IMG/VR virus record: IMGVR_UViG_3300027771_001853
Location: 62,001 to 126,000 of that record
Length of the DNA: 64,000 nucleotides
Strand: one strand, 5' to 3'
Under the pieces are notes generated by a model. It was given only the letters and a program-made list of their open reading frames with translations. It was not told where the DNA came from and made no database searches. A program made the translations under genes and the position numbers. Below are positions 1 to 64,000 of the stretch, piece by piece. Numbering within the stretch: position 1 is the first letter of the stretch; the number at the start of each line of letters is the position of its first letter.

Positions 1-410
1 TCTTTAACTTGGTCTAAGTCGTACCATTGGTGTTTTATCCTAATTTGACCAAATGTCTGGTCAGCTACTATTAGACCGTTAGCACAAACCAACCTAAATA
101 ATCCAGCGTGAAGACTAAAAGCGTTTCTACCATCATGTGAATTAGTCATTACTATTTCTGGTATAACTCCATTTATTTTTGACATCTTATCATTTCTAAA
201 CCTTAACATGTGTTTAGTGTGTAACATATTTCCCTTAGATTTTCTTTGTTCTGCCTTATAGGGTAACCACCCTTGTCTTGCCATATCTTCTACCATTTGT
301 AGGGTAGGTATAAATGTATATTTTTTGGAAACTTTTTCTGAAGGTTCTTCAGTAAACACTGAAGGTGCGTTGTTTTTAATTTCATCGTAAGTTAAAGGTT
401 CATTTGTCAT
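1..410 (-). CDS. DUF932 (DUF945-like) domain protein, partial (runs off the window start)
   Basis: Not in ORF track. Manual translation from ATG 410: MTNEPLTYDEIKNNAPSVF...SKKYTFIPT...KHMLRFR...NSHDGRNAFSLHAGLFRLVCANGL, the NSHDG/RLVCxNG signature of DUF932. Confidence 0.85.
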   Translation of the reverse strand, partial: MTNEPLTYDEIKNNAPSVFTEEPSEKVSKKYTFIPTLQMVEDMARQGWLPYKAEQRKSKGNMLHTKHMLRFRNDKMSKINGVIPEIVMTNSHDGRNAFSLHAGLFRLVCANGLIVADQTFGQIRIKHQWYDLDQVK

Positions 411-444
411 AATATATTTTATAGTTTTAGTTATTAATTCTATA

Positions 445-475
445 CAAATATACTGATTTATCTTTAAATTACAAA
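445..475 (-). promoter_or_regulatory. Bacteroidota-type primary-sigma promoter (-33 TTTG / -7 TAnnTTTG)
   Basis: Minus strand reads TTTG-taatttaaagataaatcag (19 nt)-TATATTTG, about 35 nt upstream of the DUF932 ATG. Confidence 0.75.
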
Positions 476-476
476 G

Positions 477-650
477 TTAATTCACTTTATTTTTAATATT
501 TCTTAGAACCACACAAATCTCATATCTTTCCTCAAATTCAAAAAATTTCATAAGATTAGTAATTTCACCGTAATAAGGACTTGATACCCTATTTAGACAT
601 AAATCATAGAACATCTGAATATTTACGTTGTAGTCGTCTCTAAACATCAT
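477..650 (-). CDS. small protein (57 aa) with UVR-like C-terminal motif, abutting clpP
   Basis: Manual translation MMFRDDYNVNIQMFYDLCLNRVSSPYYGEITNLMKFFEFEERYEICVVLRNIKNKVN*; ATG directly follows the clpP stop. Confidence 0.6.
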   Translation of the reverse strand: MMFRDDYNVNIQMFYDLCLNRVSSPYYGEITNLMKFFEFEERYEICVVLRNIKNKVN

Positions 651-1334
651 CTACTTCTTAATTTCTCTCTTAGATTTTACAATATCGTCAATGATACCAT
701 ATTTCTTAGCTTCTTCCGCATTTAACCATAAATCTCTTTGGGCATCCTTTTCTACTCTTTTTGCTGTTTTACCACAGTATGCCCCTAGTAGTTTAAATAA
801 CGTATCATTTACGTTTTCCCATTCTTTCATGGTAATTCTTGCGTCTTGTATATTACCTACAGCTCCACCACTTGATTGGTGTAACATTGTTCTACTAAAC
901 CTTAAGGAGTACCTTTTTCCTTTGGTCCCGGCTCCTAATATTAAGGACCCCATTGATGCTGCCATACCGGTATTGATTGTTACTATGTCTGGTTTTACGT
1001 AATCCATAACATCTATAATGCTTAGACCAGATTTAACTGAACCACCTGGACTATCAACATGCATTGTTATATCGTCGTCACTTACACTATCTAAAAACAT
1101 TAGTTGTGCTTGTACCACAGTAGACATTCTGTCATTTACTTCACCTGCTACCCATAATAATCTATCCATCATTAATCTAGAAAACACGTCCATAGCTGTA
1201 ACATTTAATTGTCTTTCTTCTAAAATTAATGGTGTTAAACTATTTTCTATGTGTTGTTGGTATTGGTGTTGTTCTAACCCACTTATGCCGTGATTGTGTA
1301 ATGCGTATTTTTCAAATTCTTTTTTTATATCCAT
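651..1334 (-). CDS. clpP: ATP-dependent Clp protease proteolytic subunit
   Basis: MDVFSRLMMDR, SPGGSV, GMAASMG (catalytic Ser), MLHQ (His), RDLWLNAEEAKKYGIID. Confidence 0.96.
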   Translation of the reverse strand: MDIKKEFEKYALHNHGISGLEQHQYQQHIENSLTPLILEERQLNVTAMDVFSRLMMDRLLWVAGEVNDRMSTVVQAQLMFLDSVSDDDITMHVDSPGGSVKSGLSIIDVMDYVKPDIVTINTGMAASMGSLILGAGTKGKRYSLRFSRTMLHQSSGGAVGNIQDARITMKEWENVNDTLFKLLGAYCGKTAKRVEKDAQRDLWLNAEEAKKYGIIDDIVKSKREIKK

Positions 1335-1345
1335 TTTGTTTTTTT

Positions 1346-2497
1346 TTAATAAGGTAAAAATTCTTTTAGTTTATTTAATCTTTCCCAAGGGAAATCTTTT
1401 GTTTTGTCATCTGGTTCAATTAAATGACCGAAGTGACCATTAAGTGAAGTTTTTAAATATATGGGATTTAAAAGTCCCATTTCTCTAATAGCGTCATCTA
1501 TATTTAAAGGAAATAAATCGAGAACTAAACTATAGATAAAGTCATGTGGGACAAATGGTTTTTCTCTACCGTAATCTAATGATAAAAATTTACCATCTGA
1601 TTGTCCAATAATAAAGGATATTCCTACAGTACATTCCTTTGCCCATCCTGCCGCTACTATATGTTTAGCTATCCATCTTGCTAGATAAGCTCCCGACCTA
1701 TCTACTTTAGATGGGTCTTTACCTGAAAAAGCTCCACCACCAACAGGACTATAGGGACCATATTGGTCAATCACTATCTTTCTTCCCGTTAAACCACAGT
1801 CAGCGTCAGGACCACCTACAGTCCATGGACCAGCTGGGTTAAATAAAAACTTAGTATCTTCATCAAAGTAATTTCTTATCTCTTCAGTTTCATCAACCAA
1901 CAAAGACACCATAAACTCCTTATTTCTATATTGTTTTGGGTCTATAAAAACTGGATGCATAGTAGAAATGACCATTTCTTTAACCTTTTGTGGTATACCA
2001 TCTTTATACTCTATTGAAATCTGGGATTTGGCGTCAGGACCTAATTTGTCATTTAGTAATACTTTACCTAATAATTTCCTAGACAGATACGACCCTAAAG
2101 GCATATAGTTAGGTGCTTCTTGAGAAGCATACCCATATACAAAACCTTGGTCACCTGATACTATAGTATTTTTTTGTAGACTGGCGAGTTCTGGGGATTG
2201 TTTATCTATGAAACTTATATGGTTTACATGTTTATCACTAAAGTTAGCCTCACTACTAGTATAACCTAAAAGTCTAGTTACTTTTTCTACGACATCTTGG
2301 GTATCTATTGTCTCTTTGGAGGTTACCTCACCAGCTACAATAGAAACCTGATTTTTAACCATTGTTTCTACAGCGACTTTAGAAGTCGGGTCTTTCTCCA
2401 GGTATGCATCCAATATAGCATCTGAAATACAGTCAGCGACTTTATCTGGATGCCCTGGAGATACACATTCTGTGGTTATAATTTTTACTCTACTCAT
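1346..2497 (-). CDS. metK: S-adenosylmethionine synthetase
   Basis: ECVSPGHPDKVADCISDAILD, GDQG, DCGLTGRKIVIDQYG, GGGAFSGKDPSKVDRSGAY, GHFG. Confidence 0.97.
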   Translation of the reverse strand: MSRVKIITTECVSPGHPDKVADCISDAILDAYLEKDPTSKVAVETMVKNQVSIVAGEVTSKETIDTQDVVEKVTRLLGYTSSEANFSDKHVNHISFIDKQSPELASLQKNTIVSGDQGFVYGYASQEAPNYMPLGSYLSRKLLGKVLLNDKLGPDAKSQISIEYKDGIPQKVKEMVISTMHPVFIDPKQYRNKEFMVSLLVDETEEIRNYFDEDTKFLFNPAGPWTVGGPDADCGLTGRKIVIDQYGPYSPVGGGAFSGKDPSKVDRSGAYLARWIAKHIVAAGWAKECTVGISFIIGQSDGKFLSLDYGREKPFVPHDFIYSLVLDLFPLNIDDAIREMGLLNPIYLKTSLNGHFGHLIEPDDKTKDFPWERLNKLKEFLPY

Positions 2498-2510
2498 TAG
2501 TTTTTTTCTA

Positions 2511-2539
2511 ATAGTAGAAAAAATAAATTTGAAGGTAAA
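2511..2539 (-). promoter_or_regulatory. sigma70-like promoter upstream of metK
   Basis: TTTACC-N17-TACTAT followed by tagaaaaaaa; the promoter at 17911-17939 has the same downstream tail. Confidence 0.45.
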
Positions 2540-2546
2540 CTTATAA

Positions 2547-3173
2547 CTATGTTATATCGTTAGATTCAATTAAGGTGTAAGAAAATGAGTTACCGTGAAT
2601 ATCTCTAGCTTTCTCACATATAGCTAAAAATTTCTTCCAATCATCATTAGATGAGATTACTTGACACCCAGCTGACCACTTATCCACATAAGTAGAAGTT
2701 TTTCCAGCTTTAGATGTTGCTCTATGAATATTGATTCCAAATAAACCCGTATCTGTTGTTGCTTCATTTCTATCGTATTTACCATCACGGTCATTGTCTC
2801 TATACACTGTCACATCTTTCTTTTGACCTAACGCTAAATATTTTCCTGCGTGTAATCTTAATTTGTGAGACCCTCTATATTGACCTTCTTTTAAGATAGC
2901 ACACCCTTTTTCTTTAACTATTGGGTCGTCCATGTAATTATCCCCTGGGTCGGTTGTAGCTTCAAAACAAAAGAATTTCCACTCACCATTTTTTTTATAT
3001 GAAACTGTAACACAATCATCAAACCTGTTAGTTACTCTGTCTTTCGTTGAGGAGTTTCTGATTCCCACTATATTAACATCGTACCCTTTATTGTCTGAAT
3101 CATCAAACCATTTGTATCCTTTTTCTTTTACGGTGGTTTCTATCTGTTCTCTAGTGTAGCAATTTTTCGCCAT
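2547..3173 (-). CDS. YkuD/L,D-transpeptidase-like peptidoglycan enzyme (candidate endolysin)
   Basis: GINIHRA...KWSAGCQV His/Cys catalytic-type motif; NIVGIR, TTDPG, FSYTLI motifs. Confidence 0.65.
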   Translation of the reverse strand: MAKNCYTREQIETTVKEKGYKWFDDSDNKGYDVNIVGIRNSSTKDRVTNRFDDCVTVSYKKNGEWKFFCFEATTDPGDNYMDDPIVKEKGCAILKEGQYRGSHKLRLHAGKYLALGQKKDVTVYRDNDRDGKYDRNEATTDTGLFGINIHRATSKAGKTSTYVDKWSAGCQVISSNDDWKKFLAICEKARDIHGNSFSYTLIESNDIT

Positions 3174-3207
3174 CTTTTTTAGTTTTTATTTGTTTTTTAT
3201 TATTATT

Positions 3208-4332
3208 TTATAAATAGTTCCACAAAAGGTCTTGGAACAAATCATTTACCTCATCGTCATCCCAAGGATAGTCATCTACAGCAGGACAAAGAGAATCCAG
3301 GTTAAATTCTTTTATCATTTCTAAAAAATTGTCAGGACTATCAATCTCATACGCATGTCTAACTATCATTGCTCTTGCTCTATCTGTTACGTCAAAATAT
3401 TTTACAGGGACTTCTACTTTTGTCCATTTATTTTTACCAGTTTCTTGATTCATTACATCCTTATAGGTGTTTGTCGTTCCTTGACCTATTGGTTTACCTA
3501 AAAAATCCTCAAATTCTTTATAGTATGAAGTATAGTATTGATTTTGTACAACTTCATTCCATGCACTACCATAGGCAGTCTTTATTTCGTTCTCCACATC
3601 TTCTAGTTCAGGTGTGTTACCTATAAGAACAGCCAAGTTATATCTATCACCACCTAAAAAACCATTCATCCTGTTAAGAGTTAAAAAAACCTTACCTTCT
3701 GGTAGTTGGTCCTCTTCCCTCCAACTATCAAATTCCTCCCTCCAAGCGGTTACTTCCTCATTTTGGAACTCACCACCAATATACCTTACTAGTTTTATGT
3801 AATTTTCTTCTGTTAGTAAATCTAATAACTCCTCTATGTTCATATCTGAATCATAAGGTTCCCAATCCAAATAACCATCACCAAATATTTGTTTTGCGAC
3901 TTCATTACAATCAATACTACTACCCCTATAACCCCCATCAAAAAATTCAGCTTCTTCACCAGGCATTAACTCTAAGATAATTCTATCATTCTTATCTTTA
4001 CCGATAAACCTCATGTCGTCCAAGTAAGGTTCAATCACATATTCATCCATCAAATCATTATCAACCGCACCATTGTTCCAAGCTCTAATTCCTCCTAATG
4101 CGTTAATGATATGTTCTAATACTCTTTCCTGTGGCCATTGGGAGGACATGTGGTCTAAGAAGTCTCGACCCTTCCCAAGTTTATCTAAGGCATTATACAA
4201 TTCATGTATATCACCACCAAATAGTTTTATAAGAGGCCAAATATCTTCTATCTCACTACTTTGGAATACCTGTTCTGACCAAGGCGTGGTTTTTTCCACT
4301 AATAAAGCTGATACCGTTTGGATAAGTTTCAT
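3208..4332 (-). CDS. highly acidic hypothetical protein with LLVE N-terminal leader
   Basis: 374 aa ORF, D/E-rich; begins MKLIQTVSALLVEK; TATTTAT at 4337-4343 upstream. Confidence 0.75.
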   Translation of the reverse strand: MKLIQTVSALLVEKTTPWSEQVFQSSEIEDIWPLIKLFGGDIHELYNALDKLGKGRDFLDHMSSQWPQERVLEHIINALGGIRAWNNGAVDNDLMDEYVIEPYLDDMRFIGKDKNDRIILELMPGEEAEFFDGGYRGSSIDCNEVAKQIFGDGYLDWEPYDSDMNIEELLDLLTEENYIKLVRYIGGEFQNEEVTAWREEFDSWREEDQLPEGKVFLTLNRMNGFLGGDRYNLAVLIGNTPELEDVENEIKTAYGSAWNEVVQNQYYTSYYKEFEDFLGKPIGQGTTNTYKDVMNQETGKNKWTKVEVPVKYFDVTDRARAMIVRHAYEIDSPDNFLEMIKEFNLDSLCPAVDDYPWDDDEVNDLFQDLLWNYL

Positions 4333-4347
4333 ATTAATAAATACAAC

Positions 4348-4374
4348 AAAAAAAAGTCTAAATTACTTAGACTT
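4348..4374 (-). terminator. putative intrinsic terminator
   Basis: Minus strand AAGTCTAA-gtaat-TTAGACTT stem-loop followed by a T-tract, overlapping the stop of 4363-4482. Confidence 0.55.
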
Positions 4375-4482
4375 CTTTTTGTTCTGTTCTTTTGCTATTT
4401 CTATTAGTTTTTCCCGGATTTGGGTTGTACGGTCTGGCATAGGTTTGTTAGTAGAAGATTTCTTCTTACACCCACACCCCAT
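4363..4482 (-). CDS. small basic peptide with MGCGC N-terminus (39 aa)
   Basis: Manual translation MGCGCKKKSSTNKPMPDRTTQIREKLIEIAKEQNKKKSK*; starts 1 nt after the stop of 4484-4708. Confidence 0.6.
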   Translation of the reverse strand: MGCGCKKKSSTNKPMPDRTTQIREKLIEIAKEQNKKKSK

Positions 4483-4483
4483 G

Positions 4484-4708
4484 TTAGTCTTTTAGGTATT
4501 TGTCAAAAGTCCCACCTTTTACTTCATCCATAAACAATTTAAATTGTTCTTTAGTAAATGTAGTGTACCCTTCTTCTTTCCCACCTATTACAACATTATC
4601 TCTATCTTCGTCAATATCGATTGCTGGGCATTTACAACTTCCTTTCCCACAAAATGTAATTTCTAGTCCAGTAGAACTATAACTGTTTGGTAAATTTGTA
4701 TTAATCAT
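4484..4708 (-). CDS. DUF397-like small protein
   Basis: CGKGSCKCPAIDI...VVIG...FTKEQFKLFMDEVKGGTFD resembles the DUF397 pattern (C..CVEV...F...W..F...VK.G.F). Confidence 0.5.
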   Translation of the reverse strand: MINTNLPNSYSSTGLEITFCGKGSCKCPAIDIDEDRDNVVIGGKEEGYTTFTKEQFKLFMDEVKGGTFDKYLKD

Positions 4709-4792
4709 AACTTTTTTTTTAAATAATATATCGTTTTATACATTAAATAAATACTAACCCATTTAAATTATTCCTCCATTGTGCTTAAGAGA

Positions 4793-4799
4793 TATTTAT
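4793..4799 (+). promoter_or_regulatory. TATTTAT putative late-promoter motif (representative copy)
   Basis: 15 nt upstream of ATG 4815. Same motif in sense orientation at 3210-3216, 4337-4343, 4747-4753, 8195-8205, 10587-10593, 12798-12804, 20712-20718, 23982-23988, 25399-25405, 32506-32512, 43685-43691. Confidence 0.6.
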
Positions 4800-4814
4800 T
4801 ACAAAAAGTAATTA

Positions 4815-6617
4815 ATGTTATTAACTGAAAATAGGGTCTCCAAAGTAAAAGAAATGTACAACATACCGTCGGAGGTATGGGAACCTATGGTTACCGGTAG
4901 TGCTGCTATTTCACCTAATCAAAAATATTTAGAGTGGATTGCTAAACAATGGGAGGGAGCTACATTATCACCAGAAGATTCTGGTACTCGTAATTATGTT
5001 GGTGGTACCCTTCCTGGTTTACTTACTACTGTAGAAGAATTTGATAGGGTAAGACCTAACCTTAAAAAGAAAGATTTGTATCAATATCGTGATAGACAAG
5101 AGGTAATCGATAGTCTAGAAGGTTATAAATTGGAGAAGATTAGGAATATAGAAACCCATGATGAGTCTGAGGTGGTGTACGAAAATAATAGATTCAAGGT
5201 AGTTGTCCCTAAGTCCCATACCGCATCATGTTATTATGGTGCTGGTACCAAATGGTGTACAGCTTCTAAAGGAAATCCAAATCATTTTACCAACTACGAT
5301 AAAGCGGGTAAATTGTTTTATATTTTGGATAAACAGGCACCAACATCCAGCCTTTACTATAAAGTTGCTTTAAATAAAACCTATAAAGGTGGTGATACCT
5401 GGTATGACGCAATAGATGATGTAATGACAGCATCTAATTTAGATGGGTATATTGATACGTTAAATAAATTCGAAATAATTAATAAGATTAAAGAATATTT
5501 TAAATTTACATATGATGATGAAATTTCAAAAATAAGTGATGAAGAAAAACAACGGGAATTAGAAAGGATAGCTAGAGAAGCTGAATGGGCACAAAGAAGG
5601 AGAGAGAGAGAACAACGTCTTGAAACTGTAGCGAACCAAAGAAGAGCTTCTGATGCCTGGAAACCTGGAGAGGGTGGGACTTTAGGTGAATTGGCTAATG
5701 CGTTAATGGAATGGTTAAAAGATAACGATAAGTGGGATACTGACAATACCGAAGCGATTGGCGATTTAGTTGGTGAAATTGAGTCCATGCGTAATGATAT
5801 GGAAAATGACCCTGATGTTATAGCTGACATTGATGGTGAAAGAGCACAGGATTATGGTCAAGACTTGGGGAATCTAGAGGATAGTCTTGAGTCACTTAGG
5901 AATGAAAAACATGACGTATACGACCTGAGACAAGACGAAAGTAGTCATTATGGTTTACCTATATTTGAATATAACGATGAGGAGTATTCTATAGGTGACG
6001 ATATTATGGCAAATGAAGCAGCTTGGGACCAAGTCGATAATCTATTAGATGATATTGGTTTTAATGGGTTTTCAGCTGGGATGATGGAATGGTATGTAGA
6101 TGGTGAGATGGTAGCTGATGATTTTGAAAGTATGTTTTACGATGATGTATCAGATTCACCTGAAGATTATTTAGATGTGGATGATGATAGAGAACTAACT
6201 GATACTGCTGTAGAACAACTAGAAGCTATGAGTGAACAAATTGGTGAATACCAAGTTGAGTTGGAGGATACAGACATTAGTGACGAAATAGATAGAGAAT
6301 ACCTAGTTGACCAAATAGAAGCATTAGAAGAGGCTAAAGTGGATTTAATGGATGATGAAGATAGTTACGAGTGGACAGAATACGCTAAGGAGGAATACGT
6401 GAAGAGAAGACTTGACGAGGTTAGAAATGACCCCGTAGAGTTCCTACAAGATTATGGTTACGGTACGGAAACTTATGAACGATATATAGATAGAGATAAA
6501 TTTATAGAGGGTGTTATAGATGCTGATGGTAGAGCTAATGGACTTTCTTCCTATGATGGGGAAGAAGGTGAGGTTTCCTATGGGGGTGACTGGTATTACA
6601 TTTATAGGTTAAATTAA
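4815..6617 (+). CDS. SCxYG-WCT (PcfJ-like) core protein with very acidic C-terminal half
   Basis: MLLTE leader; NQKYLEW, KKDLYQY, SCYYGAGTKWCTAS, GKLFYI; C-terminal ~300 aa strongly D/E-rich. Confidence 0.75.
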   Translation: MLLTENRVSKVKEMYNIPSEVWEPMVTGSAAISPNQKYLEWIAKQWEGATLSPEDSGTRNYVGGTLPGLLTTVEEFDRVRPNLKKKDLYQYRDRQEVIDSLEGYKLEKIRNIETHDESEVVYENNRFKVVVPKSHTASCYYGAGTKWCTASKGNPNHFTNYDKAGKLFYILDKQAPTSSLYYKVALNKTYKGGDTWYDAIDDVMTASNLDGYIDTLNKFEIINKIKEYFKFTYDDEISKISDEEKQRELERIAREAEWAQRRREREQRLETVANQRRASDAWKPGEGGTLGELANALMEWLKDNDKWDTDNTEAIGDLVGEIESMRNDMENDPDVIADIDGERAQDYGQDLGNLEDSLESLRNEKHDVYDLRQDESSHYGLPIFEYNDEEYSIGDDIMANEAAWDQVDNLLDDIGFNGFSAGMMEWYVDGEMVADDFESMFYDDVSDSPEDYLDVDDDRELTDTAVEQLEAMSEQIGEYQVELEDTDISDEIDREYLVDQIEALEEAKVDLMDDEDSYEWTEYAKEEYVKRRLDEVRNDPVEFLQDYGYGTETYERYIDRDKFIEGVIDADGRANGLSSYDGEEGEVSYGGDWYYIYRLN

Positions 6618-8185
6618 TGAAAAGATTGAAAAACATATTATTAGAAGGAAGAATAGAAGACGCACAACGACACTTTGAAGACTCTGTTGGGTCTTGGCCT
6701 GTTGCAGAACCAGGTAACCCAGCTGGGGTTGGGGCACAGACTAATTTAGATGGTGTATTAAAACATTTTACACAGAACGACCCTTCAGGTAACAACAAGT
6801 ATCTTATGTGGATGGTTAAAATGTATCTTAATCCAGAAGAAAGAGGAACATCACCTAATGACATATCATCCGTAGTACAAAGATTCCATAAGAATGTAGG
6901 TAGGTTAAGTACAGCACTTATAATTAATATGGATATATTTGACCCTAGTAGTAGGATAGCTACTTCACCAAAGAATCTAGATTCTTATGGGGATATATCA
7001 CAAGTAGAAAGGGTTATGGATGAAGTAGACTCAATACAAACAAAAAAAGAAAAAGAAACCCAAGCTAAATCAGGTGTGGATAAATTATATGAAGATGAGA
7101 GATGGTTGTTGGTTAAACCAAATACCTACGAGGGTTCTTGTTATTATGGTTCATCAACCAAATGGTGTACTTCTAGTAAAACCACAACGACACACTTTGA
7201 GGATTACTCTAAGAGAGGAAATTTATATTATATTATAGATAAGAGTCATCAATTAGGTGATTATTATAAAATTGCGTTATTTAAAGAATGGGATGGTAAT
7301 GAAGAATGGTACGATAGAGCAGATGATAGTTTAAATCAAGGTACAATAAATGCTATTCGTTCTATGGTACCACAAGACTTAATTAAAGCACTGGATAATT
7401 CTTACAGGAACACCAAACCACCTGAACAAGAAACAATGTTCTACACTTTAGATGAATTCCAAAATAAACTAACTGAATATATTAAATCAAAACCATCACT
7501 ACAAACTATTACTACTGAGAGTGGTATTTGGAAATGGGAATCTGACATCATGAATCAGACGTGGACTTGGAGAAACTCAAAAGATAATGAAGAGTTGAGT
7601 TTACAAGCCACTCCTTTTTGGGACGGCCTGGATGGAATACCTTTCGACTCTTATTCGGATGATGACGAATTCGGTAACTTCCATGATACACTGTTAGCTC
7701 CAGAAGTGTGGGAATATAATGAATATATAGGAAAGAATGAGTTTTTAAGTAAAACTAATACCGATATGGGGGTTAAATTATTTCTTACTTTTATGTACCT
7801 ACCTAAACTTAGGGAGGTTTTAACTGATGATTTCTTTAAACAGCAGGTTAATCGTGATTACACAATCTGGACCTCAAGTAACCCTGTTTCCACTTACACA
7901 TTTAAATGGCCACCTAAAAGTGGTTCGATGACACAACTTTTTACAGACTATATTAAACAAAATCCTGGGTCTAGTCCTAATGATTTTTATGAGGAAGTAT
8001 ACGGTAAACCTAGACCTAGAGGACATAACAATATGTTCTTTTCCTCCATTAAAGATTCGGGTATTGTAAAAATGGAAAGAGAGGGAAGACGATTTGTTTA
8101 CAGTTTAGGACCTAACTACAAAATGTGGACGAGGGGTAATTTACTTAGGTCAGGTAGGAGGAACATGAATGTAGGTTACTATTGA
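6617..8185 (+). CDS. SCxYG-WCT (PcfJ-like) core protein with C-terminal winged-helix-like domain
   Basis: MKRLKNILLE leader; DPSGNNKYLMW, SCYYGSSTKWCTSS, GNLYYI; C-term YIKQNPG...FFSSIKDSGIVKMEREGRRFVYSL (ArsR-like wing). Confidence 0.75.
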   Translation: MKRLKNILLEGRIEDAQRHFEDSVGSWPVAEPGNPAGVGAQTNLDGVLKHFTQNDPSGNNKYLMWMVKMYLNPEERGTSPNDISSVVQRFHKNVGRLSTALIINMDIFDPSSRIATSPKNLDSYGDISQVERVMDEVDSIQTKKEKETQAKSGVDKLYEDERWLLVKPNTYEGSCYYGSSTKWCTSSKTTTTHFEDYSKRGNLYYIIDKSHQLGDYYKIALFKEWDGNEEWYDRADDSLNQGTINAIRSMVPQDLIKALDNSYRNTKPPEQETMFYTLDEFQNKLTEYIKSKPSLQTITTESGIWKWESDIMNQTWTWRNSKDNEELSLQATPFWDGLDGIPFDSYSDDDEFGNFHDTLLAPEVWEYNEYIGKNEFLSKTNTDMGVKLFLTFMYLPKLREVLTDDFFKQQVNRDYTIWTSSNPVSTYTFKWPPKSGSMTQLFTDYIKQNPGSSPNDFYEEVYGKPRPRGHNNMFFSSIKDSGIVKMEREGRRFVYSLGPNYKMWTRGNLLRSGRRNMNVGYY

Positions 8186-8215
8186 ATCATAAAGTATTTA
8201 TTTATAAAATAAGAT

Positions 8216-10141
8216 ATGAGTTTTACTGGATGTAGACCGGGTGAAAATTGTTCGGATTACGGTTATATTTTTAATGATGTATTACCCCCAAATATTGTTG
8301 ATGGGTTAAACGAATTATATGGGTGTGGCATCAACCCTTACTCTTTTATTGATTGCAGTATTTTAACTGGTTGTACTAGTGTGTTAAGTGGTTTAACTGG
8401 CCCTTATATAACTGGTGCTACCTACAACCCTATTAGTGGTTGTCTTACGTTTTTTAGACAAAGTGGTGCCACATTTAGTACATGTGGTTTTTTAACGGGT
8501 GCAACTTCTACAAGTAGTAGTTACTGGTCTGCTGGAACTAGAGGTATTACGTATACCGGAGGGTCTAGTACCTATGTCGGTGTTGGTACTGAGGACCCTA
8601 ATAAAACTTTAACTATTAAGGGTAGTGTGTCCGCTACTACCACATTGGATGTGGATGGAAACACAACCTTATCAACACAATTAAACATTAGTGGTAATAC
8701 AGTTACTTCAGGTAACATATCTTTAACACAAGATAGTTATTTGTATTTTGGGTATGATGTGAATAACCAAACATACATTAGAGAAGATGGGAGTAATTTA
8801 GTGATTGATGCTAACGATGATATACTCTTAAGACCCGATGATGATTTAAAAATAGCTTATGGTAGTACACAATATGCCTCATTTGATGGTTCAAAATCTT
8901 CTTTAGTTATTGGTACTACGGTTGTACCAAACTCTAGATTAACTGTAGATGGTACTCAAAGTGGTTCAGTTAGTTCTATTGCTGAGGCCAATGACCCAAC
9001 GAGTTCCGTAGCACTGGCAAATTTCTTTAATACAAGGTCCGGTACAGTGAGTACCGCTAACCTATTTATAGGTGAGAAAAGAAGTTCTGGGACAGGTGAT
9101 TTCTTTATATACCCACAAGGTACAAACGCAGAAATTTTAATTAATAGTGATTTAGTTCTTGGAGCTTACAAGGCTGGGACCCTATACTCTAGTGAACTTT
9201 TAAGATTAAAAGGTAGTACTGCTAGGGTAGGTATTAAGAATGTTTCACCTGCTTTTGATTTGGATGTTGGTGGTTCCCAAAATGCAACTACAATATATAG
9301 TGCTGGTACCGAATTAAGTTTATTATTTAGAATGAGTAATAGGGGGCATTGGTCAGCTAACACAGCTGGACTAATATACACTGGAGGCACATCAACTACA
9401 GTAGGTATTGGTACTTCGGTACCTAACAAAGAATTAACAGTTATAGGTTCTGTTTCAGCCACGACTGATATGTATGTGGGTAATGATTTAAAGGTTAGTG
9501 GTAATTTAGGTATTGGGGTGACCCCTACTAATGCGTTACACATATCTACAGCTGATAATGTAGTAGCGAAAATTATTAGTACGGACGCTACAGCAACAAT
9601 TGAACTTAGTGATAGTAACACCACCAATGCCGCAGCTTTTAAAAGAGTAACAGATAATTTACAATTCGTTCCAAACGGAGGTAATGTAGGTATAGGTACA
9701 AGTCCAGTAACCAAATTAGATGTACATCACGACCCAACTGATATAAGTGATAATACTGGTGGTGGTGACGTAATTACTTTTGGTATTGAGTCGAACGCAA
9801 ATAGTTTATCTGCTGGAACACTAATGTGGTTACATACTGACGGTTACTGGTATAACACAGATGCTGACAATGTTGCGAGTGGTGCTACTAATTTAATAGC
9901 TATAGCTTTAGGGACCGCAGTAAGTGACGGAATGTTAATTAATGGTTATTACGACTACAGTTCAAATCTCCAGGGGACCTTCGCTAAAGGTATGGCATGT
10001 TATGTGTCAGAGAATGCTGGATTTGTGGATTTTACTGCACCTTCTGGTACTTACGATTATGTAAGAATCTTAGGTTATGGGACAGATAAAGTTAATATAA
10101 TATACTTTAACCCTGATAAGACTTGGGTTGAGTTGTCTTAG
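8216..10141 (+). CDS. fibre protein (tail or head fibre) with VGIGT repeats
   Basis: Repeated VGVGT/VGIGT..P motifs, G/S/T-rich beta composition, internal duplication WSA..G..YTGG.ST.VG.GT..PNK.LT..GSVSATT. Confidence 0.7.
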   Translation: MSFTGCRPGENCSDYGYIFNDVLPPNIVDGLNELYGCGINPYSFIDCSILTGCTSVLSGLTGPYITGATYNPISGCLTFFRQSGATFSTCGFLTGATSTSSSYWSAGTRGITYTGGSSTYVGVGTEDPNKTLTIKGSVSATTTLDVDGNTTLSTQLNISGNTVTSGNISLTQDSYLYFGYDVNNQTYIREDGSNLVIDANDDILLRPDDDLKIAYGSTQYASFDGSKSSLVIGTTVVPNSRLTVDGTQSGSVSSIAEANDPTSSVALANFFNTRSGTVSTANLFIGEKRSSGTGDFFIYPQGTNAEILINSDLVLGAYKAGTLYSSELLRLKGSTARVGIKNVSPAFDLDVGGSQNATTIYSAGTELSLLFRMSNRGHWSANTAGLIYTGGTSTTVGIGTSVPNKELTVIGSVSATTDMYVGNDLKVSGNLGIGVTPTNALHISTADNVVAKIISTDATATIELSDSNTTNAAAFKRVTDNLQFVPNGGNVGIGTSPVTKLDVHHDPTDISDNTGGGDVITFGIESNANSLSAGTLMWLHTDGYWYNTDADNVASGATNLIAIALGTAVSDGMLINGYYDYSSNLQGTFAKGMACYVSENAGFVDFTAPSGTYDYVRILGYGTDKVNIIYFNPDKTWVELS

Positions 10142-10527
10142 TTAAGACCCACATACCCATAACCGGGTATCTCTTGGAATGGTCCGTCAGGTATGTCACT
10201 TTCTTCAATTCTTTGAGGAATAACTTTTAATATGGGTGTACCATCTTCATTAACACCCACAATCTTTACCATATCCTTAGCTATTAATTCTTTAAGTTCA
10301 TACCTAATGTTTTGTTGTATTACGTCTTGTATCACTTCTGCTATCTCTTGTTTTGTTAAGGTTGGGTCCCCGTGAGTTTCATAATTCTTTGTAGCTACCT
10401 CTTCTAAACCCTCGTAAAACATATCCTCATCAGCATATGGGATATTGAACATTTGATTTCTAGCGTTTTCATTGGTCTCAAAAAAATTCCTAATGTTAGT
10501 TATGTATATTTGAATGTCTATTTCCAT
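10138..10527 (-). CDS. hypothetical protein
   Basis: 129 aa ORF; TATATTTG -7 element at 10554-10561 upstream. Confidence 0.7.
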   Translation of the reverse strand: MEIDIQIYITNIRNFFETNENARNQMFNIPYADEDMFYEGLEEVATKNYETHGDPTLTKQEIAEVIQDVIQQNIRYELKELIAKDMVKIVGVNEDGTPILKVIPQRIEESDIPDGPFQEIPGYGYVGLN

Positions 10528-10609
10528 TATTTATAAATATTAATAAGTTCATACAAATATAAAAACTTTTTTCTTTAATGTCATAATATTTATAATTAAA
10601 GATATTAAT

Positions 10610-11506
10610 ATGAGTAACCATAAAATTATACTTACCCCGGAACAAATCAAATACGTCTTAAAAGAAAGTAAAGGCAAGAATAACAATAAGGACGAAAAAC
10701 TATTGACTGAAGTTGATTGGAATTTTGTCGCTGATATAGTTGGTATTGTAGACCCTACAGGTGTTGTGGATTTAGCAAATGGTATATCTTACGCAACTCA
10801 AGGAAGATGGTTATTTGCTTTTTTAAGTTGGGTAGCTATAGTCCCTTACGTGGGTGATGCGGTAGCTAAACCTTTTTCTTTCATGTTAAGGGGTAGTAAA
10901 GGTGCTATTAAAAGTGTTGATGCCGCAATCAAAACTGGTAAAGCTGCTAATGTGTCAGCAGCACTAGGTAAAGCTGGTGTTAAAGAAGGTGCGGAAGCTT
11001 TCGTTAAGGGAGCGACAAAACCTATGGAAGGGATATTAACAAAACTAAAAAAAGTCCCTTTGTTTGGTACGGTTGCAAAAGACGCTGGGAAATGGTGGAA
11101 AATTTTCTCTACAGGGGCTGTTATGAAATCCTCACTTAAAACGACTAAATTAGGTACGGTCACTGGTTTAGGTATAAGAAGAGGATTTGCTAAAGCAGCT
11201 ACTAAACTTACTAGTGGTAATAAAAATGTAGTGTCAGCCTCAATAGCTTTAATGACCCCAAGTGCTTTAAGGACTTTAGGTTTTAGAACTAAAATGTATG
11301 GTAGATTAGCTGGTGTTGGTACCGGTGGTGAAAAGGCTGGTGTAATGGGGGATTTTCTAGAAACCTCTGAAGGTGAACAATGGTGGGATGGTTTAAGTGA
11401 TGACCAACAAAACCATTTAACTAGTCAAGAAACTGTAGAAGAAGGAGGTGAAGGTAAAAGTAATGATGAACTTATGAAGATTTTATCTAAACTAGTTTCA
11501 TCTTAA
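10610..11506 (+). CDS. pre-toxin TG (PT-TG)-like domain protein with N-terminal leader
   Basis: ADIVGIVDPTGVVDLANGISYATQGRWLFAFLSWVAIVPYVGDAVAK resembles pre-toxin TG hairpins; leader MSNHKIILTPEQIKYVLKES...LLTE. Confidence 0.6.
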   Translation: MSNHKIILTPEQIKYVLKESKGKNNNKDEKLLTEVDWNFVADIVGIVDPTGVVDLANGISYATQGRWLFAFLSWVAIVPYVGDAVAKPFSFMLRGSKGAIKSVDAAIKTGKAANVSAALGKAGVKEGAEAFVKGATKPMEGILTKLKKVPLFGTVAKDAGKWWKIFSTGAVMKSSLKTTKLGTVTGLGIRRGFAKAATKLTSGNKNVVSASIALMTPSALRTLGFRTKMYGRLAGVGTGGEKAGVMGDFLETSEGEQWWDGLSDDQQNHLTSQETVEEGGEGKSNDELMKILSKLVSS

Positions 11507-12783
11507 CTTATTAAAAAGTTATTATCTTCTTCACCCCAATCTATAACTTCCTGAGGTACTACCATATTACTATTACCCCTAATATTAATCACTTCTAGGT
11601 TTGGTAGGGTTAGAACCGATAGTGGTAGACTTTTTAAGGATGGGTTATTAGGTACAGATATAAACTCTAGGTTAGTTAGGTCCCCTAAATTTTCAGGTAA
11701 TTCTGACAATGAGTTTTCTATATGTAAAACCTTTAAATTCTTAAAACTTAGTATTTTTTGTGATAGTGGGGACGCCGACTTACTCGTTTTACCACCATCC
11801 ATATCCAATCTAACTAATGTTTTTGGTAGCTTATCTAAGAAATCTTCAAATCCGTATATATTAATATACCTTTGTATTGCACCCTGTCCCTGAGATATTT
11901 CCACAGTATCTTTAAATTCGTCAGTAAGAAACTTAGCAAACTTTTCTTTAAAGAAAGCTTTTAATTCTGGGTATTCAGTAAAAAACTCACTTAAATCTAC
12001 GTTCCTATCTTCTGCATTCATAAATGAATTACTTTCGAAATGGAATTGGTGACTTCTACTTTCGTTAGGACTTTTATTTATATCCTCTTTACGTAAAACC
12101 ATATATAGTGGACCTTGTTTTGCGTAATGGTCATAATAGTTACTACCCTTTGAAGCTGTACACCATCTAGATTGTCCCCCACCATAATGACAGGAGGCTT
12201 CTTTAGTTTTAGGTACCATTATAATCCAATTAGAATCCTCCCATACAACATCCACGTCGTCTCTAACCCTCTCTGCTTTAGTTGTGGTAAGTTCTTCCTT
12301 ACTTACGTTATAGTCTTTTACTTGGTCGTATAACCCCTCAATACTAGGGATTCTATTTATATCTTTTTCACCTTTATACTTACCTGTCTTCTTTAAGTAA
12401 TCGAATTTCATTAAATCCTCTGTTACCTTATATAAATCTTCTATGAATAGACCCTGGGACTGGTCGAGTTCGTCTTTCCAAGATTGGGTACCATATTTGA
12501 ATTCCGCGTCTGCTTTTTGTTGTAATCCCATCCATTGTTTAATTAACCATTGGGTGTATGCACCAACTTTAGTGACATCTCTACTATCCCTATCACCTTC
12601 AAAATCACCCCTAGTAGTGGGGTCGGCTTGCATTAAGTCCGTTAATATATCTAATTCTATTTTAGGTTTTATAACCTTTCCCGAAGCTTTCGTTTTACTT
12701 TTCGCAAATTTATCTACTAAAACTTCGTAACGACTCTGTTCTAGTACTAATTTTTTAAGTATGTCAGTAATACCCATATTCAT
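11503..12783 (-). CDS. SCxYG-WCT (PcfJ-like) core protein with C-terminal leucine-rich repeats
   Basis: ILKKLVLE leader; ADPTT..GAYTQW, EKDINR, SCHYGGGQSRWCTAS, GPLYMV, QFHFES; LRRs LKVLHIENSLSELPENLGDLTNLEFISVPNNPSLKSLP..LPNLEVINIRGN. Confidence 0.8.
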   Translation of the reverse strand: MNMGITDILKKLVLEQSRYEVLVDKFAKSKTKASGKVIKPKIELDILTDLMQADPTTRGDFEGDRDSRDVTKVGAYTQWLIKQWMGLQQKADAEFKYGTQSWKDELDQSQGLFIEDLYKVTEDLMKFDYLKKTGKYKGEKDINRIPSIEGLYDQVKDYNVSKEELTTTKAERVRDDVDVVWEDSNWIIMVPKTKEASCHYGGGQSRWCTASKGSNYYDHYAKQGPLYMVLRKEDINKSPNESRSHQFHFESNSFMNAEDRNVDLSEFFTEYPELKAFFKEKFAKFLTDEFKDTVEISQGQGAIQRYINIYGFEDFLDKLPKTLVRLDMDGGKTSKSASPLSQKILSFKNLKVLHIENSLSELPENLGDLTNLEFISVPNNPSLKSLPLSVLTLPNLEVINIRGNSNMVVPQEVIDWGEEDNNFLIS

Positions 12784-12837
12784 AGTATTGTTTATTAATA
12801 AATATTGTCTAATTGTGAATTTACCTACCTGTGTGAA

Positions 12838-13122
12838 TTAAGATAATTTGTATTTCTTTAAAGTCCTTTTACAAAGCACTCTTTCCTCCCCATTCTGTAA
12901 AACTAACTCGTAAGCTTTCTTGATTGCGTCTAGACAATCTTTGAACCCTTTCTCTATAACTTTTTTACCTTGGTAGATGGAAGCTTCCTTCGTTCCTGGT
13001 ACCATATCAGCCTTTCCTGACTGTAACTTTCTAGTTCTTGGTTGTTCGATTTTTTGACGGATATCGTATTTTCCAATTTTACAAATATAATTCCCTATTG
13101 TTTCTTTTCTCTTTGTCGCCAT
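12838..13122 (-). CDS. basic hypothetical protein
   Basis: 94 aa ORF; TATATTTG element at 13161-13168 upstream. Confidence 0.65.
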   Translation of the reverse strand: MATKRKETIGNYICKIGKYDIRQKIEQPRTRKLQSGKADMVPGTKEASIYQGKKVIEKGFKDCLDAIKKAYELVLQNGEERVLCKRTLKKYKLS

Positions 13123-13180
13123 TTTAATTTTATTTTTTGATTAGACTTCTTTTAATAGTACAAATATAAATATAAATAAG

Positions 13181-13381
13181 TTATTTACCAACTTTCTTCA
13201 GTATTTTTCTTTCCATGTCTATTATAGTTTTTTCTAGATTTAAAATCTGTTTTTCGACAGTAAGTATTTGTTCTCTTTGTTCTCTAGATGCTTTTGCCTC
13301 CATAATTAACCAAGCGAATGCCACGACCTCTATAATAAATAATAATATTAATAGTGTTGTTTGTATCATATTACCTACCAA
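13181..13381 (-). CDS. small membrane protein with coiled-coil tail
   Basis: Hydrophobic N-terminal helix (TLLILLFIIEVVAFAWLI) then heptad repeats; real start may be the ATG of MIQT. Confidence 0.65.
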   Translation of the reverse strand: MVGNMIQTTLLILLFIIEVVAFAWLIMEAKASREQREQILTVEKQILNLEKTIIDMERKILKKVGK

Positions 13382-14546
13382 CTTCGTCCATATAGTTTTC
13401 CTGTGTTTCTTCCCAGGTTAACCCAATAACATCCCAATAGAATAACATTTCTGGTTTGATTCTGTCTTGTTCATGCATACTTTTATACCTTCTAATCGCT
13501 TTTTTCTTCCACCATTTATCCGTATATGGGATATCGTCTTGGAATTTCTTCTTCATATGTAGGTCTTTTTCTTCTATCTCTCCCCTTAAGAACTCACAAC
13601 CATTATCATACATCATTGCAAGATAGACACCTCTCTTGAACCCGTGGTCGTATTTTGAACCCTTTATCCCACAATGTTTAAAAACTTTGTTAAGTATGTT
13701 CTGTTTAGGTCCGGTAGCACTTATAGCTTTCGCGTGTTCTTCTGGGTGATTCTCTTTTAACCATTTATTCCAAGGAAGGTATGCACTATCATCAGGTTTT
13801 AATCTAACTTTACCAGATGTCTCACCCATTGTCTTAAAGTGTGGCATTCCATTATACATTGAGTTAATCCCGTATAGTGCTGTTGTCCCAACAGCAATCA
13901 ACTTATCACCGTATTTTTCTTCCCAAGCGTCTCTGATTGTTTTACAAGTAGTTAGTGCTGCTACTAATTTACCCATCAACATATTATACCCACCTGGTTG
14001 AGTGGAACATATGGTTGTAGCGATAGCTGTATTGTTTAACTTGTGTTGGTCAAACTTATTAGTTTTATCCCAACCTATGTAAGCATCTCTAACTTTAATA
14101 CTTGTAACGTCGGACCCCAAACAAATCAAACCAAGGACTTTATCTGTTTTCCTATCTCTTACCCAGAATTTCATATTACGTCCAGGATTTGCAACCCATT
14201 CCATTGTGTGGATAAGTTTACGATGGTTTACCCATTCGGTTACACCTTTTCCTGGTGTTGCCATTACAACATAAGGTTCTAACTCTTCAATTTGTTTTAT
14301 GGTACGTTCTACATCATCCAAATCTGATGGTACCCATAGATTTGTTCGGTAGTTGTACAATTTATTTTTTATCTTGGCCATCTTACCACCCTTATTCATT
14401 TCTTGCCACTTTTTATAAAGTGTTTGTTTCTCTACAGACATCTCTTTAAGTAAGTCTAGATTATCTATAAGGTTTTGTTTGTTTTCCTCAAAGTTAAAAG
14501 ACTCTTCAGCCTCTATAACATCAAATATTGTTGTTTGTTGTTTCAT
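13371..14546 (-). CDS. DUF4338 / DruA-like protein (possible GNAT/Mom-like fold)
   Basis: NPGRNMKFWVRD..TDKVLGLICLGSD....RDAYIGW, GYNMLMGKLVAAL, TTALYG..SMYNG, GETSG, HGFKRGVY. Confidence 0.7.
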   Translation of the reverse strand: MKQQTTIFDVIEAEESFNFEENKQNLIDNLDLLKEMSVEKQTLYKKWQEMNKGGKMAKIKNKLYNYRTNLWVPSDLDDVERTIKQIEELEPYVVMATPGKGVTEWVNHRKLIHTMEWVANPGRNMKFWVRDRKTDKVLGLICLGSDVTSIKVRDAYIGWDKTNKFDQHKLNNTAIATTICSTQPGGYNMLMGKLVAALTTCKTIRDAWEEKYGDKLIAVGTTALYGINSMYNGMPHFKTMGETSGKVRLKPDDSAYLPWNKWLKENHPEEHAKAISATGPKQNILNKVFKHCGIKGSKYDHGFKRGVYLAMMYDNGCEFLRGEIEEKDLHMKKKFQDDIPYTDKWWKKKAIRRYKSMHEQDRIKPEMLFYWDVIGLTWEETQENYMDEVGR

Positions 14547-14707
14547 TTTCTATATACTGATTTATCTGTTGTAATGTTTGTCATTAAACGTAGTATAGAA
14601 ATTATAGTTAAAATTGATGCCAATATCAATAATCCTCTATCCCAAGACGCCATAGCAATAACCAATAAAAGTACTGGTACTTCTAATATCCTTAAACCTT
14701 TACTCAT
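14543..14707 (-). CDS. small two-TM membrane protein (54 aa)
   Basis: Manual translation MSKGLRILEVPVLLLVIAMASWDRGLLILASILTIISILRLMTNITTDKSVYRK*; ATGA overlap with the next gene. Confidence 0.6.
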   Translation of the reverse strand: MSKGLRILEVPVLLLVIAMASWDRGLLILASILTIISILRLMTNITTDKSVYRK

Positions 14708-14711
14708 ATTT

Positions 14712-14834
14712 TTATATTATTAATGCCCATAATTGTTTTATGGTTGTGTAAAACCCGTATGCGGCAAAACCTGAAAACACTATACCACCTAACCATATTT
14801 GTTTCATTATTTTTGATTCTCTTTCAGGTGTCAT
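14712..14834 (-). CDS. small membrane peptide (40 aa)
   Basis: Manual translation MTPERESKIMKQIWLGGIVFSGFAAYGFYTTIKQLWALII*; fills the gap downstream of dnaJ. Confidence 0.5.
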   Translation of the reverse strand: MTPERESKIMKQIWLGGIVFSGFAAYGFYTTIKQLWALII

Positions 14835-14859
14835 CTCTTCTACCTTTTTTTTACAATTT

Positions 14860-15840
14860 TTACATCCCATGATTTAATAGTTTTTTACGTAAAGACTCAG
14901 CTAATATTTTTTCATCTTCTGTTAGGGGTCTTTCAAACCTAACATTTAACCTTATGACGTAGTCTCCATTACCACCTCTATTACTAAACCCTTTACCCCT
15001 TAATATTAATTCCATACTTGGGTTATGTAGTGGGGGTAATGTAGCATATAAGTCGTTATTTGGGTGGGGTATCCTTAATTTTTTACCAAGTAATAAATCT
15101 AATGGGTTAATTGTAGCTTCATAAACTAAATTATCACCTACTCTACCCAATTCTTCACTAGACAATACGTTTACAAATACCTGTAAATCCCCTGCCACAC
15201 CTCTATAAACCTCATTACCTTTACTAGCTATGGTGTAGTTAGCCCCATTATTAGTTCCTGGTGGTAATTTTATATCAAGAGTCTCATCTTTTAATTCACC
15301 ACCACCAAAACACCCACTAGTACCACAGGACTGACATTCTTGTCTAACTATTTGTCTAAAAAAAGTACTACCTACCATTCTCTCTATAGTCCCTTTCCCA
15401 TCACAATTAGGACATATAGCTCCAGAACAAAGTCTCCTATTGTATCTAATATTTTTATTTATACCAAAAAACGCTTCTTCAAATGTAACCGTGATGTTTA
15501 CTCTTAGTGACGTACCTTTCCTAGTCCTTTGTCTTTGTTGTTGATGATGTTGGTGTTGGTTCCCTGTCTGGTTGAAAAACTCGTTAAATAAATCATCCAT
15601 ACCACCAGCTGGTCCACCACCTCGCATCCCACTAAAAGGGTTGTTTAACTTATTATCATAGACGTTTTTCTTGTCTTTATCACCTAATGTGTTATACGCT
15701 TCTGATATCTCTTTAAATCTGTCAGCACCTTCAGGGTTTTTATCTGGGTGGTACTTTAACGATAATTTCCGATAAGTTTTTTTAATGTCTGTAGGGTTAC
15801 AATCTTTACTTATACCCAATATGTCGTAATAATTTTTCAT
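14860..15840 (-). CDS. dnaJ: DnaJ/Hsp40 co-chaperone with reduced zinc finger
   Basis: NYYDILG, HPDKN J-domain, G/F-rich region, CPNCDGKG and [12 protein letters not shown] and LRGKG C-terminal domain. Confidence 0.92.
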
Positions 15841-16473
15841 ATGTTTAATAAAAAGTTTTATATAATAGTTTTTAATAATGGTAAAAAGAAAAGAATTCTT
15901 TTCAAGTCCAATATATATAGAACTACTAAGGAAAAGTACAAAATACTAACCAAAAAGAAAACAACAATCTTCCCTATTAATGTCTTAGCGAAAGAAAGAG
16001 CTGATTTGGAGTTGGGTCTACTGACTACCGATGAAAGAAAAACTAGGAAAATATATAGAAAAGATATTCTAGGTAGGAACATAAAACTAGAAATGGGTGA
16101 TGGGGATATGTACTTTATTGACTTAAAAAAACATAGTCAAGAAGAGAAAATATACGACCATCAAAAACAAAAAAGAATAGAGGCGTTAGATTTGATTAAC
16201 GACTACATACCCAAGAAAAAGATTACCCAAGTATTCACACTAAACAATAAGTTAATCGTACAAGTGGACGATTTATTTAAATTATTTAGTTTAAAAAATG
16301 TGGTAGAATCTAAAAGATTGATAGACTGTGTGGAAGAGTACCTTTTGAATGAGGGACATGGTAATTGTTTATTCATTAAAGATTTTTCAACTATACAAAG
16401 AAAACAACTATATAGGGTATTAGAGGATAATGGGTTTGATAGGAAGATGTTATACAAACACTACACCTATTAA
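15841..16473 (+). CDS. basic hypothetical protein
   Basis: 210 aa K-rich ORF filling the space between minus-strand genes; start codon abuts the dnaJ start. Confidence 0.7.
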
Positions 16474-16724
16474 CTGGCTTTTACAAAATTAAACTCTACA
16501 CCAGAAATAGTTACTGAAAATATATCATCAACTTTTTGAACCCCATCGTTAGCGATTAGACTCACCTCTCTATGCATATCATTAAAGTGATTCTCATCCA
16601 GTTCTACGGTTAAAGACACATTCTTATAACTTATAGTGATATCACTTATTATTTTTTCCGCTATACCAGCAAAAGGAATTAAATATTCCTTTAAATTAGT
16701 CCCAGAACTTTCTGTATTCTCCAT
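16470..16724 (-). CDS. hypothetical protein
   Basis: 84 aa ORF in a tightly overlapping operon. Confidence 0.65.
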   Translation of the reverse strand: MENTESSGTNLKEYLIPFAGIAEKIISDITISYKNVSLTVELDENHFNDMHREVSLIANDGVQKVDDIFSVTISGVEFNFVKAS

Positions 16725-16897
16725 AATAAGCCTTTTTTTTCCTCTTTAAGTACTTTGACATCACCCACAAACATTTTTGACTTGTCCGCCTTTTTGATAT
16801 TCTTTATAAACAATTTTTTTTGAGTCTCTATCTCTTGGTTACTTTTTTTTATATCACTCTTTAGTTGGAATAATCCCTTCTCTATCTCTGTTTTCAT
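16691..16897 (-). CDS. hypothetical protein
   Basis: 68 aa basic ORF overlapping its neighbours. Confidence 0.6.
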   Translation of the reverse strand: MKTEIEKGLFQLKSDIKKSNQEIETQKKLFIKNIKKADKSKMFVGDVKVLKEEKKGLLWRIQKVLGLI

Positions 16898-17318
16898 CTA
16901 GTATGTCTAATTTTGTTGTTTCAGTAGCAATTGTTGGAACGAATGGATTATTGATTTTCATGTCAAACTCCAACCCTTTTAACGAATCCAACCCATTACC
17001 TTGGAATATCACCTCTAGTTCAGCTATCTTTTGTTCTAACAAGTGTTTTTTCTCCTCTAACTCTATATTCTCCTTAATTAACTTATTGGAGAATTTAAAT
17101 ATAGCTTTAGTATTTTTATCGTTGAATGTGCTAAATAAGGAAATAGAATTACTACTTTCTACTTGTTCATTAACTTTAACTTGCACATCGGCAGGTACCC
17201 CCTTAGTGGGTACTTGCCAATGAGCTGGTATTATAAAATCTAAAATGATAAAATCTTGGTGAAATCTCATACCCGTTAAATGCGGTCTTAATTTAATTAT
17301 TTCTTCGTGTAAACTCAT
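16854..17318 (-). CDS. hypothetical protein with coiled coil
   Basis: 154 aa ORF; ENIELEEKKHLLEQKIAELE. Confidence 0.7.
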   Translation of the reverse strand: MSLHEEIIKLRPHLTGMRFHQDFIILDFIIPAHWQVPTKGVPADVQVKVNEQVESSNSISLFSTFNDKNTKAIFKFSNKLIKENIELEEKKHLLEQKIAELEVIFQGNGLDSLKGLEFDMKINNPFVPTIATETTKLDILDENRDREGIIPTKE

Positions 17319-17320
17319 AA

Positions 17321-17500
17321 TTAGTGTATTAAGTATGTTATTATGTAAGCAATAACAAAGCCCCCAGTTAATTGTTCTTTATAGTTCATGGTGATTCTTT
17401 GTGGTGGATTACTAAAAAATTTAATTAAAATATCTACCACATATCTAATCACATAGACAATAGCGAAACAAAAAATAAAAGTGAAGGGCCAGTTATTCAT
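17321..17500 (-). CDS. small two-TM membrane protein (59 aa)
   Basis: Manual translation MNNWPFTFIFCFAIVYVIRYVVDILIKFFSNPPQRITMNYKEQLTGGFVIAYIITYLIH*. Confidence 0.6.
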   Translation of the reverse strand: MNNWPFTFIFCFAIVYVIRYVVDILIKFFSNPPQRITMNYKEQLTGGFVIAYIITYLIH

Positions 17501-17502
17501 AA

Positions 17503-17676
17503 TTACGATTTATTTTTTTGTAGGATTTCTTTTCTTAATTCCTGTAACATTCCTTTAATGTCTTGTGCTGCTTTTCTTGCACGTACACCAGCACTCTTAT
17601 TTTCGTTTTCGAAAAATTTGGTAGTATCTACACTTAGTAGTTCTACACTTTCTTTAATTTTATTTAATGTATCCAT
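17503..17676 (-). CDS. histone H1-like Hc1 family DNA-binding protein (57 aa)
   Basis: Manual translation MDTLNKIKESVELLSVDTTKFFENENKSAGVRARKAAQDIKGMLQELRKEILQKNKS*; NKxAGxRARK is the Hc1 signature. Confidence 0.8.
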   Translation of the reverse strand: MDTLNKIKESVELLSVDTTKFFENENKSAGVRARKAAQDIKGMLQELRKEILQKNKS

Positions 17677-17681
17677 AACTT

Positions 17682-17897
17682 TTATTTGCTTTCATTGTTA
17701 TTATTTGTTCTAGCGACATAGTGTTCCCATAGTTCGATAGAGTTTATTGTTTGAGATAATTCACACAAAAGTTCTTTGCTTTTGGTTGTTTTTTGTACTG
17801 TATCCATATCTGGATGGTTGATTATACGTTCTAATTCTAACTCTAGTTTATCTCTACCTAGGGTTAAGTCTTGCTTAATTACATTAACTATTCTCAT
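17682..17897 (-). CDS. hypothetical protein
   Basis: ORF track 17682-17939; start moved to the ATG (MRIVNV) downstream of the promoter. Confidence 0.65.
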   Translation of the reverse strand: MRIVNVIKQDLTLGRDKLELELERIINHPDMDTVQKTTKSKELLCELSQTINSIELWEHYVARTNNNNESK

Positions 17898-17910
17898 GTA
17901 TTTTTTTCTA

Positions 17911-17939
17911 ATAATAATAGTAATAAGTTTTATTGTCAA
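17911..17939 (-). promoter_or_regulatory. canonical sigma70-like promoter
   Basis: TTGACA-N17-TATTAT, 13 nt upstream of ATG 17897. Confidence 0.65.
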
Positions 17940-18410
17940 CTATATTAAGCCAATATCCATAGTTTTATATAAATCTGTGTATATATCTAACTCAGATTTT
18001 GTTTTTATCCTATCCATTACAAATATATTTGTAAAAAAATACGTGGCTTTATCCATAACATCTTCTTGGTTGTCAGCGTTATAAAATGACTCGTCAAAGA
18101 AAGCCCAAAAATAATCATAGTGTTCTCCCCTACTTATAAACTCTATACCCTCCATAAGAAAAGATTTAAGTACTTTGTTCCAACACCAGTTGAAGTGGTT
18201 TATAATGTCCTCTTCGTTATCTAGAACGTCATGTCCTAGATACGTATCGTTAACCGTTATAATTAACGACTCTACAAAATCTAAAAATAATTCGGATTTT
18301 TCTGGTATAATATTATTAGCTTTATACCATAAATCAATATCACTAGCATTTAAAGGCTTAGTGATATAAGAAAAAAATTCTGATGGGTTTAATGGTGTTC
18401 TCTTTTCCAT
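17940..18410 (-). CDS. hypothetical protein
   Basis: ORF track 17940-18548; likely start MEKRTP at 18410, which avoids overlap; TYLG and HFNWCWNK motifs. Confidence 0.7.
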   Translation of the reverse strand: MEKRTPLNPSEFFSYITKPLNASDIDLWYKANNIIPEKSELFLDFVESLIITVNDTYLGHDVLDNEEDIINHFNWCWNKVLKSFLMEGIEFISRGEHYDYFWAFFDESFYNADNQEDVMDKATYFFTNIFVMDRIKTKSELDIYTDLYKTMDIGLI

Positions 18411-18447
18411 ACAAAAATTATAATAAAGTTTGTAAAGGAATAAAGTA

Positions 18448-19212
18448 TTATTGGGTTTTCTTATTATACCCAAATAGATGTTTAATCGTATCCATATCTT
18501 GATTAACTTCCTCCTTAAGTACTTTCCCTTTTTTAGTTGTAGACTCACTCGCTACAAAACCAGATTTTTGAACAAAGTTCCAGTCGTTTGGAACCCCTTC
18601 TACGTCTTTTAGTTTCTCAGCTTTTCTCTTAGCCTTAGCCCCTACACGTTTACCTAAGTCACTTGGTACTACATTCCCTAAAGCTTCACCGTCTTTGTCT
18701 TCCATAGCGTTACCTGTTTCAGATGAACCTTCTAGGTATTTTTTTACTCTATCTTTAAATTCTTTACTTGGTTCTGTGTCGTATTCTAAGTCTTCTAAAC
18801 CTCCACCTCTAAAATCGTCGATGTACTCTTGTTGTTTGTCGTCATTCCTATAATACTTATAAGTCCCACTTTTTGGGTCTACCGGTGAATTGTTTTGATG
18901 TGGGAACTCTGGGTTTGACGTATTTTCAATGTCTAGGTATTTTTTCAATTTCTTTTCCACAGCCTTCATTGCTGCAGTATTTTCTTTTCCAGAATCTTTG
19001 TGGACCTTACCGGTAAGTGTTATACCTGGTGTTTTACCTGTTTTACCACCACCTTTCTGTCCCATCCTCATTTGTTCTTTAACTAGAGTATCCACTATTC
19101 TGTCTTGCATGTTTTGTTTTGTGTTACCCTCGTTTGATATTTCTTCCGATATAATTTCTTTTGTTACTTTATGTAACATATTTTCTAGTAGTTGTAATTC
19201 TTCTTTTTTCAT
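18448..19212 (-). CDS. charged hypothetical protein, candidate head/scaffold-associated
   Basis: 254 aa; multiple [LI]xE motifs near the N-terminus (LLE, ISE, VKE). Confidence 0.7.
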   Translation of the reverse strand: MKKEELQLLENMLHKVTKEIISEEISNEGNTKQNMQDRIVDTLVKEQMRMGQKGGGKTGKTPGITLTGKVHKDSGKENTAAMKAVEKKLKKYLDIENTSNPEFPHQNNSPVDPKSGTYKYYRNDDKQQEYIDDFRGGGLEDLEYDTEPSKEFKDRVKKYLEGSSETGNAMEDKDGEALGNVVPSDLGKRVGAKAKRKAEKLKDVEGVPNDWNFVQKSGFVASESTTKKGKVLKEEVNQDMDTIKHLFGYNKKTQ

Positions 19213-19222
19213 ATTTTTGTTT

Positions 19223-20119
19223 TTAACTTTCGTATGGTGGTTTATTAGACCCCTTTATAGTAAATACTTTTCCGATTGGTAAATTCATTGGTGCTACCCC
19301 TACTATCCCAGCTTTAGGGTCAGTTACTGGTGATTTATAAAGACCTCGTCTTATTAATTCCTCACCTAACTCATCTTTTGTATAAACTTTAGTCCTTTCA
19401 CGTCCCTTTTCTTTCATTTTATCGACAAAACTAGAACCTTTTAATTCTTTTAATACCATTTTCTTTATAGTATTGGTTTTGATGGATGTTTTTTTAGCGA
19501 CTTCTTCTATAGCTTTCTTTACATTTTCATACTCAAAGAACTCCAAAGCGTTTATATCACCCTGATTACAGTATGGGAATTTTTTACATTTATCCTTAAC
19601 TTTAACATACTTAGCTCCTTCTCCACCATATTTTGGGAATTTAGGATTGAGGGCATTCCAGTTACCACCTTTTTGACCGTCTTTAGCCCACACTTGTGGT
19701 CCAGAGTATTGTCCAGAAGATGAACTAGTGGTTGCTTCATCTACCTCTAATGGTGTTATCTCTTCACCCATGTAATCTTTTACCTCCACATTTTTATGCC
19801 CTACTGTCTTTCCTCCTGGTCCTCCCCATTTTGGGAAGTTCTTGTCGGATACAGCTTTCCAATTTTTTTTATCTTTAGCCCACACTTGTGGTCCAGAGTA
19901 TTGTCCAGAAGATGAAGCTGTAGTGGCCTCATCCATTTCTTCTTCTTGTATTTCGTCTTCATCGGATTCTTTTTGTATCTTATCCATTTCTGACTTTACT
20001 GTACCATAAGCACTACCACTACTTTTTAAAGCATTACTAACCCCTAATTTTACCTCTGTGTCATATGTACGAGATATGTTAGGCATACTTGGTAAGTTTG
20101 ATTCTGTTATTGTTCCCAT
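19223..20119 (-). CDS. repeat-containing hypothetical protein, candidate processed head protein
   Basis: MGTITE leader; two DEATT(A/S)SSSGQYSGPQVWAKD units; KCKKFPYCNQG motif. Confidence 0.75.
   Translation of the reverse strand: MGTITESNLPSMPNISRTYDTEVKLGVSNALKSSGSAYGTVKSEMDKIQKESDEDEIQEEEMDEATTASSSGQYSGPQVWAKDKKNWKAVSDKNFPKWGGPGGKTVGHKNVEVKDYMGEEITPLEVDEATTSSSSGQYSGPQVWAKDGQKGGNWNALNPKFPKYGGEGAKYVKVKDKCKKFPYCNQGDINALEFFEYENVKKAIEEVAKKTSIKTNTIKKMVLKELKGSSFVDKMKEKGRERTKVYTKDELGEELIRRGLYKSPVTDPKAGIVGVAPMNLPIGKVFTIKGSNKPPYES
19680..19916. repeat. perfect 45-bp direct repeat (19680-19724 and 19872-19916)
   Basis: tctttagcccacacttgtggtccagagtattgtccagaagatgaa occurs twice, 192 bp apart and in frame. 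Confidence 0.9.
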
Positions 20120-20120
20120 A

Positions 20121-20360
20121 TTAACTAACTCTTTTAATTTGTGTGTCCCACATACTTCTTCTCATCCACAACGTTTTATATAATTCAACAATCACCTTAC
20201 TACATAACTCAACTATTCTTTTTTCGTTTCTTTTATCTTTAATCTCTTTCCTTACAGTATTAATAACCATATTCTGTAATTGAGTATTATTCAAAAAACT
20301 ACGCATTTCTTTCCTAGCTATCCTTTCAATTTTTAATTCGTCTGTCTTGGTAAGTGCCAT
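20121..20360 (-). CDS. hypothetical protein
   Basis: 79 aa ORF in operon. Confidence 0.7.
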   Translation of the reverse strand: MALTKTDELKIERIARKEMRSFLNNTQLQNMVINTVRKEIKDKRNEKRIVELCSKVIVELYKTLWMRRSMWDTQIKRVS

Positions 20361-20378
20361 TCTATATTCTTTTATCTA

Positions 20379-20693
20379 TTAACTTTTAATACCCCAACCA
20401 CCAATTCTTGGTTTCTTACCGATTTGTTGGTAGGTTCCTTTTCTAACCATCATTATTTCTATAGCTGTTAACGAGTCGGTTAAATCCATATATTTTTCTT
20501 TTGTTACCACATCAGAAACATTACCTTCATTATCTTTAATAACTTTAACTTCACCAACACTTTCATTAGATTTTAAATTCTGCATCAATATACTGGTGAA
20601 CTCTAATAAATCGCCTAGAGTCTGTTCTAAAGAGTTAACTCTTTCTTGTAGTGTTTCTATTTCTTGTGAAGTACTATTATCTGATTCTGGCAT
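20379..20693 (-). CDS. hypothetical protein
   Basis: 104 aa ORF; TATTTAT at 20712-20718 upstream. Confidence 0.65.
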   Translation of the reverse strand: MPESDNSTSQEIETLQERVNSLEQTLGDLLEFTSILMQNLKSNESVGEVKVIKDNEGNVSDVVTKEKYMDLTDSLTAIEIMMVRKGTYQQIGKKPRIGGWGIKS

Positions 20694-20735
20694 AAGTGGA
20701 TACTTTAGTATATAAATACATTAATTAATCGGTAT

Positions 20736-21110
20736 TTACTGAATTTTATCTAGAACTATTGCACTTGTTACAATAGTCGCCGCTCCAAGGAAAAAATGTA
20801 TAACAGGTTTGTTATACCATTTAGGTCTTAACTCTTTGGTTAAGTTAACATAAAGATTAATCCTATCGTTTAAAAGTACCTCATTTTCATTAAGATAAAG
20901 AACGTGTAAACTGTCCTGTTGGTGTAGTGTTTTATAATTTAACACCTGTTCATCTAAAATAGATATTTTTAATTTTTGTATACTGTCGTTATATTCGTAC
21001 ACTTGGAATAGGGAGTCCATTTGTTGTACCTCTTCTGCTGTAAACGTCTGTGTTTGAGTAAAGGCCCATATTGGGGTAAGGAACATTAAAATTATAATTA
21101 ACTTTTTCAT
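20736..21110 (-). CDS. secreted/membrane coiled-coil protein (spanin-like candidate)
   Basis: Signal peptide MKKLIIILMFLTPIWA, coiled coil, C-terminal hydrophobic helix. Confidence 0.55.
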   Translation of the reverse strand: MKKLIIILMFLTPIWAFTQTQTFTAEEVQQMDSLFQVYEYNDSIQKLKISILDEQVLNYKTLHQQDSLHVLYLNENEVLLNDRINLYVNLTKELRPKWYNKPVIHFFLGAATIVTSAIVLDKIQ

Positions 21111-21115
21111 GTCTA

Positions 21116-21430
21116 TTATTTTTTAAGTCTACCCCTTAATGCTTTTGCTGAGTTGGTTGGGGTTTTCTTTTTAATTGTTATAGGTTTAGAGTTGTTAACC
21201 TTTTTAAGTTTCTTATTAGTTTTAGATATTTTATTTTTAGTAACTTCTTTTTCTTTTTTTACAGCATTAATCTTTTTCTGTACTTTCTTAGTTTTCTTTT
21301 CGTTACTTTTTATATCTTTCTTAAGTTTTTTAACTTTCTTACTTGTGTTAGCATTCATAAACCATACAAGTCCCACGAAGAACCCAATAGCCCCTATTAT
21401 CCATTTCCAAGATTTTTTAATAAATTCCAT
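21116..21430 (-). CDS. N-terminal TM plus Lys-rich coiled coil (i-spanin-like candidate)
   Basis: WKWIIGAIGFFVGLVWFM followed by K-rich heptads. Confidence 0.55.
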   Translation of the reverse strand: MEFIKKSWKWIIGAIGFFVGLVWFMNANTSKKVKKLKKDIKSNEKKTKKVQKKINAVKKEKEVTKNKISKTNKKLKKVNNSKPITIKKKTPTNSAKALRGRLKK

Positions 21431-21440
21431 ATTTTCTATT

Positions 21441-22052
21441 TTATTGTTCTAATGATGGTTCCGGGGTATCACTTTCTCCTTCCGCACCTTCTTCTGTTAC
21501 TTTTCTTCCAGCCAAAATAGCTGCCCACTTTGCGTTGAATTGGTTGTAGTACTCTTTTAGTTTTCCAAGTATCTCCATCATATCATCGTCTATCTTAATC
21601 ATTTTGGCGTTTATGTATACTCCGTTACTCTCACCTATAGTATAAAAATACTCTAAAGAGAACCTATCTAAAGTTCCTGACCAAGATATATCATTTTTAT
21701 ATATGTTAAGGGAACCATAAGTTGTTAAATCCGATACCTGTTCTACAAACTCATCCATAGTTTCCTGGTATGTACTCTTTTCCTCATCAGTTAAAGTTAA
21801 ATCACCTTCTGTAAGACCGTGAACTATAATCATGCCGTTAGACACTCTATACTCTCTAACTTTCTCTTCTCTCTCTACTTGTTTATCTACAGTAACATCC
21901 ACATCTTGTTCTTTATATTCTGGATTACTCTGTTCGGTTAATTTACTTAAACCTATCCAATGTTTTATATCATCGAACTGTTGGTCTCTGAATTTAGAGC
22001 CAACTGATTGTTGGTTCATAAAACTTCTTGGGTCGTATCTTTGTCTACTCAT
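21441..22052 (-). CDS. hypothetical protein
   Basis: 203 aa ORF, ATGA overlap with the amidase gene. Confidence 0.7.
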   Translation of the reverse strand: MSRQRYDPRSFMNQQSVGSKFRDQQFDDIKHWIGLSKLTEQSNPEYKEQDVDVTVDKQVEREEKVREYRVSNGMIIVHGLTEGDLTLTDEEKSTYQETMDEFVEQVSDLTTYGSLNIYKNDISWSGTLDRFSLEYFYTIGESNGVYINAKMIKIDDDMMEILGKLKEYYNQFNAKWAAILAGRKVTEEGAEGESDTPEPSLEQ

Positions 22053-22675
22053 ATTTCTATTTTTTCAAAATCAAACGAAGGGTTAAGGTCTGTAAAATAT
22101 TCACTATAATTACTTTTAGACGTTATTCCTTCAAAATTATTAACACCTCTTAGTTTAACATTATGTCCTGTTAACTCATATGGGATAGAAAATCTAACTG
22201 TTAAGTTTACTAATAATTTTCTTAATGCCTCATACTGTTCTTCAGTATAAGGGTCCCATAACACATGGTTTCTCCATCTTTTTTCAAAAGGTTCTCTATG
22301 ATAAATATCCCCAACCCAGTTCATATACCTTTTTCTTTTTCTATCTTCAGTTAACCACCCAATATTTTCCAAACAAATAACAATATTTCTCTTATCTAAA
22401 GAAGTATTACCCATATAACCACTTCTATAAGCTGGGTCAAAATTTTCTATTATTTCACCATTTTTTTTAACAAAATAAGATGGTATCTTATTATATTTAC
22501 CACCCATACGGGTCAATAAACCTCTATAGTAATTTTCGAAATACCTGGTACTGTGACATAATACTATCTGTTTTTTAATGTCTTTTTCCTTAACGATTTT
22601 GAACTCTACTTTGGATTTACTGTCTATCCTTGGTATATCTAAGTATTTTGGTTGTTTCTTCGTTCGATTTTTCAT
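22049..22675 (-). CDS. N-acetylmuramoyl-L-alanine amidase-like (Amidase_2 fold), Zn ligands atypical
   Basis: QIVLCHST, YFVKKNGEI, IVICLEN, YTEEQYEAL, LTGHN, DLNPSFDF. Confidence 0.7.
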   Translation of the reverse strand: MKNRTKKQPKYLDIPRIDSKSKVEFKIVKEKDIKKQIVLCHSTRYFENYYRGLLTRMGGKYNKIPSYFVKKNGEIIENFDPAYRSGYMGNTSLDKRNIVICLENIGWLTEDRKRKRYMNWVGDIYHREPFEKRWRNHVLWDPYTEEQYEALRKLLVNLTVRFSIPYELTGHNVKLRGVNNFEGITSKSNYSEYFTDLNPSFDFEKIEI

Positions 22676-23966
22676 CTGTTATGGTTTCCTCCGAGTTATC
22701 ATCTAATTCTTTTACAATTAGGGTCTGTGTGGTGTCTGTGAGTCTTTCTGGTTCCCCAGTATACTCTTCTTCATTTTTAAACTTACTACACTCTTCCAAA
22801 TCTGTAAAGTACTCTTCCCCCCTCATTTCTTGGTGTTCTTTTCCGTAGTGTAAACCATCATTACCGTTTTGTCCTATTATATTCATTCTTTCCTCACCCT
22901 CTTCTTGTAGTGGGTTGTCTTTACCGGTCATATCTTTATAATAAGGATTTAATTCTCCTGTTTGTGGGTCATGTGTTGGTATTGTGTAGGGTTTATTGAA
23001 CCCCATCCCTTCTGGTGCTGACATTTCAGCTTCGTATGCTCTTAGTAATGATTCACCTTCTTCATCGAAGCAGTCATCATCAACACATTCTTCCTCCATT
23101 ACAATCTTTTCTAATTCTTTATTTCTTCTTTTGAAGTACTCTTCTGTTTCGTCTTCTTCGGGTTTTTTTATTTGAGCGAATGCCATATTAGAAGCTACAA
23201 CTAATGCTATAGCCAATGGGTCAAACACAAATATAATAAGTAATAAAAACCAGTTAACTACTTGACCCATTGGGTAACCGGTTGTTTCAGCTAGATACTT
23301 AAGTGGTCCCAATTCACTTTCAGCTTCATTGGATATCTCTTTATCTAGTAGTACCATATCAGTTCTATTAATTGAGTCCATTACCGCTTCTATCTTAAGG
23401 TTAATACCATCCCTATCCTCTATTGTAGTTTTTAATTCCGATTGTAACGCTCTTCTTGCTGAGCTGGATGTTGAGGTAATTACTGTTTCGGAATTTTTAT
23501 CGTACCATGACACTTGCTGTGGGTTAGATAATGACATTCTTAAATCTGAAATTGATTTATTTATTTGGGTTTTCTCAATAGTTAAATCTTTTTTTGTTTC
23601 TTGGAACCTGATTTGTTTCTGGTTAATGATTAAAAGTGATTTATCCAATAACTCTGATTGGGTGGCGGTTGATTGGTATGCCCCAGATAAGAACCCGTAT
23701 ATCCCACCTGATGTTATAACCATCAAAACAAAACAGGCTACCATAAGATAAGCTTTTAATATTTTACCTATTGTGTCCCAGTACTGATACAACAAAGACG
23801 CTACAACTAACTTAGCGAACTCTAAAGAACCAGCCATTATGATTACTTGTGTTGCTGCTCCAGCAAATAATTTACTTAACCCAAATACCGAATAAAAGGC
23901 AGCGGACCCTGAAACCGCTAAAGCGGATAAAGCTACCAATAAGGGGAAAAGTCTTTTTTTCATCAC
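22617..23966 (-). CDS. multi-TM membrane protein with long coiled coil and acidic tail
   Basis: Three N-terminal TM helices (SAAFYSVFGL, SLEFAKLV, ITSGGIYGFLS), coiled coil, ELGPLKYLA, IIFVFDPLAIALV. Confidence 0.75.
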   Translation of the reverse strand: MMKKRLFPLLVALSALAVSGSAAFYSVFGLSKLFAGAATQVIIMAGSLEFAKLVVASLLYQYWDTIGKILKAYLMVACFVLMVITSGGIYGFLSGAYQSTATQSELLDKSLLIINQKQIRFQETKKDLTIEKTQINKSISDLRMSLSNPQQVSWYDKNSETVITSTSSSARRALQSELKTTIEDRDGINLKIEAVMDSINRTDMVLLDKEISNEAESELGPLKYLAETTGYPMGQVVNWFLLLIIFVFDPLAIALVVASNMAFAQIKKPEEDETEEYFKRRNKELEKIVMEEECVDDDCFDEEGESLLRAYEAEMSAPEGMGFNKPYTIPTHDPQTGELNPYYKDMTGKDNPLQEEGEERMNIIGQNGNDGLHYGKEHQEMRGEEYFTDLEECSKFKNEEEYTGEPERLTDTTQTLIVKELDDNSEETITDEKSNEETTKILRYTKDRQ

Positions 23967-23992
23967 GTTTATTTATTAACTATAAATAGTTA

Positions 23993-24787
23993 TTAATCCA
24001 TATAATCAAGAAGAGTTTCACTTTCGTTTCTTAATTTCCTTAACGCTTTCTCTTTTATTTGTCTTACCCTTTCTTTAGTAAGACTAAAATCTAAACCAAT
24101 ATCCGATAATGTTTTAGGTACACCCATTAAACCAAAATAATCCACAACTATTATTTTCTCTCTTTCATCCAAAACATTTAGTATACGTTTTAACTCTGAC
24201 TTTAGACTTTCTTTGGTTTGGAATACATCTTCTGGGTTATCCGCTTCTTTGTTTTCTATTAAATCTAATATAGTGTCACCATCTTCATTTATAGGTCTAT
24301 CATATTTAAAAGTTGTGGGTAAACTTTGTAATTTAGCGTCCAACTCCTTCCCTTCCTGTTTAAGTACTTTTTTAGCCTTTTGTAAGTCTTGTACAACATT
24401 AGCTGGTAACCTAATTGTTCTAGAATGTTCATTTAAACATTGTAATATAGATTGTTTTACCCACCATACAGCGTATGATATAAACCTATACCCCCTAGAC
24501 CAATCAAAATTCTTTATAGCCTTTAACAAACCAAAATTCCCTTCAGCTATTAAATCAGCTAAAGGTATTCCCTGGTTTTGATATTCTTTTGCTACGGTAA
24601 TAACGAATCTTAAGTTCCCTATTATGATTTCGTTCTCAACAGCAGCTTTTTCTAGGTCTGTAGGGTCGTTTTGTATAATTTTAGATATTTCTTTTTCTCT
24701 AGCTGGTGTCATCACTTTTAACTTACGTAAGTCTTTTAGGTATTCAGCTATCTCTTCTTGGTTGATGTGGTAGTTACTTTTTGCCAT
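23993..24787 (-). CDS. RNA polymerase sigma-70 family factor (RpoD/SigA-like, no region 1.1)
   Basis: NLRFVITVAKEYQNQG..LADLIAEGNFGL.KA, FISYAVWWVKQSI, RTIRLP, LTKERVRQIKEKALRKLR. Confidence 0.95.
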   Translation of the reverse strand: MAKSNYHINQEEIAEYLKDLRKLKVMTPAREKEISKIIQNDPTDLEKAAVENEIIIGNLRFVITVAKEYQNQGIPLADLIAEGNFGLLKAIKNFDWSRGYRFISYAVWWVKQSILQCLNEHSRTIRLPANVVQDLQKAKKVLKQEGKELDAKLQSLPTTFKYDRPINEDGDTILDLIENKEADNPEDVFQTKESLKSELKRILNVLDEREKIIVVDYFGLMGVPKTLSDIGLDFSLTKERVRQIKEKALRKLRNESETLLDYMD

Positions 24788-25361
24788 AATTTTTTAAAAA
24801 TTTTAATTCTACTTTAGTTAGTGATTCTTTTCCGTTTTCCAGTATTTTATCAAGTATAGTGTCTAAATCATATTTAATAATTTCATGAGGTTCTTGTGGG
24901 TCCCAATTTTCTTTATCTATGAAGTTTTCTTCCCAATTACCAAATTCTTTAAACAACTTTGAGATTTCTCCTTTGAATAGGTCGTCTATCTTTGGGACTC
25001 TATTTGTACCTTCTGGTTTCGGGTTTTCATATTTAAAAAAGGGGTCAGTGTTTTTATCTAGTTTAAATATGTGTTCTTCTAAGTCATCATCTAAACGATA
25101 CCCCATATTTCTAGGTGTTGGTATTAAGAAAAAAGCTGTAACCTCTTTACCGAAACTTATCTCTATATACGTTGTTATCTCAACTAAGGTTTCATAAGAT
25201 TGGAAGTGAGCGATTAATGACCTCTCCCCATATATGAATTTTAGGTACTTACTCTCCATAACAGGTTTCATTATTTCTGAAACCTCTTTTGTTATATGTG
25301 CTAATGTTTCCCATTCTCCGTATAGAAACAACATATACTTTTTTCTTCTTCCTTTTTTCAT
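24774..25361 (-). CDS. hypothetical protein with C-terminal DUF6576-like motif
   Basis: C-terminus LDTILDKILENGKESLTKVELKFL. Confidence 0.6.
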   Translation of the reverse strand: MKKGRRKKYMLFLYGEWETLAHITKEVSEIMKPVMESKYLKFIYGERSLIAHFQSYETLVEITTYIEISFGKEVTAFFLIPTPRNMGYRLDDDLEEHIFKLDKNTDPFFKYENPKPEGTNRVPKIDDLFKGEISKLFKEFGNWEENFIDKENWDPQEPHEIIKYDLDTILDKILENGKESLTKVELKFLKNYGKK

Positions 25362-25386
25362 TTATTTTTTATATTTAAATTTAATA

Positions 25387-25417
25387 CAAAAGTACTAATA
25401 TTTATTTAATGTACAAA
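25387..25417 (-). promoter_or_regulatory. Bacteroidota-type promoter driving the DUF6576-sigma factor operon
   Basis: TTTG-N19-TACTTTTG on the minus strand, 25 nt upstream of ATG 25361. Confidence 0.7.
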
Positions 25418-25465
25418 TATTGTACCATTAATAATTTTTACAAATATACAGAAATTTTGTCATAT

Positions 25466-25801
25466 ATGAAAAAAAATATACTAGTAACTGAGGAACAATT
25501 AGATAGACTTTTAGATAAAAGACTAAAAGAAGATAAACCTGTCGACGATATACCAGGATTCGAAGGAACCATGGAAAAATTAGATGGGTTATATAACTCC
25601 ACTAATAGAAGATTTAGAGTTTCTATCTATTACGATATTAATGTACCTGATTCTGGTGATTTAGAAGTTGACCGTGAAATAGCCACAAAAATAGCAGATT
25701 CTGATAGAAAGCGAATGAGGAATATGGAAACTTACGTTGGTGGTGCGGCTTGGCGTCCTTCTGGTGGTTTTCCACCTCAAGAAGAATTAGACCGTCTATA
25801 G
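25466..25801 (+). CDS. small protein with N-terminal leader (MKKNILVTEEQLDRLL)
   Basis: ORF track 25409-25801; ATG 25466 gives a leader like those of 10610 and 32536. Confidence 0.7.
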   Translation: MKKNILVTEEQLDRLLDKRLKEDKPVDDIPGFEGTMEKLDGLYNSTNRRFRVSIYYDINVPDSGDLEVDREIATKIADSDRKRMRNMETYVGGAAWRPSGGFPPQEELDRL

Positions 25802-25811
25802 TAGGCCCCTA

Positions 25812-26849
25812 TCAAAGGGATAGGAAATTTTCTAAAGTTTTCATGTTTACAGTATTCAATATCTTATTGTATCTAGCTACCATATAAGGACCACTCCTTA
25901 ATTCACCAAATAGTTCGGTAACATCTAAACCATACTCTTTATCGTGTCCCTTCCTATCTTCTACGTACTCAAACTTTAATTTGTTACCACTAGACTGATT
26001 AATCATTTGGATTATTTTATTATTAGTGAATCTTTGTCTACTACCTATATTAAATTCTCTCCATTTGGTTGGTCCCAGGGTTAAAGTGAAGATTATAGAA
26101 CAGTTATCTTCTACATGTATCCATTCTCTGATTTGTTCCCCGTCACCATATACTGACATTTTGTCATCTGTCCCCACAAGACTTAAAGCCTTTGGTATGA
26201 ACTTCTCTTTGTGTTGTCCTGTCCCAAAATTATTACAACTCCTTAATATAAGTGTGGGTGTGTAGTATGTTTTAGCACAAGATTCCACTAACATTTCTGC
26301 TGCTGATTTACTAGCGGAGTAATAAGAACTAGGTAATCTATTATCGGTTTCTTTACTAGTTCTCTTAGGTCTTTTCCACGATATGTCACCGTAAACCTCG
26401 TCCGTTGAGATTTGTACGAATTTTTTTAGTTTTTTATTTTCTCTACAGATTTCCAACAAATTAAAAACCCCTTCCGTATTACTCCTTATAAACGGTCTCC
26501 CATCTTTTATAGAATTATCCACATGTGTTTCTGCTGCAAAATTTATTAAGTAATCAAACTCACCTAAATCTTCAGAGGTAACATCACAAATATCTTTTTC
26601 TAGTACATCAAACGAATTACTTAAGTAGTTAGGTATATCACCATGACCTTCAAGAGTACTAGTCCCTTTTTTATATCTTAGACCTAACTTTGTTTCTTCA
26701 AAACCATTATCTAATAATCTATTCTTATCCGCAGCGTAAGTGTTTTTATCAATTAATAAAAAATCTGCCATATCTGGTAAATTTTCTACACAAGTTTTAA
26801 GAAATTGTGCCCCTATAAAACCAAATGCCCCTGTAATTACTATTCTCAT
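25812..26849 (-). CDS. rfbB: dTDP-glucose 4,6-dehydratase
   Basis: ITGAFGFIG, DKNTYAA, NFAAETHVDNSI, STDEVYG, YSASK, NNFG..QHKEKFIP, GDGEQIREWIHVED, DRKGHD. Confidence 0.9.
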   Translation of the reverse strand: MRIVITGAFGFIGAQFLKTCVENLPDMADFLLIDKNTYAADKNRLLDNGFEETKLGLRYKKGTSTLEGHGDIPNYLSNSFDVLEKDICDVTSEDLGEFDYLINFAAETHVDNSIKDGRPFIRSNTEGVFNLLEICRENKKLKKFVQISTDEVYGDISWKRPKRTSKETDNRLPSSYYSASKSAAEMLVESCAKTYYTPTLILRSCNNFGTGQHKEKFIPKALSLVGTDDKMSVYGDGEQIREWIHVEDNCSIIFTLTLGPTKWREFNIGSRQRFTNNKIIQMINQSSGNKLKFEYVEDRKGHDKEYGLDVTELFGELRSGPYMVARYNKILNTVNMKTLENFLSL

Positions 26850-26863
26850 TTTTTTACTTTTTT

Positions 26864-27754
26864 TTAAAGACAACTGAAATACCTTTCTCCTCTATCACAA
26901 AGGATAGTCAACGCTGTCGTTTTTTTATTATTCTTTAACCAGTTTTTTGCTGCTAGTACATTTGCTCCTGCACTCACCCCAACAAACAAACCTTTTTTTG
27001 CTAATTCTCTTGCTTTATTTTTTGCCTCTTCTGTTGAAACAGTAACGATTTCATCCACAAAATCAAGGTCAACTAAAAATTTACTACCGTCCCCTATTCC
27101 TTGTATCCCATGAAGACCTGATTCCCCACCACTCATTACTGGTGATTCCTCGGGTTCTATAGCTACTATCTTAATAGTTGGCCACATCTCTTTTAAGAAT
27201 TTACCCGTCCCCATTATAGTTCCACCTGTTCCTGTTCCCAAAATAAGTACATCTGGTTCTGGACCACCTTCGTTCTCATCTTTATATTGATTATATATTT
27301 CTGGACCAGTTGTTATGTAATGTGCTTGTACGTTTAAAGGGTTATGGAATTGGTTACAGTTAAACCAGTTGTTTTTTATTGCTAGTTTGTCCCTTAACTC
27401 TATCGCTCCATCAAAATCACCCTCACCAACCTCAATTAATTCAGCACCATAAAACTCAAACATCTGTTTTCTTTCTTCAGACATATTGCACGGCATTACA
27501 ATTTTTATTTTATACCCCCTTTCTGCAGCTAACATAGCAAAAGCAATCCCAGAATTACCAGAAGTCCCTTCAATTAATGTATCACCTTTACTTATTAATT
27601 TTTTATTTTCCGCATCATCAATAATGAATTTTGCCATCCTGTCTTTTACGGAACCAGAAGGGTTCATAAATTCAGCTTTACCCCATATTTTACACCCTTC
27701 TTCATCTAAACACAATAATGGGGTGTTACCAACATAATTTGATAGTTTATGCAT
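26864..27754 (-). CDS. cysK: PLP-dependent cysteine synthase (CysK/CysM family)
   Basis: VGNTPL, KAEFMNPSGSVKDR (PLP Lys), TSGNSG, NQFHNP, GTGTGGT, HGIQGIG, GVSAGAN, DRGERY. Confidence 0.92.
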   Translation of the reverse strand: MHKLSNYVGNTPLLCLDEEGCKIWGKAEFMNPSGSVKDRMAKFIIDDAENKKLISKGDTLIEGTSGNSGIAFAMLAAERGYKIKIVMPCNMSEERKQMFEFYGAELIEVGEGDFDGAIELRDKLAIKNNWFNCNQFHNPLNVQAHYITTGPEIYNQYKDENEGGPEPDVLILGTGTGGTIMGTGKFLKEMWPTIKIVAIEPEESPVMSGGESGLHGIQGIGDGSKFLVDLDFVDEIVTVSTEEAKNKARELAKKGLFVGVSAGANVLAAKNWLKNNKKTTALTILCDRGERYFSCL

Positions 27755-30059
27755 AACTTAATATTTTACTAAGATTGTTTTCTTTTTTAATTGTTAGTAC
27801 TTTGTCTGACCACTCTTTAACTAAATCATTATGTGTGATTACCAAAATCACTTCAAAATAATCCCTTATTTTTACAAAAAATTTACCTATTAATTCTAAA
27901 TTTTCGTTACTTACCTTACCATAAACCTCATCAAAACACACAACATTAGGTTTAGGTAATGAGCATACTCTAGCTAATACAGCTCTTAGGGCTAGTGATG
28001 CCACTGTTCTCTCGTAACCACTACCTGACCTCATTAATTTTTCTAACCCACTACTATTATCCACCATCCAAAACTCAACTTCATTTTTTTCATTCATTTT
28101 CAGTTCTAACGTAAATTCTGCACTATCAGACAACAACACCCCTAATTCGTTATTAATAAATGGCACCATACTCTTTAATATAGTTTTAGATATTCCGTTT
28201 TTTCCATAAACACTAAGGTAAGCTTTAAAAATCTTATCTACTTTTTCTTCTTCCTCAATCTTCTTTATTCTACCCTCATTTATTTTTATATCTTTTTTAA
28301 GATTACTAATATCATTTTCCACTCCTTTAATTTTTAATAGTGACCCTTGTTTTTCCGATTCTAGTGTTTCGATACGAGTTTTTGCTTTAACTAATTTAAG
28401 TTCTATGTCTCTATTCTGTTCTAACCTTTCCTTATTCTTATTCCAATTACTTAATATGATTTTTTTGTCTAATAAAGTTTTGTTTAATTTTTCAAACTCT
28501 AACTCTAACATAACATTTTTTAGTTTATCCCTATCATATTTTTCAAATTGTTTTTTAGATACTTCAATTTTATCAACTTCTGTGGTTTTATTAGATATTT
28601 TCTTATCGATATCTTTTATATTTTTTTCACACACAACTAAATTAGTTTGTGTTTCATCATTAAACTTTACTTGACTAAGTTTTAACCCACATAAACCACA
28701 AGTTTCACCACCTTCTATTCGTTTTTGTGATTTTTTGTACTCTTCTAGTTTTCCTTGCTGAACTCCCATTTCGTACTTTAGACCTTCTAGTGTTTTATTA
28801 ACTTTCTCGTGTTCTTCTTTATTGTAGAATATCTTAGGTTCTATTACTTTAAATTCCTCAAACTCTTTCTTTTTAGTACTAACCTTATCACTAAAAGTAG
28901 TTATAATCCCCTCTAACTCTATGGGGTCTAATTTGGTTAAACTTTCGTCAATATCGGTATGTTTCCTTTTTAACAAACCATCTTTATATGTTTGTCCTTT
29001 TTTTAACCTTTTATTTATATCTAATAAACTTTCATTTATTTCTTTAATCTCTTTATCGCTTTCTTTAATTGATTCGTTAAACCCTTCTATTTGGTGTGTT
29101 AGTTCTAACTTATTATATAGGTTGGATGTTAGACTTTTAGCCCACTCAGAATATATTTGTTTACATGTATCTTCTTTTTTCTTGAGTGAGTCAAGACCTA
29201 TGTAACGTGTTAGTACTTGCCCTCTAGCTGTAGGTTTAGCCTCTATTAGTGATTCTAGGTTAGTCCCTGTCGCTAATATGGTCATTAGAAAATCATCCAC
29301 AGTACCAATAGAATCTTTTATAAAGGTTTCTGTTTCTCTTCTTTGTTCTCCTTCTAAGTTTTGTAGTGTATTGTCCGATAGTTTTTTACTAAAATTTAAA
29401 GTAGTACTAACCGACCAATCCCCCTTCTTTGTTTTTTTCCTAACAATTGCTCTTTCGATAATATAATCATCCCCGTCAATTTGTACCTGTCCTCTAACTA
29501 GTACCCTATTTTTATCTGTGTACCTATTAAATATTTCTATTGCTTTAGCTGACTTGGTTGTTGTATTAAAAAATAAGAATAGTAGTAGGTCTACCGATAC
29601 CGTTGTTTTACCTCCAAAGTTAGATGGTATGGAATCTATTACGGTAATACCTTTAGAGTTTTCAAAATCAAGTTTATTGCCTTCACCAAATGATAAGAAA
29701 TTATCAAACTCAATCCATTTAATAATCCATTTTTTATGTTGTGGTGTGGTAGTTAAACCTATCTTTTCATTAACCTTATTATGTAATCTTTTAAAGTCTT
29801 CCCAACCGACATCAACCTTATGTTCTTTTAAATGTTCTTTAACCAAAGTAGTCTGGAAGGCCTCGTCTAGTATATTTTCACTAGCGTCTATGTTTTTAAC
29901 AACACCACCAACGTTTAAACTTTTAGTTATTACGTTAACTCTGGTTGTTTTATATTTTTTTTTAAAATATGTCTTTATCCTAGCAAGTTTTTCCTGTGTG
30001 AAATTTTCTGGAGTATCTTCCCAAGTAACCTTAATATATGGTTTAATCTCTTTATTCAT
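27747..30059 (-). CDS. SbcC/Rad50 (T4 gp46-like) SMC ATPase
   Basis: NFLSFG, Walker A NFGGKTT, long coiled coil with CGLC zinc hook, SGYE signature, CFDE Walker B, ITHN. Confidence 0.9.
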   Translation of the reverse strand: MNKEIKPYIKVTWEDTPENFTQEKLARIKTYFKKKYKTTRVNVITKSLNVGGVVKNIDASENILDEAFQTTLVKEHLKEHKVDVGWEDFKRLHNKVNEKIGLTTTPQHKKWIIKWIEFDNFLSFGEGNKLDFENSKGITVIDSIPSNFGGKTTVSVDLLLFLFFNTTTKSAKAIEIFNRYTDKNRVLVRGQVQIDGDDYIIERAIVRKKTKKGDWSVSTTLNFSKKLSDNTLQNLEGEQRRETETFIKDSIGTVDDFLMTILATGTNLESLIEAKPTARGQVLTRYIGLDSLKKKEDTCKQIYSEWAKSLTSNLYNKLELTHQIEGFNESIKESDKEIKEINESLLDINKRLKKGQTYKDGLLKRKHTDIDESLTKLDPIELEGIITTFSDKVSTKKKEFEEFKVIEPKIFYNKEEHEKVNKTLEGLKYEMGVQQGKLEEYKKSQKRIEGGETCGLCGLKLSQVKFNDETQTNLVVCEKNIKDIDKKISNKTTEVDKIEVSKKQFEKYDRDKLKNVMLELEFEKLNKTLLDKKIILSNWNKNKERLEQNRDIELKLVKAKTRIETLESEKQGSLLKIKGVENDISNLKKDIKINEGRIKKIEEEEKVDKIFKAYLSVYGKNGISKTILKSMVPFINNELGVLLSDSAEFTLELKMNEKNEVEFWMVDNSSGLEKLMRSGSGYERTVASLALRAVLARVCSLPKPNVVCFDEVYGKVSNENLELIGKFFVKIRDYFEVILVITHNDLVKEWSDKVLTIKKENNLSKILSYA

Positions 30060-30366
30060 CTTTTTTAGGTTTATTTTCTTCAAACCATTCAATAATAGCG
30101 TTTAGTGACCACACACCACCACTAGCTAACATCCCATCAAAAAACACATTACTATATGGGATGACGACTAATGTTTCTGTTGGTGAGAAGAAAACCAAAG
30201 AGAAAAAGAACCCTACCCATGTAGAAGTACACATCATACACCCTAACAAATCCCCAAAGAATTTTGAGTGTCTGGTTATCCAATTTCTTATATTGTCGAA
30301 TATACTCCCAAAAACCAAAATCTGAGACATCCCGTAAGCTGCTAAAATCCAAATAATTAATTCCAT
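30052..30366 (-). CDS. DUF1360-like membrane protein
   Basis: IFDNIRNW...LLGCMMCTSTWVG with hydrophobic helices. Confidence 0.65.
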   Translation of the reverse strand: MELIIWILAAYGMSQILVFGSIFDNIRNWITRHSKFFGDLLGCMMCTSTWVGFFFSLVFFSPTETLVVIPYSNVFFDGMLASGGVWSLNAIIEWFEENKPKKDE

Positions 30367-30379
30367 ATTTTTTTATTGT

Positions 30380-30970
30380 TTAATCACCGTAAATATCATC
30401 TAAACGTGATGACTTTAAGTGTTTTGTCTTATTATTACTAAATCTTTGGAAGTGGTTTAACACACTTTCATATTCTTTTATTTTCTTATTTAATTCCATT
30501 ATTTCGGAATCTTTCTGGGCTAAATCCTGATTACTTTTGGTTATTGAGTTTTCGGTTATGGACATAGACGTTTCAGCGTGGTTAAAAGCATCTTTTAATT
30601 TTAGATTTTCTTTTTCTAAATCATTAATCCTTTGTAAGTGCCCTTCCATCTCTTTTTCATTAGTAACCAGTTTTTCTATTTCTATTATCCTATCAACTGG
30701 TACTTCCACTATTTTTTCTACAATTTTTTCTACAGGGACCTCAATAATCTTTTCAACTATTTTCTCAACTTCTTTTTCTACTTCCTTTTCTACAATACCT
30801 GGTTTTACTGGGGTAATCCCATATTTTTCTATAGCGAACCCACCTTTAAGACACCCTAATAATAAAGAATCTATTTCTACCACATTATTTAATTCACAAA
30901 ACTCTATTACCTCCTCTCTTAGACCTGTTGGTATGTTATTTATTAGTAAGTCTTTCTCTTTCTTTTTCAA
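30380..30970 (-). CDS. coiled-coil protein with EKIVEVPV repeats
   Basis: VEKEVEKEVEKIVEKIIEVPVEKIVEKIVEVPVDRIIEIEK; start codon uncertain. Confidence 0.7.
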   Translation of the reverse strand: MKKKEKDLLINNIPTGLREEVIEFCELNNVVEIDSLLLGCLKGGFAIEKYGITPVKPGIVEKEVEKEVEKIVEKIIEVPVEKIVEKIVEVPVDRIIEIEKLVTNEKEMEGHLQRINDLEKENLKLKDAFNHAETSMSITENSITKSNQDLAQKDSEIMELNKKIKEYESVLNHFQRFSNNKTKHLKSSRLDDIYGD

Positions 30971-31715
30971 TGTCTTCTATGTCTTTAATTTTAAAATTTA
31001 AATATGGTCTATGGTTCTCTACATCCTCAAATTTATACTCGTTTTTATTAATACTATAAACCCCGAAACCGTGGTTTTTTAGACTTTCACCAAAATTTTG
31101 TTGTATTAGTGAACCAACCATATATAATTTACCTGTCGGTATTTCCACGATTTGTCTTTTATGTATATCACCAGCTAACACAACATCACACCCCGTAAAA
31201 TGTTCTGGTGATGTTCCTTCATCAAACATATACCCCATATCGGTAGATAAACCTTCTATCGTGCCGTGGTATAAACCTATATTATGTAGGTCTTTCTCTT
31301 TTGTGATTTCTGGACGTTCGTTATCTTCTTTTAAGGAGTACACACACCAGTTTACATTATCATCCAAATAAACCCCCTTGTCTGTAAAATAAACAATATT
31401 ATCGTTATTTATATTTTCAATGATTGGTGTTAGGGTATCTAACCTATCTAAATTATTTTCTAAAAAATCGTGATTACCTATTAACACTATTGTCTTTGCT
31501 ATCTTGGCACACTCTTTAAGTACCCAACTTACAATATCTATTAATTCAGGTGTAACGTGATTTTTAGAATGTACTAAATCACCAGTAAAAACTATCCTAT
31601 CTGGTTTTAACTCTGACCACCTATCAAAACATTCACTTAGAATGTCCCTATAAAGGTCATGGTCTTTATATAATTTGATGTGTAAATCAGAAAAATGAAC
31701 TATCTTATCTATCAT
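30936..31715 (-). CDS. SbcD/Mre11 (T4 gp47-like) metallophosphoesterase nuclease
   Basis: HFSDLH, TGDLVH, GNHD, YHG, AGDIHKRQ, GSLIQQNFGE. Confidence 0.9.
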   Translation of the reverse strand: MIDKIVHFSDLHIKLYKDHDLYRDILSECFDRWSELKPDRIVFTGDLVHSKNHVTPELIDIVSWVLKECAKIAKTIVLIGNHDFLENNLDRLDTLTPIIENINNDNIVYFTDKGVYLDDNVNWCVYSLKEDNERPEITKEKDLHNIGLYHGTIEGLSTDMGYMFDEGTSPEHFTGCDVVLAGDIHKRQIVEIPTGKLYMVGSLIQQNFGESLKNHGFGVYSINKNEYKFEDVENHRPYLNFKIKDIEDIEKERERLTNK

Positions 31716-31719
31716 TTCT

Positions 31720-32499
31720 TTAGTTGTTTTTTGTAACTTCTATAATTTCTTTAATTTCCTTCTCAAAATTATAACATTTAAAAACGTGATAGTCATCATT
31801 TTCTTCATTAAGCCACACAATATAAGAATCACCCAACTCTAGGTTAGTATTTTTTGTAATAAGGTACTTGTAAAGAGATAATTGTAGGGAGTACGTGTTT
31901 AGTTCACATATGTCTAAATGGGAAATAGGTTTCTTAAATCTTTGCCACTTATTTTTTTTCTTTATTTCTTTATTTGTCTTCCAATCCCATATCTCCAACT
32001 TACCTGATTTTTCATTAAAAAACAATTGGTCAACCATTCCAGCTATACCCAATTCTAGGTCCCCAACCACTAATTCAGCACGTACAGGTATAAGCTTACC
32101 GTAGGAGTCTTTGTAAAATTTATCAAATAAACCTTTCAGTTTCTCCACTTTTACTCTACAATCCTCAACTAACTCATCTTTTTTTAATATGGATTTAATC
32201 CTTTCTTCTGGGAAATCAAAAATCTTATTAAAAAGATAACTTTCCACAAACGCATGGAGAGCCGACCCTTTTTCACAAGCAAAATCTTTCTTAAGGTCCC
32301 ATTCTGCTTTTATCTCATCAACAGTAATTCCTCTTTCTTTAGCTTTTCTATTTGCCCAATATTCCACATCAAATGGCTGCTTAAATTTCCCTATCAATGA
32401 AGTAGCGGAAGTTAACTTTTCTTTCCCAATATAGTATGTGTGTTCTTTTTCGTAGAATTTTATATTATTGAACACAGATAATTCTTTTATTATATGCAT
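31720..32499 (-). CDS. PD-(D/E)xK exonuclease (Cas4/AddB-like phage nuclease)
   Basis: HTYY, SATSLI, GSALH, E..V, AGMVDQL, IWDWKTNK, YSLQLSLY. Confidence 0.85.
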   Translation of the reverse strand: MHIIKELSVFNNIKFYEKEHTYYIGKEKLTSATSLIGKFKQPFDVEYWANRKAKERGITVDEIKAEWDLKKDFACEKGSALHAFVESYLFNKIFDFPEERIKSILKKDELVEDCRVKVEKLKGLFDKFYKDSYGKLIPVRAELVVGDLELGIAGMVDQLFFNEKSGKLEIWDWKTNKEIKKKNKWQRFKKPISHLDICELNTYSLQLSLYKYLITKNTNLELGDSYIVWLNEENDDYHVFKCYNFEKEIKEIIEVTKNN

Positions 32500-32535
32500 A
32501 ACATCTATTTATATGTAGAAATATAACACTATTAA

Positions 32536-33915
32536 ATGAAACGACAAGTTATTCTTAAAGAGAGTCAGTATAATACTATTAAAAGGCGTTTAATAGAAAG
32601 TTCCAAAAGGGGCAAGGCTGGCGTAGCGGAAAATCATTTCTTAATTAACCTACAAAACCGTTTAAAAGACATTAACTCTGAAGGTATTGCTCCTGTCATT
32701 ATGAATGGTGGGAAACCTGTGGGGGGTGAGTTGGGTTGGGAGGATACTTTATCTTGGTATCAAGAAAACCCTTCTTGGGCAAAGTCACACAACAAACAAC
32801 TAGATAGACTACTAGAATTACTCCCAAATAAACCTAACATCCGAAGTCTAGTAAAGGGTAATTCTAAATACCCTTTAAATGTTTTAGCTAGAGAATTGTT
32901 AACCAATAAAAAAGGTAGTGGAACTAATATAGCAAAATGGAACCCCGCTGATGTCTGGATAGAGTATGATGATTTTAATTTTGAAGACATTAGTTTTATG
33001 GATGATATAGAGTCTTTAAATACCTATTTGGATGAAGCTTTAATTGAGGGTAAATGGGTGTTGGGTCTGTCTTTGAAGAAGGGTCAGGGGTTCTATGAGT
33101 TTGTTAATACCTCTAATAGAGCTAGGAAACCTAAAAAGGGTAGTGATGAATACGATTCAGCAAAGACCTATTTGGATAAAAAGTATGAGGATAAGTACGG
33201 CGAGGATTTGGTCTCTGAAGTATTGGAGGATGGGTACGTTATTACTCGTGTGGACGTTGGTGGAGCAAATAAAAAGACAATACAGATATGGTATTTAATT
33301 TTAATTGTAAGGACTGAACAAAATGGTGACGCTTCTTATAGTATAGTGCCTTCTAGAGTGGACATTAGGAGTTTTACTACGGACCCAGGGGGTAAGATAT
33401 ATGTTGAAGCTGGTGGAGGAAAAGGTCATATGAGTGGAAAAGCAAGGATTGAGGTTATAATCCAAGAAGCCATGTCTAATAAGAATATAGATAATGTAAG
33501 AGAGGACATCAAATACCTTTATAACCTGGTTAACGAATTATCTACCGTAGACGTAAACAATGAAGGGGACATCGAAAAACTATTAGGTGACTACAACGAC
33601 ACTTTGGATGATTTAATAAAAATTAGTAATACGATTAAAAAACCATTTTTAAAAGGTATTTTTAATTCTGAAATAAAAAAATTAAGTCCTATAAGGGGTG
33701 GTGATATCTACATGGACCAACGGGTACCTTCTGTTAGAGCTAGAGGTCCATGGGGTCGTATCAGTTCTAGACTTCAAAGTATGTTGTTTTTAGATGATAT
33801 GTTTGAAGTTACTGGTGAGGAGGTTAGAAAACATCAAAATTCTTTGTTGAAGACTGTGGTTCAATACGCTAGGGGTCAATCGGATTGGTCCGCTCCCCAT
33901 ATGGTTATAAAATAA
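32536..33915 (+). CDS. restriction-endonuclease-like (PD-(D/E)xK variant) protein with N-terminal leader
   Basis: AE..., KWNPADVW...LGLSLKK; leader MKRQVILKESQYNTIKRRLIES; TATTTAT at 32506-32512. Confidence 0.55.
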   Translation: MKRQVILKESQYNTIKRRLIESSKRGKAGVAENHFLINLQNRLKDINSEGIAPVIMNGGKPVGGELGWEDTLSWYQENPSWAKSHNKQLDRLLELLPNKPNIRSLVKGNSKYPLNVLARELLTNKKGSGTNIAKWNPADVWIEYDDFNFEDISFMDDIESLNTYLDEALIEGKWVLGLSLKKGQGFYEFVNTSNRARKPKKGSDEYDSAKTYLDKKYEDKYGEDLVSEVLEDGYVITRVDVGGANKKTIQIWYLILIVRTEQNGDASYSIVPSRVDIRSFTTDPGGKIYVEAGGGKGHMSGKARIEVIIQEAMSNKNIDNVREDIKYLYNLVNELSTVDVNNEGDIEKLLGDYNDTLDDLIKISNTIKKPFLKGIFNSEIKKLSPIRGGDIYMDQRVPSVRARGPWGRISSRLQSMLFLDDMFEVTGEEVRKHQNSLLKTVVQYARGQSDWSAPHMVIK

Positions 33916-34828
33916 TTAACTCACTTTCTTTTATTAACATATCTTCAGTTATATTACCTTTAATATCACAAACATCTTTATTTTTAGGTAACCTTATAAG
34001 TTTAATCCTATCCTTTAATTTCCCACCATCTAATTTCCTATATAGCTCAACACTATCTTTCCAAGCGTCAGAATCTAAACATATGTATATATCCTTAGTA
34101 CTTTTATCGTATAGTTTAGACCACAGGTTATCTGTTATATTTTTACCCAATAAAGGGATAGCGTTATCTAAAAAAAACATATCAAAAACACCCTCAACCA
34201 AATAAATGTCTTTACCCCACTCTATAAGGTGTTCATTAAATATTATTTTTTCTTTTGCTGCTTTAGGGTTTTTATATTTAAGTTTGTGATTAACAAAACT
34301 CCTAGCGACAAAATAATTAACATTACCTTCATCGTCATAAGATGGTACTATTATTCTATGACTATGTTTACCTTTTCTGGTGAACCCTATACTAAACTTG
34401 TCGATGATTTTTTTGGTGATGGCTCTTTTTCTTAAGTAACTTATAGCCTCTTTGTATGGTATACTGTGTTTTGAACAATCTTCAAAAGATTCGTATTCTG
34501 TAGGTAGGGTTACTGGTTTTTCAAACTGACTCTCTGTTTCATATTCGTCCGTAACTAGTAAGTCATACTGATTTAGGTGTCTTCTAGCACCAAATTTCCT
34601 AACTAATTTACGAATCCTTCCTTTAGTACCATCTGTCTCACCACATGACCAACAATGGTACACACCTTTACTGGTATTTACCTCTAAATTACCTTTAAAA
34701 TCCCTATCTAATCCTTTGTCTTGAGAACAAACGGGACAACTAAATCCGTATTGATAATTACGGGATACCTTATCTGGTTCCCCCAACATATCAACTAATA
34801 TTTCGTATATAAGTGAATCGTCTGACAT
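33905..34828 (-). CDS. DNA primase (Zn finger + TOPRIM)
   Basis: CPVC...HCWSC zinc finger, RIIVPSY, YFVARS, KYKNP, LVEGVFD, CLDSDA. Confidence 0.92.
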   Translation of the reverse strand: MSDDSLIYEILVDMLGEPDKVSRNYQYGFSCPVCSQDKGLDRDFKGNLEVNTSKGVYHCWSCGETDGTKGRIRKLVRKFGARRHLNQYDLLVTDEYETESQFEKPVTLPTEYESFEDCSKHSIPYKEAISYLRKRAITKKIIDKFSIGFTRKGKHSHRIIVPSYDDEGNVNYFVARSFVNHKLKYKNPKAAKEKIIFNEHLIEWGKDIYLVEGVFDMFFLDNAIPLLGKNITDNLWSKLYDKSTKDIYICLDSDAWKDSVELYRKLDGGKLKDRIKLIRLPKNKDVCDIKGNITEDMLIKESELIIL

Positions 34829-34834
34829 ATAGAA

Positions 34835-34863
34835 AATGTAACTATAGTTAGTTAGACTGTCAA
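34835..34863 (-). promoter_or_regulatory. sigma70-like promoter of primase with palindromic spacer
   Basis: TTGACA-N17-TACATT; perfect 12-bp palindrome TAACTATAGTTA at 34839-34850. Confidence 0.6.
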
Positions 34864-34864
34864 A

Positions 34865-35461
34865 CTACCAAAGTTTATTTTTTAACATGAAACCTCTAAC
34901 ACAAGTATATGCGTCGGTCATATCAAAATTTTCCTTTTTTAATGTGTTGTTTCTAGTGTATTGCCATACAATGTGAGGTTCTTTCTCTGCGACTTTTTCC
35001 CATACTATCATTTTCTTATCGCAACCTTTAGGGTATCCCCCAAATAATACTTTTTTACCATTTTTATTTTCTTTAAACAAAGAAGAGAAAGCACATTTTC
35101 TGGATTCGTAGGTTGAGATGAATTCTGGTACTATCCCTAAAACATCATAAACCACTTTACAAATCATAGAGTTATACCTTAAAAGTGTCCCCACAGTGTA
35201 AACATTATTAGATGTCAAAAGTGGTTCTTCTATTATAACTTTATATATTCCAAAATCTTTAACCTGTTCTAATTTTTCTTTAAAAGCGTCAGCTTTTTTG
35301 AGTAGGTGTTCTATTTTATTTTCTGGTTGTGGTTTAATTACTGGAGAAAAATGGCTCAATTCCAGTAGTCTTTGTTCGAAATTATCGAACAAGGCCCAAC
35401 CTATGGTTTTAGTTGATATATCTAAACCCAGTACTTTTAGTGATGAATCTTTTTTAGTCAT
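34865..35461 (-). CDS. RuvC-like Holliday junction resolvase
   Basis: VLGLDISTKTIGWA, IIEEP, DMTDAY (RNase H-fold acidic tetrad). Confidence 0.8.
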   Translation of the reverse strand: MTKKDSSLKVLGLDISTKTIGWALFDNFEQRLLELSHFSPVIKPQPENKIEHLLKKADAFKEKLEQVKDFGIYKVIIEEPLLTSNNVYTVGTLLRYNSMICKVVYDVLGIVPEFISTYESRKCAFSSLFKENKNGKKVLFGGYPKGCDKKMIVWEKVAEKEPHIVWQYTRNNTLKKENFDMTDAYTCVRGFMLKNKLW

Positions 35462-36585
35462 TAAAATCTAAACTTCAAATTAAAGTATGCCGGTTCATTC
35501 TTAAACTTTTGAATTGGTCTATCTGGTTTTGCTATGGCTATTAACTCACCATCGGTATCATATAGACCTATCTCAGTAACAAATGCCGGCTTATTAACAC
35601 TGCTTAAATCATAACTCCCATCTGGATTTATAGTTATGGCCCCACTTAAGTCAGCTGCACTTGGGTTGTGAGTATTGAAGAATTCGTTCGCTTCAGCTCT
35701 ACACTCAACATCTAAAACCCATTGCTTTTCAAAACTAAAATATGAACATTCTGCTACAGAAGTAAAGTAAATCTGTGTAAAACCACTAGAATAACCAGTA
35801 TAACTGACGTTACCATAAAGGTTTGTAGCAGCTGAATATTGGAAGTTACTGTTCAATGTAGGGTGTGTTATAACACAAAACCCTTTATCCAAATAACATA
35901 TACCCACTGGTTCATCTTGTGGTTGTATAGTATTACCAATAGGGTTAGCTGATGCTTTTTTATCACCAGAATTTAGACTAGAGAAATTTTGTAATTGACC
36001 ACCATCCGCATACCCTATAGGTTGTGAAGCTGTCGTCCAACTATCTGACCATGAACTAACATTAGGGTCGGTAGGAGCCTTTATGGTATCTGAAAATAGG
36101 AAAGCTATGTTAGTGGATGGTGAACCTACTGTTGCTGTACCCCCTGCTGATGTGTGACCAAAAACTTCCGCGTATACACTAGGGTCAGAAGAAACATTTA
36201 CACCATCAAAGTAACTAGTGTAACAATCTACACTACTAGTCACCCCATCTGTCGGTATAGTTAATTTTATTGTTCTACCATCTATTAGTTCACCATATTG
36301 ATTTTTTGGTATTTCTACCACGATTGCTTCATCAACATTAAATCCGGACAAAGCTGTATTTCCCCATTCAGTTGACCAGTTTGTTTGTTGGAAATTGGCT
36401 AGTGGTAAATTAAAAGAGGAGTATAGGTGTGAAAATGGTCTGAAGTTACTAGCACTACGTTGTATCTTAGTAAATCTTAGGTTACTTCCATTAATAATAT
36501 TGTACCCATCCAAATTAGGATTGGGTGTAGAATAAGGGGTTATCTCACTGTAAACCTGTTTATCAAATATTGTTTTGTAATTCAT
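35461..36585 (-). CDS. virion structural protein (tail-collar/baseplate-like C-terminus)
   Basis: C-terminal FVTEIGLYDTDGELIAIAKPDRPIQK resembles DUF3751/tail-collar fibre. Confidence 0.65.
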   Translation of the reverse strand: MNYKTIFDKQVYSEITPYSTPNPNLDGYNIINGSNLRFTKIQRSASNFRPFSHLYSSFNLPLANFQQTNWSTEWGNTALSGFNVDEAIVVEIPKNQYGELIDGRTIKLTIPTDGVTSSVDCYTSYFDGVNVSSDPSVYAEVFGHTSAGGTATVGSPSTNIAFLFSDTIKAPTDPNVSSWSDSWTTASQPIGYADGGQLQNFSSLNSGDKKASANPIGNTIQPQDEPVGICYLDKGFCVITHPTLNSNFQYSAATNLYGNVSYTGYSSGFTQIYFTSVAECSYFSFEKQWVLDVECRAEANEFFNTHNPSAADLSGAITINPDGSYDLSSVNKPAFVTEIGLYDTDGELIAIAKPDRPIQKFKNEPAYFNLKFRF

Positions 36586-36610
36586 TTTTTTTAATTTTTA
36601 ATAATTTTAA

Positions 36611-37108
36611 TTAGTACCCTCCACCCATATTCATACCTCCTGAACCACTACCACCACCAACTGGTCTTACAATACCACCACCAGTAGGTGACGGTGTTGT
36701 TGGTTGTATAGTAGGTCTTATGTTAGCAGTAGGGGTAACAGCTACTACGACTATCTCTCCATTATTTGAAACACCTAACGTGTCTCTAGATGGGTAGAAA
36801 AACCTATAGTAATATCTTGGGTCATTTAAAGCCTTATTACTATTAATATACGAAATTGCGTTAGAACTTGAAGCCCAAGTCTTACCTTTTAAATCTGTCC
36901 TACCTATTACGGAATCCACAGAAATGTATTTAGCTGGTTCATATGTGGATATTGTTTCCCCAGCTGTTTTATCGTATACCGCAGTTCTATGTGCCAATTT
37001 TTCCGTATCCGGAATTGGACTTACACCAAAATAAGGTATCTTGGATATCTGAGACCCGTGGTTATCTGGGAATTCTGTTATAAGTGTTCTAATTACGTCT
37101 TGTATCAT
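36611..37108 (-). CDS. hypothetical protein in structural module
   Basis: 165 aa; ATGA overlap with the upstream gene; P/T/G-rich tail ending GGGY. Confidence 0.6.
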   Translation of the reverse strand: MIQDVIRTLITEFPDNHGSQISKIPYFGVSPIPDTEKLAHRTAVYDKTAGETISTYEPAKYISVDSVIGRTDLKGKTWASSSNAISYINSNKALNDPRYYYRFFYPSRDTLGVSNNGEIVVVAVTPTANIRPTIQPTTPSPTGGGIVRPVGGGSGSGGMNMGGGY

Positions 37109-38778
37109 GATAATGTTACTTTTCTAAAGATGCTACCACCAGCATCATTTTTGTTATTTAATGGACTTACCGAATAATCAGTACCCGCTAAATCTTTATA
37201 GTTTTCACCATAGAATTTAACGTCGGTATTACCGAACAATCTCCATCTTGCTGCTTTGGTATTTGTGGAATAATCCCAAGCAACACTTTCTTTCATAGCA
37301 TTTTTATCAAAAATGAAAGTCACACTTATTTTTGCTGGTGCGACATCTGGGAAGTCTGTGGAGTATGCCAATAAATTCATTTTAAAGTTTATGTTGTAGT
37401 TGTTAACACCACCACTTAATGATATGGAATTACTAACATCCGAATCACTATTTAAAGCGGTAAAGAAAGAGTCCATATAATCGTAATGTCTAGTTAACAT
37501 AGTATAAGGTTCCGTAGAACTATCTACGAAGTTTGGTATTAGAGTCTTATCGTACCCTGATGTTGGTGTACCTACTCTATATTCTGCCGTTCCCGCAGCA
37601 AAGGACAAGAATGTTTCTAAAGCTGAGGAGGATTGTGTTAATGTGGTACCTTCAAAATTTGATTGTGGTGTAGCTTTAAATGTATTCTTTTTAACACTAA
37701 CATTTAATTGTTTAACTGGGTTTAAAGGGTAGTAATAACCAAATTTATTATCAGTAGCAATTCTTGCTGCTGGTACAATATTATTAAATTCACCTAAAGT
37801 CCCAGCGTTATTATCGTTTTCCACATACACACCTTGGTAGAATCCACCTTTTTGGTTTGAAAACCCGTACTTGGTGTACGTCGTATCTTGTGGGTTTAAC
37901 CCATCACCTACAACGTAACCATATTCCTGTAATCCAAAAGCGATAGCAAAAGGACCTGCTCCTGCAAAGGCTCTACCATTTGTATCGTAAGAAGATGAAG
38001 TTGTTAAAGAGTATGGTGAACGAATTGTGGTTTTAGTTTGTACACCAATTGTTGCTCCTTTATAAAAATCAGCTCTACCTTGTGAACCATTTTGTTCTAT
38101 TAGTGCCGCTCCTGTTAATTTTTTAAATATATTTAAATCGTATGGTGTCTCTGGTACTAGTTTTACATTGGTACTTTCGTACTGCCCCCCTCTCTGTAAA
38201 ACAATACCATCGTAAATGTCTAAGTAGAAATCCCTACCCAGGTCAGCTAATTTATAATATAAACTAGCCATATCTCTACCTATACTAAAACCTTCACTAT
38301 CAGTGGTTTTTGTAAACCAGTTTTCGTAAGTCTTAGCTGAGAAACCACTCCAAGTTTGGTACTTTGCTTGTGCGTGGGAGAATGCTTTATACAAGACCAT
38401 TAAGTCATGCATATAGATTTCTACATTAGCAGCTTTACTGTATGTCTTAGTTCCTTGATTATCTAGGAACATAAAAGCCATATTACTTTGTTTTTGGGCT
38501 TTATTTAAAGCTGAGCCCATCCCTGTAATATATTCTAGTTTATATTTTATCTCAAAACCATTATTAACACCAAATATACAATCATTATGTGCTCCTGTAA
38601 CATCTGGAACATACCCTGAAGGTAATGGATTAGTGCTGTTTTTATAATCAGTATCTGAATCACCTAATGTAAACTTTGTTATTTTGTCACCTAGACCTCC
38701 TTGCAATAAGAATTCCCTACCATACTCTGTAGTGTGTAAGTCTAAATAAACTGTCGTTGCGCTTGTAATAAAACCCAT
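37105..38778 (-). CDS. virion structural protein
   Basis: N-terminal MGFI...TEYGREFLLQG...FTLGDSDTDY motif shared with 38838-41174 and 41178-43667. Confidence 0.65.
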   Translation of the reverse strand: MGFITSATTVYLDLHTTEYGREFLLQGGLGDKITKFTLGDSDTDYKNSTNPLPSGYVPDVTGAHNDCIFGVNNGFEIKYKLEYITGMGSALNKAQKQSNMAFMFLDNQGTKTYSKAANVEIYMHDLMVLYKAFSHAQAKYQTWSGFSAKTYENWFTKTTDSEGFSIGRDMASLYYKLADLGRDFYLDIYDGIVLQRGGQYESTNVKLVPETPYDLNIFKKLTGAALIEQNGSQGRADFYKGATIGVQTKTTIRSPYSLTTSSSYDTNGRAFAGAGPFAIAFGLQEYGYVVGDGLNPQDTTYTKYGFSNQKGGFYQGVYVENDNNAGTLGEFNNIVPAARIATDNKFGYYYPLNPVKQLNVSVKKNTFKATPQSNFEGTTLTQSSSALETFLSFAAGTAEYRVGTPTSGYDKTLIPNFVDSSTEPYTMLTRHYDYMDSFFTALNSDSDVSNSISLSGGVNNYNINFKMNLLAYSTDFPDVAPAKISVTFIFDKNAMKESVAWDYSTNTKAARWRLFGNTDVKFYGENYKDLAGTDYSVSPLNNKNDAGGSIFRKVTLS

Positions 38779-38837
38779 ATTCGTTTTCTTATTTATATAA
38801 TTATTTTGTTAGCCAATTATATTTCATTAAATTGGCA

Positions 38838-41174
38838 TTAACTTCCTTTTATACTTAACTTCCACCCATATTCGTTGTCCCCACTTACCCTTATTCTAGT
38901 TTTTTTGGTGAAAAGTTGTTGATTATTGTAGTTAACAACACAGTATAAGCAATATTCCTGTACTTCTTTTTGCCAATAATGTTCATTATCTATCTTTTTT
39001 CTTAAGTCATTTAAATAAAATCTATTATTTAATGTTTTTGTTCCGTTCGCTATAATCCATTCTATATCATAATCCCTACACGGTACTGTTATTTCTTGTT
39101 GTAATTTTCTATCATAAATTAATGATTCTCTCATAAACCAATAATAAGATAAAGAGTCCTTAACATTATTTCTAGGAATTATAGCGTTTAGTTCTATATC
39201 GTAATCCAACCTTTCTACCCTATCGGTACTTGACAGATATGCTACTGCTTGCATTACCACTACCACATCTAAACTCATACAGTCTTCGTATCCTAACACC
39301 CATCCTGGTGCTTGTAAAGGGTCTATGAGTGGTGATGTCGCGAAAGGTTGTACCGGTACTCTTAGTGGTCCGGCCATTGGTGTGGATAATCTTAAAGCTG
39401 TACTATATGTACTACCGTCACATAACCTAATTATCTCTGGGTCTGGGTCACATGGTGGGTCCGGACATGGTGAAGTAGTTTGGGTGGTGGTTATGGTTAC
39501 TATTGGTGCACAAGTACTTCCCCTAAATACAGCGGGTAAACAATAACATATGGTACACGCTGTTGATTTGAACATACTTGTCCTCCCGGTACTAGTAGAA
39601 GCCATCGCTAAGTTAAATAAATTAGAATTAGCTGCACCAGTGAATGTATCTACTATAAATGGTGTGTTACCAGTTATCCATTGGTGTCCGGTAAACGGTG
39701 GTGTGGAACTACTGTCAAAACCTAGTGTATAATTTGACCCAGTCATAGCTGAAACTACTGGAGTACAATTGACCCCATTGGTAGAAAAAGATTTTGTTAA
39801 ATCAGCTATAAACCCTAAATTCCTAAGTCCCTTTAAATTTCCTGGACCTTCTAAATCAGTGTTATAATATGGGTTACTAATAGTTAAAGCGTCATAGTCC
39901 ACACATAAATTTGGTGCGTCTGTGTTGGGTGCTGATACTGTCCCCCCAATGCCACCATTTCCTGCTTCTAATGCACCAAATAAGTGTAGGTTGAAACTGG
40001 AGTATTGATTTACCCCCGTCCCTCCGGTACAAGATATAGGAAATATAAGACCCATAAAATTACCGTTTTTAATCCCACCATATGATTTAGTGTTTTTGTA
40101 GAAGTCTAAAGCTCCTTCACCTTCATTATAACTAGATATGTCACCTGGAAGCCAAGTTGTTCCTCTTGAGGTCCAATTACTTGATGAATCCCCCGCAAAA
40201 TATCTCCAATCTTGATAGTAATCACCACCATATCCTGCTTGTGTGGTTAACCCATCCCAGTCACTAGCTACCCCTGTAGGTACAGATGCTGGTATAAGAG
40301 GTTGGGGGGAGGTATAACTCTCTGAACTACCCATAAAGAATATACAAAACACATCACTATCTGGGTTATACGATTCTAGTATTCCCGTACCGTCACCTGG
40401 GGACCAGTTAGCTCCATCTGGCCAAAAATCACTAGCTATAGCATCATCTCTACCAGGTGGTGGACTATTTTTGACTCCAGCTAATAACCCAAATGCTGGG
40501 AAAGCTGACCATCTCAAGTATCTCCCATGCCCACCATAAGTGGAAGGTATTGTATTTGGTTCGTCGGCTGTATCCATAACAAAGTGATACATTTTACCTT
40601 TATATGATGAGTCTGTTGATTGTACTAACCCAAACCATTGAGTAACAGCTGAATAAAAGTTTGCTTGTGCAGCTAACATTGGTGGTGGTGTTTTCGGTAA
40701 TGCTAGTTCTCCTGGTAAAGGTGTGGAAAGTTGGATTGATTGGTCATAAAAAACATACACATTAGTCTCACTACTCATACCAGTCAGTGAAGTCATACCA
40801 GTATAAAACGTACAATGGTCTGTTGTAAAATATCTTTGTCCCCTAACATCTGGCATACCAAAGAAACAAGGCATTGTGTTAGATGGGGTGGTTTGACCAC
40901 TATTAGCTGTATTTGCTCCTTGAGCCCAAGGAGATACTAATGGTATACAAGCTCCAGTACCACCTTCTGAGAGTGTCTCTAAAGTTTCGTAGTTAAAGTC
41001 GTTGTCCGACATATAAAAATGACCGTCACCATTAGCTTGACCGGAAGGGTTTGAAAGCGAACCACCAAGTAGGTCTGATAACCCCTTACCGTTCAATTCT
41101 ACAATCTTTTGTTTACCCCTGTCGGTTAAAAAAAGTTCTAACTGATATTCTCCATTAAATTCAAGAAACCCCAT
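38838..41174 (-). CDS. virion structural protein
   Basis: MGFL...LTDRGKQKI...FYMSDNDFNY N-terminal motif; G/S/T/P-rich. Confidence 0.65.
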   Translation of the reverse strand: MGFLEFNGEYQLELFLTDRGKQKIVELNGKGLSDLLGGSLSNPSGQANGDGHFYMSDNDFNYETLETLSEGGTGACIPLVSPWAQGANTANSGQTTPSNTMPCFFGMPDVRGQRYFTTDHCTFYTGMTSLTGMSSETNVYVFYDQSIQLSTPLPGELALPKTPPPMLAAQANFYSAVTQWFGLVQSTDSSYKGKMYHFVMDTADEPNTIPSTYGGHGRYLRWSAFPAFGLLAGVKNSPPPGRDDAIASDFWPDGANWSPGDGTGILESYNPDSDVFCIFFMGSSESYTSPQPLIPASVPTGVASDWDGLTTQAGYGGDYYQDWRYFAGDSSSNWTSRGTTWLPGDISSYNEGEGALDFYKNTKSYGGIKNGNFMGLIFPISCTGGTGVNQYSSFNLHLFGALEAGNGGIGGTVSAPNTDAPNLCVDYDALTISNPYYNTDLEGPGNLKGLRNLGFIADLTKSFSTNGVNCTPVVSAMTGSNYTLGFDSSSTPPFTGHQWITGNTPFIVDTFTGAANSNLFNLAMASTSTGRTSMFKSTACTICYCLPAVFRGSTCAPIVTITTTQTTSPCPDPPCDPDPEIIRLCDGSTYSTALRLSTPMAGPLRVPVQPFATSPLIDPLQAPGWVLGYEDCMSLDVVVVMQAVAYLSSTDRVERLDYDIELNAIIPRNNVKDSLSYYWFMRESLIYDRKLQQEITVPCRDYDIEWIIANGTKTLNNRFYLNDLRKKIDNEHYWQKEVQEYCLYCVVNYNNQQLFTKKTRIRVSGDNEYGWKLSIKGS

Positions 41175-41177
41175 ATT

Positions 41178-43667
41178 TTAAAAGTCAACTTTGATAACAT
41201 ATTGCTGTGAACCGATTCTTGTTTGTGGACTTTTAAGTTTTCCTATAGCTAATAAATCTTTGTTATTATCAAATAACCCTACTTCCGTAACTCTAACTTT
41301 ACTTGTTGAGTTCCAAGTTGGATTTAGTGATGTAACAAATTGACTGGAATTTAATGTAACATGATATCTCATTTCATATATCGTAGCCATTATATCAGAA
41401 TTTAAGTTGCCGAAGAAAAAGTAATTGTCACCAAACTGTAGTAGATTTGGTTCTTGGCTATTGTTTAATGGAATGTTTATATAATCATGTAAATTATAAT
41501 ATGTAGCTGCACTAGTATTCCATTCCCCTAGTATGTAGCTACCTGTACCTGTAACTAAATTTTTAGCTTCAATAGGAAGACCTACTGTGTGTGTCCCACC
41601 TATTTGGTTTGTAACATCAACTTCAAACCATTGTCCTGGAGATGGTCTATCCCCTAAGGCTGTTATCTGGTATAACACTTTTAAAGTATGAGCTTGCCAC
41701 CCTGTACCCGACATAGATGTGGTACAAGCGGTCATAGTGATTGGTCTTAGGTACGGAAATTCAGCACCAAACGACACCGAAATATCTCTATTACCCATAG
41801 TGGTATCTAAACCTCTCATAATGTTATAGTAATTACAATGTAACCCAGTAGTCATACCGGATAAATTTTGTAATTGGTATGTAAGGTAAAGTTGTTTTTG
41901 TGATGCTATCATTGGTGGGTCAGTTATCACACCACCTAAGGTACCACCAACACAACTAATACCTGGTTCTATAAGTTCTACTTTTGGCATTGGTAATGTC
42001 CAATTCCTCCTAGACTTCATATCTAGGGATGCACATATTTCTTCATCATCAAAAGTTATTATTTTAAGGTCTGGCCAAACTTTACCTACCCTATTAGGTT
42101 TTGAACTCTGCCCTGTTAAATCCCTTACCGGGTTGTTATCCCATAAATGGTAATATCTCAACCCTGGGTCATTCATATCCGGATTAGGGTTAGATTGCAT
42201 GTATTGCACACCTACCTCATTAAACACATTAAATCCTGGTGGGTCTACCCAAAAACATTGACCTATTTCACACTGGTCACCTAAACCAGTACTAGGGTCA
42301 TATGGTACAGAAGCATTTACAGCTGCACTAGCAGTTATTTTCTTGTGCCACATTAACCAAGGTATACAAATTTTAAAATTCTTAGCCTCACCATACCCAT
42401 TTAACTGAGTCCCAGCTACTTCCATAGCAAGTTTTTCACCATAGAAATTAGATATAGTTTGGTTGGTGTAGTGTAGTATCGCTATACATTTTTGGTCCTC
42501 CGGTAATACCGCTCTAACTTTACTAAAAGAATCTCTAACGAATGTTCCAGAAATAATAGATGGGTAATAATCGTCTGGTTGTTGTGTTGTATCAAATTGT
42601 CCCGAATTACTGTTATACCCTAGGTATTCCTTGGTACCACAGTAACCACTTGAACCATAGGTATCTACACTACCATATGTACTTGTATCTACACCAGCTA
42701 ACGTTTCAGTCCAGTTTATATTCATATTCCACATTGGAACATCAGCAACAGAAATATCACAATTATTCTCAAATGATAATGAACCTGGTGACCAATACGG
42801 TACTGGTGTTGTAGCACCGTAATAATTATTCATTGGTCCTGAAGGCATTATTAACGCGTTAACACAGTGTGTTGATGTTGTAGATGCTGAGTAGGGATGT
42901 ACACCACTTCCTCCAGCAGCTGCTGCCCAATTTGGTAGGTAGTCACCAACTGGAAGATACACTTCGGTACCAGTTAAATTACCACCACTAGAAAACTCAG
43001 TAGCTGTATTAGCTGATGTCGCTCCCGACATAAATTGATACCACAGGTAAGGGTTGGCTTGGGTTATATCGAAGGGTAACATACTATCCCAACATCCTGT
43101 ATTTGCTGAAAATAACCCGTCATATTGTATTAGTATAAAATCACCCGGTTGTGGGTAATATGTGTTGGATGTACCGCAATTGGTCACACCACTTAATAAA
43201 GTAATGTATGTCCCACCTGTCATAGCAGATACAGGGAAACACCAATTAGACGATTGGACATAAGTAGAATTGGTGAACGCACTGTATTCACTACCTTCTG
43301 TTTCTGTAGCAGAACTAAAAAAACCTCTAGTTTTTGCTCTATTATATACCGTTGTTTCTGTATGTGCTGGCGTAAGTAAACCATATGTCGACCCACTTTG
43401 TTGTGCCGTAATAGGTATAGGATATTTTACGTTTGCTTTATTTCTTTCATTCGCAGAATTAGAAATATTCTGTGCGTTATATTCTGGTCTTAGTATATTA
43501 ATCCCCGAGGATTCAGGTAAACTATTGGTGTAACAGTCATAACACATCTCACTATCCCCTAATTGGAATAACGAAAAGTTAAGCTGTCCTTGTGATAATT
43601 TTTTCCTACCTGCGTCGGTTAACCGAACGGCTAACAAGCCTGAAGTGCTTTTTATTAGGTAACTCAT
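41178..43667 (-). CDS. virion structural protein (baseplate/tail-collar-like)
   Basis: N-term LTDAGRKKLSQG..FQLGDSE and C-term VRVTEVGLFDNNKDLLAIGKLKSP; TATTTAT at 43685-43691. Confidence 0.7.
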   Translation of the reverse strand: MSYLIKSTSGLLAVRLTDAGRKKLSQGQLNFSLFQLGDSEMCYDCYTNSLPESSGINILRPEYNAQNISNSANERNKANVKYPIPITAQQSGSTYGLLTPAHTETTVYNRAKTRGFFSSATETEGSEYSAFTNSTYVQSSNWCFPVSAMTGGTYITLLSGVTNCGTSNTYYPQPGDFILIQYDGLFSANTGCWDSMLPFDITQANPYLWYQFMSGATSANTATEFSSGGNLTGTEVYLPVGDYLPNWAAAAGGSGVHPYSASTTSTHCVNALIMPSGPMNNYYGATTPVPYWSPGSLSFENNCDISVADVPMWNMNINWTETLAGVDTSTYGSVDTYGSSGYCGTKEYLGYNSNSGQFDTTQQPDDYYPSIISGTFVRDSFSKVRAVLPEDQKCIAILHYTNQTISNFYGEKLAMEVAGTQLNGYGEAKNFKICIPWLMWHKKITASAAVNASVPYDPSTGLGDQCEIGQCFWVDPPGFNVFNEVGVQYMQSNPNPDMNDPGLRYYHLWDNNPVRDLTGQSSKPNRVGKVWPDLKIITFDDEEICASLDMKSRRNWTLPMPKVELIEPGISCVGGTLGGVITDPPMIASQKQLYLTYQLQNLSGMTTGLHCNYYNIMRGLDTTMGNRDISVSFGAEFPYLRPITMTACTTSMSGTGWQAHTLKVLYQITALGDRPSPGQWFEVDVTNQIGGTHTVGLPIEAKNLVTGTGSYILGEWNTSAATYYNLHDYINIPLNNSQEPNLLQFGDNYFFFGNLNSDIMATIYEMRYHVTLNSSQFVTSLNPTWNSTSKVRVTEVGLFDNNKDLLAIGKLKSPQTRIGSQQYVIKVDF

Positions 43668-43709
43668 TCTTAATCTATTTTATGATAAATATTATTCATA
43701 TCTGTTATT

Positions 43710-45221
43710 TTAGTATCCACCTGAACTAATTCCACCCATTCTACCAAATCCTATCCCTGATGGGGTAATATTTCTATCGGTTTTTGCATTATAAAATGTA
43801 CTTGCATCCATCCTAAAGGAAATGGTGGCACTAGCATTACTGGTAACTATTGTTTTATTATTTATTAGTGGGTAGTACGCGTTTTGACATACCTTATAAG
43901 TGTAACTTCCTGGACCTGGGACTATAGCAGGTAAACTTATAGGTTTAGAGTATTCAACCCCTTTAGGTATTTTTTGTGTTTGTGTGCTTACCGTTTGTCC
44001 ACTTGAGTTGTATACGTATAACACATACTCACTATCTATTCTTTTATAATTTTCTACCCTTATATCTATTTTTGGTTCTTTTTCAGTCGCTAAACCTTCT
44101 AAAGTAAAATAAGTCATATAAAAAAGACTAAAGGTATCTCCAGAAGTAAGTCCCCCCGGATAATTAACACCATTTAATTGTATGGTTGTATTATTAACTA
44201 AACTATAATCTCCAGTGTCGGACAAAATAGAACCATTAAACACAACACCAACACTACCATAAGAATCGTAATCTAAATTTACAAAGTAATAGTGACCATT
44301 ATGGAATATAGTGTCTGTGGTTGCACTAGTTACATTATTAGGTACGGTTAAATTCTGTATATGGTAACTTCTACTACTACTAAAGGGAGCGTAAGTCATA
44401 TTAACAGTGTCCCCACTTTCTACCGTATATGGAGCAAAAGTTACTGTGTTTTGTGTGGTAGTATAATCACCATTATTAAATGAAGTATCATATGTTGTTG
44501 TAGGTGTTAATGTCATCCCATTTACCGCTACTTGTGTTGAACCTATATTCCTATAGTCCAGTACAACCGTATAGGCTGACCCGTAAACTAAACAATTACC
44601 GTCGTTAGTGAATCCAAATGAATTTTCATTCGATGTACCTGCTGACCCACAATATTGTATGTCAAATTTTTGTTGGTATAATTTACAATCATTATTTTCA
44701 GGATAAGAAAACCCTACATCCTCAATTACTGGTTTTCCTGGATTTCTAACTACAGCAAAATAATAATCCGTTTCTTCATTATAAAACCCATATTGGGTGT
44801 GTTGGTTTGGGTTGGTATCTAGGGTGTCTAACCAAGTATTACTTTCCCCACTCATTGAGGTGATGGTACAAGGTTTATTACAAATTTTTTCTAATTTATC
44901 CCTATATAGGTAACTAGGTTTAATCATGTATTCCCAAAAATCAAATGAGTCTAGTTGACCCAATAAAAGATTGTCTGACGCTTTTACAACATAACCAGTA
45001 GAACCGGTCATCACGACAAAATTATCAAAAATCTTTGTCATATATGAATGTTGTAAAAACTTATTCTCTTCTGGTAGGTAAGCAAAAATATCTATTTTAG
45101 GTATACCATTCCTATTAACTAACTCGTCATTATTATTAGTCCACTCACAATAAAGTGTAAATGCACTAACCTTTGAAACGTTATATATGTATTGGTCACT
45201 ACGTGGTATTATACTTTCCAT
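43710..45221 (-). CDS. virion structural protein
   Basis: 503 aa with two V.VNG..L....DY beta repeats; ends SGGY. Confidence 0.65.
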   Translation of the reverse strand: MESIIPRSDQYIYNVSKVSAFTLYCEWTNNNDELVNRNGIPKIDIFAYLPEENKFLQHSYMTKIFDNFVVMTGSTGYVVKASDNLLLGQLDSFDFWEYMIKPSYLYRDKLEKICNKPCTITSMSGESNTWLDTLDTNPNQHTQYGFYNEETDYYFAVVRNPGKPVIEDVGFSYPENNDCKLYQQKFDIQYCGSAGTSNENSFGFTNDGNCLVYGSAYTVVLDYRNIGSTQVAVNGMTLTPTTTYDTSFNNGDYTTTQNTVTFAPYTVESGDTVNMTYAPFSSSRSYHIQNLTVPNNVTSATTDTIFHNGHYYFVNLDYDSYGSVGVVFNGSILSDTGDYSLVNNTTIQLNGVNYPGGLTSGDTFSLFYMTYFTLEGLATEKEPKIDIRVENYKRIDSEYVLYVYNSSGQTVSTQTQKIPKGVEYSKPISLPAIVPGPGSYTYKVCQNAYYPLINNKTIVTSNASATISFRMDASTFYNAKTDRNITPSGIGFGRMGGISSGGY

Positions 45222-45222
45222 T

Positions 45223-47547
45223 TTAACTATTACTTATTTTTGTCCCACCGGTTATCATAAACCCTACATTATCTTTTATTTGTTGTATATCAATAAGTAC
45301 GTTCGGCCTTACCCACGGTATGTTAGTAAAACCAGGTAACCCACCACCATATTGTTTGTAGTAATCATTTTCCACAAATGTGGTAAATGAAACATTTGTT
45401 GTAGCTGAATTTACCGTAGACGTATCTATTATTTGGTTTGTCCTACTTAAACCCTCCAAATCTTTTTCGGTTATGAACGTATTTTTAGTATAGGAAGAAT
45501 TATCTACAATCATATTACTTTGTGACCCAGACAAATAGAAATCGTACCACGTGTTATCTGGTCCCATATTCATACCCCAAATACCAACTCTTTGGTTTCC
45601 TAAGAATTTTAGTAATTCTGTCCCTTTGGCGTAACTTGGAGCGTTATTAGATGTACCTGTCCAACTAGTAGGGTTTAATAAATTGAATTGGATATCGTAT
45701 GCTGTTTGGTAACTAGGGTCACCACTTAATAAACCACAAGTAGCCCCACTTTGTATGTTATTAGTATCACCTAATGTATCTGTCATTCTTATTTTAAACT
45801 TCTCCCCATATTGACCATATCTTTCAGCCCTAAGTCTAATACATCCATGGTCACGTAATGAATAGTACCTATTAACGTTACCGGTTACCGCGGTAACACC
45901 ACCATTTATTGGTGTATTTTCATATTTTTGACTTAGTAATACGTCGTTGAATAGTTGGTTATTGTCACTAAAGCTAGTAACAGAACCATACTCGTGTCTG
46001 TCCCTTACATTATAGTAAACAACAGCACCTCCTGGAAATACTTGTTCGGTAGAACTTAATGTTGTATCAGCTGATAAACTATTTAAACCAAAAGTTAAAT
46101 CATATGTTACCCCTTTTACCCCATAGTACCCAGCATCGTCAGTAAATTGAGCTAAAACTATACCCATAGGGTTTAGGGGTGTTCTTGCGAATGGTATGTC
46201 GGATATTGTAGTTTCAAATACGTAATTATTGTACCCACAAGGTGTCACTAACATACTACTATTTGAATATCCGGCTGTTGCTCCCTCAGTACCTTTTTTC
46301 ATAATTCCTGAATTTGCTGTAGCTCCTTTATATTGTAGATAATCTTTTGCTCTAGTACACCCACTAGTCCAGGTATCACCCATAGTAACACCTGAGATGG
46401 TAAAGTAGTTTTCGTTATCAATAGTAGCTGGCATCCAATCTTGTGTGGTGTATTGGTATTGCGATGTTGGGTTCCCTGCTGTTCTTTGGTTTTGTCTAGG
46501 GTCTAGAGTGAACCAAGCACAGTCTGATGGTTGAGTCTCGTCGACCACATATATTTTATTATTAAAAGTATTAAGAAAGAAACAACCTTTATCTTCTATA
46601 GATAATGTGACACCAGATAACGAATATAGTGGTGTGTTAGGTACTATAGCTGTATTTGGTATTCCCCCTTCTAAAACCGATACGTGATGTGCTCCTCTGT
46701 ACCAATTCTTACTCCTATCCGTCGTCCTTAAACTAGTATCACCAGTATAGAACCACATTTGTGGGTTTGACGTATCTAATATAGCACCGTTATTTTGTAA
46801 ACCAGTTAAGTGTTTTTTTCCTCGTATCTCTATTATCCCTGGTCTATAGTGTGTTACTGGAAACCAGTTTTTAAGGTTAGCTTCCAAACCAAAACTTATA
46901 CCTACAGGGTTAGTCCCCGCACTATAACTGGAATCATAAAATGTTGTTTCACCTGTAACCCCACAATATAATGTATTATCCACATAAAAAGTAGGGTTAT
47001 TATCGTCCACACCCACCACGGAATAAATAGCGTTATCTATATTATTAAAAGTGTGTATTTCTTCCCCAGCTATACCGTCAAAAATCTCATCCAAGTCACC
47101 ATCTTTATACAAAAGATATTTGTAGATACCCGAACTTTCTGGTTTAGTAAAAGAATTAACAGTAATATTGCACTTTGTGTTTGCTGTTAATAAACAGTCT
47201 TGTGATGATAGTGTTGCACCTATACTTAAATCTGTGGTTCCTGAAATAACAACAATCACACTACCGGATAGTGAATTATTATCCACACACAGACCAGTAT
47301 AACTCCCAGCGGTTAAATTACCTAAACTGTTACCTGTATAAGTGGTCCCTGCTGCGTTATTAGCCCAAGTTATTGTGTATGGTGGGGTACCCCCAGATAC
47401 CACTATACCAGTTATACTACCATTGGACTTATCGTTTGGTGTATTATTGTAACTATAATTGGTAAAGAAGGGGTTACCGTATGTTTGGTACCAAAACCTT
47501 CCCCCGAATGAAGATGGGTTTGGACTATTTTCTATTGACCTCGACAT
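45223..47547 (-). CDS. virion structural protein with SprB-like/Ig-like N-terminal repeat
   Basis: NGSIT..VSGGTPPYTITW...LGNLTAGSY.. resembles SprB repeats of Bacteroidota adhesins. Confidence 0.6.
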   Translation of the reverse strand: MSRSIENSPNPSSFGGRFWYQTYGNPFFTNYSYNNTPNDKSNGSITGIVVSGGTPPYTITWANNAAGTTYTGNSLGNLTAGSYTGLCVDNNSLSGSVIVVISGTTDLSIGATLSSQDCLLTANTKCNITVNSFTKPESSGIYKYLLYKDGDLDEIFDGIAGEEIHTFNNIDNAIYSVVGVDDNNPTFYVDNTLYCGVTGETTFYDSSYSAGTNPVGISFGLEANLKNWFPVTHYRPGIIEIRGKKHLTGLQNNGAILDTSNPQMWFYTGDTSLRTTDRSKNWYRGAHHVSVLEGGIPNTAIVPNTPLYSLSGVTLSIEDKGCFFLNTFNNKIYVVDETQPSDCAWFTLDPRQNQRTAGNPTSQYQYTTQDWMPATIDNENYFTISGVTMGDTWTSGCTRAKDYLQYKGATANSGIMKKGTEGATAGYSNSSMLVTPCGYNNYVFETTISDIPFARTPLNPMGIVLAQFTDDAGYYGVKGVTYDLTFGLNSLSADTTLSSTEQVFPGGAVVYYNVRDRHEYGSVTSFSDNNQLFNDVLLSQKYENTPINGGVTAVTGNVNRYYSLRDHGCIRLRAERYGQYGEKFKIRMTDTLGDTNNIQSGATCGLLSGDPSYQTAYDIQFNLLNPTSWTGTSNNAPSYAKGTELLKFLGNQRVGIWGMNMGPDNTWYDFYLSGSQSNMIVDNSSYTKNTFITEKDLEGLSRTNQIIDTSTVNSATTNVSFTTFVENDYYKQYGGGLPGFTNIPWVRPNVLIDIQQIKDNVGFMITGGTKISNS

Positions 47548-47551
47548 TTCT

Positions 47552-50500
47552 CTATCTTAATTTTTTTCTATCCCCTATTATAGGCGTGTTATTGGGTGTA
47601 TTTAAATTATACGATGTACTACTAATTTTAGCTCTTTTGCCATCTATAATAATACCTTCCGAACTTAAGTATACCCTCTTATCACAATCTTGTGAAGGTT
47701 GGGCTACGGTAACTGTTTTATTAAAATCACCTTTTAATCTTTGTTGTACATTAACTGTATAATCATCTCTTTCTGTGAAGTCATTTTCCGATGGATTTAT
47801 AACAATAAAGTGGTCAAACATGGATTGTTTAAACATTTTACTTCTAAATGTGGTCTTTATAACATAAGAATTATCTACACTAGGGAACACACTCCTTTCT
47901 GTTGTTTGTGCCCTATTTTGGTACGGTAAATTCCATCTTAGTTTTAACCCTTCCCACTCTATGGACTTATCAGTGTTTATATAGTAATCAGTTATTTTTG
48001 GTGTGTTCTTTTTATATTCATTAGATAAGGTATATGACCATAAATTTGTAGCTCTACCTGGTTGTTTTTCTAATACCATAGGACCATTATACCCCTTACT
48101 TGGTATATCTAAGAAAGTCTGATTATTGAAGTTTCTAGGTGTTATAGAAATAAACCCATTAGGGTTAACATAATCTGATTTTACTTCAGAAGTGTTTATG
48201 TACAATTTACCCACTGTAGCTAGGTCTTTTTGTTCACCACTAGGTAGGTTGATGATGTTAGGTTTATTTTTTTCGTCTTTTTTCCATGTAAATTCTTTAT
48301 TGATTGTAGGTAAATCGTAAGGTCTTCTAGTAATCCTAACCCACGGAGAAGAACTATCTTCGGCGTTTGTTGGTTCTTTTCTACCTAAATTAACTTTAAA
48401 TGCACATGTTTTTGTTGACCCAGTATCTTTTGGATTAGATGACCAATACGCTTCATATTTTAATCTTATTACGTCAGTATCACCACTTAATAAAATAGGT
48501 CCAGTATCTAAATTAACATCAAAAGATTTATGTAGTATTTCAGATGTAGAACCAGAACAACTCATAGTGTTAATATCCTTATCGGTTTCTATTAAATCAT
48601 AAGTTAAGTAGTCATCCGCCCTTGAACGTACCAACTCACTTGTAGTTAGAGTGTATTCTGTTAACGTAGTTTCGGACTGTCCACTTTGATTGGTTAAATA
48701 AATTCTAAAATAGAAATCATTAATACCACCCGTGTTATACCCAGTAGCTGGATTACTTCTCCAGTATGGTTTGATGTTGGTATATTTGTCAGCTATAGTA
48801 CCCTCAAGATTATTAACTAATGTTTTAGGGTCTATCTCAATTGTTGGTGATTGTAGAACTCTCCCACCTTTTAATATTATTGCTGAATTTATTAGTTCTT
48901 TGTATTCGTAATTGTTCGATGGGTACGAATAGTCTAATTCTTCTTTTTTATAGAATCTATTAACATAGTCACACCAAGAATTATCTTCATATATTACATC
49001 TAAAACCGCTTTAAATTGTATTCTATATTTCCCATCCCTAGTAGGTGCGTACACAATACCACCTTCTTGTGTGTTTATTTCTGTCGGTCCACCATTACAA
49101 CCCAAAGACTCTGGTAATATAGCAGCTCTAATTTTACTATCGTCTATCCCTATTAAATGTGAATCTAATGGTGATTTATTACTTAAAGGTATTAATGTGG
49201 TCCCTGTAAATGCACTATAATTAAAATACAAATCAAACATTTGTGTGGTTTCAGTCCCAGATAAACTATAATCCGTATAACCAGTATAGGATTGGGTAAA
49301 CCCAGATTTATCCGCTGTAAATTGTGGCCAACTAGACCAAGTGGTCCCAACAATTTCTGTTGCTGGGTCATTAATTGGTACATAGTAAGCGTGTCCCTGT
49401 TCTTCTAGAGAATAAAAAGAATCTGGTCTAATTGTAATACCACTAAAACTACCATCAGGTGCTGTATGGATAGTACTATTACTAAACCATGGGTTACCCA
49501 CACTTCTTTGTGCCCATTGTAAAACTGACTCCCACTTAATTGGGTATTCTTTAGATTGCATGAATAGGTTATACGACTCTATTCCAGCTATTTGTTGTTC
49601 TTTTAATGATTTTTCAAAATCCTCTCTTTGGTTAACACTTGGGAAGTTTATAAATTGAGCGTTGTCTTCGTTTTGTATTTCTTTCCTCCAACCTACTTGG
49701 TATTCCGTATTGTCATTATGGGTAAACGTTTGGAATTCTGCCCCACCAAAATGAGTTCTAATGTCAGGGTTATTATATTTTAAATCTTTTAAACCGCTAT
49801 TAAGACTCTTACTATTCATTATAATATAAGGTTCTGACCTAAAAATCTCATAAGCGTTATCAGGGTATAAAGGCATTTTATCCTCTAAAAAAGCACCATA
49901 GTCAAATTCAAATGTCCCACCTTCACTTAGAGCTACACCTAAAGGTTCTGAAGGTTCAAAAACTTGTGGAAGATAAGACTGTAAAGTTCTGGATATTGCA
50001 GGTTCACCACCTCCTTGTGGACATGGTTTAGTTGGTACTAACCCATCTAACTCTCCTTGTGTCGTAACCATGGCATCGAAGTTATCGTGAACAACAAAAA
50101 CCAAATTACCATAATTGGTTTGTACCGTATCCCTTCTACAATAACTCTGGAACTGTGTGGACCAGCATTCAGAATAACCAAGACCCACAAGTGGGTTTAA
50201 ATCATACCCAGCTCCGTTTTGACCGAGTGGGTTATTAATGTTAGGTGGTTCAGATACCGAACTATTACCGTCCCATAGAACACCACTAGTGTATGGACCA
50301 CCTACAGCTAACCCCTGATACATATGTGAAATCGAGGCACCTTCCGATGAAGTTAGGTTACCGTCATTACAATGGAATATTTCATAAGCCGCACCTTGCA
50401 TATAACCACCCATACCATGCCACCCACTATACCAATGAGATGTAGTCATGTGGTCTCCAGCCATTCCAATTTGGGATGGTGGTGAGGATATATCATTAGA

Positions 50501-53500
50501 CAGACCAAATAACCCGTAAAGACCCTCCATCATTGGTGCTGTCTGGTATAGGTCAGTAGATGAATCACAAACACCTAATCTTATAGGTATTTTATTACCT
50601 AACACCACATTAGTCGCTCCTCCACTAGCGTGGGTTTGCCAGAATGACGCTGTAAGAAAATTCCTTACACTCATCTCTTTAATTGCTGAATCATCCACTA
50701 ACATCCATAGTTGATTACTTATGTGTGTAGGGTGGGTAAACATTAAATTATTACTAAATAAATCTGCAGCTGTTTGTCCATATGCTGTAGCAGGTGATTG
50801 TGACCCTAGTAACCATAATTCTATAATTGTGTTTTCATCAGTTTTTAGTTTTCCAGCAATTTCTGCTACTATTCCTGGTGGTCCAAAGGCTGCTGTTTCG
50901 TATGAATACGAACTAGTTTTAAACTGCAACATATTAGTTAAACAACATAACGTAATTTTTGCACAAGCAGCTTCACCAACATTATACCCATGTATAGGGT
51001 ACCTTTGGTCTTGTACCGATAAAGAAGTATTAGATGCTAGGGGTCCGAACCAAGGCATGTTAATAATTTCATCAGGAACTAATGATGGGTCAACCCTAGT
51101 AAACGCAACATCCACTAATCCGGTATTATCTGGGGTCGCTGCCCCTATTGTTGCGTCACATTCACAACTTCCTCCACCTCCATTTGTTGTGGTTTGTGTT
51201 ACCGTATCAAAATCACAAGGATTAAATAGGGCTCTAGGAGCCACTTGTGAGATTATACCACTATGTCCTTTGTTAGGACCGGTTGGGGGTACGGGACCAT
51301 CTTCACTTTCATAACCTCCTGCCCTTTGTTCTGTACACACAGCAATATCAAATTTGGTACATAATGTCATACAATTAGAGGCAAACTCTGCTGCGGCAAC
51401 ACTATCACAAAATCCTTGTCCGTCTGTTTGGTGTATTTCAAAACCATTTGGGTAGGCCAGACATGGAGCAGGACAAGCAGGACCTGGGGATGAAGCAATT
51501 GCGAAGGTTCCTGGTGAACTAGAGTATGGTGTTATGTTCCCCCATAAGGTAAATGGATGTCCTGCTCCTCCATGGGTACATGTATTAATAAATGAAATAC
51601 TAGTATCTCCAGTCCAACAAGACACACAGTCACCAGGAGAAAAAGGGGTATGAGCTAGATTGTAATCACCTATACCAGTGGATACTTGATATTCCCATTG
51701 GGTTTGAGCTGGTAAACATTCACAAGGGTCCATTAGTTGAGCACAAGGATAATACTCCTGATAACAAGCTTTACCACCTAAATTAAATATACCATCCTTA
51801 AATATTTCTGGACTTGTTGTTGCTGATGTTGTACCGGTAACTGGTGGGTTTTCTGGTATAAATGTAGCGTCATTACAATCAGCACCTTTCCAAAGATTAT
51901 TACCCCCATCAAAAGGTAATTGGTAATTAGTGGTACTACCTGAACATGGCATGTGTAACCAGTGGTTAGCTAACAATTGGGTTATTTCACTTGGATTATA
52001 GAGTATGTAGTTAACATTTGTCTGTAGTTGGTAACACCCATACCCCTCTACAGTAACTAAGGTATTAACCCCTTGTTGTTGTATATCTTGCCAATAACCC
52101 AAGTTCCACATAGCAATAAGATTTGCTGGTGTTTGTGTCACACTGAGTCCTATATTCCCCAATGGAGAAAAGTACCCACCTTGGACTGTATCACATGGGC
52201 ACACCGTATTACCAGTAAGAATGTCTTCCATCCCACCACAACCAGCATGGAAAGTCTCACAACAAACACCACTGTACACTATCGAGGTTGCTGTCATTGC
52301 TCCTGAAAAAGATACAGTGTTTTGGTCGTATGAAAGGGTCATTCCACTAACAAATAAAGTGGTGTCATGTCCCCACATACTACCGTATTGGTTTGTTAGT
52401 AGATTTGGTCTATGTGTACCGTCAGTACAACTCCAAGTGGTAGCACTTTGTATAAAGGTATTTCCGGTAATTCCTGACCAACTGGTGGTCGCTGAATAAG
52501 CACTGGTACCACCAGTACAACCAGCAAACCCCCAATCCACACAATAATGAACCGTACCTTGTGTCATTCCTGTTCCTGGACAATTCCAACATGTCGAGAG
52601 TCCTCCCCCGTCTATTATTGACGGTGGTGGGAATAATGAACTTGGACCACTTATTAAATCATGACCACTCACAAAGTTATATGTTGGTGTATTACCAGTT
52701 GTTAGTGTGAAATGGTATACCGCCGTATACGCTGAAGTCATACCTGTTGTAGACCAATCAGTTTCAAAAAGTGACTGGTAACTATTGTAAGTGTGAGGGT
52801 CAGAACCATTATTAAAATTCCACAAATCTTCACCTGCTTCACTACAAGGACCTTGTATTAAAATAGCGTCTGGATTATTCAAATAAATGTCCGGTGTACC
52901 ATCTCCATTAATATCTATAGTATTATCGGTTGTATTATCCACAACGTAATAGGTAAGCCCTGAATTAGGGTCTGCTGTATTACCTTGGATACCGGCTAAC
53001 ATACCTGTCATCGCACTAAACCAAAAGCTGGTTTGTGGTGGGTCAGTACACCCAGTACTAGTATAATACACATCACTAGTATAACTTTGACCATTTATTT
53101 CTATATTAGCAGTCCAGTTTGTATGACCTGTACTAGCAGAAAATGTATCTTCACAATTATAACAATGATTAGCTAATGTATCGTATAATGGTGGTCTTGC
53201 ACAATCAATATAAGAACCTAAACATGGTACATCATCACATACAGGTTCGTGTTTATAAGGGAATTTATACCTATGAAAAATAGAATTTTCAAATCTTACA
53301 CCACCTTGCCAAATAGTTGTAGCTGGTATGAATTGTTCCATTAATCTTATCCAGTAATCACCAATCTTACTAGTGTAGTCTATCATTTTTTGGTAGGTAT
53401 ATTTACTACTATCAACCCCACACGTTACCAAATAATTGTTTATATAATCGTCATAAACATTTTGTAAAGTAGGGTAACCCCCACCTTTCGCGTCATCTAT

Positions 53501-55771
53501 AGTTAAACGATTCTTAACATTTATTAAAACCTTATAGAATTGTGACGCAAATTCAAAGAAACTCATTGTGGAAGCGTTTATCTTAATTTCGGTATTATCT
53601 ACCCCACCTAAACTTGGATATGGTGGGGAAACTAACGCTTTAAGACCAAACGGACACCCATATTTCCTTGAGTGGTTCCAAACGTCCCACTCCAATCCTT
53701 GACCTACATTCATGAATAGTTCCACATTCTTAACATTCATAACTAATCTTTCATCGTCTGTAAAATATTTTGTGCCTCTATCTCTTAGACTGTAGTATCT
53801 TCTTTGGAATGTGTCGTTTTCTTCTACCCATGATTTTTTATTATCGACAGTTCTTGTTATGTCGAACCCATCCATCATAGATGGGAATCTTCTAAATCTA
53901 TTTAAATAAGGTTCACCATAAGTAAAAGCGTTTAATTTAGTTTTAACTGTTGGGCTATTCCCAGTAAAAACAGATTTACTGAAATCAGTTACCCTTCTAC
54001 CTCTATGTTCTAAAGTTTGTTCAAACCATCCTGCCCCAGCTTGGAACCAACTGTCGGTACCAACTTGTGGGACAATTGGGAATCCTTGGTCATTTACGGG
54101 GAAATCTCTTCTAGCATAAGGAATATCAGACACTAATGATTTCGTACCAAAAGTATAACCACTTATAGTTGTAGGTATGTAAGGTGCTGTGGTACTAGGT
54201 TGTGTAGCCGTAAACCCAGTTATTCTTACTGGTATTTCTTGCACATAGGTACCACCGGACATTTTCCCCCATGTGGTATTAAAATTCTTCATGTTAATAC
54301 GTTGACCAGCAACATACACATGTTCGTTAAATTCTATTAGTGCTTCGGGAGCACCAATAAACCTTAACATAAATTCTATAGCTTTCCTTGTACCTTTTGA
54401 TTTAAATAGATAGGCTGTATTTAGAATTAATCTTCTATACAAGTCCACATCTAACTCTGCTGGTGTTTTATTACTTACCTCACCACTATATAAAGACTCT
54501 TCTTTTTTCGCTTCTAAGCCAAAAACCGAATCTAAAAAACTATCTTCACTAATAGCTGATGGTGTTTTCCACCCAATAACTTGAGCTAGATTTTTTAATA
54601 AAGCGTCTGGTACATTATCTTGTTTACTATAACTAACATTATTCATGTAAGCTAAACCTTCTATATATTTTTTAACCTCATCAAAACTTCTACCATAAAT
54701 CTGTAAAACTTTTTCTACCTTGTGTTCTGGGGTATCAAATTCTTTTAAGGCTGCAGTAGTTAGGAATCTAGAAATAAGGTTAGTTTTTTCTCTATCCAAT
54801 GCGTCACCAATATCATATAACGAAGTCAAATAAGCCCCAAAAGTAGCTCCTGATATCATAATATTCCAATCGTCTTGCATAGGCCATGTTACTAACTCGG
54901 TAGCCCCAAAGACTTCACCATCTTCCGTTGTTTTCTTTATCTGGAATGTCGAGGTGTATTTTGGGACCGTACTCCTACTTAAAAGATACTGTTCTACATC
55001 AGACATAGAATTGAATATCTCTTCTATTCTAGTTTCTGATAGTTTTACTTGGTAATCCAATAAGGTTGTCCCTGTAATACTACTAGCCCCACTAAATGGG
55101 TTACCTTGGACTATAAAACTTAGTCTACTGTCTGTGGAAGCTGTCGGTGGTGCGTATGACAGTACTGGGTAATTGTTACCTTGTACAGATATGACATAAT
55201 CAGTGAATTTTTTAGTTAAATTACGATATTCACTTGTTCTATTATCACTAGTAGGTAGATTACCTTTTGTCGTAAACTCAATATTAAATGGGTTATTTAA
55301 TCTTGATGACCCAACACTAAAAGTAGCCTCATTCACATTAGGGTCGTAAGTATAACCACTACTAGTATTACCACTAAGTAAATTAAGACCCACTCTATTA
55401 ACGTGTATCACAGCTGGGAAATTTCTTATGACATTAAGAACGGAAACCCTGAATTTTTCTTTTAGGGACCCGAATTGGGTAAAGTTAGTAATCTTGGACC
55501 TATCGTAATTTACAAATACTTCTAATCTATTAGAAACTAATTTTAATGATTCTTCTACCGATTCTATATTAAGACTACTTAACGTGATTGGTTCAGAAAA
55601 ACTACCTAAATCGAAATCTCTATCATCTTTAGTGGGTACAGAATCAGTAACAGCGAAATTACCCAAAGTGAATTGGGGTGTTCCTGTCACATATTGATTA
55701 CCTACTAGATAATCACTGAATGTCCCTGCTCCATTACCAGGTCTTAATTTGTTGTTCTCTCCGTTAGCCAT
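47552..55771 (-). CDS. giant (2739 aa) baseplate wedge-like protein with Cys-rich central insertion
   Basis: VPDALLKNLAQVIGW and LILNTAYLFKSKGTRKAIEFMLRFIG (P2 gpI/T4 gp7-like KGT motif), EQFIPATT; Cys-rich low-complexity middle. Confidence 0.7.
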   Translation of the reverse strand: MANGENNKLRPGNGAGTFSDYLVGNQYVTGTPQFTLGNFAVTDSVPTKDDRDFDLGSFSEPITLSSLNIESVEESLKLVSNRLEVFVNYDRSKITNFTQFGSLKEKFRVSVLNVIRNFPAVIHVNRVGLNLLSGNTSSGYTYDPNVNEATFSVGSSRLNNPFNIEFTTKGNLPTSDNRTSEYRNLTKKFTDYVISVQGNNYPVLSYAPPTASTDSRLSFIVQGNPFSGASSITGTTLLDYQVKLSETRIEEIFNSMSDVEQYLLSRSTVPKYTSTFQIKKTTEDGEVFGATELVTWPMQDDWNIMISGATFGAYLTSLYDIGDALDREKTNLISRFLTTAALKEFDTPEHKVEKVLQIYGRSFDEVKKYIEGLAYMNNVSYSKQDNVPDALLKNLAQVIGWKTPSAISEDSFLDSVFGLEAKKEESLYSGEVSNKTPAELDVDLYRRLILNTAYLFKSKGTRKAIEFMLRFIGAPEALIEFNEHVYVAGQRINMKNFNTTWGKMSGGTYVQEIPVRITGFTATQPSTTAPYIPTTISGYTFGTKSLVSDIPYARRDFPVNDQGFPIVPQVGTDSWFQAGAGWFEQTLEHRGRRVTDFSKSVFTGNSPTVKTKLNAFTYGEPYLNRFRRFPSMMDGFDITRTVDNKKSWVEENDTFQRRYYSLRDRGTKYFTDDERLVMNVKNVELFMNVGQGLEWDVWNHSRKYGCPFGLKALVSPPYPSLGGVDNTEIKINASTMSFFEFASQFYKVLINVKNRLTIDDAKGGGYPTLQNVYDDYINNYLVTCGVDSSKYTYQKMIDYTSKIGDYWIRLMEQFIPATTIWQGGVRFENSIFHRYKFPYKHEPVCDDVPCLGSYIDCARPPLYDTLANHCYNCEDTFSASTGHTNWTANIEINGQSYTSDVYYTSTGCTDPPQTSFWFSAMTGMLAGIQGNTADPNSGLTYYVVDNTTDNTIDINGDGTPDIYLNNPDAILIQGPCSEAGEDLWNFNNGSDPHTYNSYQSLFETDWSTTGMTSAYTAVYHFTLTTGNTPTYNFVSGHDLISGPSSLFPPPSIIDGGGLSTCWNCPGTGMTQGTVHYCVDWGFAGCTGGTSAYSATTSWSGITGNTFIQSATTWSCTDGTHRPNLLTNQYGSMWGHDTTLFVSGMTLSYDQNTVSFSGAMTATSIVYSGVCCETFHAGCGGMEDILTGNTVCPCDTVQGGYFSPLGNIGLSVTQTPANLIAMWNLGYWQDIQQQGVNTLVTVEGYGCYQLQTNVNYILYNPSEITQLLANHWLHMPCSGSTTNYQLPFDGGNNLWKGADCNDATFIPENPPVTGTTSATTSPEIFKDGIFNLGGKACYQEYYPCAQLMDPCECLPAQTQWEYQVSTGIGDYNLAHTPFSPGDCVSCWTGDTSISFINTCTHGGAGHPFTLWGNITPYSSSPGTFAIASSPGPACPAPCLAYPNGFEIHQTDGQGFCDSVAAAEFASNCMTLCTKFDIAVCTEQRAGGYESEDGPVPPTGPNKGHSGIISQVAPRALFNPCDFDTVTQTTTNGGGGSCECDATIGAATPDNTGLVDVAFTRVDPSLVPDEIINMPWFGPLASNTSLSVQDQRYPIHGYNVGEAACAKITLCCLTNMLQFKTSSYSYETAAFGPPGIVAEIAGKLKTDENTIIELWLLGSQSPATAYGQTAADLFSNNLMFTHPTHISNQLWMLVDDSAIKEMSVRNFLTASFWQTHASGGATNVVLGNKIPIRLGVCDSSTDLYQTAPMMEGLYGLFGLSNDISSPPSQIGMAGDHMTTSHWYSGWHGMGGYMQGAAYEIFHCNDGNLTSSEGASISHMYQGLAVGGPYTSGVLWDGNSSVSEPPNINNPLGQNGAGYDLNPLVGLGYSECWSTQFQSYCRRDTVQTNYGNLVFVVHDNFDAMVTTQGELDGLVPTKPCPQGGGEPAISRTLQSYLPQVFEPSEPLGVALSEGGTFEFDYGAFLEDKMPLYPDNAYEIFRSEPYIIMNSKSLNSGLKDLKYNNPDIRTHFGGAEFQTFTHNDNTEYQVGWRKEIQNEDNAQFINFPSVNQREDFEKSLKEQQIAGIESYNLFMQSKEYPIKWESVLQWAQRSVGNPWFSNSTIHTAPDGSFSGITIRPDSFYSLEEQGHAYYVPINDPATEIVGTTWSSWPQFTADKSGFTQSYTGYTDYSLSGTETTQMFDLYFNYSAFTGTTLIPLSNKSPLDSHLIGIDDSKIRAAILPESLGCNGGPTEINTQEGGIVYAPTRDGKYRIQFKAVLDVIYEDNSWCDYVNRFYKKEELDYSYPSNNYEYKELINSAIILKGGRVLQSPTIEIDPKTLVNNLEGTIADKYTNIKPYWRSNPATGYNTGGINDFYFRIYLTNQSGQSETTLTEYTLTTSELVRSRADDYLTYDLIETDKDINTMSCSGSTSEILHKSFDVNLDTGPILLSGDTDVIRLKYEAYWSSNPKDTGSTKTCAFKVNLGRKEPTNAEDSSSPWVRITRRPYDLPTINKEFTWKKDEKNKPNIINLPSGEQKDLATVGKLYINTSEVKSDYVNPNGFISITPRNFNNQTFLDIPSKGYNGPMVLEKQPGRATNLWSYTLSNEYKKNTPKITDYYINTDKSIEWEGLKLRWNLPYQNRAQTTERSVFPSVDNSYVIKTTFRSKMFKQSMFDHFIVINPSENDFTERDDYTVNVQQRLKGDFNKTVTVAQPSQDCDKRVYLSSEGIIIDGKRAKISSTSYNLNTPNNTPIIGDRKKLR

Positions 55772-55774
55772 ATA

Positions 55775-56680
55775 CTATACAATATTATTGAAAGCTTTAC
55801 TAAAATCTATATTATCTCCCCTATCTTGACGTACTTCATACAATGAATTACCAAACTCATCTCTTTGTTCGAATAAATTATATTGTTTAAATATATTATT
55901 ATCTTTATCGTATAAAGTGTATATTCCGTCAGTAATAGATTTTGTTTGATTACCATATAATGCTATAGCTAAACTATCTAAATCGTAATCAACCATTTCT
56001 ATTTCCATACACACAGGATTAAATTGAGTGTTACTTAATATAACTTCTTGATTTGGGTGTCCTATATATGGTAATGCGTGAGGTTTATTTGTTGGTGCTG
56101 TGGTGGGTGTTAGTGTACAGAATAATAAATTACTTCCACCGTTTACGTATCTATACCTAATAGCTTTTTGGTTACTATTAGTCATGTTTTGTGTTATTGG
56201 TTCACAGAAAAAATTAGATGTAACTATTCTATATAAATTAGGTATTTTAGTACCGTCAGCATTTAAATATTCTATTCTAAAACCTACAAGACCATTATTA
56301 ACAAATTTATTTCTATACTCTGGTGGCACATTATTAATATCAAATATAACACCCTTTACGTTAGGTAGTGAGGATAGTACACCACAATCCGCTAATGGTG
56401 TTCTTATTTCAGCTGGTTTAATATACAGAGTGTATATCCCTTTATCTTTAAATTGGGTTGCTGGTAATTGTAGATTGTATAACCCACCCAATAATTCTAT
56501 ATTAGGGTTACCACCCGTAGTGGTATTATGATAATATGGTGTTAAAATAGATGAAGCGTCCAATTTTCTTATAACTGGTACTTCGGTAGCGTCTCTCGAT
56601 GAGGTGTATACCATTAATATATCAACGTCGTCTGGTGATACATCTGAAGGTCTTTTAATTCCGTATGTTCCTAATGCCAT
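55775..56680 (-). CDS. structural-module protein
   Basis: 301 aa globular ORF coupled to both neighbours. Confidence 0.7.
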   Translation of the reverse strand: MALGTYGIKRPSDVSPDDVDILMVYTSSRDATEVPVIRKLDASSILTPYYHNTTTGGNPNIELLGGLYNLQLPATQFKDKGIYTLYIKPAEIRTPLADCGVLSSLPNVKGVIFDINNVPPEYRNKFVNNGLVGFRIEYLNADGTKIPNLYRIVTSNFFCEPITQNMTNSNQKAIRYRYVNGGSNLLFCTLTPTTAPTNKPHALPYIGHPNQEVILSNTQFNPVCMEIEMVDYDLDSLAIALYGNQTKSITDGIYTLYDKDNNIFKQYNLFEQRDEFGNSLYEVRQDRGDNIDFSKAFNNIV

Positions 56681-59600
56681 TTTGTACTTTTTGTTAATTC
56701 TTTGTTTATTTGGTAGAAACCATATCCATATATTTCTAATCCCCCGATAGTATCAATTTCACCTAACCTTTGGGAACTCTCAAATACTGACTGTTTGCCT
56801 CTGTTAATAAATAGTTCTGACTGAATTTCTACTTCCTGACAAACATTTATTAATACTTCCTCTTTTGTGATAGCCGACATACATAATTCAATTTCATGTC
56901 CATTGTATGGATTTAACCCCACAGGTACCTCCATTTCAGGGTAAATACAAGTCCCATCATCTACAAGAGCTAGATTATTATAGTTGGTTGCGAGTGGGTC
57001 TGTACACCCATATTGTGGGTAAACACAACAACTAGTATCGTTTATATTTGGTGGGGAACCGCAGCCCAATACTGTCGGTCCACCGTAATTTATCGCTAAT
57101 GGGTCATTACATCCTTGCCCTACACCACCATATTCACAACAACCATCATCCACATCAGGTAAACCTACATTATCCCCATTACAATTAAACTTCCAATTTG
57201 AAGCTAAAGGGTCTGTACAACCATAAATCGGAAATTCACAACAACATTCTGGGGTTGGTACACCACATGGATTAGGGTTCGCAACATCATCACAAGGAAG
57301 ATTAGCAGCTGGATTATAGTTGATGGCTGACGTATTCATACAACCAACTGTAGGGTCTGGACACCCAGTATCAAATGTAGCATATGGACAATAAAGAGGA
57401 TGTCCTGGGTCCATACACCCTGGAAGTTCTATAACACAACTACCATCATCTATCGAATAACTACTTGGTGAAGCATTTGGTGGGTTATATAAGTTTCCAT
57501 TACATGATATTAGTGGACCCGCAGGCATACCCGCTAATGCTGGATATATATTAGCGTAAGATACCGAAGCTGGGGTCGTATATGGGCCCACTTGAACAAT
57601 ACTTGTGTTTAGGTGGTCCCCAAATATAGGGGTGTTAGGTGGTGTTGCTAATGCACTTTCAAATTGACCTGAACCTACATTATATGTACATCCAGCGTCA
57701 AAGTAACAACAATCATTAGTACCACCGGCTGTATTACAAGGATTTATTGTAACCCAAGTTGCCGTTGCGTTTTGTGTCATTACAGTCAAATTTAAAGATA
57801 GAGAACCAGCAATAAAATTACCATTATCGTCCCATACCCCACGCATATAATTTGATGCCGCTGGGTCTAAACATGCTTGGATGGTGTACATACACCCACC
57901 AAAACCCTCTCCATTAATGTGGGCTGGTTTAGCACCATAATTTACTGTGTTTGCTGGTCCAGCGTTTCTTGGCCAGTTATCAACGTAATTTGAAGGATTG
58001 GTACCTAGATTATCCGCTACAACACCAGCACCTGCTGGGTTTGATGGTATGAATGAATCCATTGGGTCACCGTTGGAACTGTATTGGTTACCGTCGTCCA
58101 AACACCCATAAACATAAGGGGTACATGAGTGATGTCTCCAAGCATCTCCACCGTAGGTGGTGTCGTAGTTTCCATCTCCATAGTTTGGCCATAATGTTCC
58201 TGAATTTTTGTTTTGCCAATAATCACCAGCATCTACCTCATAATAAGTTCTTCCTCCCGTTGCTGGTGTGTAGGCAGCACCCCAATTGTCTGGATGCCCA
58301 GCACAAGTAATACCCATCGGTGCATTTGTAGTTGGGGCAGTAGTTGGGTCACAGGCACCGGAACCAACACCATTAGAACCAACAGTACCGGCATAAGGTC
58401 TAATAACATGACTAGGTGGGTCATTTGCAGATACACTAAAAGTACCGGTATACCAATCTTGAGGTACGTTACTATAATTACAATCACAGTAATATTGGTC
58501 CATACTAAATCCTTGCATTACTCTCTTGTTAAACTGCATATCTACAGTCAAAGCGTACCCATATCTATCTATTTGAGCTGAACAACAGTAATTAGGCCCA
58601 CTACCTATTTTCTGTCTATATTGTGGTTGTGGTTCTGATGTTAAAGCTTTTTGTTTACGTAATTCCTGTCTTAAATAATCCTGAGGTGTAAAATTATCTG
58701 TTAATAGGTGTGACCAATGTCTATTATCGTTTTTATTTGCATTTAAAGAAAATCCTTGTCTTTTTAATGGGGGACTAATAAAACTACTTGCACATTCTTC
58801 CCAATGTCCAGACTGTGCAGAAGGTTCAATACCAACACTACTACTAACATCGTATCCTGTTCTCCAATAACACTGTGTTTGTCCGGCTTGGTTAACCCAT
58901 TCCACTATCATCCCAGCATCATAATCAGTAGCACTTCCCACAGCAAGAGCTGATGGCGGTGGTGGTGATTGCCATACACCAAACCACCCTATAAATGCAC
59001 CAGTGGAATTAGGACACGGACATGGTGATACTGGTGTGTAGTTACAACATATGTGGTCTAAATTTTTATAATCTAAACCGTAGGTATACCCACTAAACGT
59101 TGTACCACCAGAAGTGTCAATATATAATATATCATTAACGGTATAACCTGTAGCTATATCTGTTATATAATTAATTACACCACTACCATCAGCACCGTTT
59201 AAAGGTACTGTTGCCCCAACCACATACATATTAGGTCCCCAGTTTTGTAATATTGTTAAATGACTCTCACTTTCTCCAGTTATATAAAAAGGCATAGTCG
59301 TACCGAAATTAGCTTGTGCGTTACTAAAATGGTCCATCACATCAGGGTTACTATCCCCGCTAAAGATATAGTCTTGGAATATACTTTCACACCCAATAGG
59401 TGTTTCAAACCCTGGGGGTTTTAGTTCTATGGTACCAAACATATTACCAGCTGAAGGATAATTCATGGTATATGGTAGAGTTATATGTTTTGAAACGTAT
59501 ACTGTCCCCCATGGGTTTATTTGTTGTAATGTCATCGTATACCCAGTTAAATTAGGTAGGTATGTATGTGTAGATATTGGTGTTGCTATTGATAGGTCGT

Positions 59601-60075
59601 CTATGGTAGAACCGTCACCCCAATTCAATGTATAGTTTGAGAATTCTAAGAATTTTTTAAATTGGAAATCTGAGCTATTAAAGACCGTAACATTGTAACC
59701 GTTCCCAGTATAAACAAAGTTTGTTACAACATCTCTTTGTAATACCATACCATCAAAAGGTGTATATACCCCTATATCGTTAAAGTCTTCAGTTAAACAA
59801 AGTGTTACTGTTGCTCCTGACACACATGGTGGTGTTGGTCCCTCTCCTCTAACTGGAGCAGTATTTCTCCATGTTTTACACCAATAATCCTTTTCTACTG
59901 GAGCTTTCCAATAATCACAAAACCCGTTTTGAAAGAAGAAACAGTCCTCACATTTTTGACCTGAGGGGACATCTTTAGATGTGTACGGTTGGTAGGCCAC
60001 AGGTAATTGTGGTGGAATAACATCAGTTCTTCCAGGGTAAAGTTTTCTTTTTATTTTTATATTAATCTTTTCCAT
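56671..60075 (-). CDS. multidomain virion protein: HiPIP-like module, PKD-like domain, CBM5/12-like module, GCxDP repeats
   Basis: GQKCEDCFFF..FCDYW..V..YWCKTW; LNWGDGS..HTY; W..YDAGMIVEW..CYW..EPS...W; about 7 GC(T/M/N)DP.A.NY-type repeats. Confidence 0.7.
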   Translation of the reverse strand: MEKINIKIKRKLYPGRTDVIPPQLPVAYQPYTSKDVPSGQKCEDCFFFQNGFCDYWKAPVEKDYWCKTWRNTAPVRGEGPTPPCVSGATVTLCLTEDFNDIGVYTPFDGMVLQRDVVTNFVYTGNGYNVTVFNSSDFQFKKFLEFSNYTLNWGDGSTIDDLSIATPISTHTYLPNLTGYTMTLQQINPWGTVYVSKHITLPYTMNYPSAGNMFGTIELKPPGFETPIGCESIFQDYIFSGDSNPDVMDHFSNAQANFGTTMPFYITGESESHLTILQNWGPNMYVVGATVPLNGADGSGVINYITDIATGYTVNDILYIDTSGGTTFSGYTYGLDYKNLDHICCNYTPVSPCPCPNSTGAFIGWFGVWQSPPPPSALAVGSATDYDAGMIVEWVNQAGQTQCYWRTGYDVSSSVGIEPSAQSGHWEECASSFISPPLKRQGFSLNANKNDNRHWSHLLTDNFTPQDYLRQELRKQKALTSEPQPQYRQKIGSGPNYCCSAQIDRYGYALTVDMQFNKRVMQGFSMDQYYCDCNYSNVPQDWYTGTFSVSANDPPSHVIRPYAGTVGSNGVGSGACDPTTAPTTNAPMGITCAGHPDNWGAAYTPATGGRTYYEVDAGDYWQNKNSGTLWPNYGDGNYDTTYGGDAWRHHSCTPYVYGCLDDGNQYSSNGDPMDSFIPSNPAGAGVVADNLGTNPSNYVDNWPRNAGPANTVNYGAKPAHINGEGFGGCMYTIQACLDPAASNYMRGVWDDNGNFIAGSLSLNLTVMTQNATATWVTINPCNTAGGTNDCCYFDAGCTYNVGSGQFESALATPPNTPIFGDHLNTSIVQVGPYTTPASVSYANIYPALAGMPAGPLISCNGNLYNPPNASPSSYSIDDGSCVIELPGCMDPGHPLYCPYATFDTGCPDPTVGCMNTSAINYNPAANLPCDDVANPNPCGVPTPECCCEFPIYGCTDPLASNWKFNCNGDNVGLPDVDDGCCEYGGVGQGCNDPLAINYGGPTVLGCGSPPNINDTSCCVYPQYGCTDPLATNYNNLALVDDGTCIYPEMEVPVGLNPYNGHEIELCMSAITKEEVLINVCQEVEIQSELFINRGKQSVFESSQRLGEIDTIGGLEIYGYGFYQINKELTKSTKWH

Positions 60076-60965
60076 TATGCTGTGGTCCATTGATAAAATT
60101 CAATGGGTGATGCTGGTGTTAACCCTACTCTGGTACCACCTAATTGAACCGTATAGGTAAAATTTGTTGTGTTTATAGGTACTTCATAAAAGAATGAACT
60201 AGCTGGTTGTGTTGTGGGTAATAATGGAGCTGGATTCTTATTGGTAAACTTGACCACTTCCCCCCTAATACCATTATAAAATTGAGCCGACATATAGAAC
60301 TTTCTTATATCTAATAATTTGGTATCCTTCAACCAATGTATATAGTACCCCTCGTCTTTTGTTGTTAATATGAATTCTGGTATATTAACGTCTCTTCTGG
60401 TTTCAATAATTACTTTATTTGGGTTAAACGGGTCTAGTACAGGAGGGTCAGGTATACCATCATTGTTAAAATCTACCGTATCCATTATTTGTTTCTCGGA
60501 CATTGTCGCGTTTAAAATCAATGACATGTATAAAGTTTGGTCACTCCTATTAGGTGAATCGTAAAAATCCATTTTAAAAAAACTTTTCTTAAAGGTTTTA
60601 TCATTTTGGTACATTTGCATTCTTGTAAACCCTTGTGTTTCGTAAGCTGATTCGTTTGGTGGTCCGAGAAAAGTAAAATAACTACCCGGATTAGTGGGTA
60701 CCCCTATGGATGGGTCTTGGAAGTAGAACTTATAATATACTGGTGGTGATGGGTCCGGTACCCCCAACGCTGGGTCCATGTTTTCTGATGGTCTATACCT
60801 TGTTACTTCATAATCTTTAGCCTTACCTATAACCTTATTTAATACATCATCTTCGTATGTTTTTATTAAATCTTCTCTCCCCGCGTCATCAAAATCTAAA
60901 CTTAGGGGTAAGATTACTTTTTGTTCCTTTGAGTCCACTCTTATTTTATATCTATTGACAGTCAT
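60075..60965 (-). CDS. structural-module protein
   Basis: 296 aa; FKKSFFKMDFYDSP, FYMSAQFYNG. Confidence 0.7.
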   Translation of the reverse strand: MTVNRYKIRVDSKEQKVILPLSLDFDDAGREDLIKTYEDDVLNKVIGKAKDYEVTRYRPSENMDPALGVPDPSPPVYYKFYFQDPSIGVPTNPGSYFTFLGPPNESAYETQGFTRMQMYQNDKTFKKSFFKMDFYDSPNRSDQTLYMSLILNATMSEKQIMDTVDFNNDGIPDPPVLDPFNPNKVIIETRRDVNIPEFILTTKDEGYYIHWLKDTKLLDIRKFYMSAQFYNGIRGEVVKFTNKNPAPLLPTTQPASSFFYEVPINTTNFTYTVQLGGTRVGLTPASPIEFYQWTTA

Positions 60966-62706
60966 CTTGTGTAAATTCTTCTAGTGGGTTATCACCTGTT
61001 AAGGTTTTCATTTCATAAACTTCTTGCCCTACCTGTCTTTTTATATAAAACCTAACATCTGTTTTAGGGTAATGAGACCCATTCATATATGGGTAGTCCA
61101 CACCTAACACACCATCTTCTAAAAACCCTATATCATATAGGTCCCTCCACTTCCATAAACCTTCTCTAGTAAAGTAGGTAGCATATCCAGGAATTGAGTC
61201 TTTATCTATGTGAGTATTAACATCTTTAGAGATGTTTTCTGGGTCACCTTCTTCAATATAAGAAGAGAAAACCCTTATAGGGACTTCGTAGTGTGGTGAA
61301 TACGTGTAACCTCTTTTTTCACTATTATTAGTGTCATTTACACCATTATTTGCTAAGTCTATAAGAAAAGCATTTTGATTCCAATTGAACTTATGGTGTA
61401 TCTTGGATATTTCTCTTTCTTTTAATTCAGAGATATTGTATTCTACGAATTCACCTCTTATCCTATCACCAATCACTAATGGGTCTCCACCGACAAAAGG
61501 TGTAGCTGCGTACGGGGTAGAAGGTACGTTTACATTATTAGGGTTAACACCGTCGTACCCAGTTCTAACTGTAGTATCTAAATAAGTGTCTGGAAAATTC
61601 CATGACCAACCATAATTGTGTGGATAATCAAAATACCCCTTTTTATTCCTTAAATTTACGGTAACGTATAGTTTAGTTAGTGGTCTTAATTGTACATCTC
61701 TAAGTTCGGAAACGTCAATATCCCTAGTAAACGAATATACATAAGCTGGATAAGAGTTTTTAACACTTAACCTACATTTTGACAATTCGTTAGGTACTAC
61801 TTGTTCAATTTTTTGTTTTGTTTTAAATACACCATCTTCAAACCCACACCTATTAATAACACAATCATCAACCATAGTTAATATTTTATGCCATACCACA
61901 TAATATTGTGACCGACTCTTTGGTTCTCCTGGTGTTATCATCCTTACAAATGTACCTAATGTATCGTTTGGTGGTGGTGTAGAACCAAATGCTTGAGAAA
62001 CACTGACATTAAAGACGTTTAATTTTGACCTGTATGACGAGGAACCAATACTATAGACTGGTATCTGTGCAGGCATGTTGGTGGTAAAGGTGTATGCTCC
62101 GTGAAAGTTTATTTCAACAAACTCCCCTTCATTTAATCCGTGTGGTGCACCACAATGAAATCTAATTAATTCTTTACCGTTTACACTAACATTTTCCACC
62201 CTAAACGGTATACCGTCAGAAGCCAGAAAATTTAAAGTGGTATCACCAATTAAGTCACCGTCACTATCTATTTGGTAGGCCATTGGTTCGTCCGGAGCAC
62301 ACGAATCTGGGTAACTCACATGGATATTCCAATTAGTTTTATCGGCAGAATACTCATCCATATCATCCCTTACTAAAGAAAATTCTTTGAATTGTGGGAA
62401 TCCTGGCCATGGTGTTTGTGGTGGGTCATTATAATATAATTCTTGGAATATCGATGTTTGTGAGGGGTCTGACGTACCAGAGTAAGTATTATTTAACAAA
62501 CTGTAAAATTTACCATACACTCTATAAATGCTAGTAGACTGTCTCTCAATGTAAAACCTTTGCGATTGAGCTACATCTACCGTCCTATCCCCTTGGATTA
62601 ATTCCCTATATTGTGTCTCTAGTGGAGCATTAACTATAATGTTTTCATCCTGTGAACCAACATATTTCTTACTCCCTACTTGTATTTTTAATTTATTACT
62701 ATTCAT
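60952..62706 (-). CDS. structural-module protein
   Basis: 584 aa; ERQSTSIYRVYGK, HGL..GE.V, WKWRDLYDIGF, DYPYMNGSHY. Confidence 0.7.
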   Translation of the reverse strand: MNSNKLKIQVGSKKYVGSQDENIIVNAPLETQYRELIQGDRTVDVAQSQRFYIERQSTSIYRVYGKFYSLLNNTYSGTSDPSQTSIFQELYYNDPPQTPWPGFPQFKEFSLVRDDMDEYSADKTNWNIHVSYPDSCAPDEPMAYQIDSDGDLIGDTTLNFLASDGIPFRVENVSVNGKELIRFHCGAPHGLNEGEFVEINFHGAYTFTTNMPAQIPVYSIGSSSYRSKLNVFNVSVSQAFGSTPPPNDTLGTFVRMITPGEPKSRSQYYVVWHKILTMVDDCVINRCGFEDGVFKTKQKIEQVVPNELSKCRLSVKNSYPAYVYSFTRDIDVSELRDVQLRPLTKLYVTVNLRNKKGYFDYPHNYGWSWNFPDTYLDTTVRTGYDGVNPNNVNVPSTPYAATPFVGGDPLVIGDRIRGEFVEYNISELKEREISKIHHKFNWNQNAFLIDLANNGVNDTNNSEKRGYTYSPHYEVPIRVFSSYIEEGDPENISKDVNTHIDKDSIPGYATYFTREGLWKWRDLYDIGFLEDGVLGVDYPYMNGSHYPKTDVRFYIKRQVGQEVYEMKTLTGDNPLEEFTQDDCQ

Positions 62707-64000
62707 CTGTAACCGGTAAATAACGTCTTCTTAGATTATCATAAGCACTTGCACCTCTTCTTAAACCAAAATAGTATTGGTGAAAATGACTTAGTCTATA
62801 TTCATTTACCGATGTGTTAGCTGTGAAACCCATATATATGGGGTCAACACCTTGAACAGCAAAATTTCCTGGTTGGCTGAAATCTCCGAATATCTGGGTC
62901 ACATTCCAATTATTATCCCAATCACCATAACCTCCTGTACCTGGAAGTTTCCATTGGTAGTACGGTATAGTTTGTGATTTAAGGTACCCTTCCGGTGGGC
63001 CTAGTAAACAATCCCTTAAACTTGGGTTATTTTGTATAAGATTAAATCGTGACCTTCTTTCGGTTACGTGATTACCAGCATTACCTATTAAGTCGAAACC
63101 ATAAGGGACACCACTTGTTGTACCTATAGAGTAGAATGGGTTAGATGGGTTTTCTTGTGGGTTTTCAAATGGAGCGTTACCAAATTCACAATTTTGTGCT
63201 ATTAATTGTGTAATATCACCATCCAATAATCTATTTTTTCTATTGTTACCTGAACCACCCCATATAGGTGAAGGGCCAAACCATCTATTTATATTAGTAA
63301 ATTGTAATTGCCAAAAATCCAGTTTATTTAATTTCCAATTAAATGTATGTTCTATAATTTCAGAAAAGTCTTGGTGGCTACTCGTTCTTATTTCTTCTAA
63401 TAAATAACATTCTGTGTCCCCAGTTAAACATTCTAGACAGTCATTTGTAGCACAAAAAGTTAAAGGACCTAGTTCCACAATTGTTGTTGGGAATAATATT
63501 CTACTTTCTACTATACCACCATTGGTTTTTTGGAACCCGTCGAAAGGTCCATCTAAAGCGGTAAGTAAACTGGTTGAGGATAACATCTCTGCTGGGGTAG
63601 AACGGTAGTAATATGTCCCTCCAGATACTGGTAAAGTAGGGTCTTTCCATATTAAAGAATCACAATATTCTTCGGTTGGGAGACCGTTACTCATATACCT
63701 ATTATTTTTAAAATTAAAGTGGTATAAACTACCTCTTAACCATGTATTAGATAATGTTCCGTTTGGGACTCCTTGACATAACCCATCATAAATATTTCTT
63801 CTTACTCTCCACTCATTTATAGCAAAGAATAATCTAGTCAAATTAGTCATTAATGTTATCATCATTACAATCTTCCCAGCCATAATACCGTAATAAGCCG
63901 TTTGCCATCCAACAGCTGCGGTAAACGGAATAAAAGCTAACGCAGTACATACTACTAAGTAAGCAAACATTGTGTTAACTACACTAGAGGGACCATCACC
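62699..64000 (-). CDS. structural-module protein, partial (5' end beyond window)
   Basis: Frame is open to position 64000; hydrophobic segment, then NTWLRGSLY, YYRSTP, FPTTIVELG, YYFGL. Confidence 0.7.
   Translation of the reverse strand, partial: GDGPSSVVNTMFAYLVVCTALAFIPFTAAVGWQTAYYGIMAGKIVMMITLMTNLTRLFFAINEWRVRRNIYDGLCQGVPNGTLSNTWLRGSLYHFNFKNNRYMSNGLPTEEYCDSLIWKDPTLPVSGGTYYYRSTPAEMLSSTSLLTALDGPFDGFQKTNGGIVESRILFPTTIVELGPLTFCATNDCLECLTGDTECYLLEEIRTSSHQDFSEIIEHTFNWKLNKLDFWQLQFTNINRWFGPSPIWGGSGNNRKNRLLDGDITQLIAQNCEFGNAPFENPQENPSNPFYSIGTTSGVPYGFDLIGNAGNHVTERRSRFNLIQNNPSLRDCLLGPPEGYLKSQTIPYYQWKLPGTGGYGDWDNNWNVTQIFGDFSQPGNFAVQGVDPIYMGFTANTSVNEYRLSHFHQYYFGLRRGASAYDNLRRRYLPVTDE

What the first reader, a model, noticed from the sequence alone, without database searches (positions are those of the whole stretch)
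445..43691. Three distinguishable promoter classes suggest a temporal programme
Seen: (i) host-type TTTG-N19-TAnnTTTG at 445-475 and 25387-25417, the latter driving the phage sigma operon, with -7 elements also at 10554 and 13161; (ii) TTGACA/TTTACC-N17-TAnnnT at 2511, 17911 and 34835 (metK, Hc1 operon, primase); (iii) TATTTAT before structural, lysis and leader genes. Class iii is the reverse complement of the core of the T4 late promoter TATAAATA. Inference: host sigma transcribes the phage sigma, which reads class ii and/or iii.
Basis: partly seen in the sequence, partly recalled or inferred. Interest (0 to 1): 0.6.

Follow-up and report, generated by a model that had tools for sequence, protein, structure and literature searches.

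The report
Three promoter classes in a jumbo phage
An uncultured 298-kb marine T4-like phage that probably infects Flavobacteria carries three real, conserved promoter-like motif classes that fit an early, middle and late programme run by the host sigma and two phage sigma factors, though no transcript data exist to prove the timing.

Summary
In sense-oriented upstream regions each of the three motif classes far exceeds dinucleotide shuffles, both in this genome and in two relatives with about 46% protein identity.

- Class I, TTTG-N19/20-TAnnTTTG: 5 sites against 0.1 expected.
- Class II, TTGACa/t-N17-TAnnnT: 11 against 0.7.
- Class III, TATTTAT: 65 against 13.

TATTTAT is directional: 47 sense against 8 antisense in gaps between co-directional genes. 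It is also the rarest of its 21 same-composition 7-mers inside genes, and it is kept in front of orthologous genes (p = 2e-8).

The window lies in a T4-like jumbo myovirus of the recently described "moraphage" type. No RNA polymerase gene was detected with Pfam models.

The class I box upstream of the sigma operon is conserved in most related viral contigs, so host sigma-A very probably makes the phage sigma. I assign class II (in front of the DNA polymerase, primase, metK and Hc1 genes) to the RpoD-like sigma in the window. I assign the class III promoters, which lack a -35 element and sit in front of the sheath, tube, gp25, protease, terminase and amidase genes, to the gp55-like sigma.

These assignments and the timing are inferred, not shown. 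The result is a new variant of a known kind.

The parts
445..475 (-). Class I host-type promoter, TTTG-N19-TATATTTG, 34 nt upstream of the DUF932 gene (3-410, which runs off the window).
   Evidence: Exact match. It lies in a 66-nt intergenic gap. DUF932: PF06067, E 1.5e-24. The orthologues in G1 and G3 also carry a TATCTTTG box upstream.
25387..25417 (-). Class I host-type promoter, TTTG-N19-TACTTTTG, 25 nt upstream of the sigma operon. A further TATATTTG box lies at 25441-25448(-).
   Evidence: The equivalent position in most related viral contigs holds TAtaTTTGTAgAAC about 22 nt before the ATG.
24774..25361 (-). First gene of the sigma operon: 195 aa, function unknown, with a weak sub-threshold DUF6576 match. 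Its end overlaps the start of the sigma gene by 14 nt.
   Evidence: PF20216, 25.5 bits, below the cut-off. An ORF of roughly 110-230 aa (mostly 170-200 aa) precedes the sigma gene on the same strand in all 80 related loci.
23993..24787 (-). Phage sigma-70-family factor, 264 aa, RpoD/RpoS-like, with regions 1.2 to 4.2.
   Evidence: Pfam r2 and r4. PDB SigA/RpoD, E 1e-41. The best NCBIfam hits are RpoD and RpoS but fall below the equivalog cut-offs. 235 viral contigs hold relatives. Regions 2.3/2.4 and 4.2 are invariant across 21 homologues.
10554..10561 (-). Class I -7 box TATATTTG(TA) in the divergent gap 10528-10609, 26 nt before gene 10138-10527. It has no TTTG at the -33 position.
13161..13168 (-). 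Class I -7 box TATATTTG(TA), 38 nt before gene 12838-13122. It overlaps two TATTTAT copies at 13166-13178.
   Evidence: The G3 orthologue has both class I and class III motifs upstream.
2511..2539 (-). Class II-like site, TTTACC-N17-TACTAT, 13 nt before metK (1346-2497). The -35 is weak. Downstream it shares the sequence TAnTATTAGAAAAAAA with the 17911 site.
   Evidence: metK identified. The loose pattern is common (25 in the window), so this site rests only on its position and on its likeness to the 17911 site.
17911..17939 (-). Class II promoter, TTGACA-N17-TATTAT, 13 nt before a small ORF (ATG near 17897), followed by the Hc1 gene at 17503-17676.
   Evidence: Hc1: PF07432, E 9.4e-18.
34835..34863 (-). 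Class II promoter, TTGACA-N17-TACATT, 6 nt before the primase ATG (33905-34828). The predicted mRNA has almost no leader.
   Evidence: primase identified. The G3 orthologue has TTGACA-N16-TATCTT and G1 has TTGATA-N17-TATCTT.
23982..23988 (-). Class III TATTTAT, 15-18 nt before the 449-aa gene (22617-23966), which is followed by the Amidase_2 endolysin gene (22049-22675).
   Evidence: Both orthologues also have class III.
43685..43691 (-). Class III TATTTAT, 17 nt before the 829-aa gene at 41178-43667.
   Evidence: Class III is conserved at the orthologues in G1 and G3.
4337..4343 (-). Class III TATTTAT, 4 nt before the ATG of gene 3208-4332, a leaderless-type spacing.
4747..4799 (.). Divergent pair of class III boxes: 4747-4753(-) faces gene 4484-4708 and 4793-4799(+) lies 15 nt before gene 4815-6617.
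   Evidence: The G3 orthologues of both genes have class III.
8195..8205 (+). Two overlapping class III boxes (TATTTATTTAT), 10-14 nt before gene 8216-10141.
10533..10593 (.). Divergent class III boxes: 10533-10539(-) lies 5 nt before gene 10138-10527 and 10587-10593(+) lies 16 nt before gene 10610-11506.
12798..12804 (-). Class III box, 14 nt before the LRR-containing gene 11503-12783.
   Evidence: The G3 orthologue has class III.
3210..3216 (-). Class III box, 36 nt before gene 2547-3173. It sits at the end of the upstream gene.
   Evidence: The G1 orthologue has class III.
20712..20718 (-). Class III box, 18 nt before gene 20379-20693.
25399..25405 (+). Class III box, 3 nt before ORF 25409-25801(+), which is divergent from the sigma operon.
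   Evidence: The G3 orthologue has class III.
32506..32512 (+). Class III box, 23 nt before gene 32536-33915(+).

Best explanation
The window belongs to a 298-kb marine T4-like jumbo myovirus of the 'moraphage' type. Its predicted hosts are Flavobacteriia. No RNA polymerase gene of its own was detected, and it appears to re-programme the host core enzyme in three steps.

1. **Early.** Host sigma-A holoenzyme reads Bacteroidota-type promoters, TTTG-N19/20-TAnnTTTG(TA). These precede the operon encoding an unknown 195-aa protein and an RpoD-like phage sigma. They also precede chaperone and accessory genes: DUF932, Hsp20, ClpB and a denV-like gene.
2. **Middle.** The RpoD-like phage sigma has invariant -10 and -35 recognition helices. 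It directs the core enzyme to canonical TTGACa/t-N17-TAnnnT promoters, which lack the TTTG that the host sigma-A -7 box contains. These promoters precede DNA polymerase B, primase, glutaredoxin, metK and the Hc1 operon.
3. **Late.** A second, gp55-like sigma lies outside the window at genome 212380-213078. It reads the -35-less box vTATTTAT(A/T), with the start site predicted 5-6 nt downstream. This box precedes the sheath, tube, gp25, prohead protease, terminase and amidase genes and about 60 other genes.

Many class I and class III promoters sit 4-6 nt from the ATG, which predicts leaderless mRNAs.

**Shown:** the motifs, their enrichment, strandedness, spacing and conservation, and the two sigma genes.
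**Inferred:** that the motifs are promoters, which sigma reads which class, and the order in time.
For: **Motif reality**
- Enrichment over shuffles in three genomes.
- TATTTAT is the top strand-biased intergenic 7-mer in all three: 47:8, 63:9 and 32:7.
- TATTTAT is the rarest or second-rarest of the 21 T5A2 7-mers inside genes.
- Class III is kept at orthologues that share only about 46% protein identity. G0-G3 gives 19 both / 3 / 0 / 17 neither, p = 2e-8; G0-G1 gives p = 2e-4.
- Class II spacer is N17 in 17 of 24 intergenic sites (p = 2e-4), whereas genome-wide matches are near uniform.
- Class I TTTG-to-box spacer peaks at 19-20 nt, as in Flavobacterium sigma-A promoters (PMC9723704).

**Cascade**
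- The class I box upstream of the sigma operon is conserved in relatives.
- The window sigma is RpoD-like, with an invariant region 4.2 'LTKERVRQIKEKALRKLRN' and an invariant 'SYAVWW.KQ'.
- Class III shows no information upstream of the box.
- The second sigma matches:
  - Pfam r2 at 22 bits
  - phrog_234 'late sigma', E 5e-4, the only hit in the genome
  - gp55 (7d7c_F) by sequence, E 0.1, in a consistent register
  - gp55 by fold, Z 8.0 with 130 of 137 residues aligned, among hits that are all sigma factors
- The second sigma is conserved in four relatives.
- The genome is T4-like: gp20 portal, gp21 protease, gp17-type terminase, gp18, gp19, gp25, PolB.
- No Pfam RNAP beta, beta-prime or T7 RNAP hit. 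This agrees with the moraphage paper (PMC12619734) and with the two sigma types described for group 2 jumbo phages (PMC7824862).

**Function split**
- Class I: sigma operon, Hsp20, ClpB, DUF932, Pyr_excise.
- Class II: PolB, primase, glutaredoxin, metK, Hc1.
- Class III: sheath, tube, gp25, protease, TerL, amidase operon.
Against: - There is no transcript evidence at all. Only DNA metagenomes hold the phage.
- The function split is not clean. In this genome class II also precedes the portal gene and a T4-baseplate gene, although this is not conserved. Class III precedes a DnaB-like helicase in all three genomes.
- Class II is not kept at orthologues in the more distant relative G1 under the strict pattern (0 of 5).
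- ClpB is class I here but class II in G1.
- Class I and class II share the same TTG-to-TA geometry (TTG-N20-TA). The phage sigma might therefore read class I as well, or host sigma-A might read class II.
- I could not compare the phage sigma with a Bacteroidota sigma-A sequence.
- The gp55 likeness is weak by sequence. The Z score of 8 is in the range common for helical folds. The protein also has an extra C-terminal helical part that gp55 lacks.
- No gp45 clamp (PF02916) and no gp33 were detected.
- No promoter could be assigned to the gp55-like gene, which sits inside a packed operon of about 30 genes.
Confidence: 0.55

Rival explanations
1. The RpoD-like window sigma reads class III (TATTTAT) as its -10 element, with or without class II. 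The gp55-like protein would then have another role or a minor one. This is the other half of the reader's 'and/or'.
For: - Class III is by far the most common phage-specific motif, with 58-66 genes.
- The RpoD-like sigma is a strongly conserved core gene made from a host-type promoter.
- The gp55 assignment of the second sigma is weak by sequence.
Against: - TATTTAT does not fit a sigma-70 -10 hexamer. With TA at -12/-11, position -7 is A rather than the required T.
- No -35 or extended -10 (TG) signal accompanies it. Yet the sigma's region 4.2 helix-turn-helix is invariant across the family, which argues that it is used.
- A canonical two-block class with an N17 optimum exists and otherwise has no reader.
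Confidence: 0.15
2. There are only two real programmes. Class II is read by host sigma-A, or the phage RpoD-like sigma is a stand-in for sigma-A that reads both class I and class II. Classes I and II would then be one early/middle class with variable -35 and -7 strength, followed by class III.
For: - Both classes have the same geometry: TTG-N19/20-TA against TTGACA-N17-TA, which equals TTG-N20-TA.
- The class I -10 part TAnnTT also satisfies TAnnnT.
- One G1 site carries both TTGACA and TAAATTTG.
- ClpB switches between class I and class II in different genomes.
- The phage sigma is about the size of the short Bacteroidota primary sigma (from memory, not tested here).
Against: - Class II sites lack the TTTG that defines the host sigma-A -7 box (PMC9723704).
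- Class I sites show no ACA after the TTG.
- The gene sets differ: replication genes against chaperones and the sigma operon.
- A phage would gain little from a sigma with the host's own specificity.
Confidence: 0.2
3. TATTTAT is not a promoter. It would instead be another cis signal, such as an RNA processing site, a translation-initiation enhancer for mRNAs without a Shine-Dalgarno sequence, or a binding site for a regulator.
For: - It lies very close to start codons, with modes at 4-6 nt and 13-18 nt.
- Bacteroidota lack Shine-Dalgarno sequences and use A/T-rich leaders (PMC6847099 abstract).
- No start-site data exist.
Against: - The distance to the ATG is bimodal and ranges up to about 50 nt, unlike a ribosome-positioning element.
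- The box faces each gene in divergent gaps.
- It is depleted on both strands inside genes.
- The A-rich patch 5-7 nt downstream coincides with the position of the A of the ATG in the closely spaced sites. That is what a fixed start site would give.
- It matches the T4 late box at 6 of 8 positions, in a T4-like genome that has a gp55-like gene.
Confidence: 0.1

Closest known systems
Phage T4 late transcription: gp55 with gp33 and the gp45 clamp, acting at TATAAATA
   Same: - The genome backbone is T4-like.
- A small sigma-2-type factor matches the gp55 family.
- The late-type box is AT-only, about 8 bp, has no -35 element, lies a few nt upstream of the start, precedes virion genes and occurs dozens of times per genome.
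   Different: - The box is TATTTAT(A), not TATAAATA. It differs at 2 of 8 positions in the same orientation.
- The gp55-like protein is 232 aa and has an extra C-terminal helical domain.
- No gp33 or gp45 homologue was detected.
- No MotA/AsiA-type middle system was looked for. A full-length sigma may do that job instead.
Bacillus phage SPO1 sigma cascade: host sigma-A, then gp28, then gp33/34
   Same: Early genes, read by the host primary sigma, include a phage sigma gene. Successive phage sigmas then redirect the host core enzyme to new promoter classes.
   Different: - The phage lineage and host phylum are unrelated.
- Here the first phage sigma is RpoD-like and the presumed middle promoters look like the canonical bacterial consensus.
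- The late factor is of the T4 gp55 type.
Group 2 jumbo phages with two sigma types (Iyer et al. 2021, PMC7824862) and 'moraphages' (Perez-Hernandez et al. 2025, PMC12619734)
   Same: - No phage RNA polymerase.
- One minimal sigma plus one RpoD-like sigma.
- T4-type capsid and PolB.
- Bacteroidota hosts predicted.
- Genomes of 200-307 kb, with Hc1, chaperones, ClpA/B, glutaredoxin and primase in the core.
   Different: Text searches of those two papers turned up no promoter motifs or temporal classes for this lineage. The three consensus sequences and their gene sets are new here. I did not test membership of this genome in the moraphage clade phylogenetically.
Bacteroidota sigma-A promoters: -33 TTTG and -7 TAnnTTTG
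   Same: Class I has the same -7 box, the same 19-20 nt spacer and the same box-to-start geometry. The box lies at -12 to -5 in F. psychrophilum (PMC9723704), and here a sharp mode of 4 nt separates the box from the ATG.
   Different: About 17% of class I sites here are in the leaderless arrangement, against 5.5% leaderless mRNAs reported for F. psychrophilum.

Membership tests
Bacteroidota sigma-A-type promoter (class I) | A -7 box TAnnTTTG. | tested here: met
   Present at 445, 10554, 13161 and 25387. Enriched in sense upstream regions: 21 against 8.6 expected, and 11 against 1.6 for TAnnTTTGTA.
Bacteroidota sigma-A-type promoter (class I) | A -33 TTTG about 19 nt upstream of the box. | tested here: met
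   The spacer histogram peaks at 19 (21 sites) and 20 (13 sites) out of about 62 TTTG occurrences. The TTTG is absent at 10554 and 13161.
Bacteroidota sigma-A-type promoter (class I) | Transcription starts about 5 nt after the box and depends on host sigma-A. | not testable with these tools
   No RNA run holds the phage. There is only indirect support: 11 of 64 boxes lie exactly 4 nt before an ATG.
Canonical sigma-70 -35/-10 promoter (class II) | TTGACA-like -35 and TAnnnT -10 with a 17±1 bp spacer whose optimum is 17. | tested here: met
   11 against 0.7 expected, with 1 in antisense. 17 of 24 intergenic sites across three genomes have N17, p = 2e-4.
Canonical sigma-70 -35/-10 promoter (class II) | Read by a group 1/2 sigma with intact regions 2.4 and 4.2. 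| tested here: inconclusive
   Such a sigma is encoded and its DNA-reading helices are invariant. Which promoters it reads was not testable.
Sigma-70 family, group 1/2 (window gene 23993-24787) | Regions 2 and 4 present, with overall likeness to RpoD/SigA. | tested here: met
   PF04542, E 5e-15; PF04545, E 1e-13. PDB SigA/RpoD, E 1e-41 over residues 7-264. The NCBIfam RpoD and RpoS models are the best hits but fall far below the equivalog cut-offs. It is therefore a diverged member, not an orthologue of RpoD.
T4 gp55 late sigma family (genome 212380-213078, outside the window) | Sequence membership in the gp55 family. | tested here: inconclusive
   phrog_234, E 4.7e-4, residues 65-163 against profile positions 69-159, and the only match in the genome. 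PDB gp55, E 0.1 to 0.4 in the same register. Pfam Sigma70_r2 at 22 bits, below the cut-off.
T4 gp55 late sigma family (genome 212380-213078, outside the window) | A sigma-2-like fold superimposable on gp55. | tested here: met
   AF2 model with pLDDT 78. By VIA-align, sigma-E region 2 scores Z 9.0 and gp55 (7d7c_F) scores Z 8.0 with 130 of 137 residues aligned. All top hits are sigma factors. Z of about 8 is not decisive for helical proteins.
T4-type late transcription system | A gp33 co-activator and a gp45 sliding clamp are present. | tested here: not met
   PF02916 (gp45 N-terminal domain) has no hit. The 122-aa neighbour of the gp55-like gene has no gp33 match in the PDB. These homologues may be too diverged to detect, so absence is not shown.
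T4-type late transcription system | A -10-only AT-rich box without a -35 element, upstream of virion genes. | tested here: met
   No information content upstream of the box. It precedes the sheath, tube, gp25, gp21-type protease, TerL and amidase-operon genes. The box sequence differs from TATAAATA.
Moraphage lineage (PMC12619734) | Genome of 200-307 kb, T4-like core genes, sigma factor, Hc1, chaperones, no RNA polymerase, Bacteroidota host. | tested here: met
   297.6 kb. Core genes found. No RNAP hit. Placement of this genome in a phylogeny with the 25 published genomes was not done.

The most novel reading that the evidence does not exclude
A large, widespread clade of aquatic Bacteroidota phages carries its own RpoD-like sigma. 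That sigma would make the host core polymerase read the canonical TTGACA-N17-TATAAT promoters, which the Bacteroidota primary sigma is reported not to use. The clade then switches to a gp55-like sigma with a new -10-only specificity (TATTTAT) that often yields leaderless mRNAs. If so, the middle step of the T4 programme (MotA/AsiA) has been replaced by a whole sigma. The pair 'phage sigma plus TTGACA promoter' would then be a ready-made orthogonal expression switch for Bacteroidota.
Probability: 0.4. Interest if true: 0.65.

Novelty: new variant of a known kind. Interest (0 to 1): 0.5.

Why it matters
- **A testable transcription map.** The sigma has relatives on at least 235 IMG/VR contigs, and the gp55-like protein has about 8000 database homologues. 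The phage itself appears in marine metagenomes from 15 studies. The one paper I found on the matching lineage (moraphages, PMC12619734) notes only that a sigma factor is a core gene.
- **How a T4-type phage adapts to a different host.** It suggests how such a phage copes with a host phylum whose primary sigma has an unusual specificity.
- **Concrete reagents for experiments.** The analysis yields three consensus sequences and two sigma genes for in vitro work, and possibly for genetic tools in Flavobacteria.
- **Better annotation of related genomes.** The motifs can guide gene-start and operon calls. For example, the 17911 site corrects an ORF start.

Tried and rejected
- **No close annotated relative.** megablast of 20 kb and tblastn of the 2739-aa ORF against GenBank phages gave no match.
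- **Large ORFs stay unannotated.** PHROGs and Pfam on the ten large - strand ORFs at 35461-64000 found nothing except a weak SprB repeat. 'Structural' therefore stays unverified inside the window.
- **Bacterial relatives of the sigma.** The genome-contig scan returned only three hits; the two close ones sit on short contigs of MAGs.
- **Profile search with the gp55-like protein.** A profile of five close homologues searched against the PDB did not improve on the single sequence. Foldseek gave only weak full-length sigma hits. VIA-align on the same set was more informative.
- **RNA evidence.** No RNA run holds the stretch.
- **Promoter of the gp55-like gene.** None was found in five genomes.
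- **gp45 and gp33.** Not detected.
- **Complex prediction.** Prediction of the sigma with its upstream 195-aa neighbour gave no verdict (score 0.02). This is no evidence either way.
- **Literature.** A search for a structure of Bacteroidota sigma-A bound to a promoter found none.
- **Gene-caller errors.** My greedy ORF caller mis-called the region 17.6-18.4 kb and so missed the 17911 site in the genome-wide counts. I also first miscounted the permutations of TATTTAT as 35. There are 21, because the 7-mer is T5A2.

Full report
**What the window is**

The 64-kb window is bases 62001-126000 of a 297,623-bp IMG/VR virus record estimated to be 93% complete. GC content is about 34%, and the standard code gives 96% coding density.

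Pfam identifies T4-type core genes across the genome: gp20 portal, gp21-type prohead protease, T4-type large terminase, tail sheath, gp19 tube, gp25 wedge, a T4 baseplate protein and family B DNA polymerase. It also identifies chaperone and auxiliary genes: DnaJ, ClpP, Hsp20, ClpB, metK, CysK and Hc1.

No Pfam RNA polymerase beta, beta-prime or T7-type hit exists. The phage occurs only in marine DNA metagenomes, from 15 studies.

All of this fits the 'moraphages' described in 2025: 200-307 kb, predicted Flavobacteriia hosts, a sigma factor and Hc1 in the core genome, and no RNAP (PMC12619734). It also fits 'group 2' jumbo phages, which carry a minimal sigma and an RpoD-like sigma (PMC7824862).

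**Checking the observation**

Inside the window alone the full class I pattern is not significant. There are 2 matches against 0.59 expected, and 13 of 100 shuffles reach 2. TAnnTTTG alone is at chance.

The signal lies in position and strand. I took the sense-oriented upstream regions of all genes with an upstream gap of at least 25 nt and compared them with 300 dinucleotide-preserving shuffles. All three classes are strongly enriched in this genome (G0) and in two relatives fetched whole: G1 (290,887 bp) and G3 (190,908 bp). Their orthologues share only about 46-48% protein identity with G0.

| Class | G0 observed / expected | G1 | G3 |
|---|---|---|---|
| I, full pattern | 5 / 0.1 | 9 / 0.3 | 7 / 0.1 |
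| II | 11 / 0.7 | 7 / 0.8 | 5 / 0.5 |
| III | 65 / 13.3 | 77 / 12.6 | 37 / 6.8 |

No shuffle reached any observed value.

**Class III (TATTTAT)**

- It is the most strand-biased 7-mer in gaps between co-directional genes in all three genomes: 47:8, 63:9 and 32:7.
- Of its 189 copies in G0, 75 lie within 60 nt upstream of a gene start in sense orientation. The next-best 7-mers of the same composition reach at most 35, and those are shifted versions of the same motif.
- Inside genes it is the rarest (G0, G3) or second-rarest (G1) of the 21 T5A2 7-mers, and it is low on both strands.
- Aligned sites show no information upstream of the box, so there is no -35 element and no extended -10 TG. There is a non-T base just before the box, A or T just after it, and an A-rich patch 5-7 nt downstream.
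- Distance to the ATG is bimodal, with modes at 4-6 nt and 13-18 nt. In the close mode the A of the ATG falls exactly where the A-rich patch lies in the far mode. A fixed start site 5-6 nt after the box would give this pattern, and it predicts leaderless mRNAs for the close mode.
- Presence of the box is conserved at orthologous genes. For G0 against G3, among pairs that both have a gap, the counts are 19 both, 3 G0 only, 0 G3 only and 17 neither (p = 2e-8). For G0 against G1 they are 15 / 3 / 3 / 13 (p = 2e-4).
- First genes behind the box with a recognisable function are tail sheath, tail tube, gp25, prohead protease, large terminase, the operon containing the Amidase_2 endolysin (box at 23982 in the window), and also a DnaB-like helicase and a DHH protein.

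**Class I**

The -7 box here is usually TAT(A/C)TTTGTA. The spacer from an upstream TTTG peaks sharply at 19-20 nt. This matches the sigma-A promoter of Flavobacteria, whose box lies at -12 to -5 (PMC9723704). Eleven of 64 boxes lie exactly 4 nt before an ATG, which again predicts leaderless mRNAs.

The site at 25387-25417 lies in the 47-nt gap before a 195-aa ORF whose end overlaps the start of the sigma gene by 14 nt, so the two genes form an operon.

The sigma has relatives at 62-69% identity on 235 viral contigs. In all 80 loci fetched it is preceded on the same strand by an ORF, mostly 170-200 aa. In most of the roughly 50 non-redundant loci, the region upstream of that ORF holds TAtaTTTGTAgAAC about 22 nt before the ATG. 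That is strong comparative support for 'host sigma-A makes the phage sigma'.

Other class I genes are DUF932 (site 445-475, conserved in G1 and G3), a divergent Hsp20/ClpB pair, a pyrimidine-dimer glycosylase-like gene and several small ORFs.

**Class II**

The intergenic sites read TTGAC(A/T)-N-TA(t/a)(a/c)(a/t)T. Seventeen of 24 sites have a 17-bp spacer (p = 2e-4), while genome-wide matches, which are mostly intragenic, show no such preference.

In G0 these sites precede PolB, primase, a DUF7788/DUF2828 protein, glutaredoxin, the Hc1 operon (17911) and, with a weak TTTACC -35, metK. They also precede the portal gene and a T4-baseplate gene.

Conservation at orthologues holds for PolB, primase and DUF7788 in G3 (p = 0.004). 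Under the strict pattern it does not hold in G1, although the G1 primase has TTGATA-N17-TATCTT.

Class II is therefore real but small, and its conserved core is the replication genes. The metK site rests mainly on its position and on a shared downstream sequence with the 17911 site.

**Which factor reads which class**

The window sigma (264 aa) is a full sigma-70-family protein. Its closest relatives are RpoD, SigA and RpoS: PDB E 1e-41, with the best NCBIfam hits below the equivalog cut-offs. Across 21 homologues at 62-92% identity, the region 4.2 recognition helix (LTKERVRQIKEKALRKLRN) and the region 2.3/2.4 core (SYAVWW.KQ) are invariant. In one PDB alignment the canonical counterpart reads TRERIRQIE. 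A sigma that preserves both reading heads is expected to use a two-block promoter, not the -35-less class III.

A genome-wide scan found a second sigma-like gene outside the window, at genome 212380-213078, encoding 232 aa. The evidence on it is:
- It hits phrog_234 'late sigma transcription factor' at E 5e-4, and is the only such hit in the genome.
- It hits T4 gp55 in the PDB weakly but in a constant register.
- Its AlphaFold model (pLDDT 78) aligns only with sigma factors. Sigma-E region 2 scores Z 9.0, and gp55 scores Z 8.0 with 130 of 137 residues aligned.
- It is conserved at 54-70% identity in four relatives.
- It has about 8000 database homologues, mostly marine and unnamed.

In a T4-like genome the natural reading is that this protein is the late sigma and TATTTAT(A) is its box. 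The box matches T4's TATAAATA at 6 of 8 positions in the same orientation.

**Caveats**

- Classes I and II share the same TTG-to-TA distance: TTTG-N19/20-TA against TTGACA-N17-TA. They differ only in whether the ACA of the -35 or the TTTG of the -7 box is present. The phage sigma may therefore also read class I, or host sigma-A may read some class II sites.
- I could not obtain a Bacteroidota sigma-A sequence for comparison.
- No gp33 or gp45 homologue was detected.
- No promoter could be assigned to the gp55-like gene.
- No RNA data exist.
- About 40% of upstream gaps carry none of the three motifs.
- A complex prediction for the sigma and its upstream neighbour gave no verdict and is not evidence either way.

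**Verdict**

Host-type promoters for the sigma operon are well supported. The split 'RpoD-like sigma reads class II, gp55-like sigma reads class III' is my best inference, at about 0.55. The temporal order is inferred only from gene functions and from analogy with T4 and SPO1.

Two sigma types in such phages were already known (PMC7824862), and the lineage itself was described in 2025 without promoter analysis. The new content is therefore the three consensus sequences, their conservation, the canonical -35/-10 class in a Bacteroidota phage and the leaderless arrangement. This is a new variant of a known kind of system.

Noticed in passing
window 24774-25361 (-): An ORF (195 aa here, mostly 170-200 aa elsewhere) of unknown function precedes the sigma gene on the same strand in all 80 related loci. 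It has a weak sub-threshold DUF6576 match, and here it overlaps the sigma start by 14 nt. It could be a partner or regulator of the sigma. Complex prediction gave no verdict.
   Followed up: partly
genome 212380-213078 (-), i.e. locus L008:7380-8078, outside the window: A second, gp55-like sigma of 232 aa with about 8000 mostly marine, unnamed homologues. It has an extra C-terminal four-helix part that T4 gp55 lacks.
   Followed up: yes
window 13371-14546 (-): The protein matches the Druantia defence protein DruA (PF14236, E 1.4e-23). It is encoded by a phage.
   Followed up: no
window 35461-64000 (-): A run of very large ORFs (up to 2739 aa and 1139 aa) with no PHROG or Pfam match apart from a weak SprB repeat at 45223-47547. 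They are presumably virion or fibre proteins but remain unverified.
   Followed up: partly
window 651-1334, 1346-2497, 14860-15840, 25812-27754; genome 253999-256729: Host-like auxiliary genes: ClpP, metK, DnaJ, dTDP-glucose 4,6-dehydratase and cysteine synthase, plus a divergent Hsp20/ClpB pair whose two genes each have a class I promoter.
   Followed up: partly
window 445-479 and 25387-25448 (-): In both full class I promoters the -33 TTTG is itself the end of a second TAnnTTTG-like box (TAACTTTG; ATATTTG). This gives tandem boxes about 27 nt apart, and the sigma promoter has a third box at 25441-25448.
   Followed up: no
window 17682-17939 (-): The listed ORF starts at a TTG inside the class II promoter. 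The promoter position indicates that the real start is the ATG near 17897 (MRIVNV...). Longest-ORF calling is wrong in the region 17.6-18.4 kb.
   Followed up: partly
genomes G0, G1, G3 (loci L100-L124): In G1 the ClpB orthologue carries a class II promoter instead of class I. PolB and a 143-aa gene carry TATTTAT there instead of class II. Promoter class can therefore switch between relatives.
   Followed up: partly
loci L093, L094 (genome contigs): Close relatives of the phage sigma (59-62% identity) lie on 3-4 kb contigs binned into Dehalococcoidales and Alphaproteobacteria MAGs. These are most likely phage fragments that were mis-binned.
   Followed up: no

What the first reader, a model, noticed from the sequence alone, without database searches (positions are those of the whole stretch)
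3208..33915. Dispersed leader + late-motif + payload cassettes: candidate virion-packaged effector system
Seen: about nine genes scattered among early/replication genes start with a short basic-hydrophobic leader ending in [LIV]-x-E: MKLIQTVSALLVE (3208), MLLTE (4815), MKRLKNILLE (6617), MSNHKIILTPEQIKYVLKE (10610), MGITDILKKLVLE (11503), MKKEELQLLE (18448), MGTITE (19223), MKKNILVTEEQLDRLLDKRLKE (25466), MKRQVILKESQ..RLIE (32536). Six have TATTTAT within about 60 nt upstream. Five of the seven credible plus-strand genes in this minus-strand window belong to the set. Known: T4 internal head proteins carry a short N-terminal capsid-targeting sequence removed by the gp21 prohead protease after [LI]-x-E, and are injected with the DNA. 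Inference: these are modular cassettes that load diverse payloads (WCT-core proteins, pre-toxin, nuclease, acidic mimics) into the head for delivery at infection.
Basis: partly seen in the sequence, partly recalled or inferred. Interest (0 to 1): 0.85.

Follow-up and report, generated by a model that had tools for sequence, protein, structure and literature searches.

The report
Modular N-terminal leaders in jumbo phage
An uncultured 298-kb marine phage puts the same kinds of short N-terminal peptide, always ending in hydrophobic-x-Glu and usually preceded by a TATTTAT promoter-like box, on many unrelated proteins; this is best read as a T4-style tag for loading proteins into the virus head, but packaging and cleavage are untested.

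Summary
The quoted peptides are all present, but four of the coordinates are the 3' ends of minus-strand genes. The nine genes are also a mixed set. Refined models show a real signal. Two related leader types occur almost only at N-termini: A (K-I-x-L-T-E-x-Q-L..h-h-x-E) and C (M-K-L-I-x-x-L-x-x-L-h-x-E). At 10 bits or more they give 18 and 21 N-terminal hits, 0 internal hits, and about 0.1 hits in shuffles. They sit on 20 cargo families that are unrelated beyond residue 30. A third type (B) is the conserved N-terminus of a paralogous family (4815, 6617, 11503). A homologue of that family in cultured jumbo phage PA5oct is a mass-spectrometry-detected virion protein. Leader genes carry TATTTAT upstream far more often than other genes (8/11 vs 12/92). 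The same box precedes baseplate and fibre genes. The phage has a T4-type tail and neck core. A T4-like capsid-targeting propeptide system is the best explanation (about 0.5). No prohead protease or capsid gene was found in about 140 kb examined, and the proposed payload functions are unsupported.

The parts
3208..4332 (-). 374-aa protein of unknown function with a class C leader (MKLIQTVSALLVE, nt 4294-4332)
   Evidence: Class C HMM 24.4 bits. The leader is conserved in orthologs that are 29-37% identical. No Pfam or PHROG hit.
4338..4383 (-). TATTTAT box (4338-4344) 5 nt before the ATG of the 3208 gene, directly after a terminator-like hairpin (4345-4383)
4794..4800 (+). TATTTAT box 14 nt upstream of gene 4815
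4815..6617 (+). Family B paralog (600 aa) with a truncated leader, MLLTE|NRVSKVKEMY
   Evidence: blastp 6e-25 to 6617; phrog_28193/17056; orthologs carry longer versions such as MSLLHLIIEGRVED
6617..8185 (+). Family B paralog (522 aa): leader MKRLKNILLE|GRIEDA, DPSGNNKYLMWM and TKWCTAS motifs, C-terminal winged-helix-like domain
   Evidence: 294 homologues. E10, G11 and D15 are invariant. In the AF2 model residues 1-8 have pLDDT <50 and a helix starts at 12. Foldseek winged-helix hits have prob 0.9-0.99 but E about 0.3.
8216..10141 (+). 641-aa gene in the same plus-strand island with TATTTAT but no leader; its C-terminus resembles ORFs with fibre-like N-termini
10588..10594 (+). TATTTAT box 15 nt upstream of gene 10610
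10610..11506 (+). 298-aa protein with a class A leader (MSNHKIILTPEQIKYVLKE|SKGK)
   Evidence: Class A HMM 22.9 bits. Its cargo family also occurs in freshwater phage contigs (fam3).
11503..12783 (-). Family B paralog (426 aa) with a C-terminal leucine-rich repeat; leader MNMGITDILKKLVLE|QS; TATTTAT at 12799-12805
   Evidence: LRR_13 3e-07; blastp 1.2e-17 to PA5oct structural protein EST35_0205
18448..19212 (-). 254-aa protein; doubtful member. Its N-terminal helix is only loosely leader-like and there is no TATTTAT.
   Evidence: Homologues have varied N-termini, some of the form MRISELTQIIESV..KES. It scored below the HMM thresholds.
19223..20119 (-). 298-aa protein; doubtful member. MGTITE is not conserved, although a distant homologue (L030_8825) carries a full class A leader.
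25466..25801 (+). 111-aa protein with a class A leader (MKKNILVTEEQLDRLLDKRLKE|DKP); TATTTAT at 25400-25406
   Evidence: Class A HMM 18.8 bits from this start. The ortholog L016_3351 begins with the leader.
32507..33915 (+). TATTTAT (32507-32513) plus a 459-aa protein with a class A leader (MKRQVILKESQYNTIKRRLIE|SSKRGKAG); the cargo has conserved KWNPADVW, GLSLK and SDWSAPH motifs
   Evidence: 23.4 bits. Close orthologs keep the leader; distant ones carry MIKSFYQFITE|ATL-type leaders. AF2 residues 1-25 have pLDDT <50. No fold match.
23993..24787 (-). Phage sigma-70-family factor; a candidate reader of the TATTTAT box (inference only)
   Evidence: Sigma70_r2 4.7e-15 and r4 1.1e-13
41178..43692 (-). 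829-aa fibre/baseplate-module gene preceded by TATTTAT (43686-43692). This shows the box also serves virion genes.
651..1334 (-). ClpP homologue; the only protease in the window. Relevant to the degron rival, and not a gp21-type protease.
   Evidence: CLP_protease 1.7e-57

Best explanation
The window comes from a 297.6-kb uncultured marine jumbo phage with a T4-type tail and neck core. A subset of its genes are self-contained cassettes. Each has a TATTTAT promoter-like box 1-23 nt before the ATG, giving short or absent 5' UTRs. Each encodes a 5-22-residue amphipathic N-terminal leader that ends in hydrophobic-x-Glu, followed by an unrelated cargo protein.

By analogy with T4 capsid-targeting sequences, the leader is proposed to dock the cargo onto the prohead scaffolding core. 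A Glu-specific gp21-type prohead protease would then cut after the Glu. The cargo would stay in the head and could be ejected with the DNA.

Shown here:
- the leaders exist, are N-terminus-specific and are selected at peptide level;
- they are shared by unrelated cargos;
- they co-occur with the box;
- one carrier family has a virion-detected homologue.

Inferred only: head location, cleavage, ejection and effector roles.
For: Leader specificity.
- Class A HMM: 18 N-terminal hits at 10 bits or more in 58,380 residues, against 0 in 284,442 internal residues.
- Class C HMM: 21 against 0.
- Composition-preserving shuffles of the N-termini give a mean of 0.1 and 0.05 hits.

Modularity.
- 49 non-redundant carriers fall into 20 cargo families with no similarity after residue 30.
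- All 49 have hydrophobic-x-E ending at residues 8-26, against 735/1497 of other ORFs.
- In the DHH-like 474-aa family the leader is 7, 14, 20 or 22 aa long. The junction h-x-E|[SGT]-G-[IL]-[RQ] is fixed and the mature part stays 58-72% identical.
- Lysozyme orthologs that are 74% identical differ by MRIIITENQL vs MKLI---NQL.

Peptide-level selection.
- Between different cargo families, codon identity at identical leader residues is as expected from codon usage: 215 vs 211 of 437, and 43 vs 34 of 82.

Structure.
- AF2 gives the leaders pLDDT <50 while the rest of the protein folds.

Regulation.
- TATTTAT is orientation-specific upstream of genes (20 sense vs 6 antisense).
- It is enriched at leader genes (8/11 vs 12/92, p = 6e-5).
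- It also precedes the gp25-like baseplate gene, a 1144-aa baseplate gene and fibre-like genes.

T4-type context.
- GPW_gp25, T4_baseplate, gp19, sheath and gp13 homologues are present.
- T4's own processed N-termini look alike: gp24 MAKINELLRE, gp21 MNEPQLLIE, gp22 MLKEQLIAE. The L/I-x-E rule and the 10-aa CTS are documented in PMC9026906, PMC3012670 and PMC12373910.

Virion evidence by homology.
- PA5oct EST35_0205 is annotated 'structural protein, ESI-MS/MS'. It matches the family B HMM at 1e-21 and window 11503 at 1.2e-17.
- In contig L005 two family B genes sit next to terminase and a T4 gp20-like portal (4.8e-34).

Which genes carry leaders.
- Recognisable replication and metabolic enzymes and the large tail proteins lack class A, B or C leaders.
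- A lysozyme, a DHH-like phosphoesterase and a HAD-like protein carry them.
Against: - No Peptidase_S77/gp21-like protease, gp23-like capsid protein or portal was found in about 140 kb. That covers contig 41-164 kb plus about 18 kb further from a second assembly. Methods were Pfam, PHROGs and phmmer with T4 gp20-24.
- There are no virion proteomics for this lineage. No cultured relative exists beyond family B.
- Residues after the Glu are varied (S, G, D, Q, E, K, T, N).
- In family B, and partly in the DHH family, conservation continues beyond the Glu (G-R-h-E-D-A...Y-P). That suggests a structural element, not only a cleavage site.
- Some leaders (MLLTE, MKKIIKE, MGTITE) are shorter than T4's 10-residue targeting sequence.
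- TATTTAT also precedes a DnaB-like helicase gene, so calling it 'late' is an inference.
- The PA5oct annotation shows virion association, not head location or processing.
Confidence: 0.5

Rival explanations
1. The leaders are uncleaved docking or oligomerisation helices. They would tether diverse proteins to some common partner other than the prohead core, such as a tail or baseplate hub, a membrane complex or a replication compartment.
For: - The leaders are amphipathic helices, and AF2 places them as free extensions.
- Family B conservation runs through the Glu into the next helix.
- The PA5oct homologue is only known to be 'structural', with no location.
- One leader gene (HAD-like, L123:8694-9383) lies between the sheath and tube genes.
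Against: - The invariant terminal hydrophobic-x-Glu (49/49) and the fixed junction despite 7-22-aa length variation are what a protease site predicts. They are not needed for a docking helix.
- The large tail proteins themselves lack leaders.
Confidence: 0.2
2. The similarity reflects a nucleic-acid element. Promoter plus first codons would form a regulatory, translation-initiation or recombination cassette for near-leaderless late mRNAs, and the peptide would be a by-product.
For: - TATTTAT lies only 1-10 nt from the ATG in many leader genes, and GTATTTATATAAT|ATG is conserved in DHH orthologs.
- Within that ortholog group the leader has fewer synonymous changes per codon than the mature part: 213 over 19 codons vs 1401 over 40.
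- T4-type phages are known to shuffle genes through conserved promoter cassettes (PMC2839356, PMC4122927, listed).
Against: - Across unrelated cargo families, codon identity at identical leader residues equals the codon-usage expectation (215 vs 211; 43 vs 34). What is shared is the peptide, not the DNA.
- Leaders keep an amphipathic pattern and a terminal Glu while their sequences vary.
Confidence: 0.13
3. The leaders are N-terminal degrons or adaptor tags that deliver proteins to the phage-encoded ClpP (with host ClpX/ClpA) for timed turnover.
For: - A full-length ClpP is encoded at 651-1334 (1.7e-57), with DnaJ nearby.
- From general knowledge, Met-basic-hydrophobic N-termini resemble some ClpX N-terminal recognition motifs.
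Against: - Carriers include conserved enzymes (lysozyme, DHH-like) and a family with a virion-detected homologue.
- ClpXP recognition does not explain the invariant terminal Glu.
- The leader genes share a promoter box with virion genes.
Confidence: 0.07
4. The pattern is chance in an AT-rich genome whose proteins are rich in K, L, I and E.
For:
- 19223 and 18448 have non-conserved N-termini.
Against: - The refined leaders exceed internal positions and shuffles by more than 100-fold.
- They recur in 20 unrelated families.
Confidence: 0.03

Closest known systems
T4 capsid-targeting sequences (CTS) of the internal proteins IPI-III and Alt, removed by prohead protease gp21
   Same: - A short N-terminal peptide is the only feature shared by otherwise unrelated proteins.
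- It ends in L/I-x-E.
- The genes have their own promoters and sit in variable regions.
- The phage has a T4-type structural core.
- The cargo plausibly acts at entry (a lysozyme, a phosphoesterase).
   Different: - There is no sequence homology to the T4 CTS.
- At least three leader types of 5-22 aa are used instead of one conserved 10-mer.
- The cassettes are dispersed over more than 100 kb and on both strands, not in one or two ip loci.
- Carriers are much larger and more numerous (100-600 aa).
- Protease, packaging and cleavage are not demonstrated.
Propeptide-processed head and ejection proteins of giant phages phiKZ, 201phi2-1 and SPN3US
   Same: These are jumbo phages in which many head proteins carry N-terminal propeptides cut after Glu by a diverged gp21 homologue.
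   Different: - Their motif is S/A-x-E with few other determinants, and the propeptides are long and not a shared recognisable peptide.
- Here the P3 residue is hydrophobic, as in T4, and the leaders are recognisable families.
PA5oct virion protein EST35_0205 (QCG76086.1), Rak2-like jumbo phages
   Same: It is a homologue of the N-terminal domain of window genes 4815, 6617 and 11503. It was detected in virions by ESI-MS/MS, lies next to a probable large terminase gene (my reading of the EST35_0204 N-terminus; GenBank calls it hypothetical), and begins MKLFEVFTLYE.
   Different: Identity is 24-27% over about 170-220 residues. Its location in the virion and its N-terminal processing are unknown.
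PeSL promoter/stem-loop mobile regulatory cassettes of T4-type phages
   Same: Conserved promoter-containing 5' modules flank variable genes. A hairpin followed by the box is seen upstream of the 3208 gene.
   Different: PeSLs are early promoters acting at DNA level. Here the cross-family similarity is at peptide level and the box is shared with virion genes.
Encapsulin cargo-loading peptides
   Same: A short terminal peptide targets diverse cargo into an HK97-fold shell.
   Different: They are usually C-terminal, uncleaved and cellular. There is no sequence relationship.

Membership tests
T4-type CTS / internal-protein system | A short N-terminal peptide shared by proteins that are otherwise unrelated | tested here: met
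   Class A and C HMMs are N-terminus-specific. There are 20 cargo families with no similarity beyond residue 30.
T4-type CTS / internal-protein system | The leader ends in the gp21 cleavage consensus L/I-x-E | tested here: met
   49/49 carriers have hydrophobic-x-E ending at residues 8-26, against 49% of other ORFs. The junction is fixed in the DHH family. This is sequence evidence only.
T4-type CTS / internal-protein system | The genome encodes a gp21-type (Peptidase_S77) prohead protease with scaffold and gp23-type capsid | tested here: inconclusive
   None was found in about 140 of 298 kb. T4-type gp13, gp18, gp19, gp25 and baseplate homologues are present.
T4-type CTS / internal-protein system | The proteins are present inside the mature head with the leader removed, and are ejected on infection | not testable with these tools
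   The only evidence is indirect: the family B homologue is MS-detected in PA5oct virions.
T4-type CTS / internal-protein system | Sequence homology of the leader to the T4 CTS | not tested
   The ip genes were not fetched. The leaders resemble T4 gp24, gp21 and gp22 N-termini in style only.
T4-type CTS / internal-protein system | Late transcription together with head genes | tested here: inconclusive
   The TATTTAT box is shared with the gp25-like gene, baseplate genes and fibre-like genes. It also precedes a DnaB-like gene, and there are no expression data.
phiKZ/SPN3US-type propeptides | Cleavage motif S/A/G-x-E | tested here: not met
   The P3 residue is L, I, V, M, F or C in all 49 carriers.
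Family B (phrog_28193/17056; DPSGNNKYL...WCTAS domain) | A conserved N-terminal domain of about 200 aa with variable C-termini | tested here: met
   The C-termini are a winged-helix-like domain (6617), an LRR (11503) and an unknown domain (4815).
PcfJ-like (PF14284) | Profile similarity of the family B WC[TI][AS] region to PcfJ | tested here: not met
   No Pfam hit for the family B proteins. hhalign of family B against the PcfJ-domain protein of the same contig gives prob 0.2.

The most novel reading that the evidence does not exclude
Uncultured marine and freshwater jumbo phages with a T4-type core use a generalised promoter-plus-leader cassette with several interchangeable leader types. The cassette would load at least 20 unrelated cargo families into the capsid for injection. 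Cargo includes a lysozyme, a DHH-like phosphoesterase, a HAD-like enzyme and winged-helix- and LRR-bearing proteins. This would be a far larger and more dispersed injected-protein arsenal than the T4 ip loci, and it could be read directly from sequence.
Probability: 0.35. Interest if true: 0.75.

Novelty: new variant of a known kind. Interest (0 to 1): 0.62.

Why it matters
If the leaders are capsid-targeting propeptides, a simple sequence signature would identify the injected protein repertoire of uncultured giant phages directly from metagenomes. The signature is the TATTTAT box plus an amphipathic leader ending in hydrophobic-x-Glu. Injected proteins are prime candidates for counter-defence and host take-over functions, and most have no annotation at present. 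The signature would also extend the T4 capsid-targeting principle to a distant lineage that is probably Bacteroidota-infecting. It would supply natural tags for loading foreign proteins into large capsids.

Tried and rejected
- Megablast of 37 kb of the window against GenBank phages gave no match.
- tblastn of 6617 and 3208 gave none. 32536 and the DHH-like protein hit only unannotated 630-735-kb 'uncultured phage' records.
- Pfam and PHROGs on the nine candidates gave only an LRR and unknown-function PHROGs.
- PDB sequence searches for 6617 and its profile gave nothing meaningful.
- AF2 plus Foldseek for 6617 gave only a weak winged-helix C-terminus.
- AF2 plus Foldseek for 32536 gave no match, so the 'nuclease' label is neither supported nor excluded.
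- A family B to PcfJ link was rejected.
- First regex searches for the leader were circular, finding only the seeds. They were replaced by HMMs with internal and shuffle controls.
- 'Leader swapping by recombination' was softened. The lysozyme case aligns as a 3-residue indel, so classes A and C are probably variants of one leader family.
- The hunt for head genes walked the contig left to 41 kb and right to about 182 kb. It found bS21, AMG-like genes, baseplate, sheath, tube, neck gp13, DNA polymerase and fibre-like genes, but no capsid, portal or S77 protease.
- An S1-type serine protease (L134:2799-4721) was found. Its cysteine- and threonine-rich N-terminal half and its fibre-like neighbours point to a fibre- or surface-associated enzyme.
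- The PA5oct supplementary proteomics tables are not held.
- Two exact-product look-ups failed on start-codon differences.

Full report
**Source and context**

The window is bases 62,001-126,000 of IMG/VR contig IMGVR_UViG_3300027771_001853. This is a 297,623-bp marine viral contig. It has no near relative among GenBank phages.

Recognisable genes in the window are:
- ClpP, SAM synthetase, an endolysin-like protein, a DruA-like protein and DnaJ;
- an amidase, a sigma-70-family factor, an epimerase and a PLP enzyme;
- SbcC/SbcD-like proteins, an exonuclease, primase and a RuvC-like resolvase.

From 35 kb onward there is a run of very large ORFs with no family hits.

Walking along the contig showed a T4-type structural core. 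It includes gp25 and baseplate proteins, tail tube gp19, an 1135-aa sheath and neck gp13. Just left of the window lie bS21, glutamine synthetase and thioredoxin/glutaredoxin genes. The 35-64 kb part of the window therefore belongs to a baseplate/fibre module.

**Checking the observation**

All nine peptides exist as quoted. TATTTAT lies within 60 nt upstream of six of the nine, and five of seven credible plus-strand genes are in the set.

The criterion itself has no discriminating power. [LIV]-x-E occurs in the first 22-25 residues of 23 of 61 gene calls. Internal windows of the same proteins predict 19.7-21.9. Primase, the sigma factor, an exonuclease and the DruA-like protein all score.

The nine genes are also not one kind of thing:
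- 4815, 6617 and 11503 are paralogs sharing an N-terminal domain of about 200 residues (phrog_28193/17056).
- 18448 and 19223 have N-termini that are not conserved among their homologues.

**What is really there**

Comparison with orthologs and with about 1.5 Mb of related viral contigs brought out three recurrent N-terminal peptides.

Class A reads roughly M-K-K-I-I-K-L-T-E-[SEK]-[QDE]-L-x-x-I-[IV]-x-x-[VIL]-[ILK]-x-E. In the window it occurs on 10610, 25466 and 32536.

Class C reads M-K-L-I-[NHQ]-x-L-x-x-L-[IV]-x-E. In the window it occurs on 3208.

Small HMMs were built from five seeds for each class.
- Class A: 18 N-terminal matches at 10 bits or more in 58,380 N-terminal residues, and none in 284,442 internal residues.
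- Class C: 21 N-terminal matches and none internal.
- Shuffling each N-terminus, which keeps its composition, gives means of 0.1 (A) and 0.05 (C).

The 49 non-redundant carriers fall into 20 cargo families with no BLAST similarity after residue 30. All 49 have hydrophobic-x-Glu ending between residues 8 and 26, against 49% of other ORFs.

Carriers on the same contig, just outside the window, include:
- a T4-lysozyme-family protein (MGLLHTLSLLVEE|TTP; Pfam 2.2e-11);
- a highly conserved 474-aa DHH-like protein (MELVNTLSQILLKE|SGIRN; DHH 4e-4, below the Pfam cut-off);
- two small proteins with class A leaders;
- a HAD-like protein between the sheath and tube genes.

Class B is the N-terminus of the paralog family, h-L-L-E|G-R-[VIL]-E-D-A. 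It is invariant at E10, G11 and D15 across 26 homologues.

**Modularity**

In the DHH-like family the mature protein stays 58-72% identical. The leader, however, is 7 aa (MKKIIKE), 14 aa (class C), 20 aa or 22 aa (class A). It always abuts the same junction, h-x-E|[SGT]-G-[IL]-[RQ].

Lysozyme orthologs that are 74% identical differ at the N-terminus by MRIIITENQL versus MKLI---NQL. Classes A and C are therefore best seen as variants of one leader family.

Distant homologues of 32536 carry yet another leader, M..[FY]..F[IL]TE|ATL.

AF2 models of 6617 and 32536 give the leaders pLDDT below 50 while the body folds.

**Peptide or DNA?**

Within one ortholog group the first ten leader codons are unusually conserved at nucleotide level. 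The leader as a whole shows more non-synonymous than synonymous change: 331 vs 213, against 179 vs 1401 in the next 40 codons.

Between different cargo families the picture is clear. Codon identity at identical leader residues equals the codon-usage expectation: 215 vs 211 of 437 for class A, and 43 vs 34 of 82 for class C. What unrelated genes share is the peptide, not a stretch of DNA.

**The TATTTAT box**

In 93.6 kb of the contig there are 58 sites. Twenty of 103 genes have one in sense orientation within 40 nt upstream, against 6 with the reverse complement.

With leaders defined independently of the box, 8 of 11 leader genes have it against 12 of 92 other genes (Fisher one-sided p = 6e-5).

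The box usually reads [AG]TATTTAT and ends 1-23 nt before the ATG, which implies short or absent 5' UTRs. GTATTTATATAAT|ATG is conserved across DHH orthologs.

The box also precedes the gp25-like gene, a 1144-aa baseplate gene, the 829-aa gene at 41178-43667 and several fibre-like genes. That fits a late, virion-gene promoter. However, it also precedes a DnaB-like gene, and many structural genes inside operons lack it.

Canonical sigma-70 promoter matches are not enriched (40 vs 43.5 expected). The phage's own sigma factor (23993-24787) is a candidate reader of the box; this is inference.

**Link to virions**

Family B has a homologue in the cultured jumbo phage PA5oct. EST35_0205 matches the family HMM at 1e-21 and window 11503 by blastp at 1.2e-17. 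Its GenBank record labels it 'structural protein, ESI-MS/MS', and it lies among other MS-detected proteins.

In a 6.7-kb marine contig, two family B genes sit beside a terminase and a T4 gp20-like portal.

T4's own processed N-termini, read from AF158101, look much like these leaders: gp24 MAKINELLRE|S, gp21 MNEPQLLIE|T, gp22 MLKEQLIAE|A.

Three features of T4 biology are established:
- the L/I-x-E rule;
- the 10-residue capsid-targeting sequence;
- the fact that the internal proteins share nothing but that leader.

These are documented in PMC9026906, PMC3012670 and PMC12373910.

**Interpretation**

The best reading (about 0.5) is a T4-like capsid-targeting/propeptide system in a distant, uncultured lineage. 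It would use several leader variants and dispersed, self-promoted cassettes.

The host is probably Bacteroidota. This is inferred from SprB and Por_Secre_tail domains and from bS21.

What is missing:
- No S77 protease, capsid or portal gene was found in about 140 kb.
- There is no proteomic evidence.
- In family B the conservation runs past the Glu.
- Some leaders are only 5-7 residues long.

Rivals are an uncleaved docking helix (0.2), a nucleic-acid-level 5' cassette (0.13), a ClpP degron (0.07) and chance (0.03, realistic only for 18448 and 19223).

6617 ends in a winged-helix-like domain (weak). 11503 ends in an LRR. 32536 has conserved D...S-L-K-type motifs but no fold match.

**Novelty**

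The principle is known from T4, phiKZ and SPN3US. New here would be the leader sequences, their multiplicity and dispersal, the tight coupling to a promoter box, and the breadth of cargo. I rate it a new variant of a known kind, with interest of about 0.6.

Noticed in passing
window 13371-14546 (-): A phage-encoded homologue of the Druantia defence protein DruA (PF14236, E = 1.4e-23). It is 77-89% identical in related phage contigs L002 and L014.
   Followed up: partly
window 651-2497, 14860-15840, 23993-27754; L032/L035 left of the window: A dense set of host-like genes: ClpP, SAM synthetase, DnaJ, a sigma-70-family factor, an epimerase and a PLP-dependent (cysteine-synthase-like) enzyme. Just upstream are ribosomal protein bS21, glutamine synthetase, thioredoxin, glutaredoxin and a phrog_850 'RNA-binding protein'.
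   Followed up: partly
window 47552-55771 (-): A 2739-aa ORF inside the baseplate/fibre module with no Pfam or PHROG hit. Neighbouring ORFs at 37105, 38838 and 41178 share a short N-terminal motif (blastp 8e-4 between 37105 and 41178).
   Followed up: no
window 4345-4383 (-) and 13127-13180: A terminator-like hairpin abuts the TATTTAT box of the 3208 gene. The string AGAAGTCTAA recurs upstream of gene 12838. This may be a composite terminator-promoter unit like the PeSL cassettes of T4-type phages.
   Followed up: no
L035:10001-11425 (contig about 51.1-52.5 kb): A 474-aa DHH-like protein (FHQDTDG motif) found in more than 500 IMG/VR contigs at 57-91% identity. It always follows a lysozyme gene, and in this contig it lies about 1.7 kb from bS21. 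It is a candidate injected phosphoesterase.
   Followed up: partly
L123:6014-7204 (contig about 156.6-157.8 kb): A very acidic 396-aa protein next to the sheath gene, with TATTTAT upstream. It has several hydrophobic-x-E sites and an internal class-A-like stretch, NIVVTESQFERLMEQ. It could be a scaffold or core-like protein.
   Followed up: no
L134:2799-4721: A 640-aa protein with a chymotrypsin-fold serine-protease signature (TNNHV...DAALIEL...GDSGAA) after a Cys- and Thr-rich N-terminal half. It lies among fibre-like genes (phrog_20754 'protease', 9.5e-13).
   Followed up: partly
window 8216-10141 (+): This is the one large gene of the plus-strand island without a leader. It shares its C-terminal 130 residues with an ORF (L013_3781) whose N-terminus looks fibre-like, so it may be an adhesin.
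   Followed up: no
L006 (IMGVR_UViG_3300022916_000007) and MF360958.1 Salicola phage SCTP-2: Family B is expanded into tandem arrays in other phages. L006 has at least five copies with small class A leader genes between them. SCTP-2 has six matching places.
   Followed up: no
window 36611-37108 (-): A 165-aa ORF in the tail module starts MIQDVIRTLITE, which resembles a class C leader but scored below the 8-bit threshold.
   Followed up: no

Follow-up and report, generated by a model that had tools for sequence, protein, structure and literature searches.

Three neighbouring genes of a marine phage of about 300 kb encode proteins that share an N-terminal module, here called the core or head, and continue into C-terminal parts unrelated to one another. 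By sequence comparison, these proteins are paralogues that diverged long ago within a very large, virus-restricted family, the head of which carries an invariant cysteine. Sequence and model comparisons support the α/β half of the head as a remote homologue of PcfJ, outside the Pfam family PF14284. The tails are diverse across the family and stably inherited.

Three paralogues with a common N-terminal core

In the window, i.e. the whole stretch of 64,000 nucleotides that was analysed, ORF calling returned the three genes at the same positions as in the initial annotation, which had left the minus strand of the third unmentioned. The features discussed here are the following.

4815..6617, plus strand: ORF1, 600 aa, PcfJ-like core followed by an acidic tail (ORF calls, BLASTP, core profile)
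4815..5459, plus strand: ORF1 core module, aa 1–215, helical N-terminal half and α/β half (fold inferred from the ORF2 model)
5229..5258, plus strand: ORF1 Cys139 to Cys148 (SCYYGAGTKWC), Cys148 being the family-invariant W-C cysteine
5670..6614, plus strand: ORF1 acidic tail, aa 286–600 (315 aa; composition, orthologue alignment)
6615..6619, plus strand: TAATG junction, ORF1 stop and ORF2 start overlapping by one base
6617..8185, plus strand: ORF2, 522 aa, PcfJ-like core, α/β middle domain and winged helix (ORF calls, BLASTP, profile)
6617..7411, plus strand: ORF2 core module, aa 1–265 (AlphaFold2 model)
7139..7168, plus strand: ORF2 Cys175 to Cys184 (SCYYGSSTKWC), Cys184 being the invariant cysteine
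7412..7927, plus strand: ORF2 middle α/β domain, aa 266–437 (model)
7928..8152, plus strand: ORF2 C-terminal winged-helix-like domain, aa 438–512 (model, PDB structure search)
8216..10141, plus strand: tail-fibre-like protein, 641 aa, starting 30 nt past ORF2 (C-terminal similarity)
11503..12783, minus strand: ORF3, 426 aa, PcfJ-like core followed by a short LRR tail (ORF calls, BLASTP, profile)
11974..12783, minus strand: ORF3 core module, aa 1–270 (profile)
12160..12192, minus strand: ORF3 Cys198 to Cys208 (SCHYGGGQSRWC), Cys208 being the invariant cysteine
11545..11823, minus strand: ORF3 leucine-rich repeats, aa ~321–413, about 3–4 units (LRR_13 above the Pfam cutoff)

BLASTP between the N-terminal parts gave E-values of 2e-26 for ORF1 and ORF2 (33% identity across 195 aa), 6e-15 for ORF1 and ORF3 and 5e-14 for ORF2 and ORF3. 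A core profile searched against all six-frame ORFs of the window retrieved exactly these three proteins, with the next match at E 0.21, which bears out the proposal of three paralogues with a shared core, the minus-strand gene included. The shared module is N-terminal and about 220–260 aa long. Pairwise comparison of the three tails revealed no mutual similarity, and the acidic region, the winged helix and the LRRs named in the initial annotation as unrelated C-terminal modules were all recovered, by composition, model and Pfam, respectively.

The motif block of the core reads SCYYGAGTKWCTAS in ORF1, SCYYGSSTKWCTSS in ORF2 and SCHYGGGQSRWCTAS in ORF3, where it contains a one-residue insertion. 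Each of the proteins possesses two cysteines, both located inside this block. The further motifs initially listed for the core are present with small deviations: the leading proline of P..(K/A)Y..W fits ORF1 only, and ..V.P has methionine in place of valine in ORF3. In the AlphaFold2 model of ORF2, aa 45–250 (pLDDT 96.1) are predicted to fold into a helical bundle followed by an α/β domain.

At the DNA level the 8-kb region had no match among 50,697 phage records. Searching phages by tblastn yielded nothing at E≤1e-3 for the ORF2 core, while ORF3 reached the PA5oct-like, CcrBL9 and SCTP-2 jumbo phages. A scan for promoters and terminators gave the same counts as in shuffled sequence.

A virus-restricted family with an invariant cysteine

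Searched against 1.84 billion representative proteins, the core profile matched 9,386 clusters (formed at 50% identity) at E≤1e-3. Members of the family are essentially confined to viruses. A scan with the motif produced a single match, on one MAG contig, in 596 Gb of cellular genomes versus at least 120 in IMG/VR, no close relatives were found in 185,579 cellular genomes, and 73–100% of the Atlas neighbours of the core are viral. Genomes often encode several members. Moreover, 2–5 heads share one polypeptide in 50 of 268 retrieved proteins, close orthologues of ORF2 among them.

The cysteine of the W-C pair is present in all 315 domain copies, compared with 276 of 315 (88%) for the first cysteine (S-C), and the second cysteine is therefore regarded as the essential one. 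In addition to the invariant Trp-Cys, near-invariant residues of the head comprise Ser, Thr, Tyr, two Lys and Asp; no histidine is conserved alongside the cysteine as a partner. The helical bundle of about 110 aa has conserved motifs of its own, DPSGNxKY and PKDINxY.

Searched by sequence and by profile against PDB chains, the core gave matches at chance level only, Foldseek with the core model found no PDB neighbour (nothing with E<0.3), and PADLOC and NCBIfam searches gave nothing for the cores. Accordingly, no enzymatic fold or motif was recognisable in the head by these searches. MecA, DUF3843, EcoRI_methylase and SopA came up as feature neighbours of the α/β half with scores of 0.75–0.87, which are at chance level.

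The head compared with PcfJ and GNAT enzymes

The kinship with PcfJ emerges from several comparisons. PF14284 weakly matched 11 of 185 scanned relatives (6/90, best 5e-5; 4/46, best 3.5e-7; 1/49), and a local PcfJ HMM gave 21 matches inside the core envelope. When core and PcfJ were compared with hhalign (E 0.0013, probability 18%), the cysteine of W-C-T was aligned to that of H-C-V-G in PcfJ. Foldseek on BFVD retrieved phage entries named 'PcfJ like protein' at E 2e-4 to 6e-2 with probabilities of up to 1.0, and 39 of 100 Atlas neighbours lie in PcfJ-bearing clusters. Finally, a relative of 3,332 aa (P0250) combines three canonical PcfJ domains and a topoisomerase IB domain with two heads of the window type. 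In ORF1–3, however, no Pfam model matches the core even at E≤1; this includes PF14284, the gathering score of which is not reached. The initial designation of the core as PcfJ-like thus holds as remote homology and does not extend to a Pfam match in the three proteins.

Both domains share an α/β unit of about 100 aa in the order strand, helix, conserved cysteine, helix and three strands; mobile elements as well as phages carry both. They differ in the residue preceding the cysteine, which is tryptophan in the window-type head and histidine in PcfJ, in the additional S-C of most window-type copies, and in the helical bundle in front of the α/β unit of the window-type head. Moreover, the PcfJ domain of pCF10 is C-terminal (approximately aa 350–430 of a conjugative-element protein of about 445 aa), whereas the window heads are N-terminal, as is the module in 211 of 219 single-core relatives; the architecture is hence not that of pCF10 PcfJ. 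PcfJ-like proteins are also found in Herelleviridae and other Firmicutes phages, and pCF10 pcfJ adjoins a gene of the AcrIIA9 family. In the searchable literature on PcfJ, PF14284 and DUF4116 in connection with phage, no functional study was found.

The suggestion that the core is GNAT-related found no support on closer comparison. With the entire head model, comprising helical bundle and α/β domain, as query, the best PDB structures are GNATs, yet with E-values of 0.31–2, TM-scores of 0.20–0.29 and an r.m.s.d. of about 7 Å. GNAT models had no match in ORF1–3, in 90 single-core relatives or in a further 49 relatives. They matched 2 of 46 larger relatives and, since all 46 contain the core, these matches presumably lie in a separate fused domain. 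The head consensus A-S-C-x-Y-G-x-G-T-K-W-C includes a G-x-G but lacks the Q/R three residues before it, and thus does not conform to the acetyl-CoA motif Q/R-x-x-G-x-G/A.

Diversity and inheritance of the tails

The tail of ORF1 (aa 286–600) consists of 31% Asp and Glu, carries a net charge of −78 and is retained end to end in orthologues with 42–51% identity. It is possibly a nucleic-acid mimic or a binder of basic proteins. A weak match of this region to Pfam PBECR5 (15.8 bits where the cutoff is 25, E 0.013) was set aside as compositional, and an ArdA-bearing Atlas cluster that came up for it (score 0.51) as noise. Because the stop codon of ORF1 and the start codon of ORF2 overlap in TAATG, translational coupling of the two genes appears likely.

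The tail model of ORF2 has a pLDDT of 88.7 overall and above 90 across the winged-helix part. Nearly all of the best 50 PDB matches of this part are winged helix-turn-helix (wHTH) proteins of the ArsR/SmtB/MarR type (TM-score by target 0.45–0.57, r.m.s.d. 2–4 Å, probability up to 0.99, E 0.06–0.3). The predicted fold displays the three helices and β-hairpin wing of a wHTH domain and can be superposed on solved domains; at the sequence level, Pfam gave no wHTH match and a profile search against PDB chains only chance-level ones. On the basis of the model, the winged helix is proposed to bind DNA or protein. For the middle α/β domain, sequence and structure searches found no known relative.

In ORF3, aa 348–407 match LRR_13 above the gathering score (30.8 bits against a cutoff of 30.1, E 3e-7), with weaker matches to LRR_14 and LRR_4. 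The LRR parts of the XopAE, XopAC and XopL models also match this tail, far below their cutoffs. As LRRs, these repeats are proposed to be a protein binder.

Across the family, at least 32 mutually unrelated tail classes were distinguished. They include LRR (BspA-type LRR_5 among them), Ank, WG, DUF4116, LRV, FNIP and β-propeller tails, and other tails or fusions are wHTH, GNAT, topoisomerase IB and poly(A)-polymerase/CCA-type domains, the relative P0156 for instance joining a head to PolyA_pol. Orthologues retain their tails down to about 40% identity: the same tail is present in 104 of 120 ORF2 orthologues, and those of ORF1 and ORF3 likewise keep their own. On the core tree, 32 changes of tail class are required, compared with a minimum of 31 and about 130 with shuffled labels. 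Tail class is therefore almost perfectly monophyletic, and the tails are stably inherited with no cassette-like swapping. The architecture of a constant core with variable tips, as initially described, applies to the whole family; the exchange of tips does not, and the C-termini of orthologues, on which the initial annotation had itself made this point depend, speak against it. Among the recognisable tails no toxin domain was found, these being binder modules instead, nor were C-terminal toxin domains seen to be swapped between close relatives as in polymorphic toxins.

Gene context and possible virion association

ORF1 is followed by its paralogue ORF2, and ORF2 by the gene of the tail-fibre-like protein. 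At its C-terminus this protein resembles annotated tail fibre proteins, both of Flavobacterium phages (42% identity, E 9e-10) and of cyanophages. ORF3 is followed by the end of a 298-aa ORF that runs convergently to it and belongs to no known family. No immunity-like gene was recognised among these larger downstream ORFs. The rest of the block is flanked by non-structural genes, namely ClpP, SAM synthetase, a DruA-like gene and DnaJ. ClpP is situated 3.5 kb upstream and DnaJ 2 kb beyond ORF3, an arrangement kept in one relative (L003); in another, of 424 kb (L004), the ORF2 orthologue has neither nearby. Among 148 non-redundant flanking proteins of family genes there were three portal proteins, two terminases and four virion structural proteins, so that structural-gene neighbours are near the chance level for large phages, with no convincing enrichment.

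Virion association is suggested by Pseudomonas phage PA5oct, in the particles of which 93 proteins are reported (PMC7318152). One of the proteins of this phage, EST35_0205, is hit by the head profile at E 3e-39 and bears the annotation 'structural protein, ESI-MS/MS'. This is a single homologue, from a distant phage, and contaminants can show up when particles are analysed by mass spectrometry.

Possible function and alternative explanations

We tentatively propose that ORF1–3 are virion-associated modular effectors composed of a cysteine-dependent head and a target-selecting tail, a reading that we regard as plausible without calling it probable. Its starting points are directly supported: the homology of the heads, tails that are diverse and stably inherited, the restriction to viruses, the remote kinship with PcfJ and the one virion annotation. 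Of the two parts of the head, helical bundle and α/β domain, the latter is taken to be a distant offshoot of the PcfJ superfamily. ORF1–3 would be made late, along with the adjacent tail-fibre gene, taken into the virion of the window phage and ejected, and would then do their work in the cell just infected. There, the head might perform one common cysteine-dependent chemistry or dock to one common partner, and the lineage-specific tail would pick the host target through the acidic region in ORF1, the winged helix in ORF2 and the LRRs in ORF3. In a more specific form, which we hold to be rather unlikely, the head is a new virus-only, cysteine-dependent enzyme fold, sister of PcfJ, packaged by large phages in several versions, each of which, once ejected, covalently modifies or processes a different host factor chosen by the tail (DNA-bound, basic or nucleic-acid-binding, or protein). 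If true, this would amount to a take-over or anti-defence toolkit of 'one chemistry, many addresses' and to a first function for the PcfJ of conjugative plasmids.

Receptor-binding proteins, too, classically pair a constant N-terminus with a variable C-terminus, and the head could instead be a structural anchor that attaches to the virion and displays the tails as accessory adhesins, receptor-binding or decoration modules. The PA5oct homologue in particles, the position of ORF1 and ORF2 directly upstream of, and co-oriented with, the tail-fibre-like gene, the adhesin-type repeats of several tails (BspA-type LRR_5, WG, β-propellers) and a number of paralogues per genome reminiscent of the multi-fibre sets of large phages would all agree with such a role. 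It is nevertheless improbable in our view: other tails or partners are intracellular or directed to nucleic acids (Ank, wHTH, GNAT, topoisomerase IB, poly(A)-polymerase/CCA-type), conjugative plasmids form no virion and yet carry the related PcfJ domain, and an invariant cysteine with dense polar conservation would be unusual in a passive anchor, as would up to five heads per polypeptide. The virion annotation that suits an anchor is left unexplained if the proteins are unpackaged intracellular adaptors, with a head that docks to one machine of phage or host and tails that recruit substrates in the manner of F-box or PRANC proteins or of protease adaptors. Binder tails on a constant head fit this scheme, and ClpP and DnaJ, with their conserved placement in L003, are candidate machines; the L004 orthologue, however, lacks both. 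MecA, a ClpC adaptor, is the top named feature neighbour of the α/β half, but its score (0.87) is at chance level, shuffled sequences reaching it in the Atlas one time in three. We give adaptors about the same small likelihood as the anchor.

Far less credible is the explanation initially put forward, in which the head is an acyltransferase related to GNATs and part of a polymorphic conflict system whose C-terminal recognition cassettes are actively exchanged. GNAT structures do lead the PDB list, a G-x-G adjoins the cysteine and the family has many tail types. However, the structural matches are not significant (E≥0.31), no GNAT model matches the core in ORF1–3 or in either set of single-core relatives (90 and 49), the Q/R of the motif is absent, and the tails, nearly monophyletic on the core tree, include no toxin and are accompanied by no evident immunity-type gene.

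Comparison with known systems

As modular effectors, ORF1–3 would work like the poxvirus Ank-PRANC/F-box-like proteins or the bacterial LRR-NEL ligases of the IpaH type. Common to all is a constant domain joined to an LRR, Ank or other repeat scaffold that chooses the partner, with many paralogues per genome; in contrast to these effectors, the window-type head is N-terminal and the hosts are bacterial. Foldseek searches of PDB and BFVD found no sequence or fold relationship of the head to F-box, PRANC or NEL.

With more than 9,000 clusters and a cysteine that is never lost, the head defines a family that ranks among the larger uncharacterised ones of phages. Its function, once worked out, would provide an annotation for thousands of phage genes and would probably explain PcfJ, carried for decades by enterococcal conjugative plasmids and Herelleviridae phages. 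The LRR, Ank, wHTH and acidic tails offer ready-made hypotheses on partners, and PA5oct, with a homologue found in its particles, is a culturable model.

Polyvalent proteins of phages and conjugative elements are multidomain proteins for which delivery with the DNA has been proposed (Iyer et al. 2017, PMC5512222). The head family resembles them in its multidomain members of up to 3,332 aa, in which 2–5 heads occur with topoisomerase IB or nucleotidyltransferase domains, and in the homologue annotated in virions. P0250 and P0156 do combine at least two distinct domains in one polypeptide, a role in conflict being putative. However, neither PcfJ nor the window-type head is among the domains described for polyvalent proteins (PMC5512222), and ORF1–3 comprise just 2–3 domains, with no MuF or portal fusion seen.

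T4 Alt and the T4 internal proteins are packaged in the virion, injected and encoded among late genes (PMC5512222). In contrast to these, the head has no ART or other known enzymatic domain, and for the window phage packaging and ejection are putative. The likeness lies in the position of ORF1 and ORF2 next to a fibre gene and in the detection of a homologue in the virion.

The shared head and the three tails

The source record, IMGVR_UViG_3300027771_001853, represents a poorly annotated jumbo phage of low G+C content (297,623 bp). The three paralogues and the neighbouring genes are arranged as follows:

Paralogues and neighbouring genes in the window
651-1334, minus strand: ClpP (E 3.7e-49 against solved ClpP structures)
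1346-2497, minus strand: SAM synthetase
4815-6617, plus strand: ORF1, 600 aa
6617-8185, plus strand: ORF2, 522 aa
8216-10141, plus strand: tail-fibre-like gene, 641 aa, with a C-terminal match to annotated tail fibres
11503-12783, minus strand: ORF3, 426 aa
13371-14546, minus strand: DruA-like gene (DUF4338; Pfam DruA 1.4e-23, PADLOC DruA 9.5e-25)
14860-15840, minus strand: full DnaJ (J domain and C-terminal domain)
27747-30092, minus strand: SbcC-like gene

The initial annotation, which did not mention the minus-strand location of ORF3, described three paralogues with a constant core and acidic, winged-helix-like and LRR tails. This description is confirmed, since pairwise comparisons, core profile, motif block and tail checks agree. 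The N-terminal parts are alike in all three pairs (E 2e-26, 6e-15 and 5e-14), and within the window a profile of the shared part matches ORF1, ORF2 and ORF3 only. All three contain the block S-C-x-Y-G...(K/R)-W-C-T, the two cysteines of which are the only ones in each protein. The ORF1 tail (aa 286-600) consists of 31% D+E with a net charge of -78, and residues ~321-413 of ORF3 are assigned to LRR at Pfam's own threshold. In the ORF2 tail, modelled with a pLDDT of 88.7, the last ~75 residues superpose on ArsR/SmtB/MarR winged helices; of the 50 best PDB hits, almost every one is of this kind (TM by target ~0.5, rmsd ~3 Å, E only 0.06-0.3). A viral Atlas cluster of 395 aa matches the ORF1 acidic tail alone (TM 0.61-0.63), so that this type of module may also exist without the head.

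The head was modelled from ORF2 residues 45-250 with a 114-sequence alignment (pLDDT 96.1). A helical bundle comes first, and behind it lies an alpha/beta domain with two strands, two helices and three to four further strands. Polar residues make up most of the conserved positions (D55, K61, Y62, K119, D120, E159, D160, S174 and C175, further T181, W183, C184, Y197, K209, K218, D233 and D236; ORF2 numbering). Because W-C is kept in 315/315 domain copies, versus 276/315 for the first cysteine, the second cysteine is, judged by conservation, the essential one; the pair is neither an obligate disulfide nor an obligate metal site.

Relationship to PcfJ and comparison with GNAT proteins

Several independent lines point to remote homology between the head and PcfJ (PF14284). 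PF14284 matches 6/90, 4/46 and 1/49 relatives, and a local HMM built from enterococcal PcfJ and canonical PcfJ domains gives 21 matches within the head envelope, all on the alpha/beta half. Aligned by hhalign with pCF10-type PcfJ (E 0.0013), W-C-T of the head falls on H-C-V-G. In a Foldseek search of BFVD, PcfJ-annotated phage proteins (E 2e-4 to 6e-2) rank right after true family members. Moreover, the metagenomic relative P0250 (3,332 aa) combines three canonical PcfJ domains (Pfam E 1.7e-33) with a topoisomerase IB domain and two heads. On these grounds the head is a divergent sister branch of the PcfJ superfamily, outside PF14284 as defined. The earlier label "PcfJ-like" therefore holds as remote homology, but not as Pfam membership, the heads of the window proteins giving no Pfam match even at E<=1. 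The topoisomerase IB catalytic domain of P0250 is of eukaryotic type, and both of its heads lack the first cysteine.

Canonical PcfJ is present in 278 phage records; Herelleviridae of Firmicutes account for most of these. In plasmid pCF10, pcfJ (L001:15874-17984, NC_006827) overlaps the end of a gene annotated as "Cas9 inhibitor AcrIIA9 family protein"; it also lies near a DpnD/PcfM gene, an anti-defence-like neighbourhood. No functional study was found in the literature on canonical PcfJ, and a survey of polyvalent proteins does not mention it (PMC5512222).

No solved structure in the PDB resembles the head (best E 0.31, TM <=0.29). GNAT structures top the list at noise level (E 0.3-2, TM 0.20-0.29, rmsd ~7 Å), the strict Q/R-x-x-G-x-G/A motif is absent from the head, and GNAT models match just 2/46 large relatives. 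Since all 46 contain the head, these two matches most likely sit in a separate fused domain. The proposed GNAT relationship of the core is thus unsupported.

Distribution of the family

A core profile built from seven sequences, searched against 1.84 billion 50%-identity representatives, matched 9,386 clusters at E<=1e-3, 5,592 of them at E<=1e-10. Among 268 retrieved proteins, 40 carry two heads, nine carry three and one carries five. At least two family genes lie within ~20 kb in 29/73 IMG/VR loci. The densest array seen comprises five tandem genes of 357-439 aa within 8 kb (L048:3542-11215, IMGVR_UViG_3300022916_000007). Virus restriction was assessed with a 22-base degenerate motif for Y-G-x-G-T-K-W-C-T-A, which matched once, in a MAG contig, across 596 Gb of cellular genomes versus at least 120 times in IMG/VR; the viral share of Atlas neighbours is 73-100%. 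The carriers known from culture, namely PA5oct-like Pseudomonas phages, Caulobacter phage CcrBL9 and Salicola phage SCTP-2, are without exception jumbo phages.

Diversity and inheritance of the tails

The head is N-terminal in 211/219 single-head proteins. Compared by BLAST, the 190 tails that reach 100 aa form 32 or more mutually unrelated classes. Among those that can be recognised are LRR_4/5/8, Ank, WG repeats, LRV, DUF4116, FNIP, beta-propeller, GNAT and Phage_L5_gp82, many being binder-type repeats. Two large relatives are head fusions, P0156 (1,689 aa) with a poly(A)-polymerase/CCA-adding-type nucleotidyltransferase (PolyA_pol and its RNA-binding domain) and P0150 (1,656 aa) with DUF7178 and DUF3293.

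The tails had been regarded as exchangeable; they are diverse family-wide, but stable within lineages. The same tail is kept in 104/120 ORF2 orthologues, with faster divergence in the tail than in the head (43% versus 66% identity), while the ORF1 acidic tail and ORF3 LRR are conserved equally to their own heads. Order and orientation of the trio persist in relatives down to ~40% identity. Mapped onto a tree of 190 heads, tail class shows 32 changes, against a possible minimum of 31 and ~130 for shuffled labels, although defining the classes by BLAST favours monophyly and close relatives are part of the sample. Unlike polymorphic toxin systems with their cassette-like swapping, the family shows no sign of such exchange, and the picture is one of domains accreted in ancient times and then inherited vertically, with paralogues retained.

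Possible function

ORF1 and ORF2 share one base at a TAATG junction, and the tail-fibre-like ORF begins 30 nt past the end of ORF2, the three forming a tight co-oriented unit. The fibre-like C-terminus resembles annotated tail fibres of Flavobacterium phages (42% identity, E 9e-10) and cyanophages. The only experimental anchor is EST35_0205 of phage PA5oct, a match to the head profile (E 3e-39) that carries the annotation "structural protein, ESI-MS/MS"; the study behind this annotation detected 93 proteins in PA5oct particles (PMC7318152). This annotation, the fibre-gene unit, the nucleic-acid enzymes carried by giant polyvalent-type relatives and the binder-type tails lead us to favour, tentatively, that proteins of the ORF1-3 type are virion-associated modular effectors. 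Packaged into the virion of the window's phage, the common Cys-dependent head would act on, perhaps catalytically, or dock partners in the newly infected cell, and the tail would select the partner, possibly a host target.

That the head instead anchors adhesin tails for display on the virion appears unlikely. It is likewise doubtful that the proteins are intracellular adaptors that are not packaged, with the head as their docking domain, and that they possibly feed the phage ClpP and DnaJ of the same block; this synteny is absent from a 424-kb relative (L004). A GNAT-related core within a polymorphic system, as initially proposed, is very improbable.

Already known are the PcfJ superfamily and phrog_28193 and phrog_17056, entered as "unknown function". 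It is new that a huge branch confined to viruses, with an extra helical half, is recognised, that its W-C cysteine is strictly invariant, that the proteins follow a head-plus-tail grammar in which the tails are stable, that some polyproteins carry several heads, and that the family is linked to a virion protein of PA5oct, a phage that can be cultured.

Further features of the locus

The fibre-like C-terminal match to vB_FspM_immuto phages hints at a Flavobacteriia host. The protein is rich in G/S/T/N, with internal repeats (...YTGG(S/T)STxVG(V/I)GTxxPNKxLT(I/V)xGSVSATT... twice), and its orthologue in a related viral locus (L003) is longer (813 aa). Phage-encoded ClpP, SAM synthetase and DnaJ flank the paralogue block, an arrangement kept in L003, as is the position of the DruA homologue. 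DruA belongs to the Druantia anti-phage system, the window gene being a phage-encoded homologue. A small plus-strand island (4815-11506; ORF1, ORF2, fibre-like gene and a 298-aa ORF) interrupts the 64-kb window, otherwise almost entirely minus-strand, and the GC skew changes sign across exactly this interval. The 424-kb contig L004 encodes a TonB-dependent receptor-like protein (Plug and beta-barrel; L004:1-1466) and, directly upstream of the ORF2 orthologue, an Fe/Mn superoxide dismutase (L004:9351-10004).

Of ~12 large ORFs at 37-64 kb, eight were scanned, and none of these matched PHROGs or Pfam. A 2,739-aa ORF outside this set (47552-55771, minus strand) adjoins a 774-aa protein (45223-47547, minus strand) with a weak match, under cutoff, to the SprB repeat (E 5e-5), a repeat of Bacteroidota gliding adhesins.
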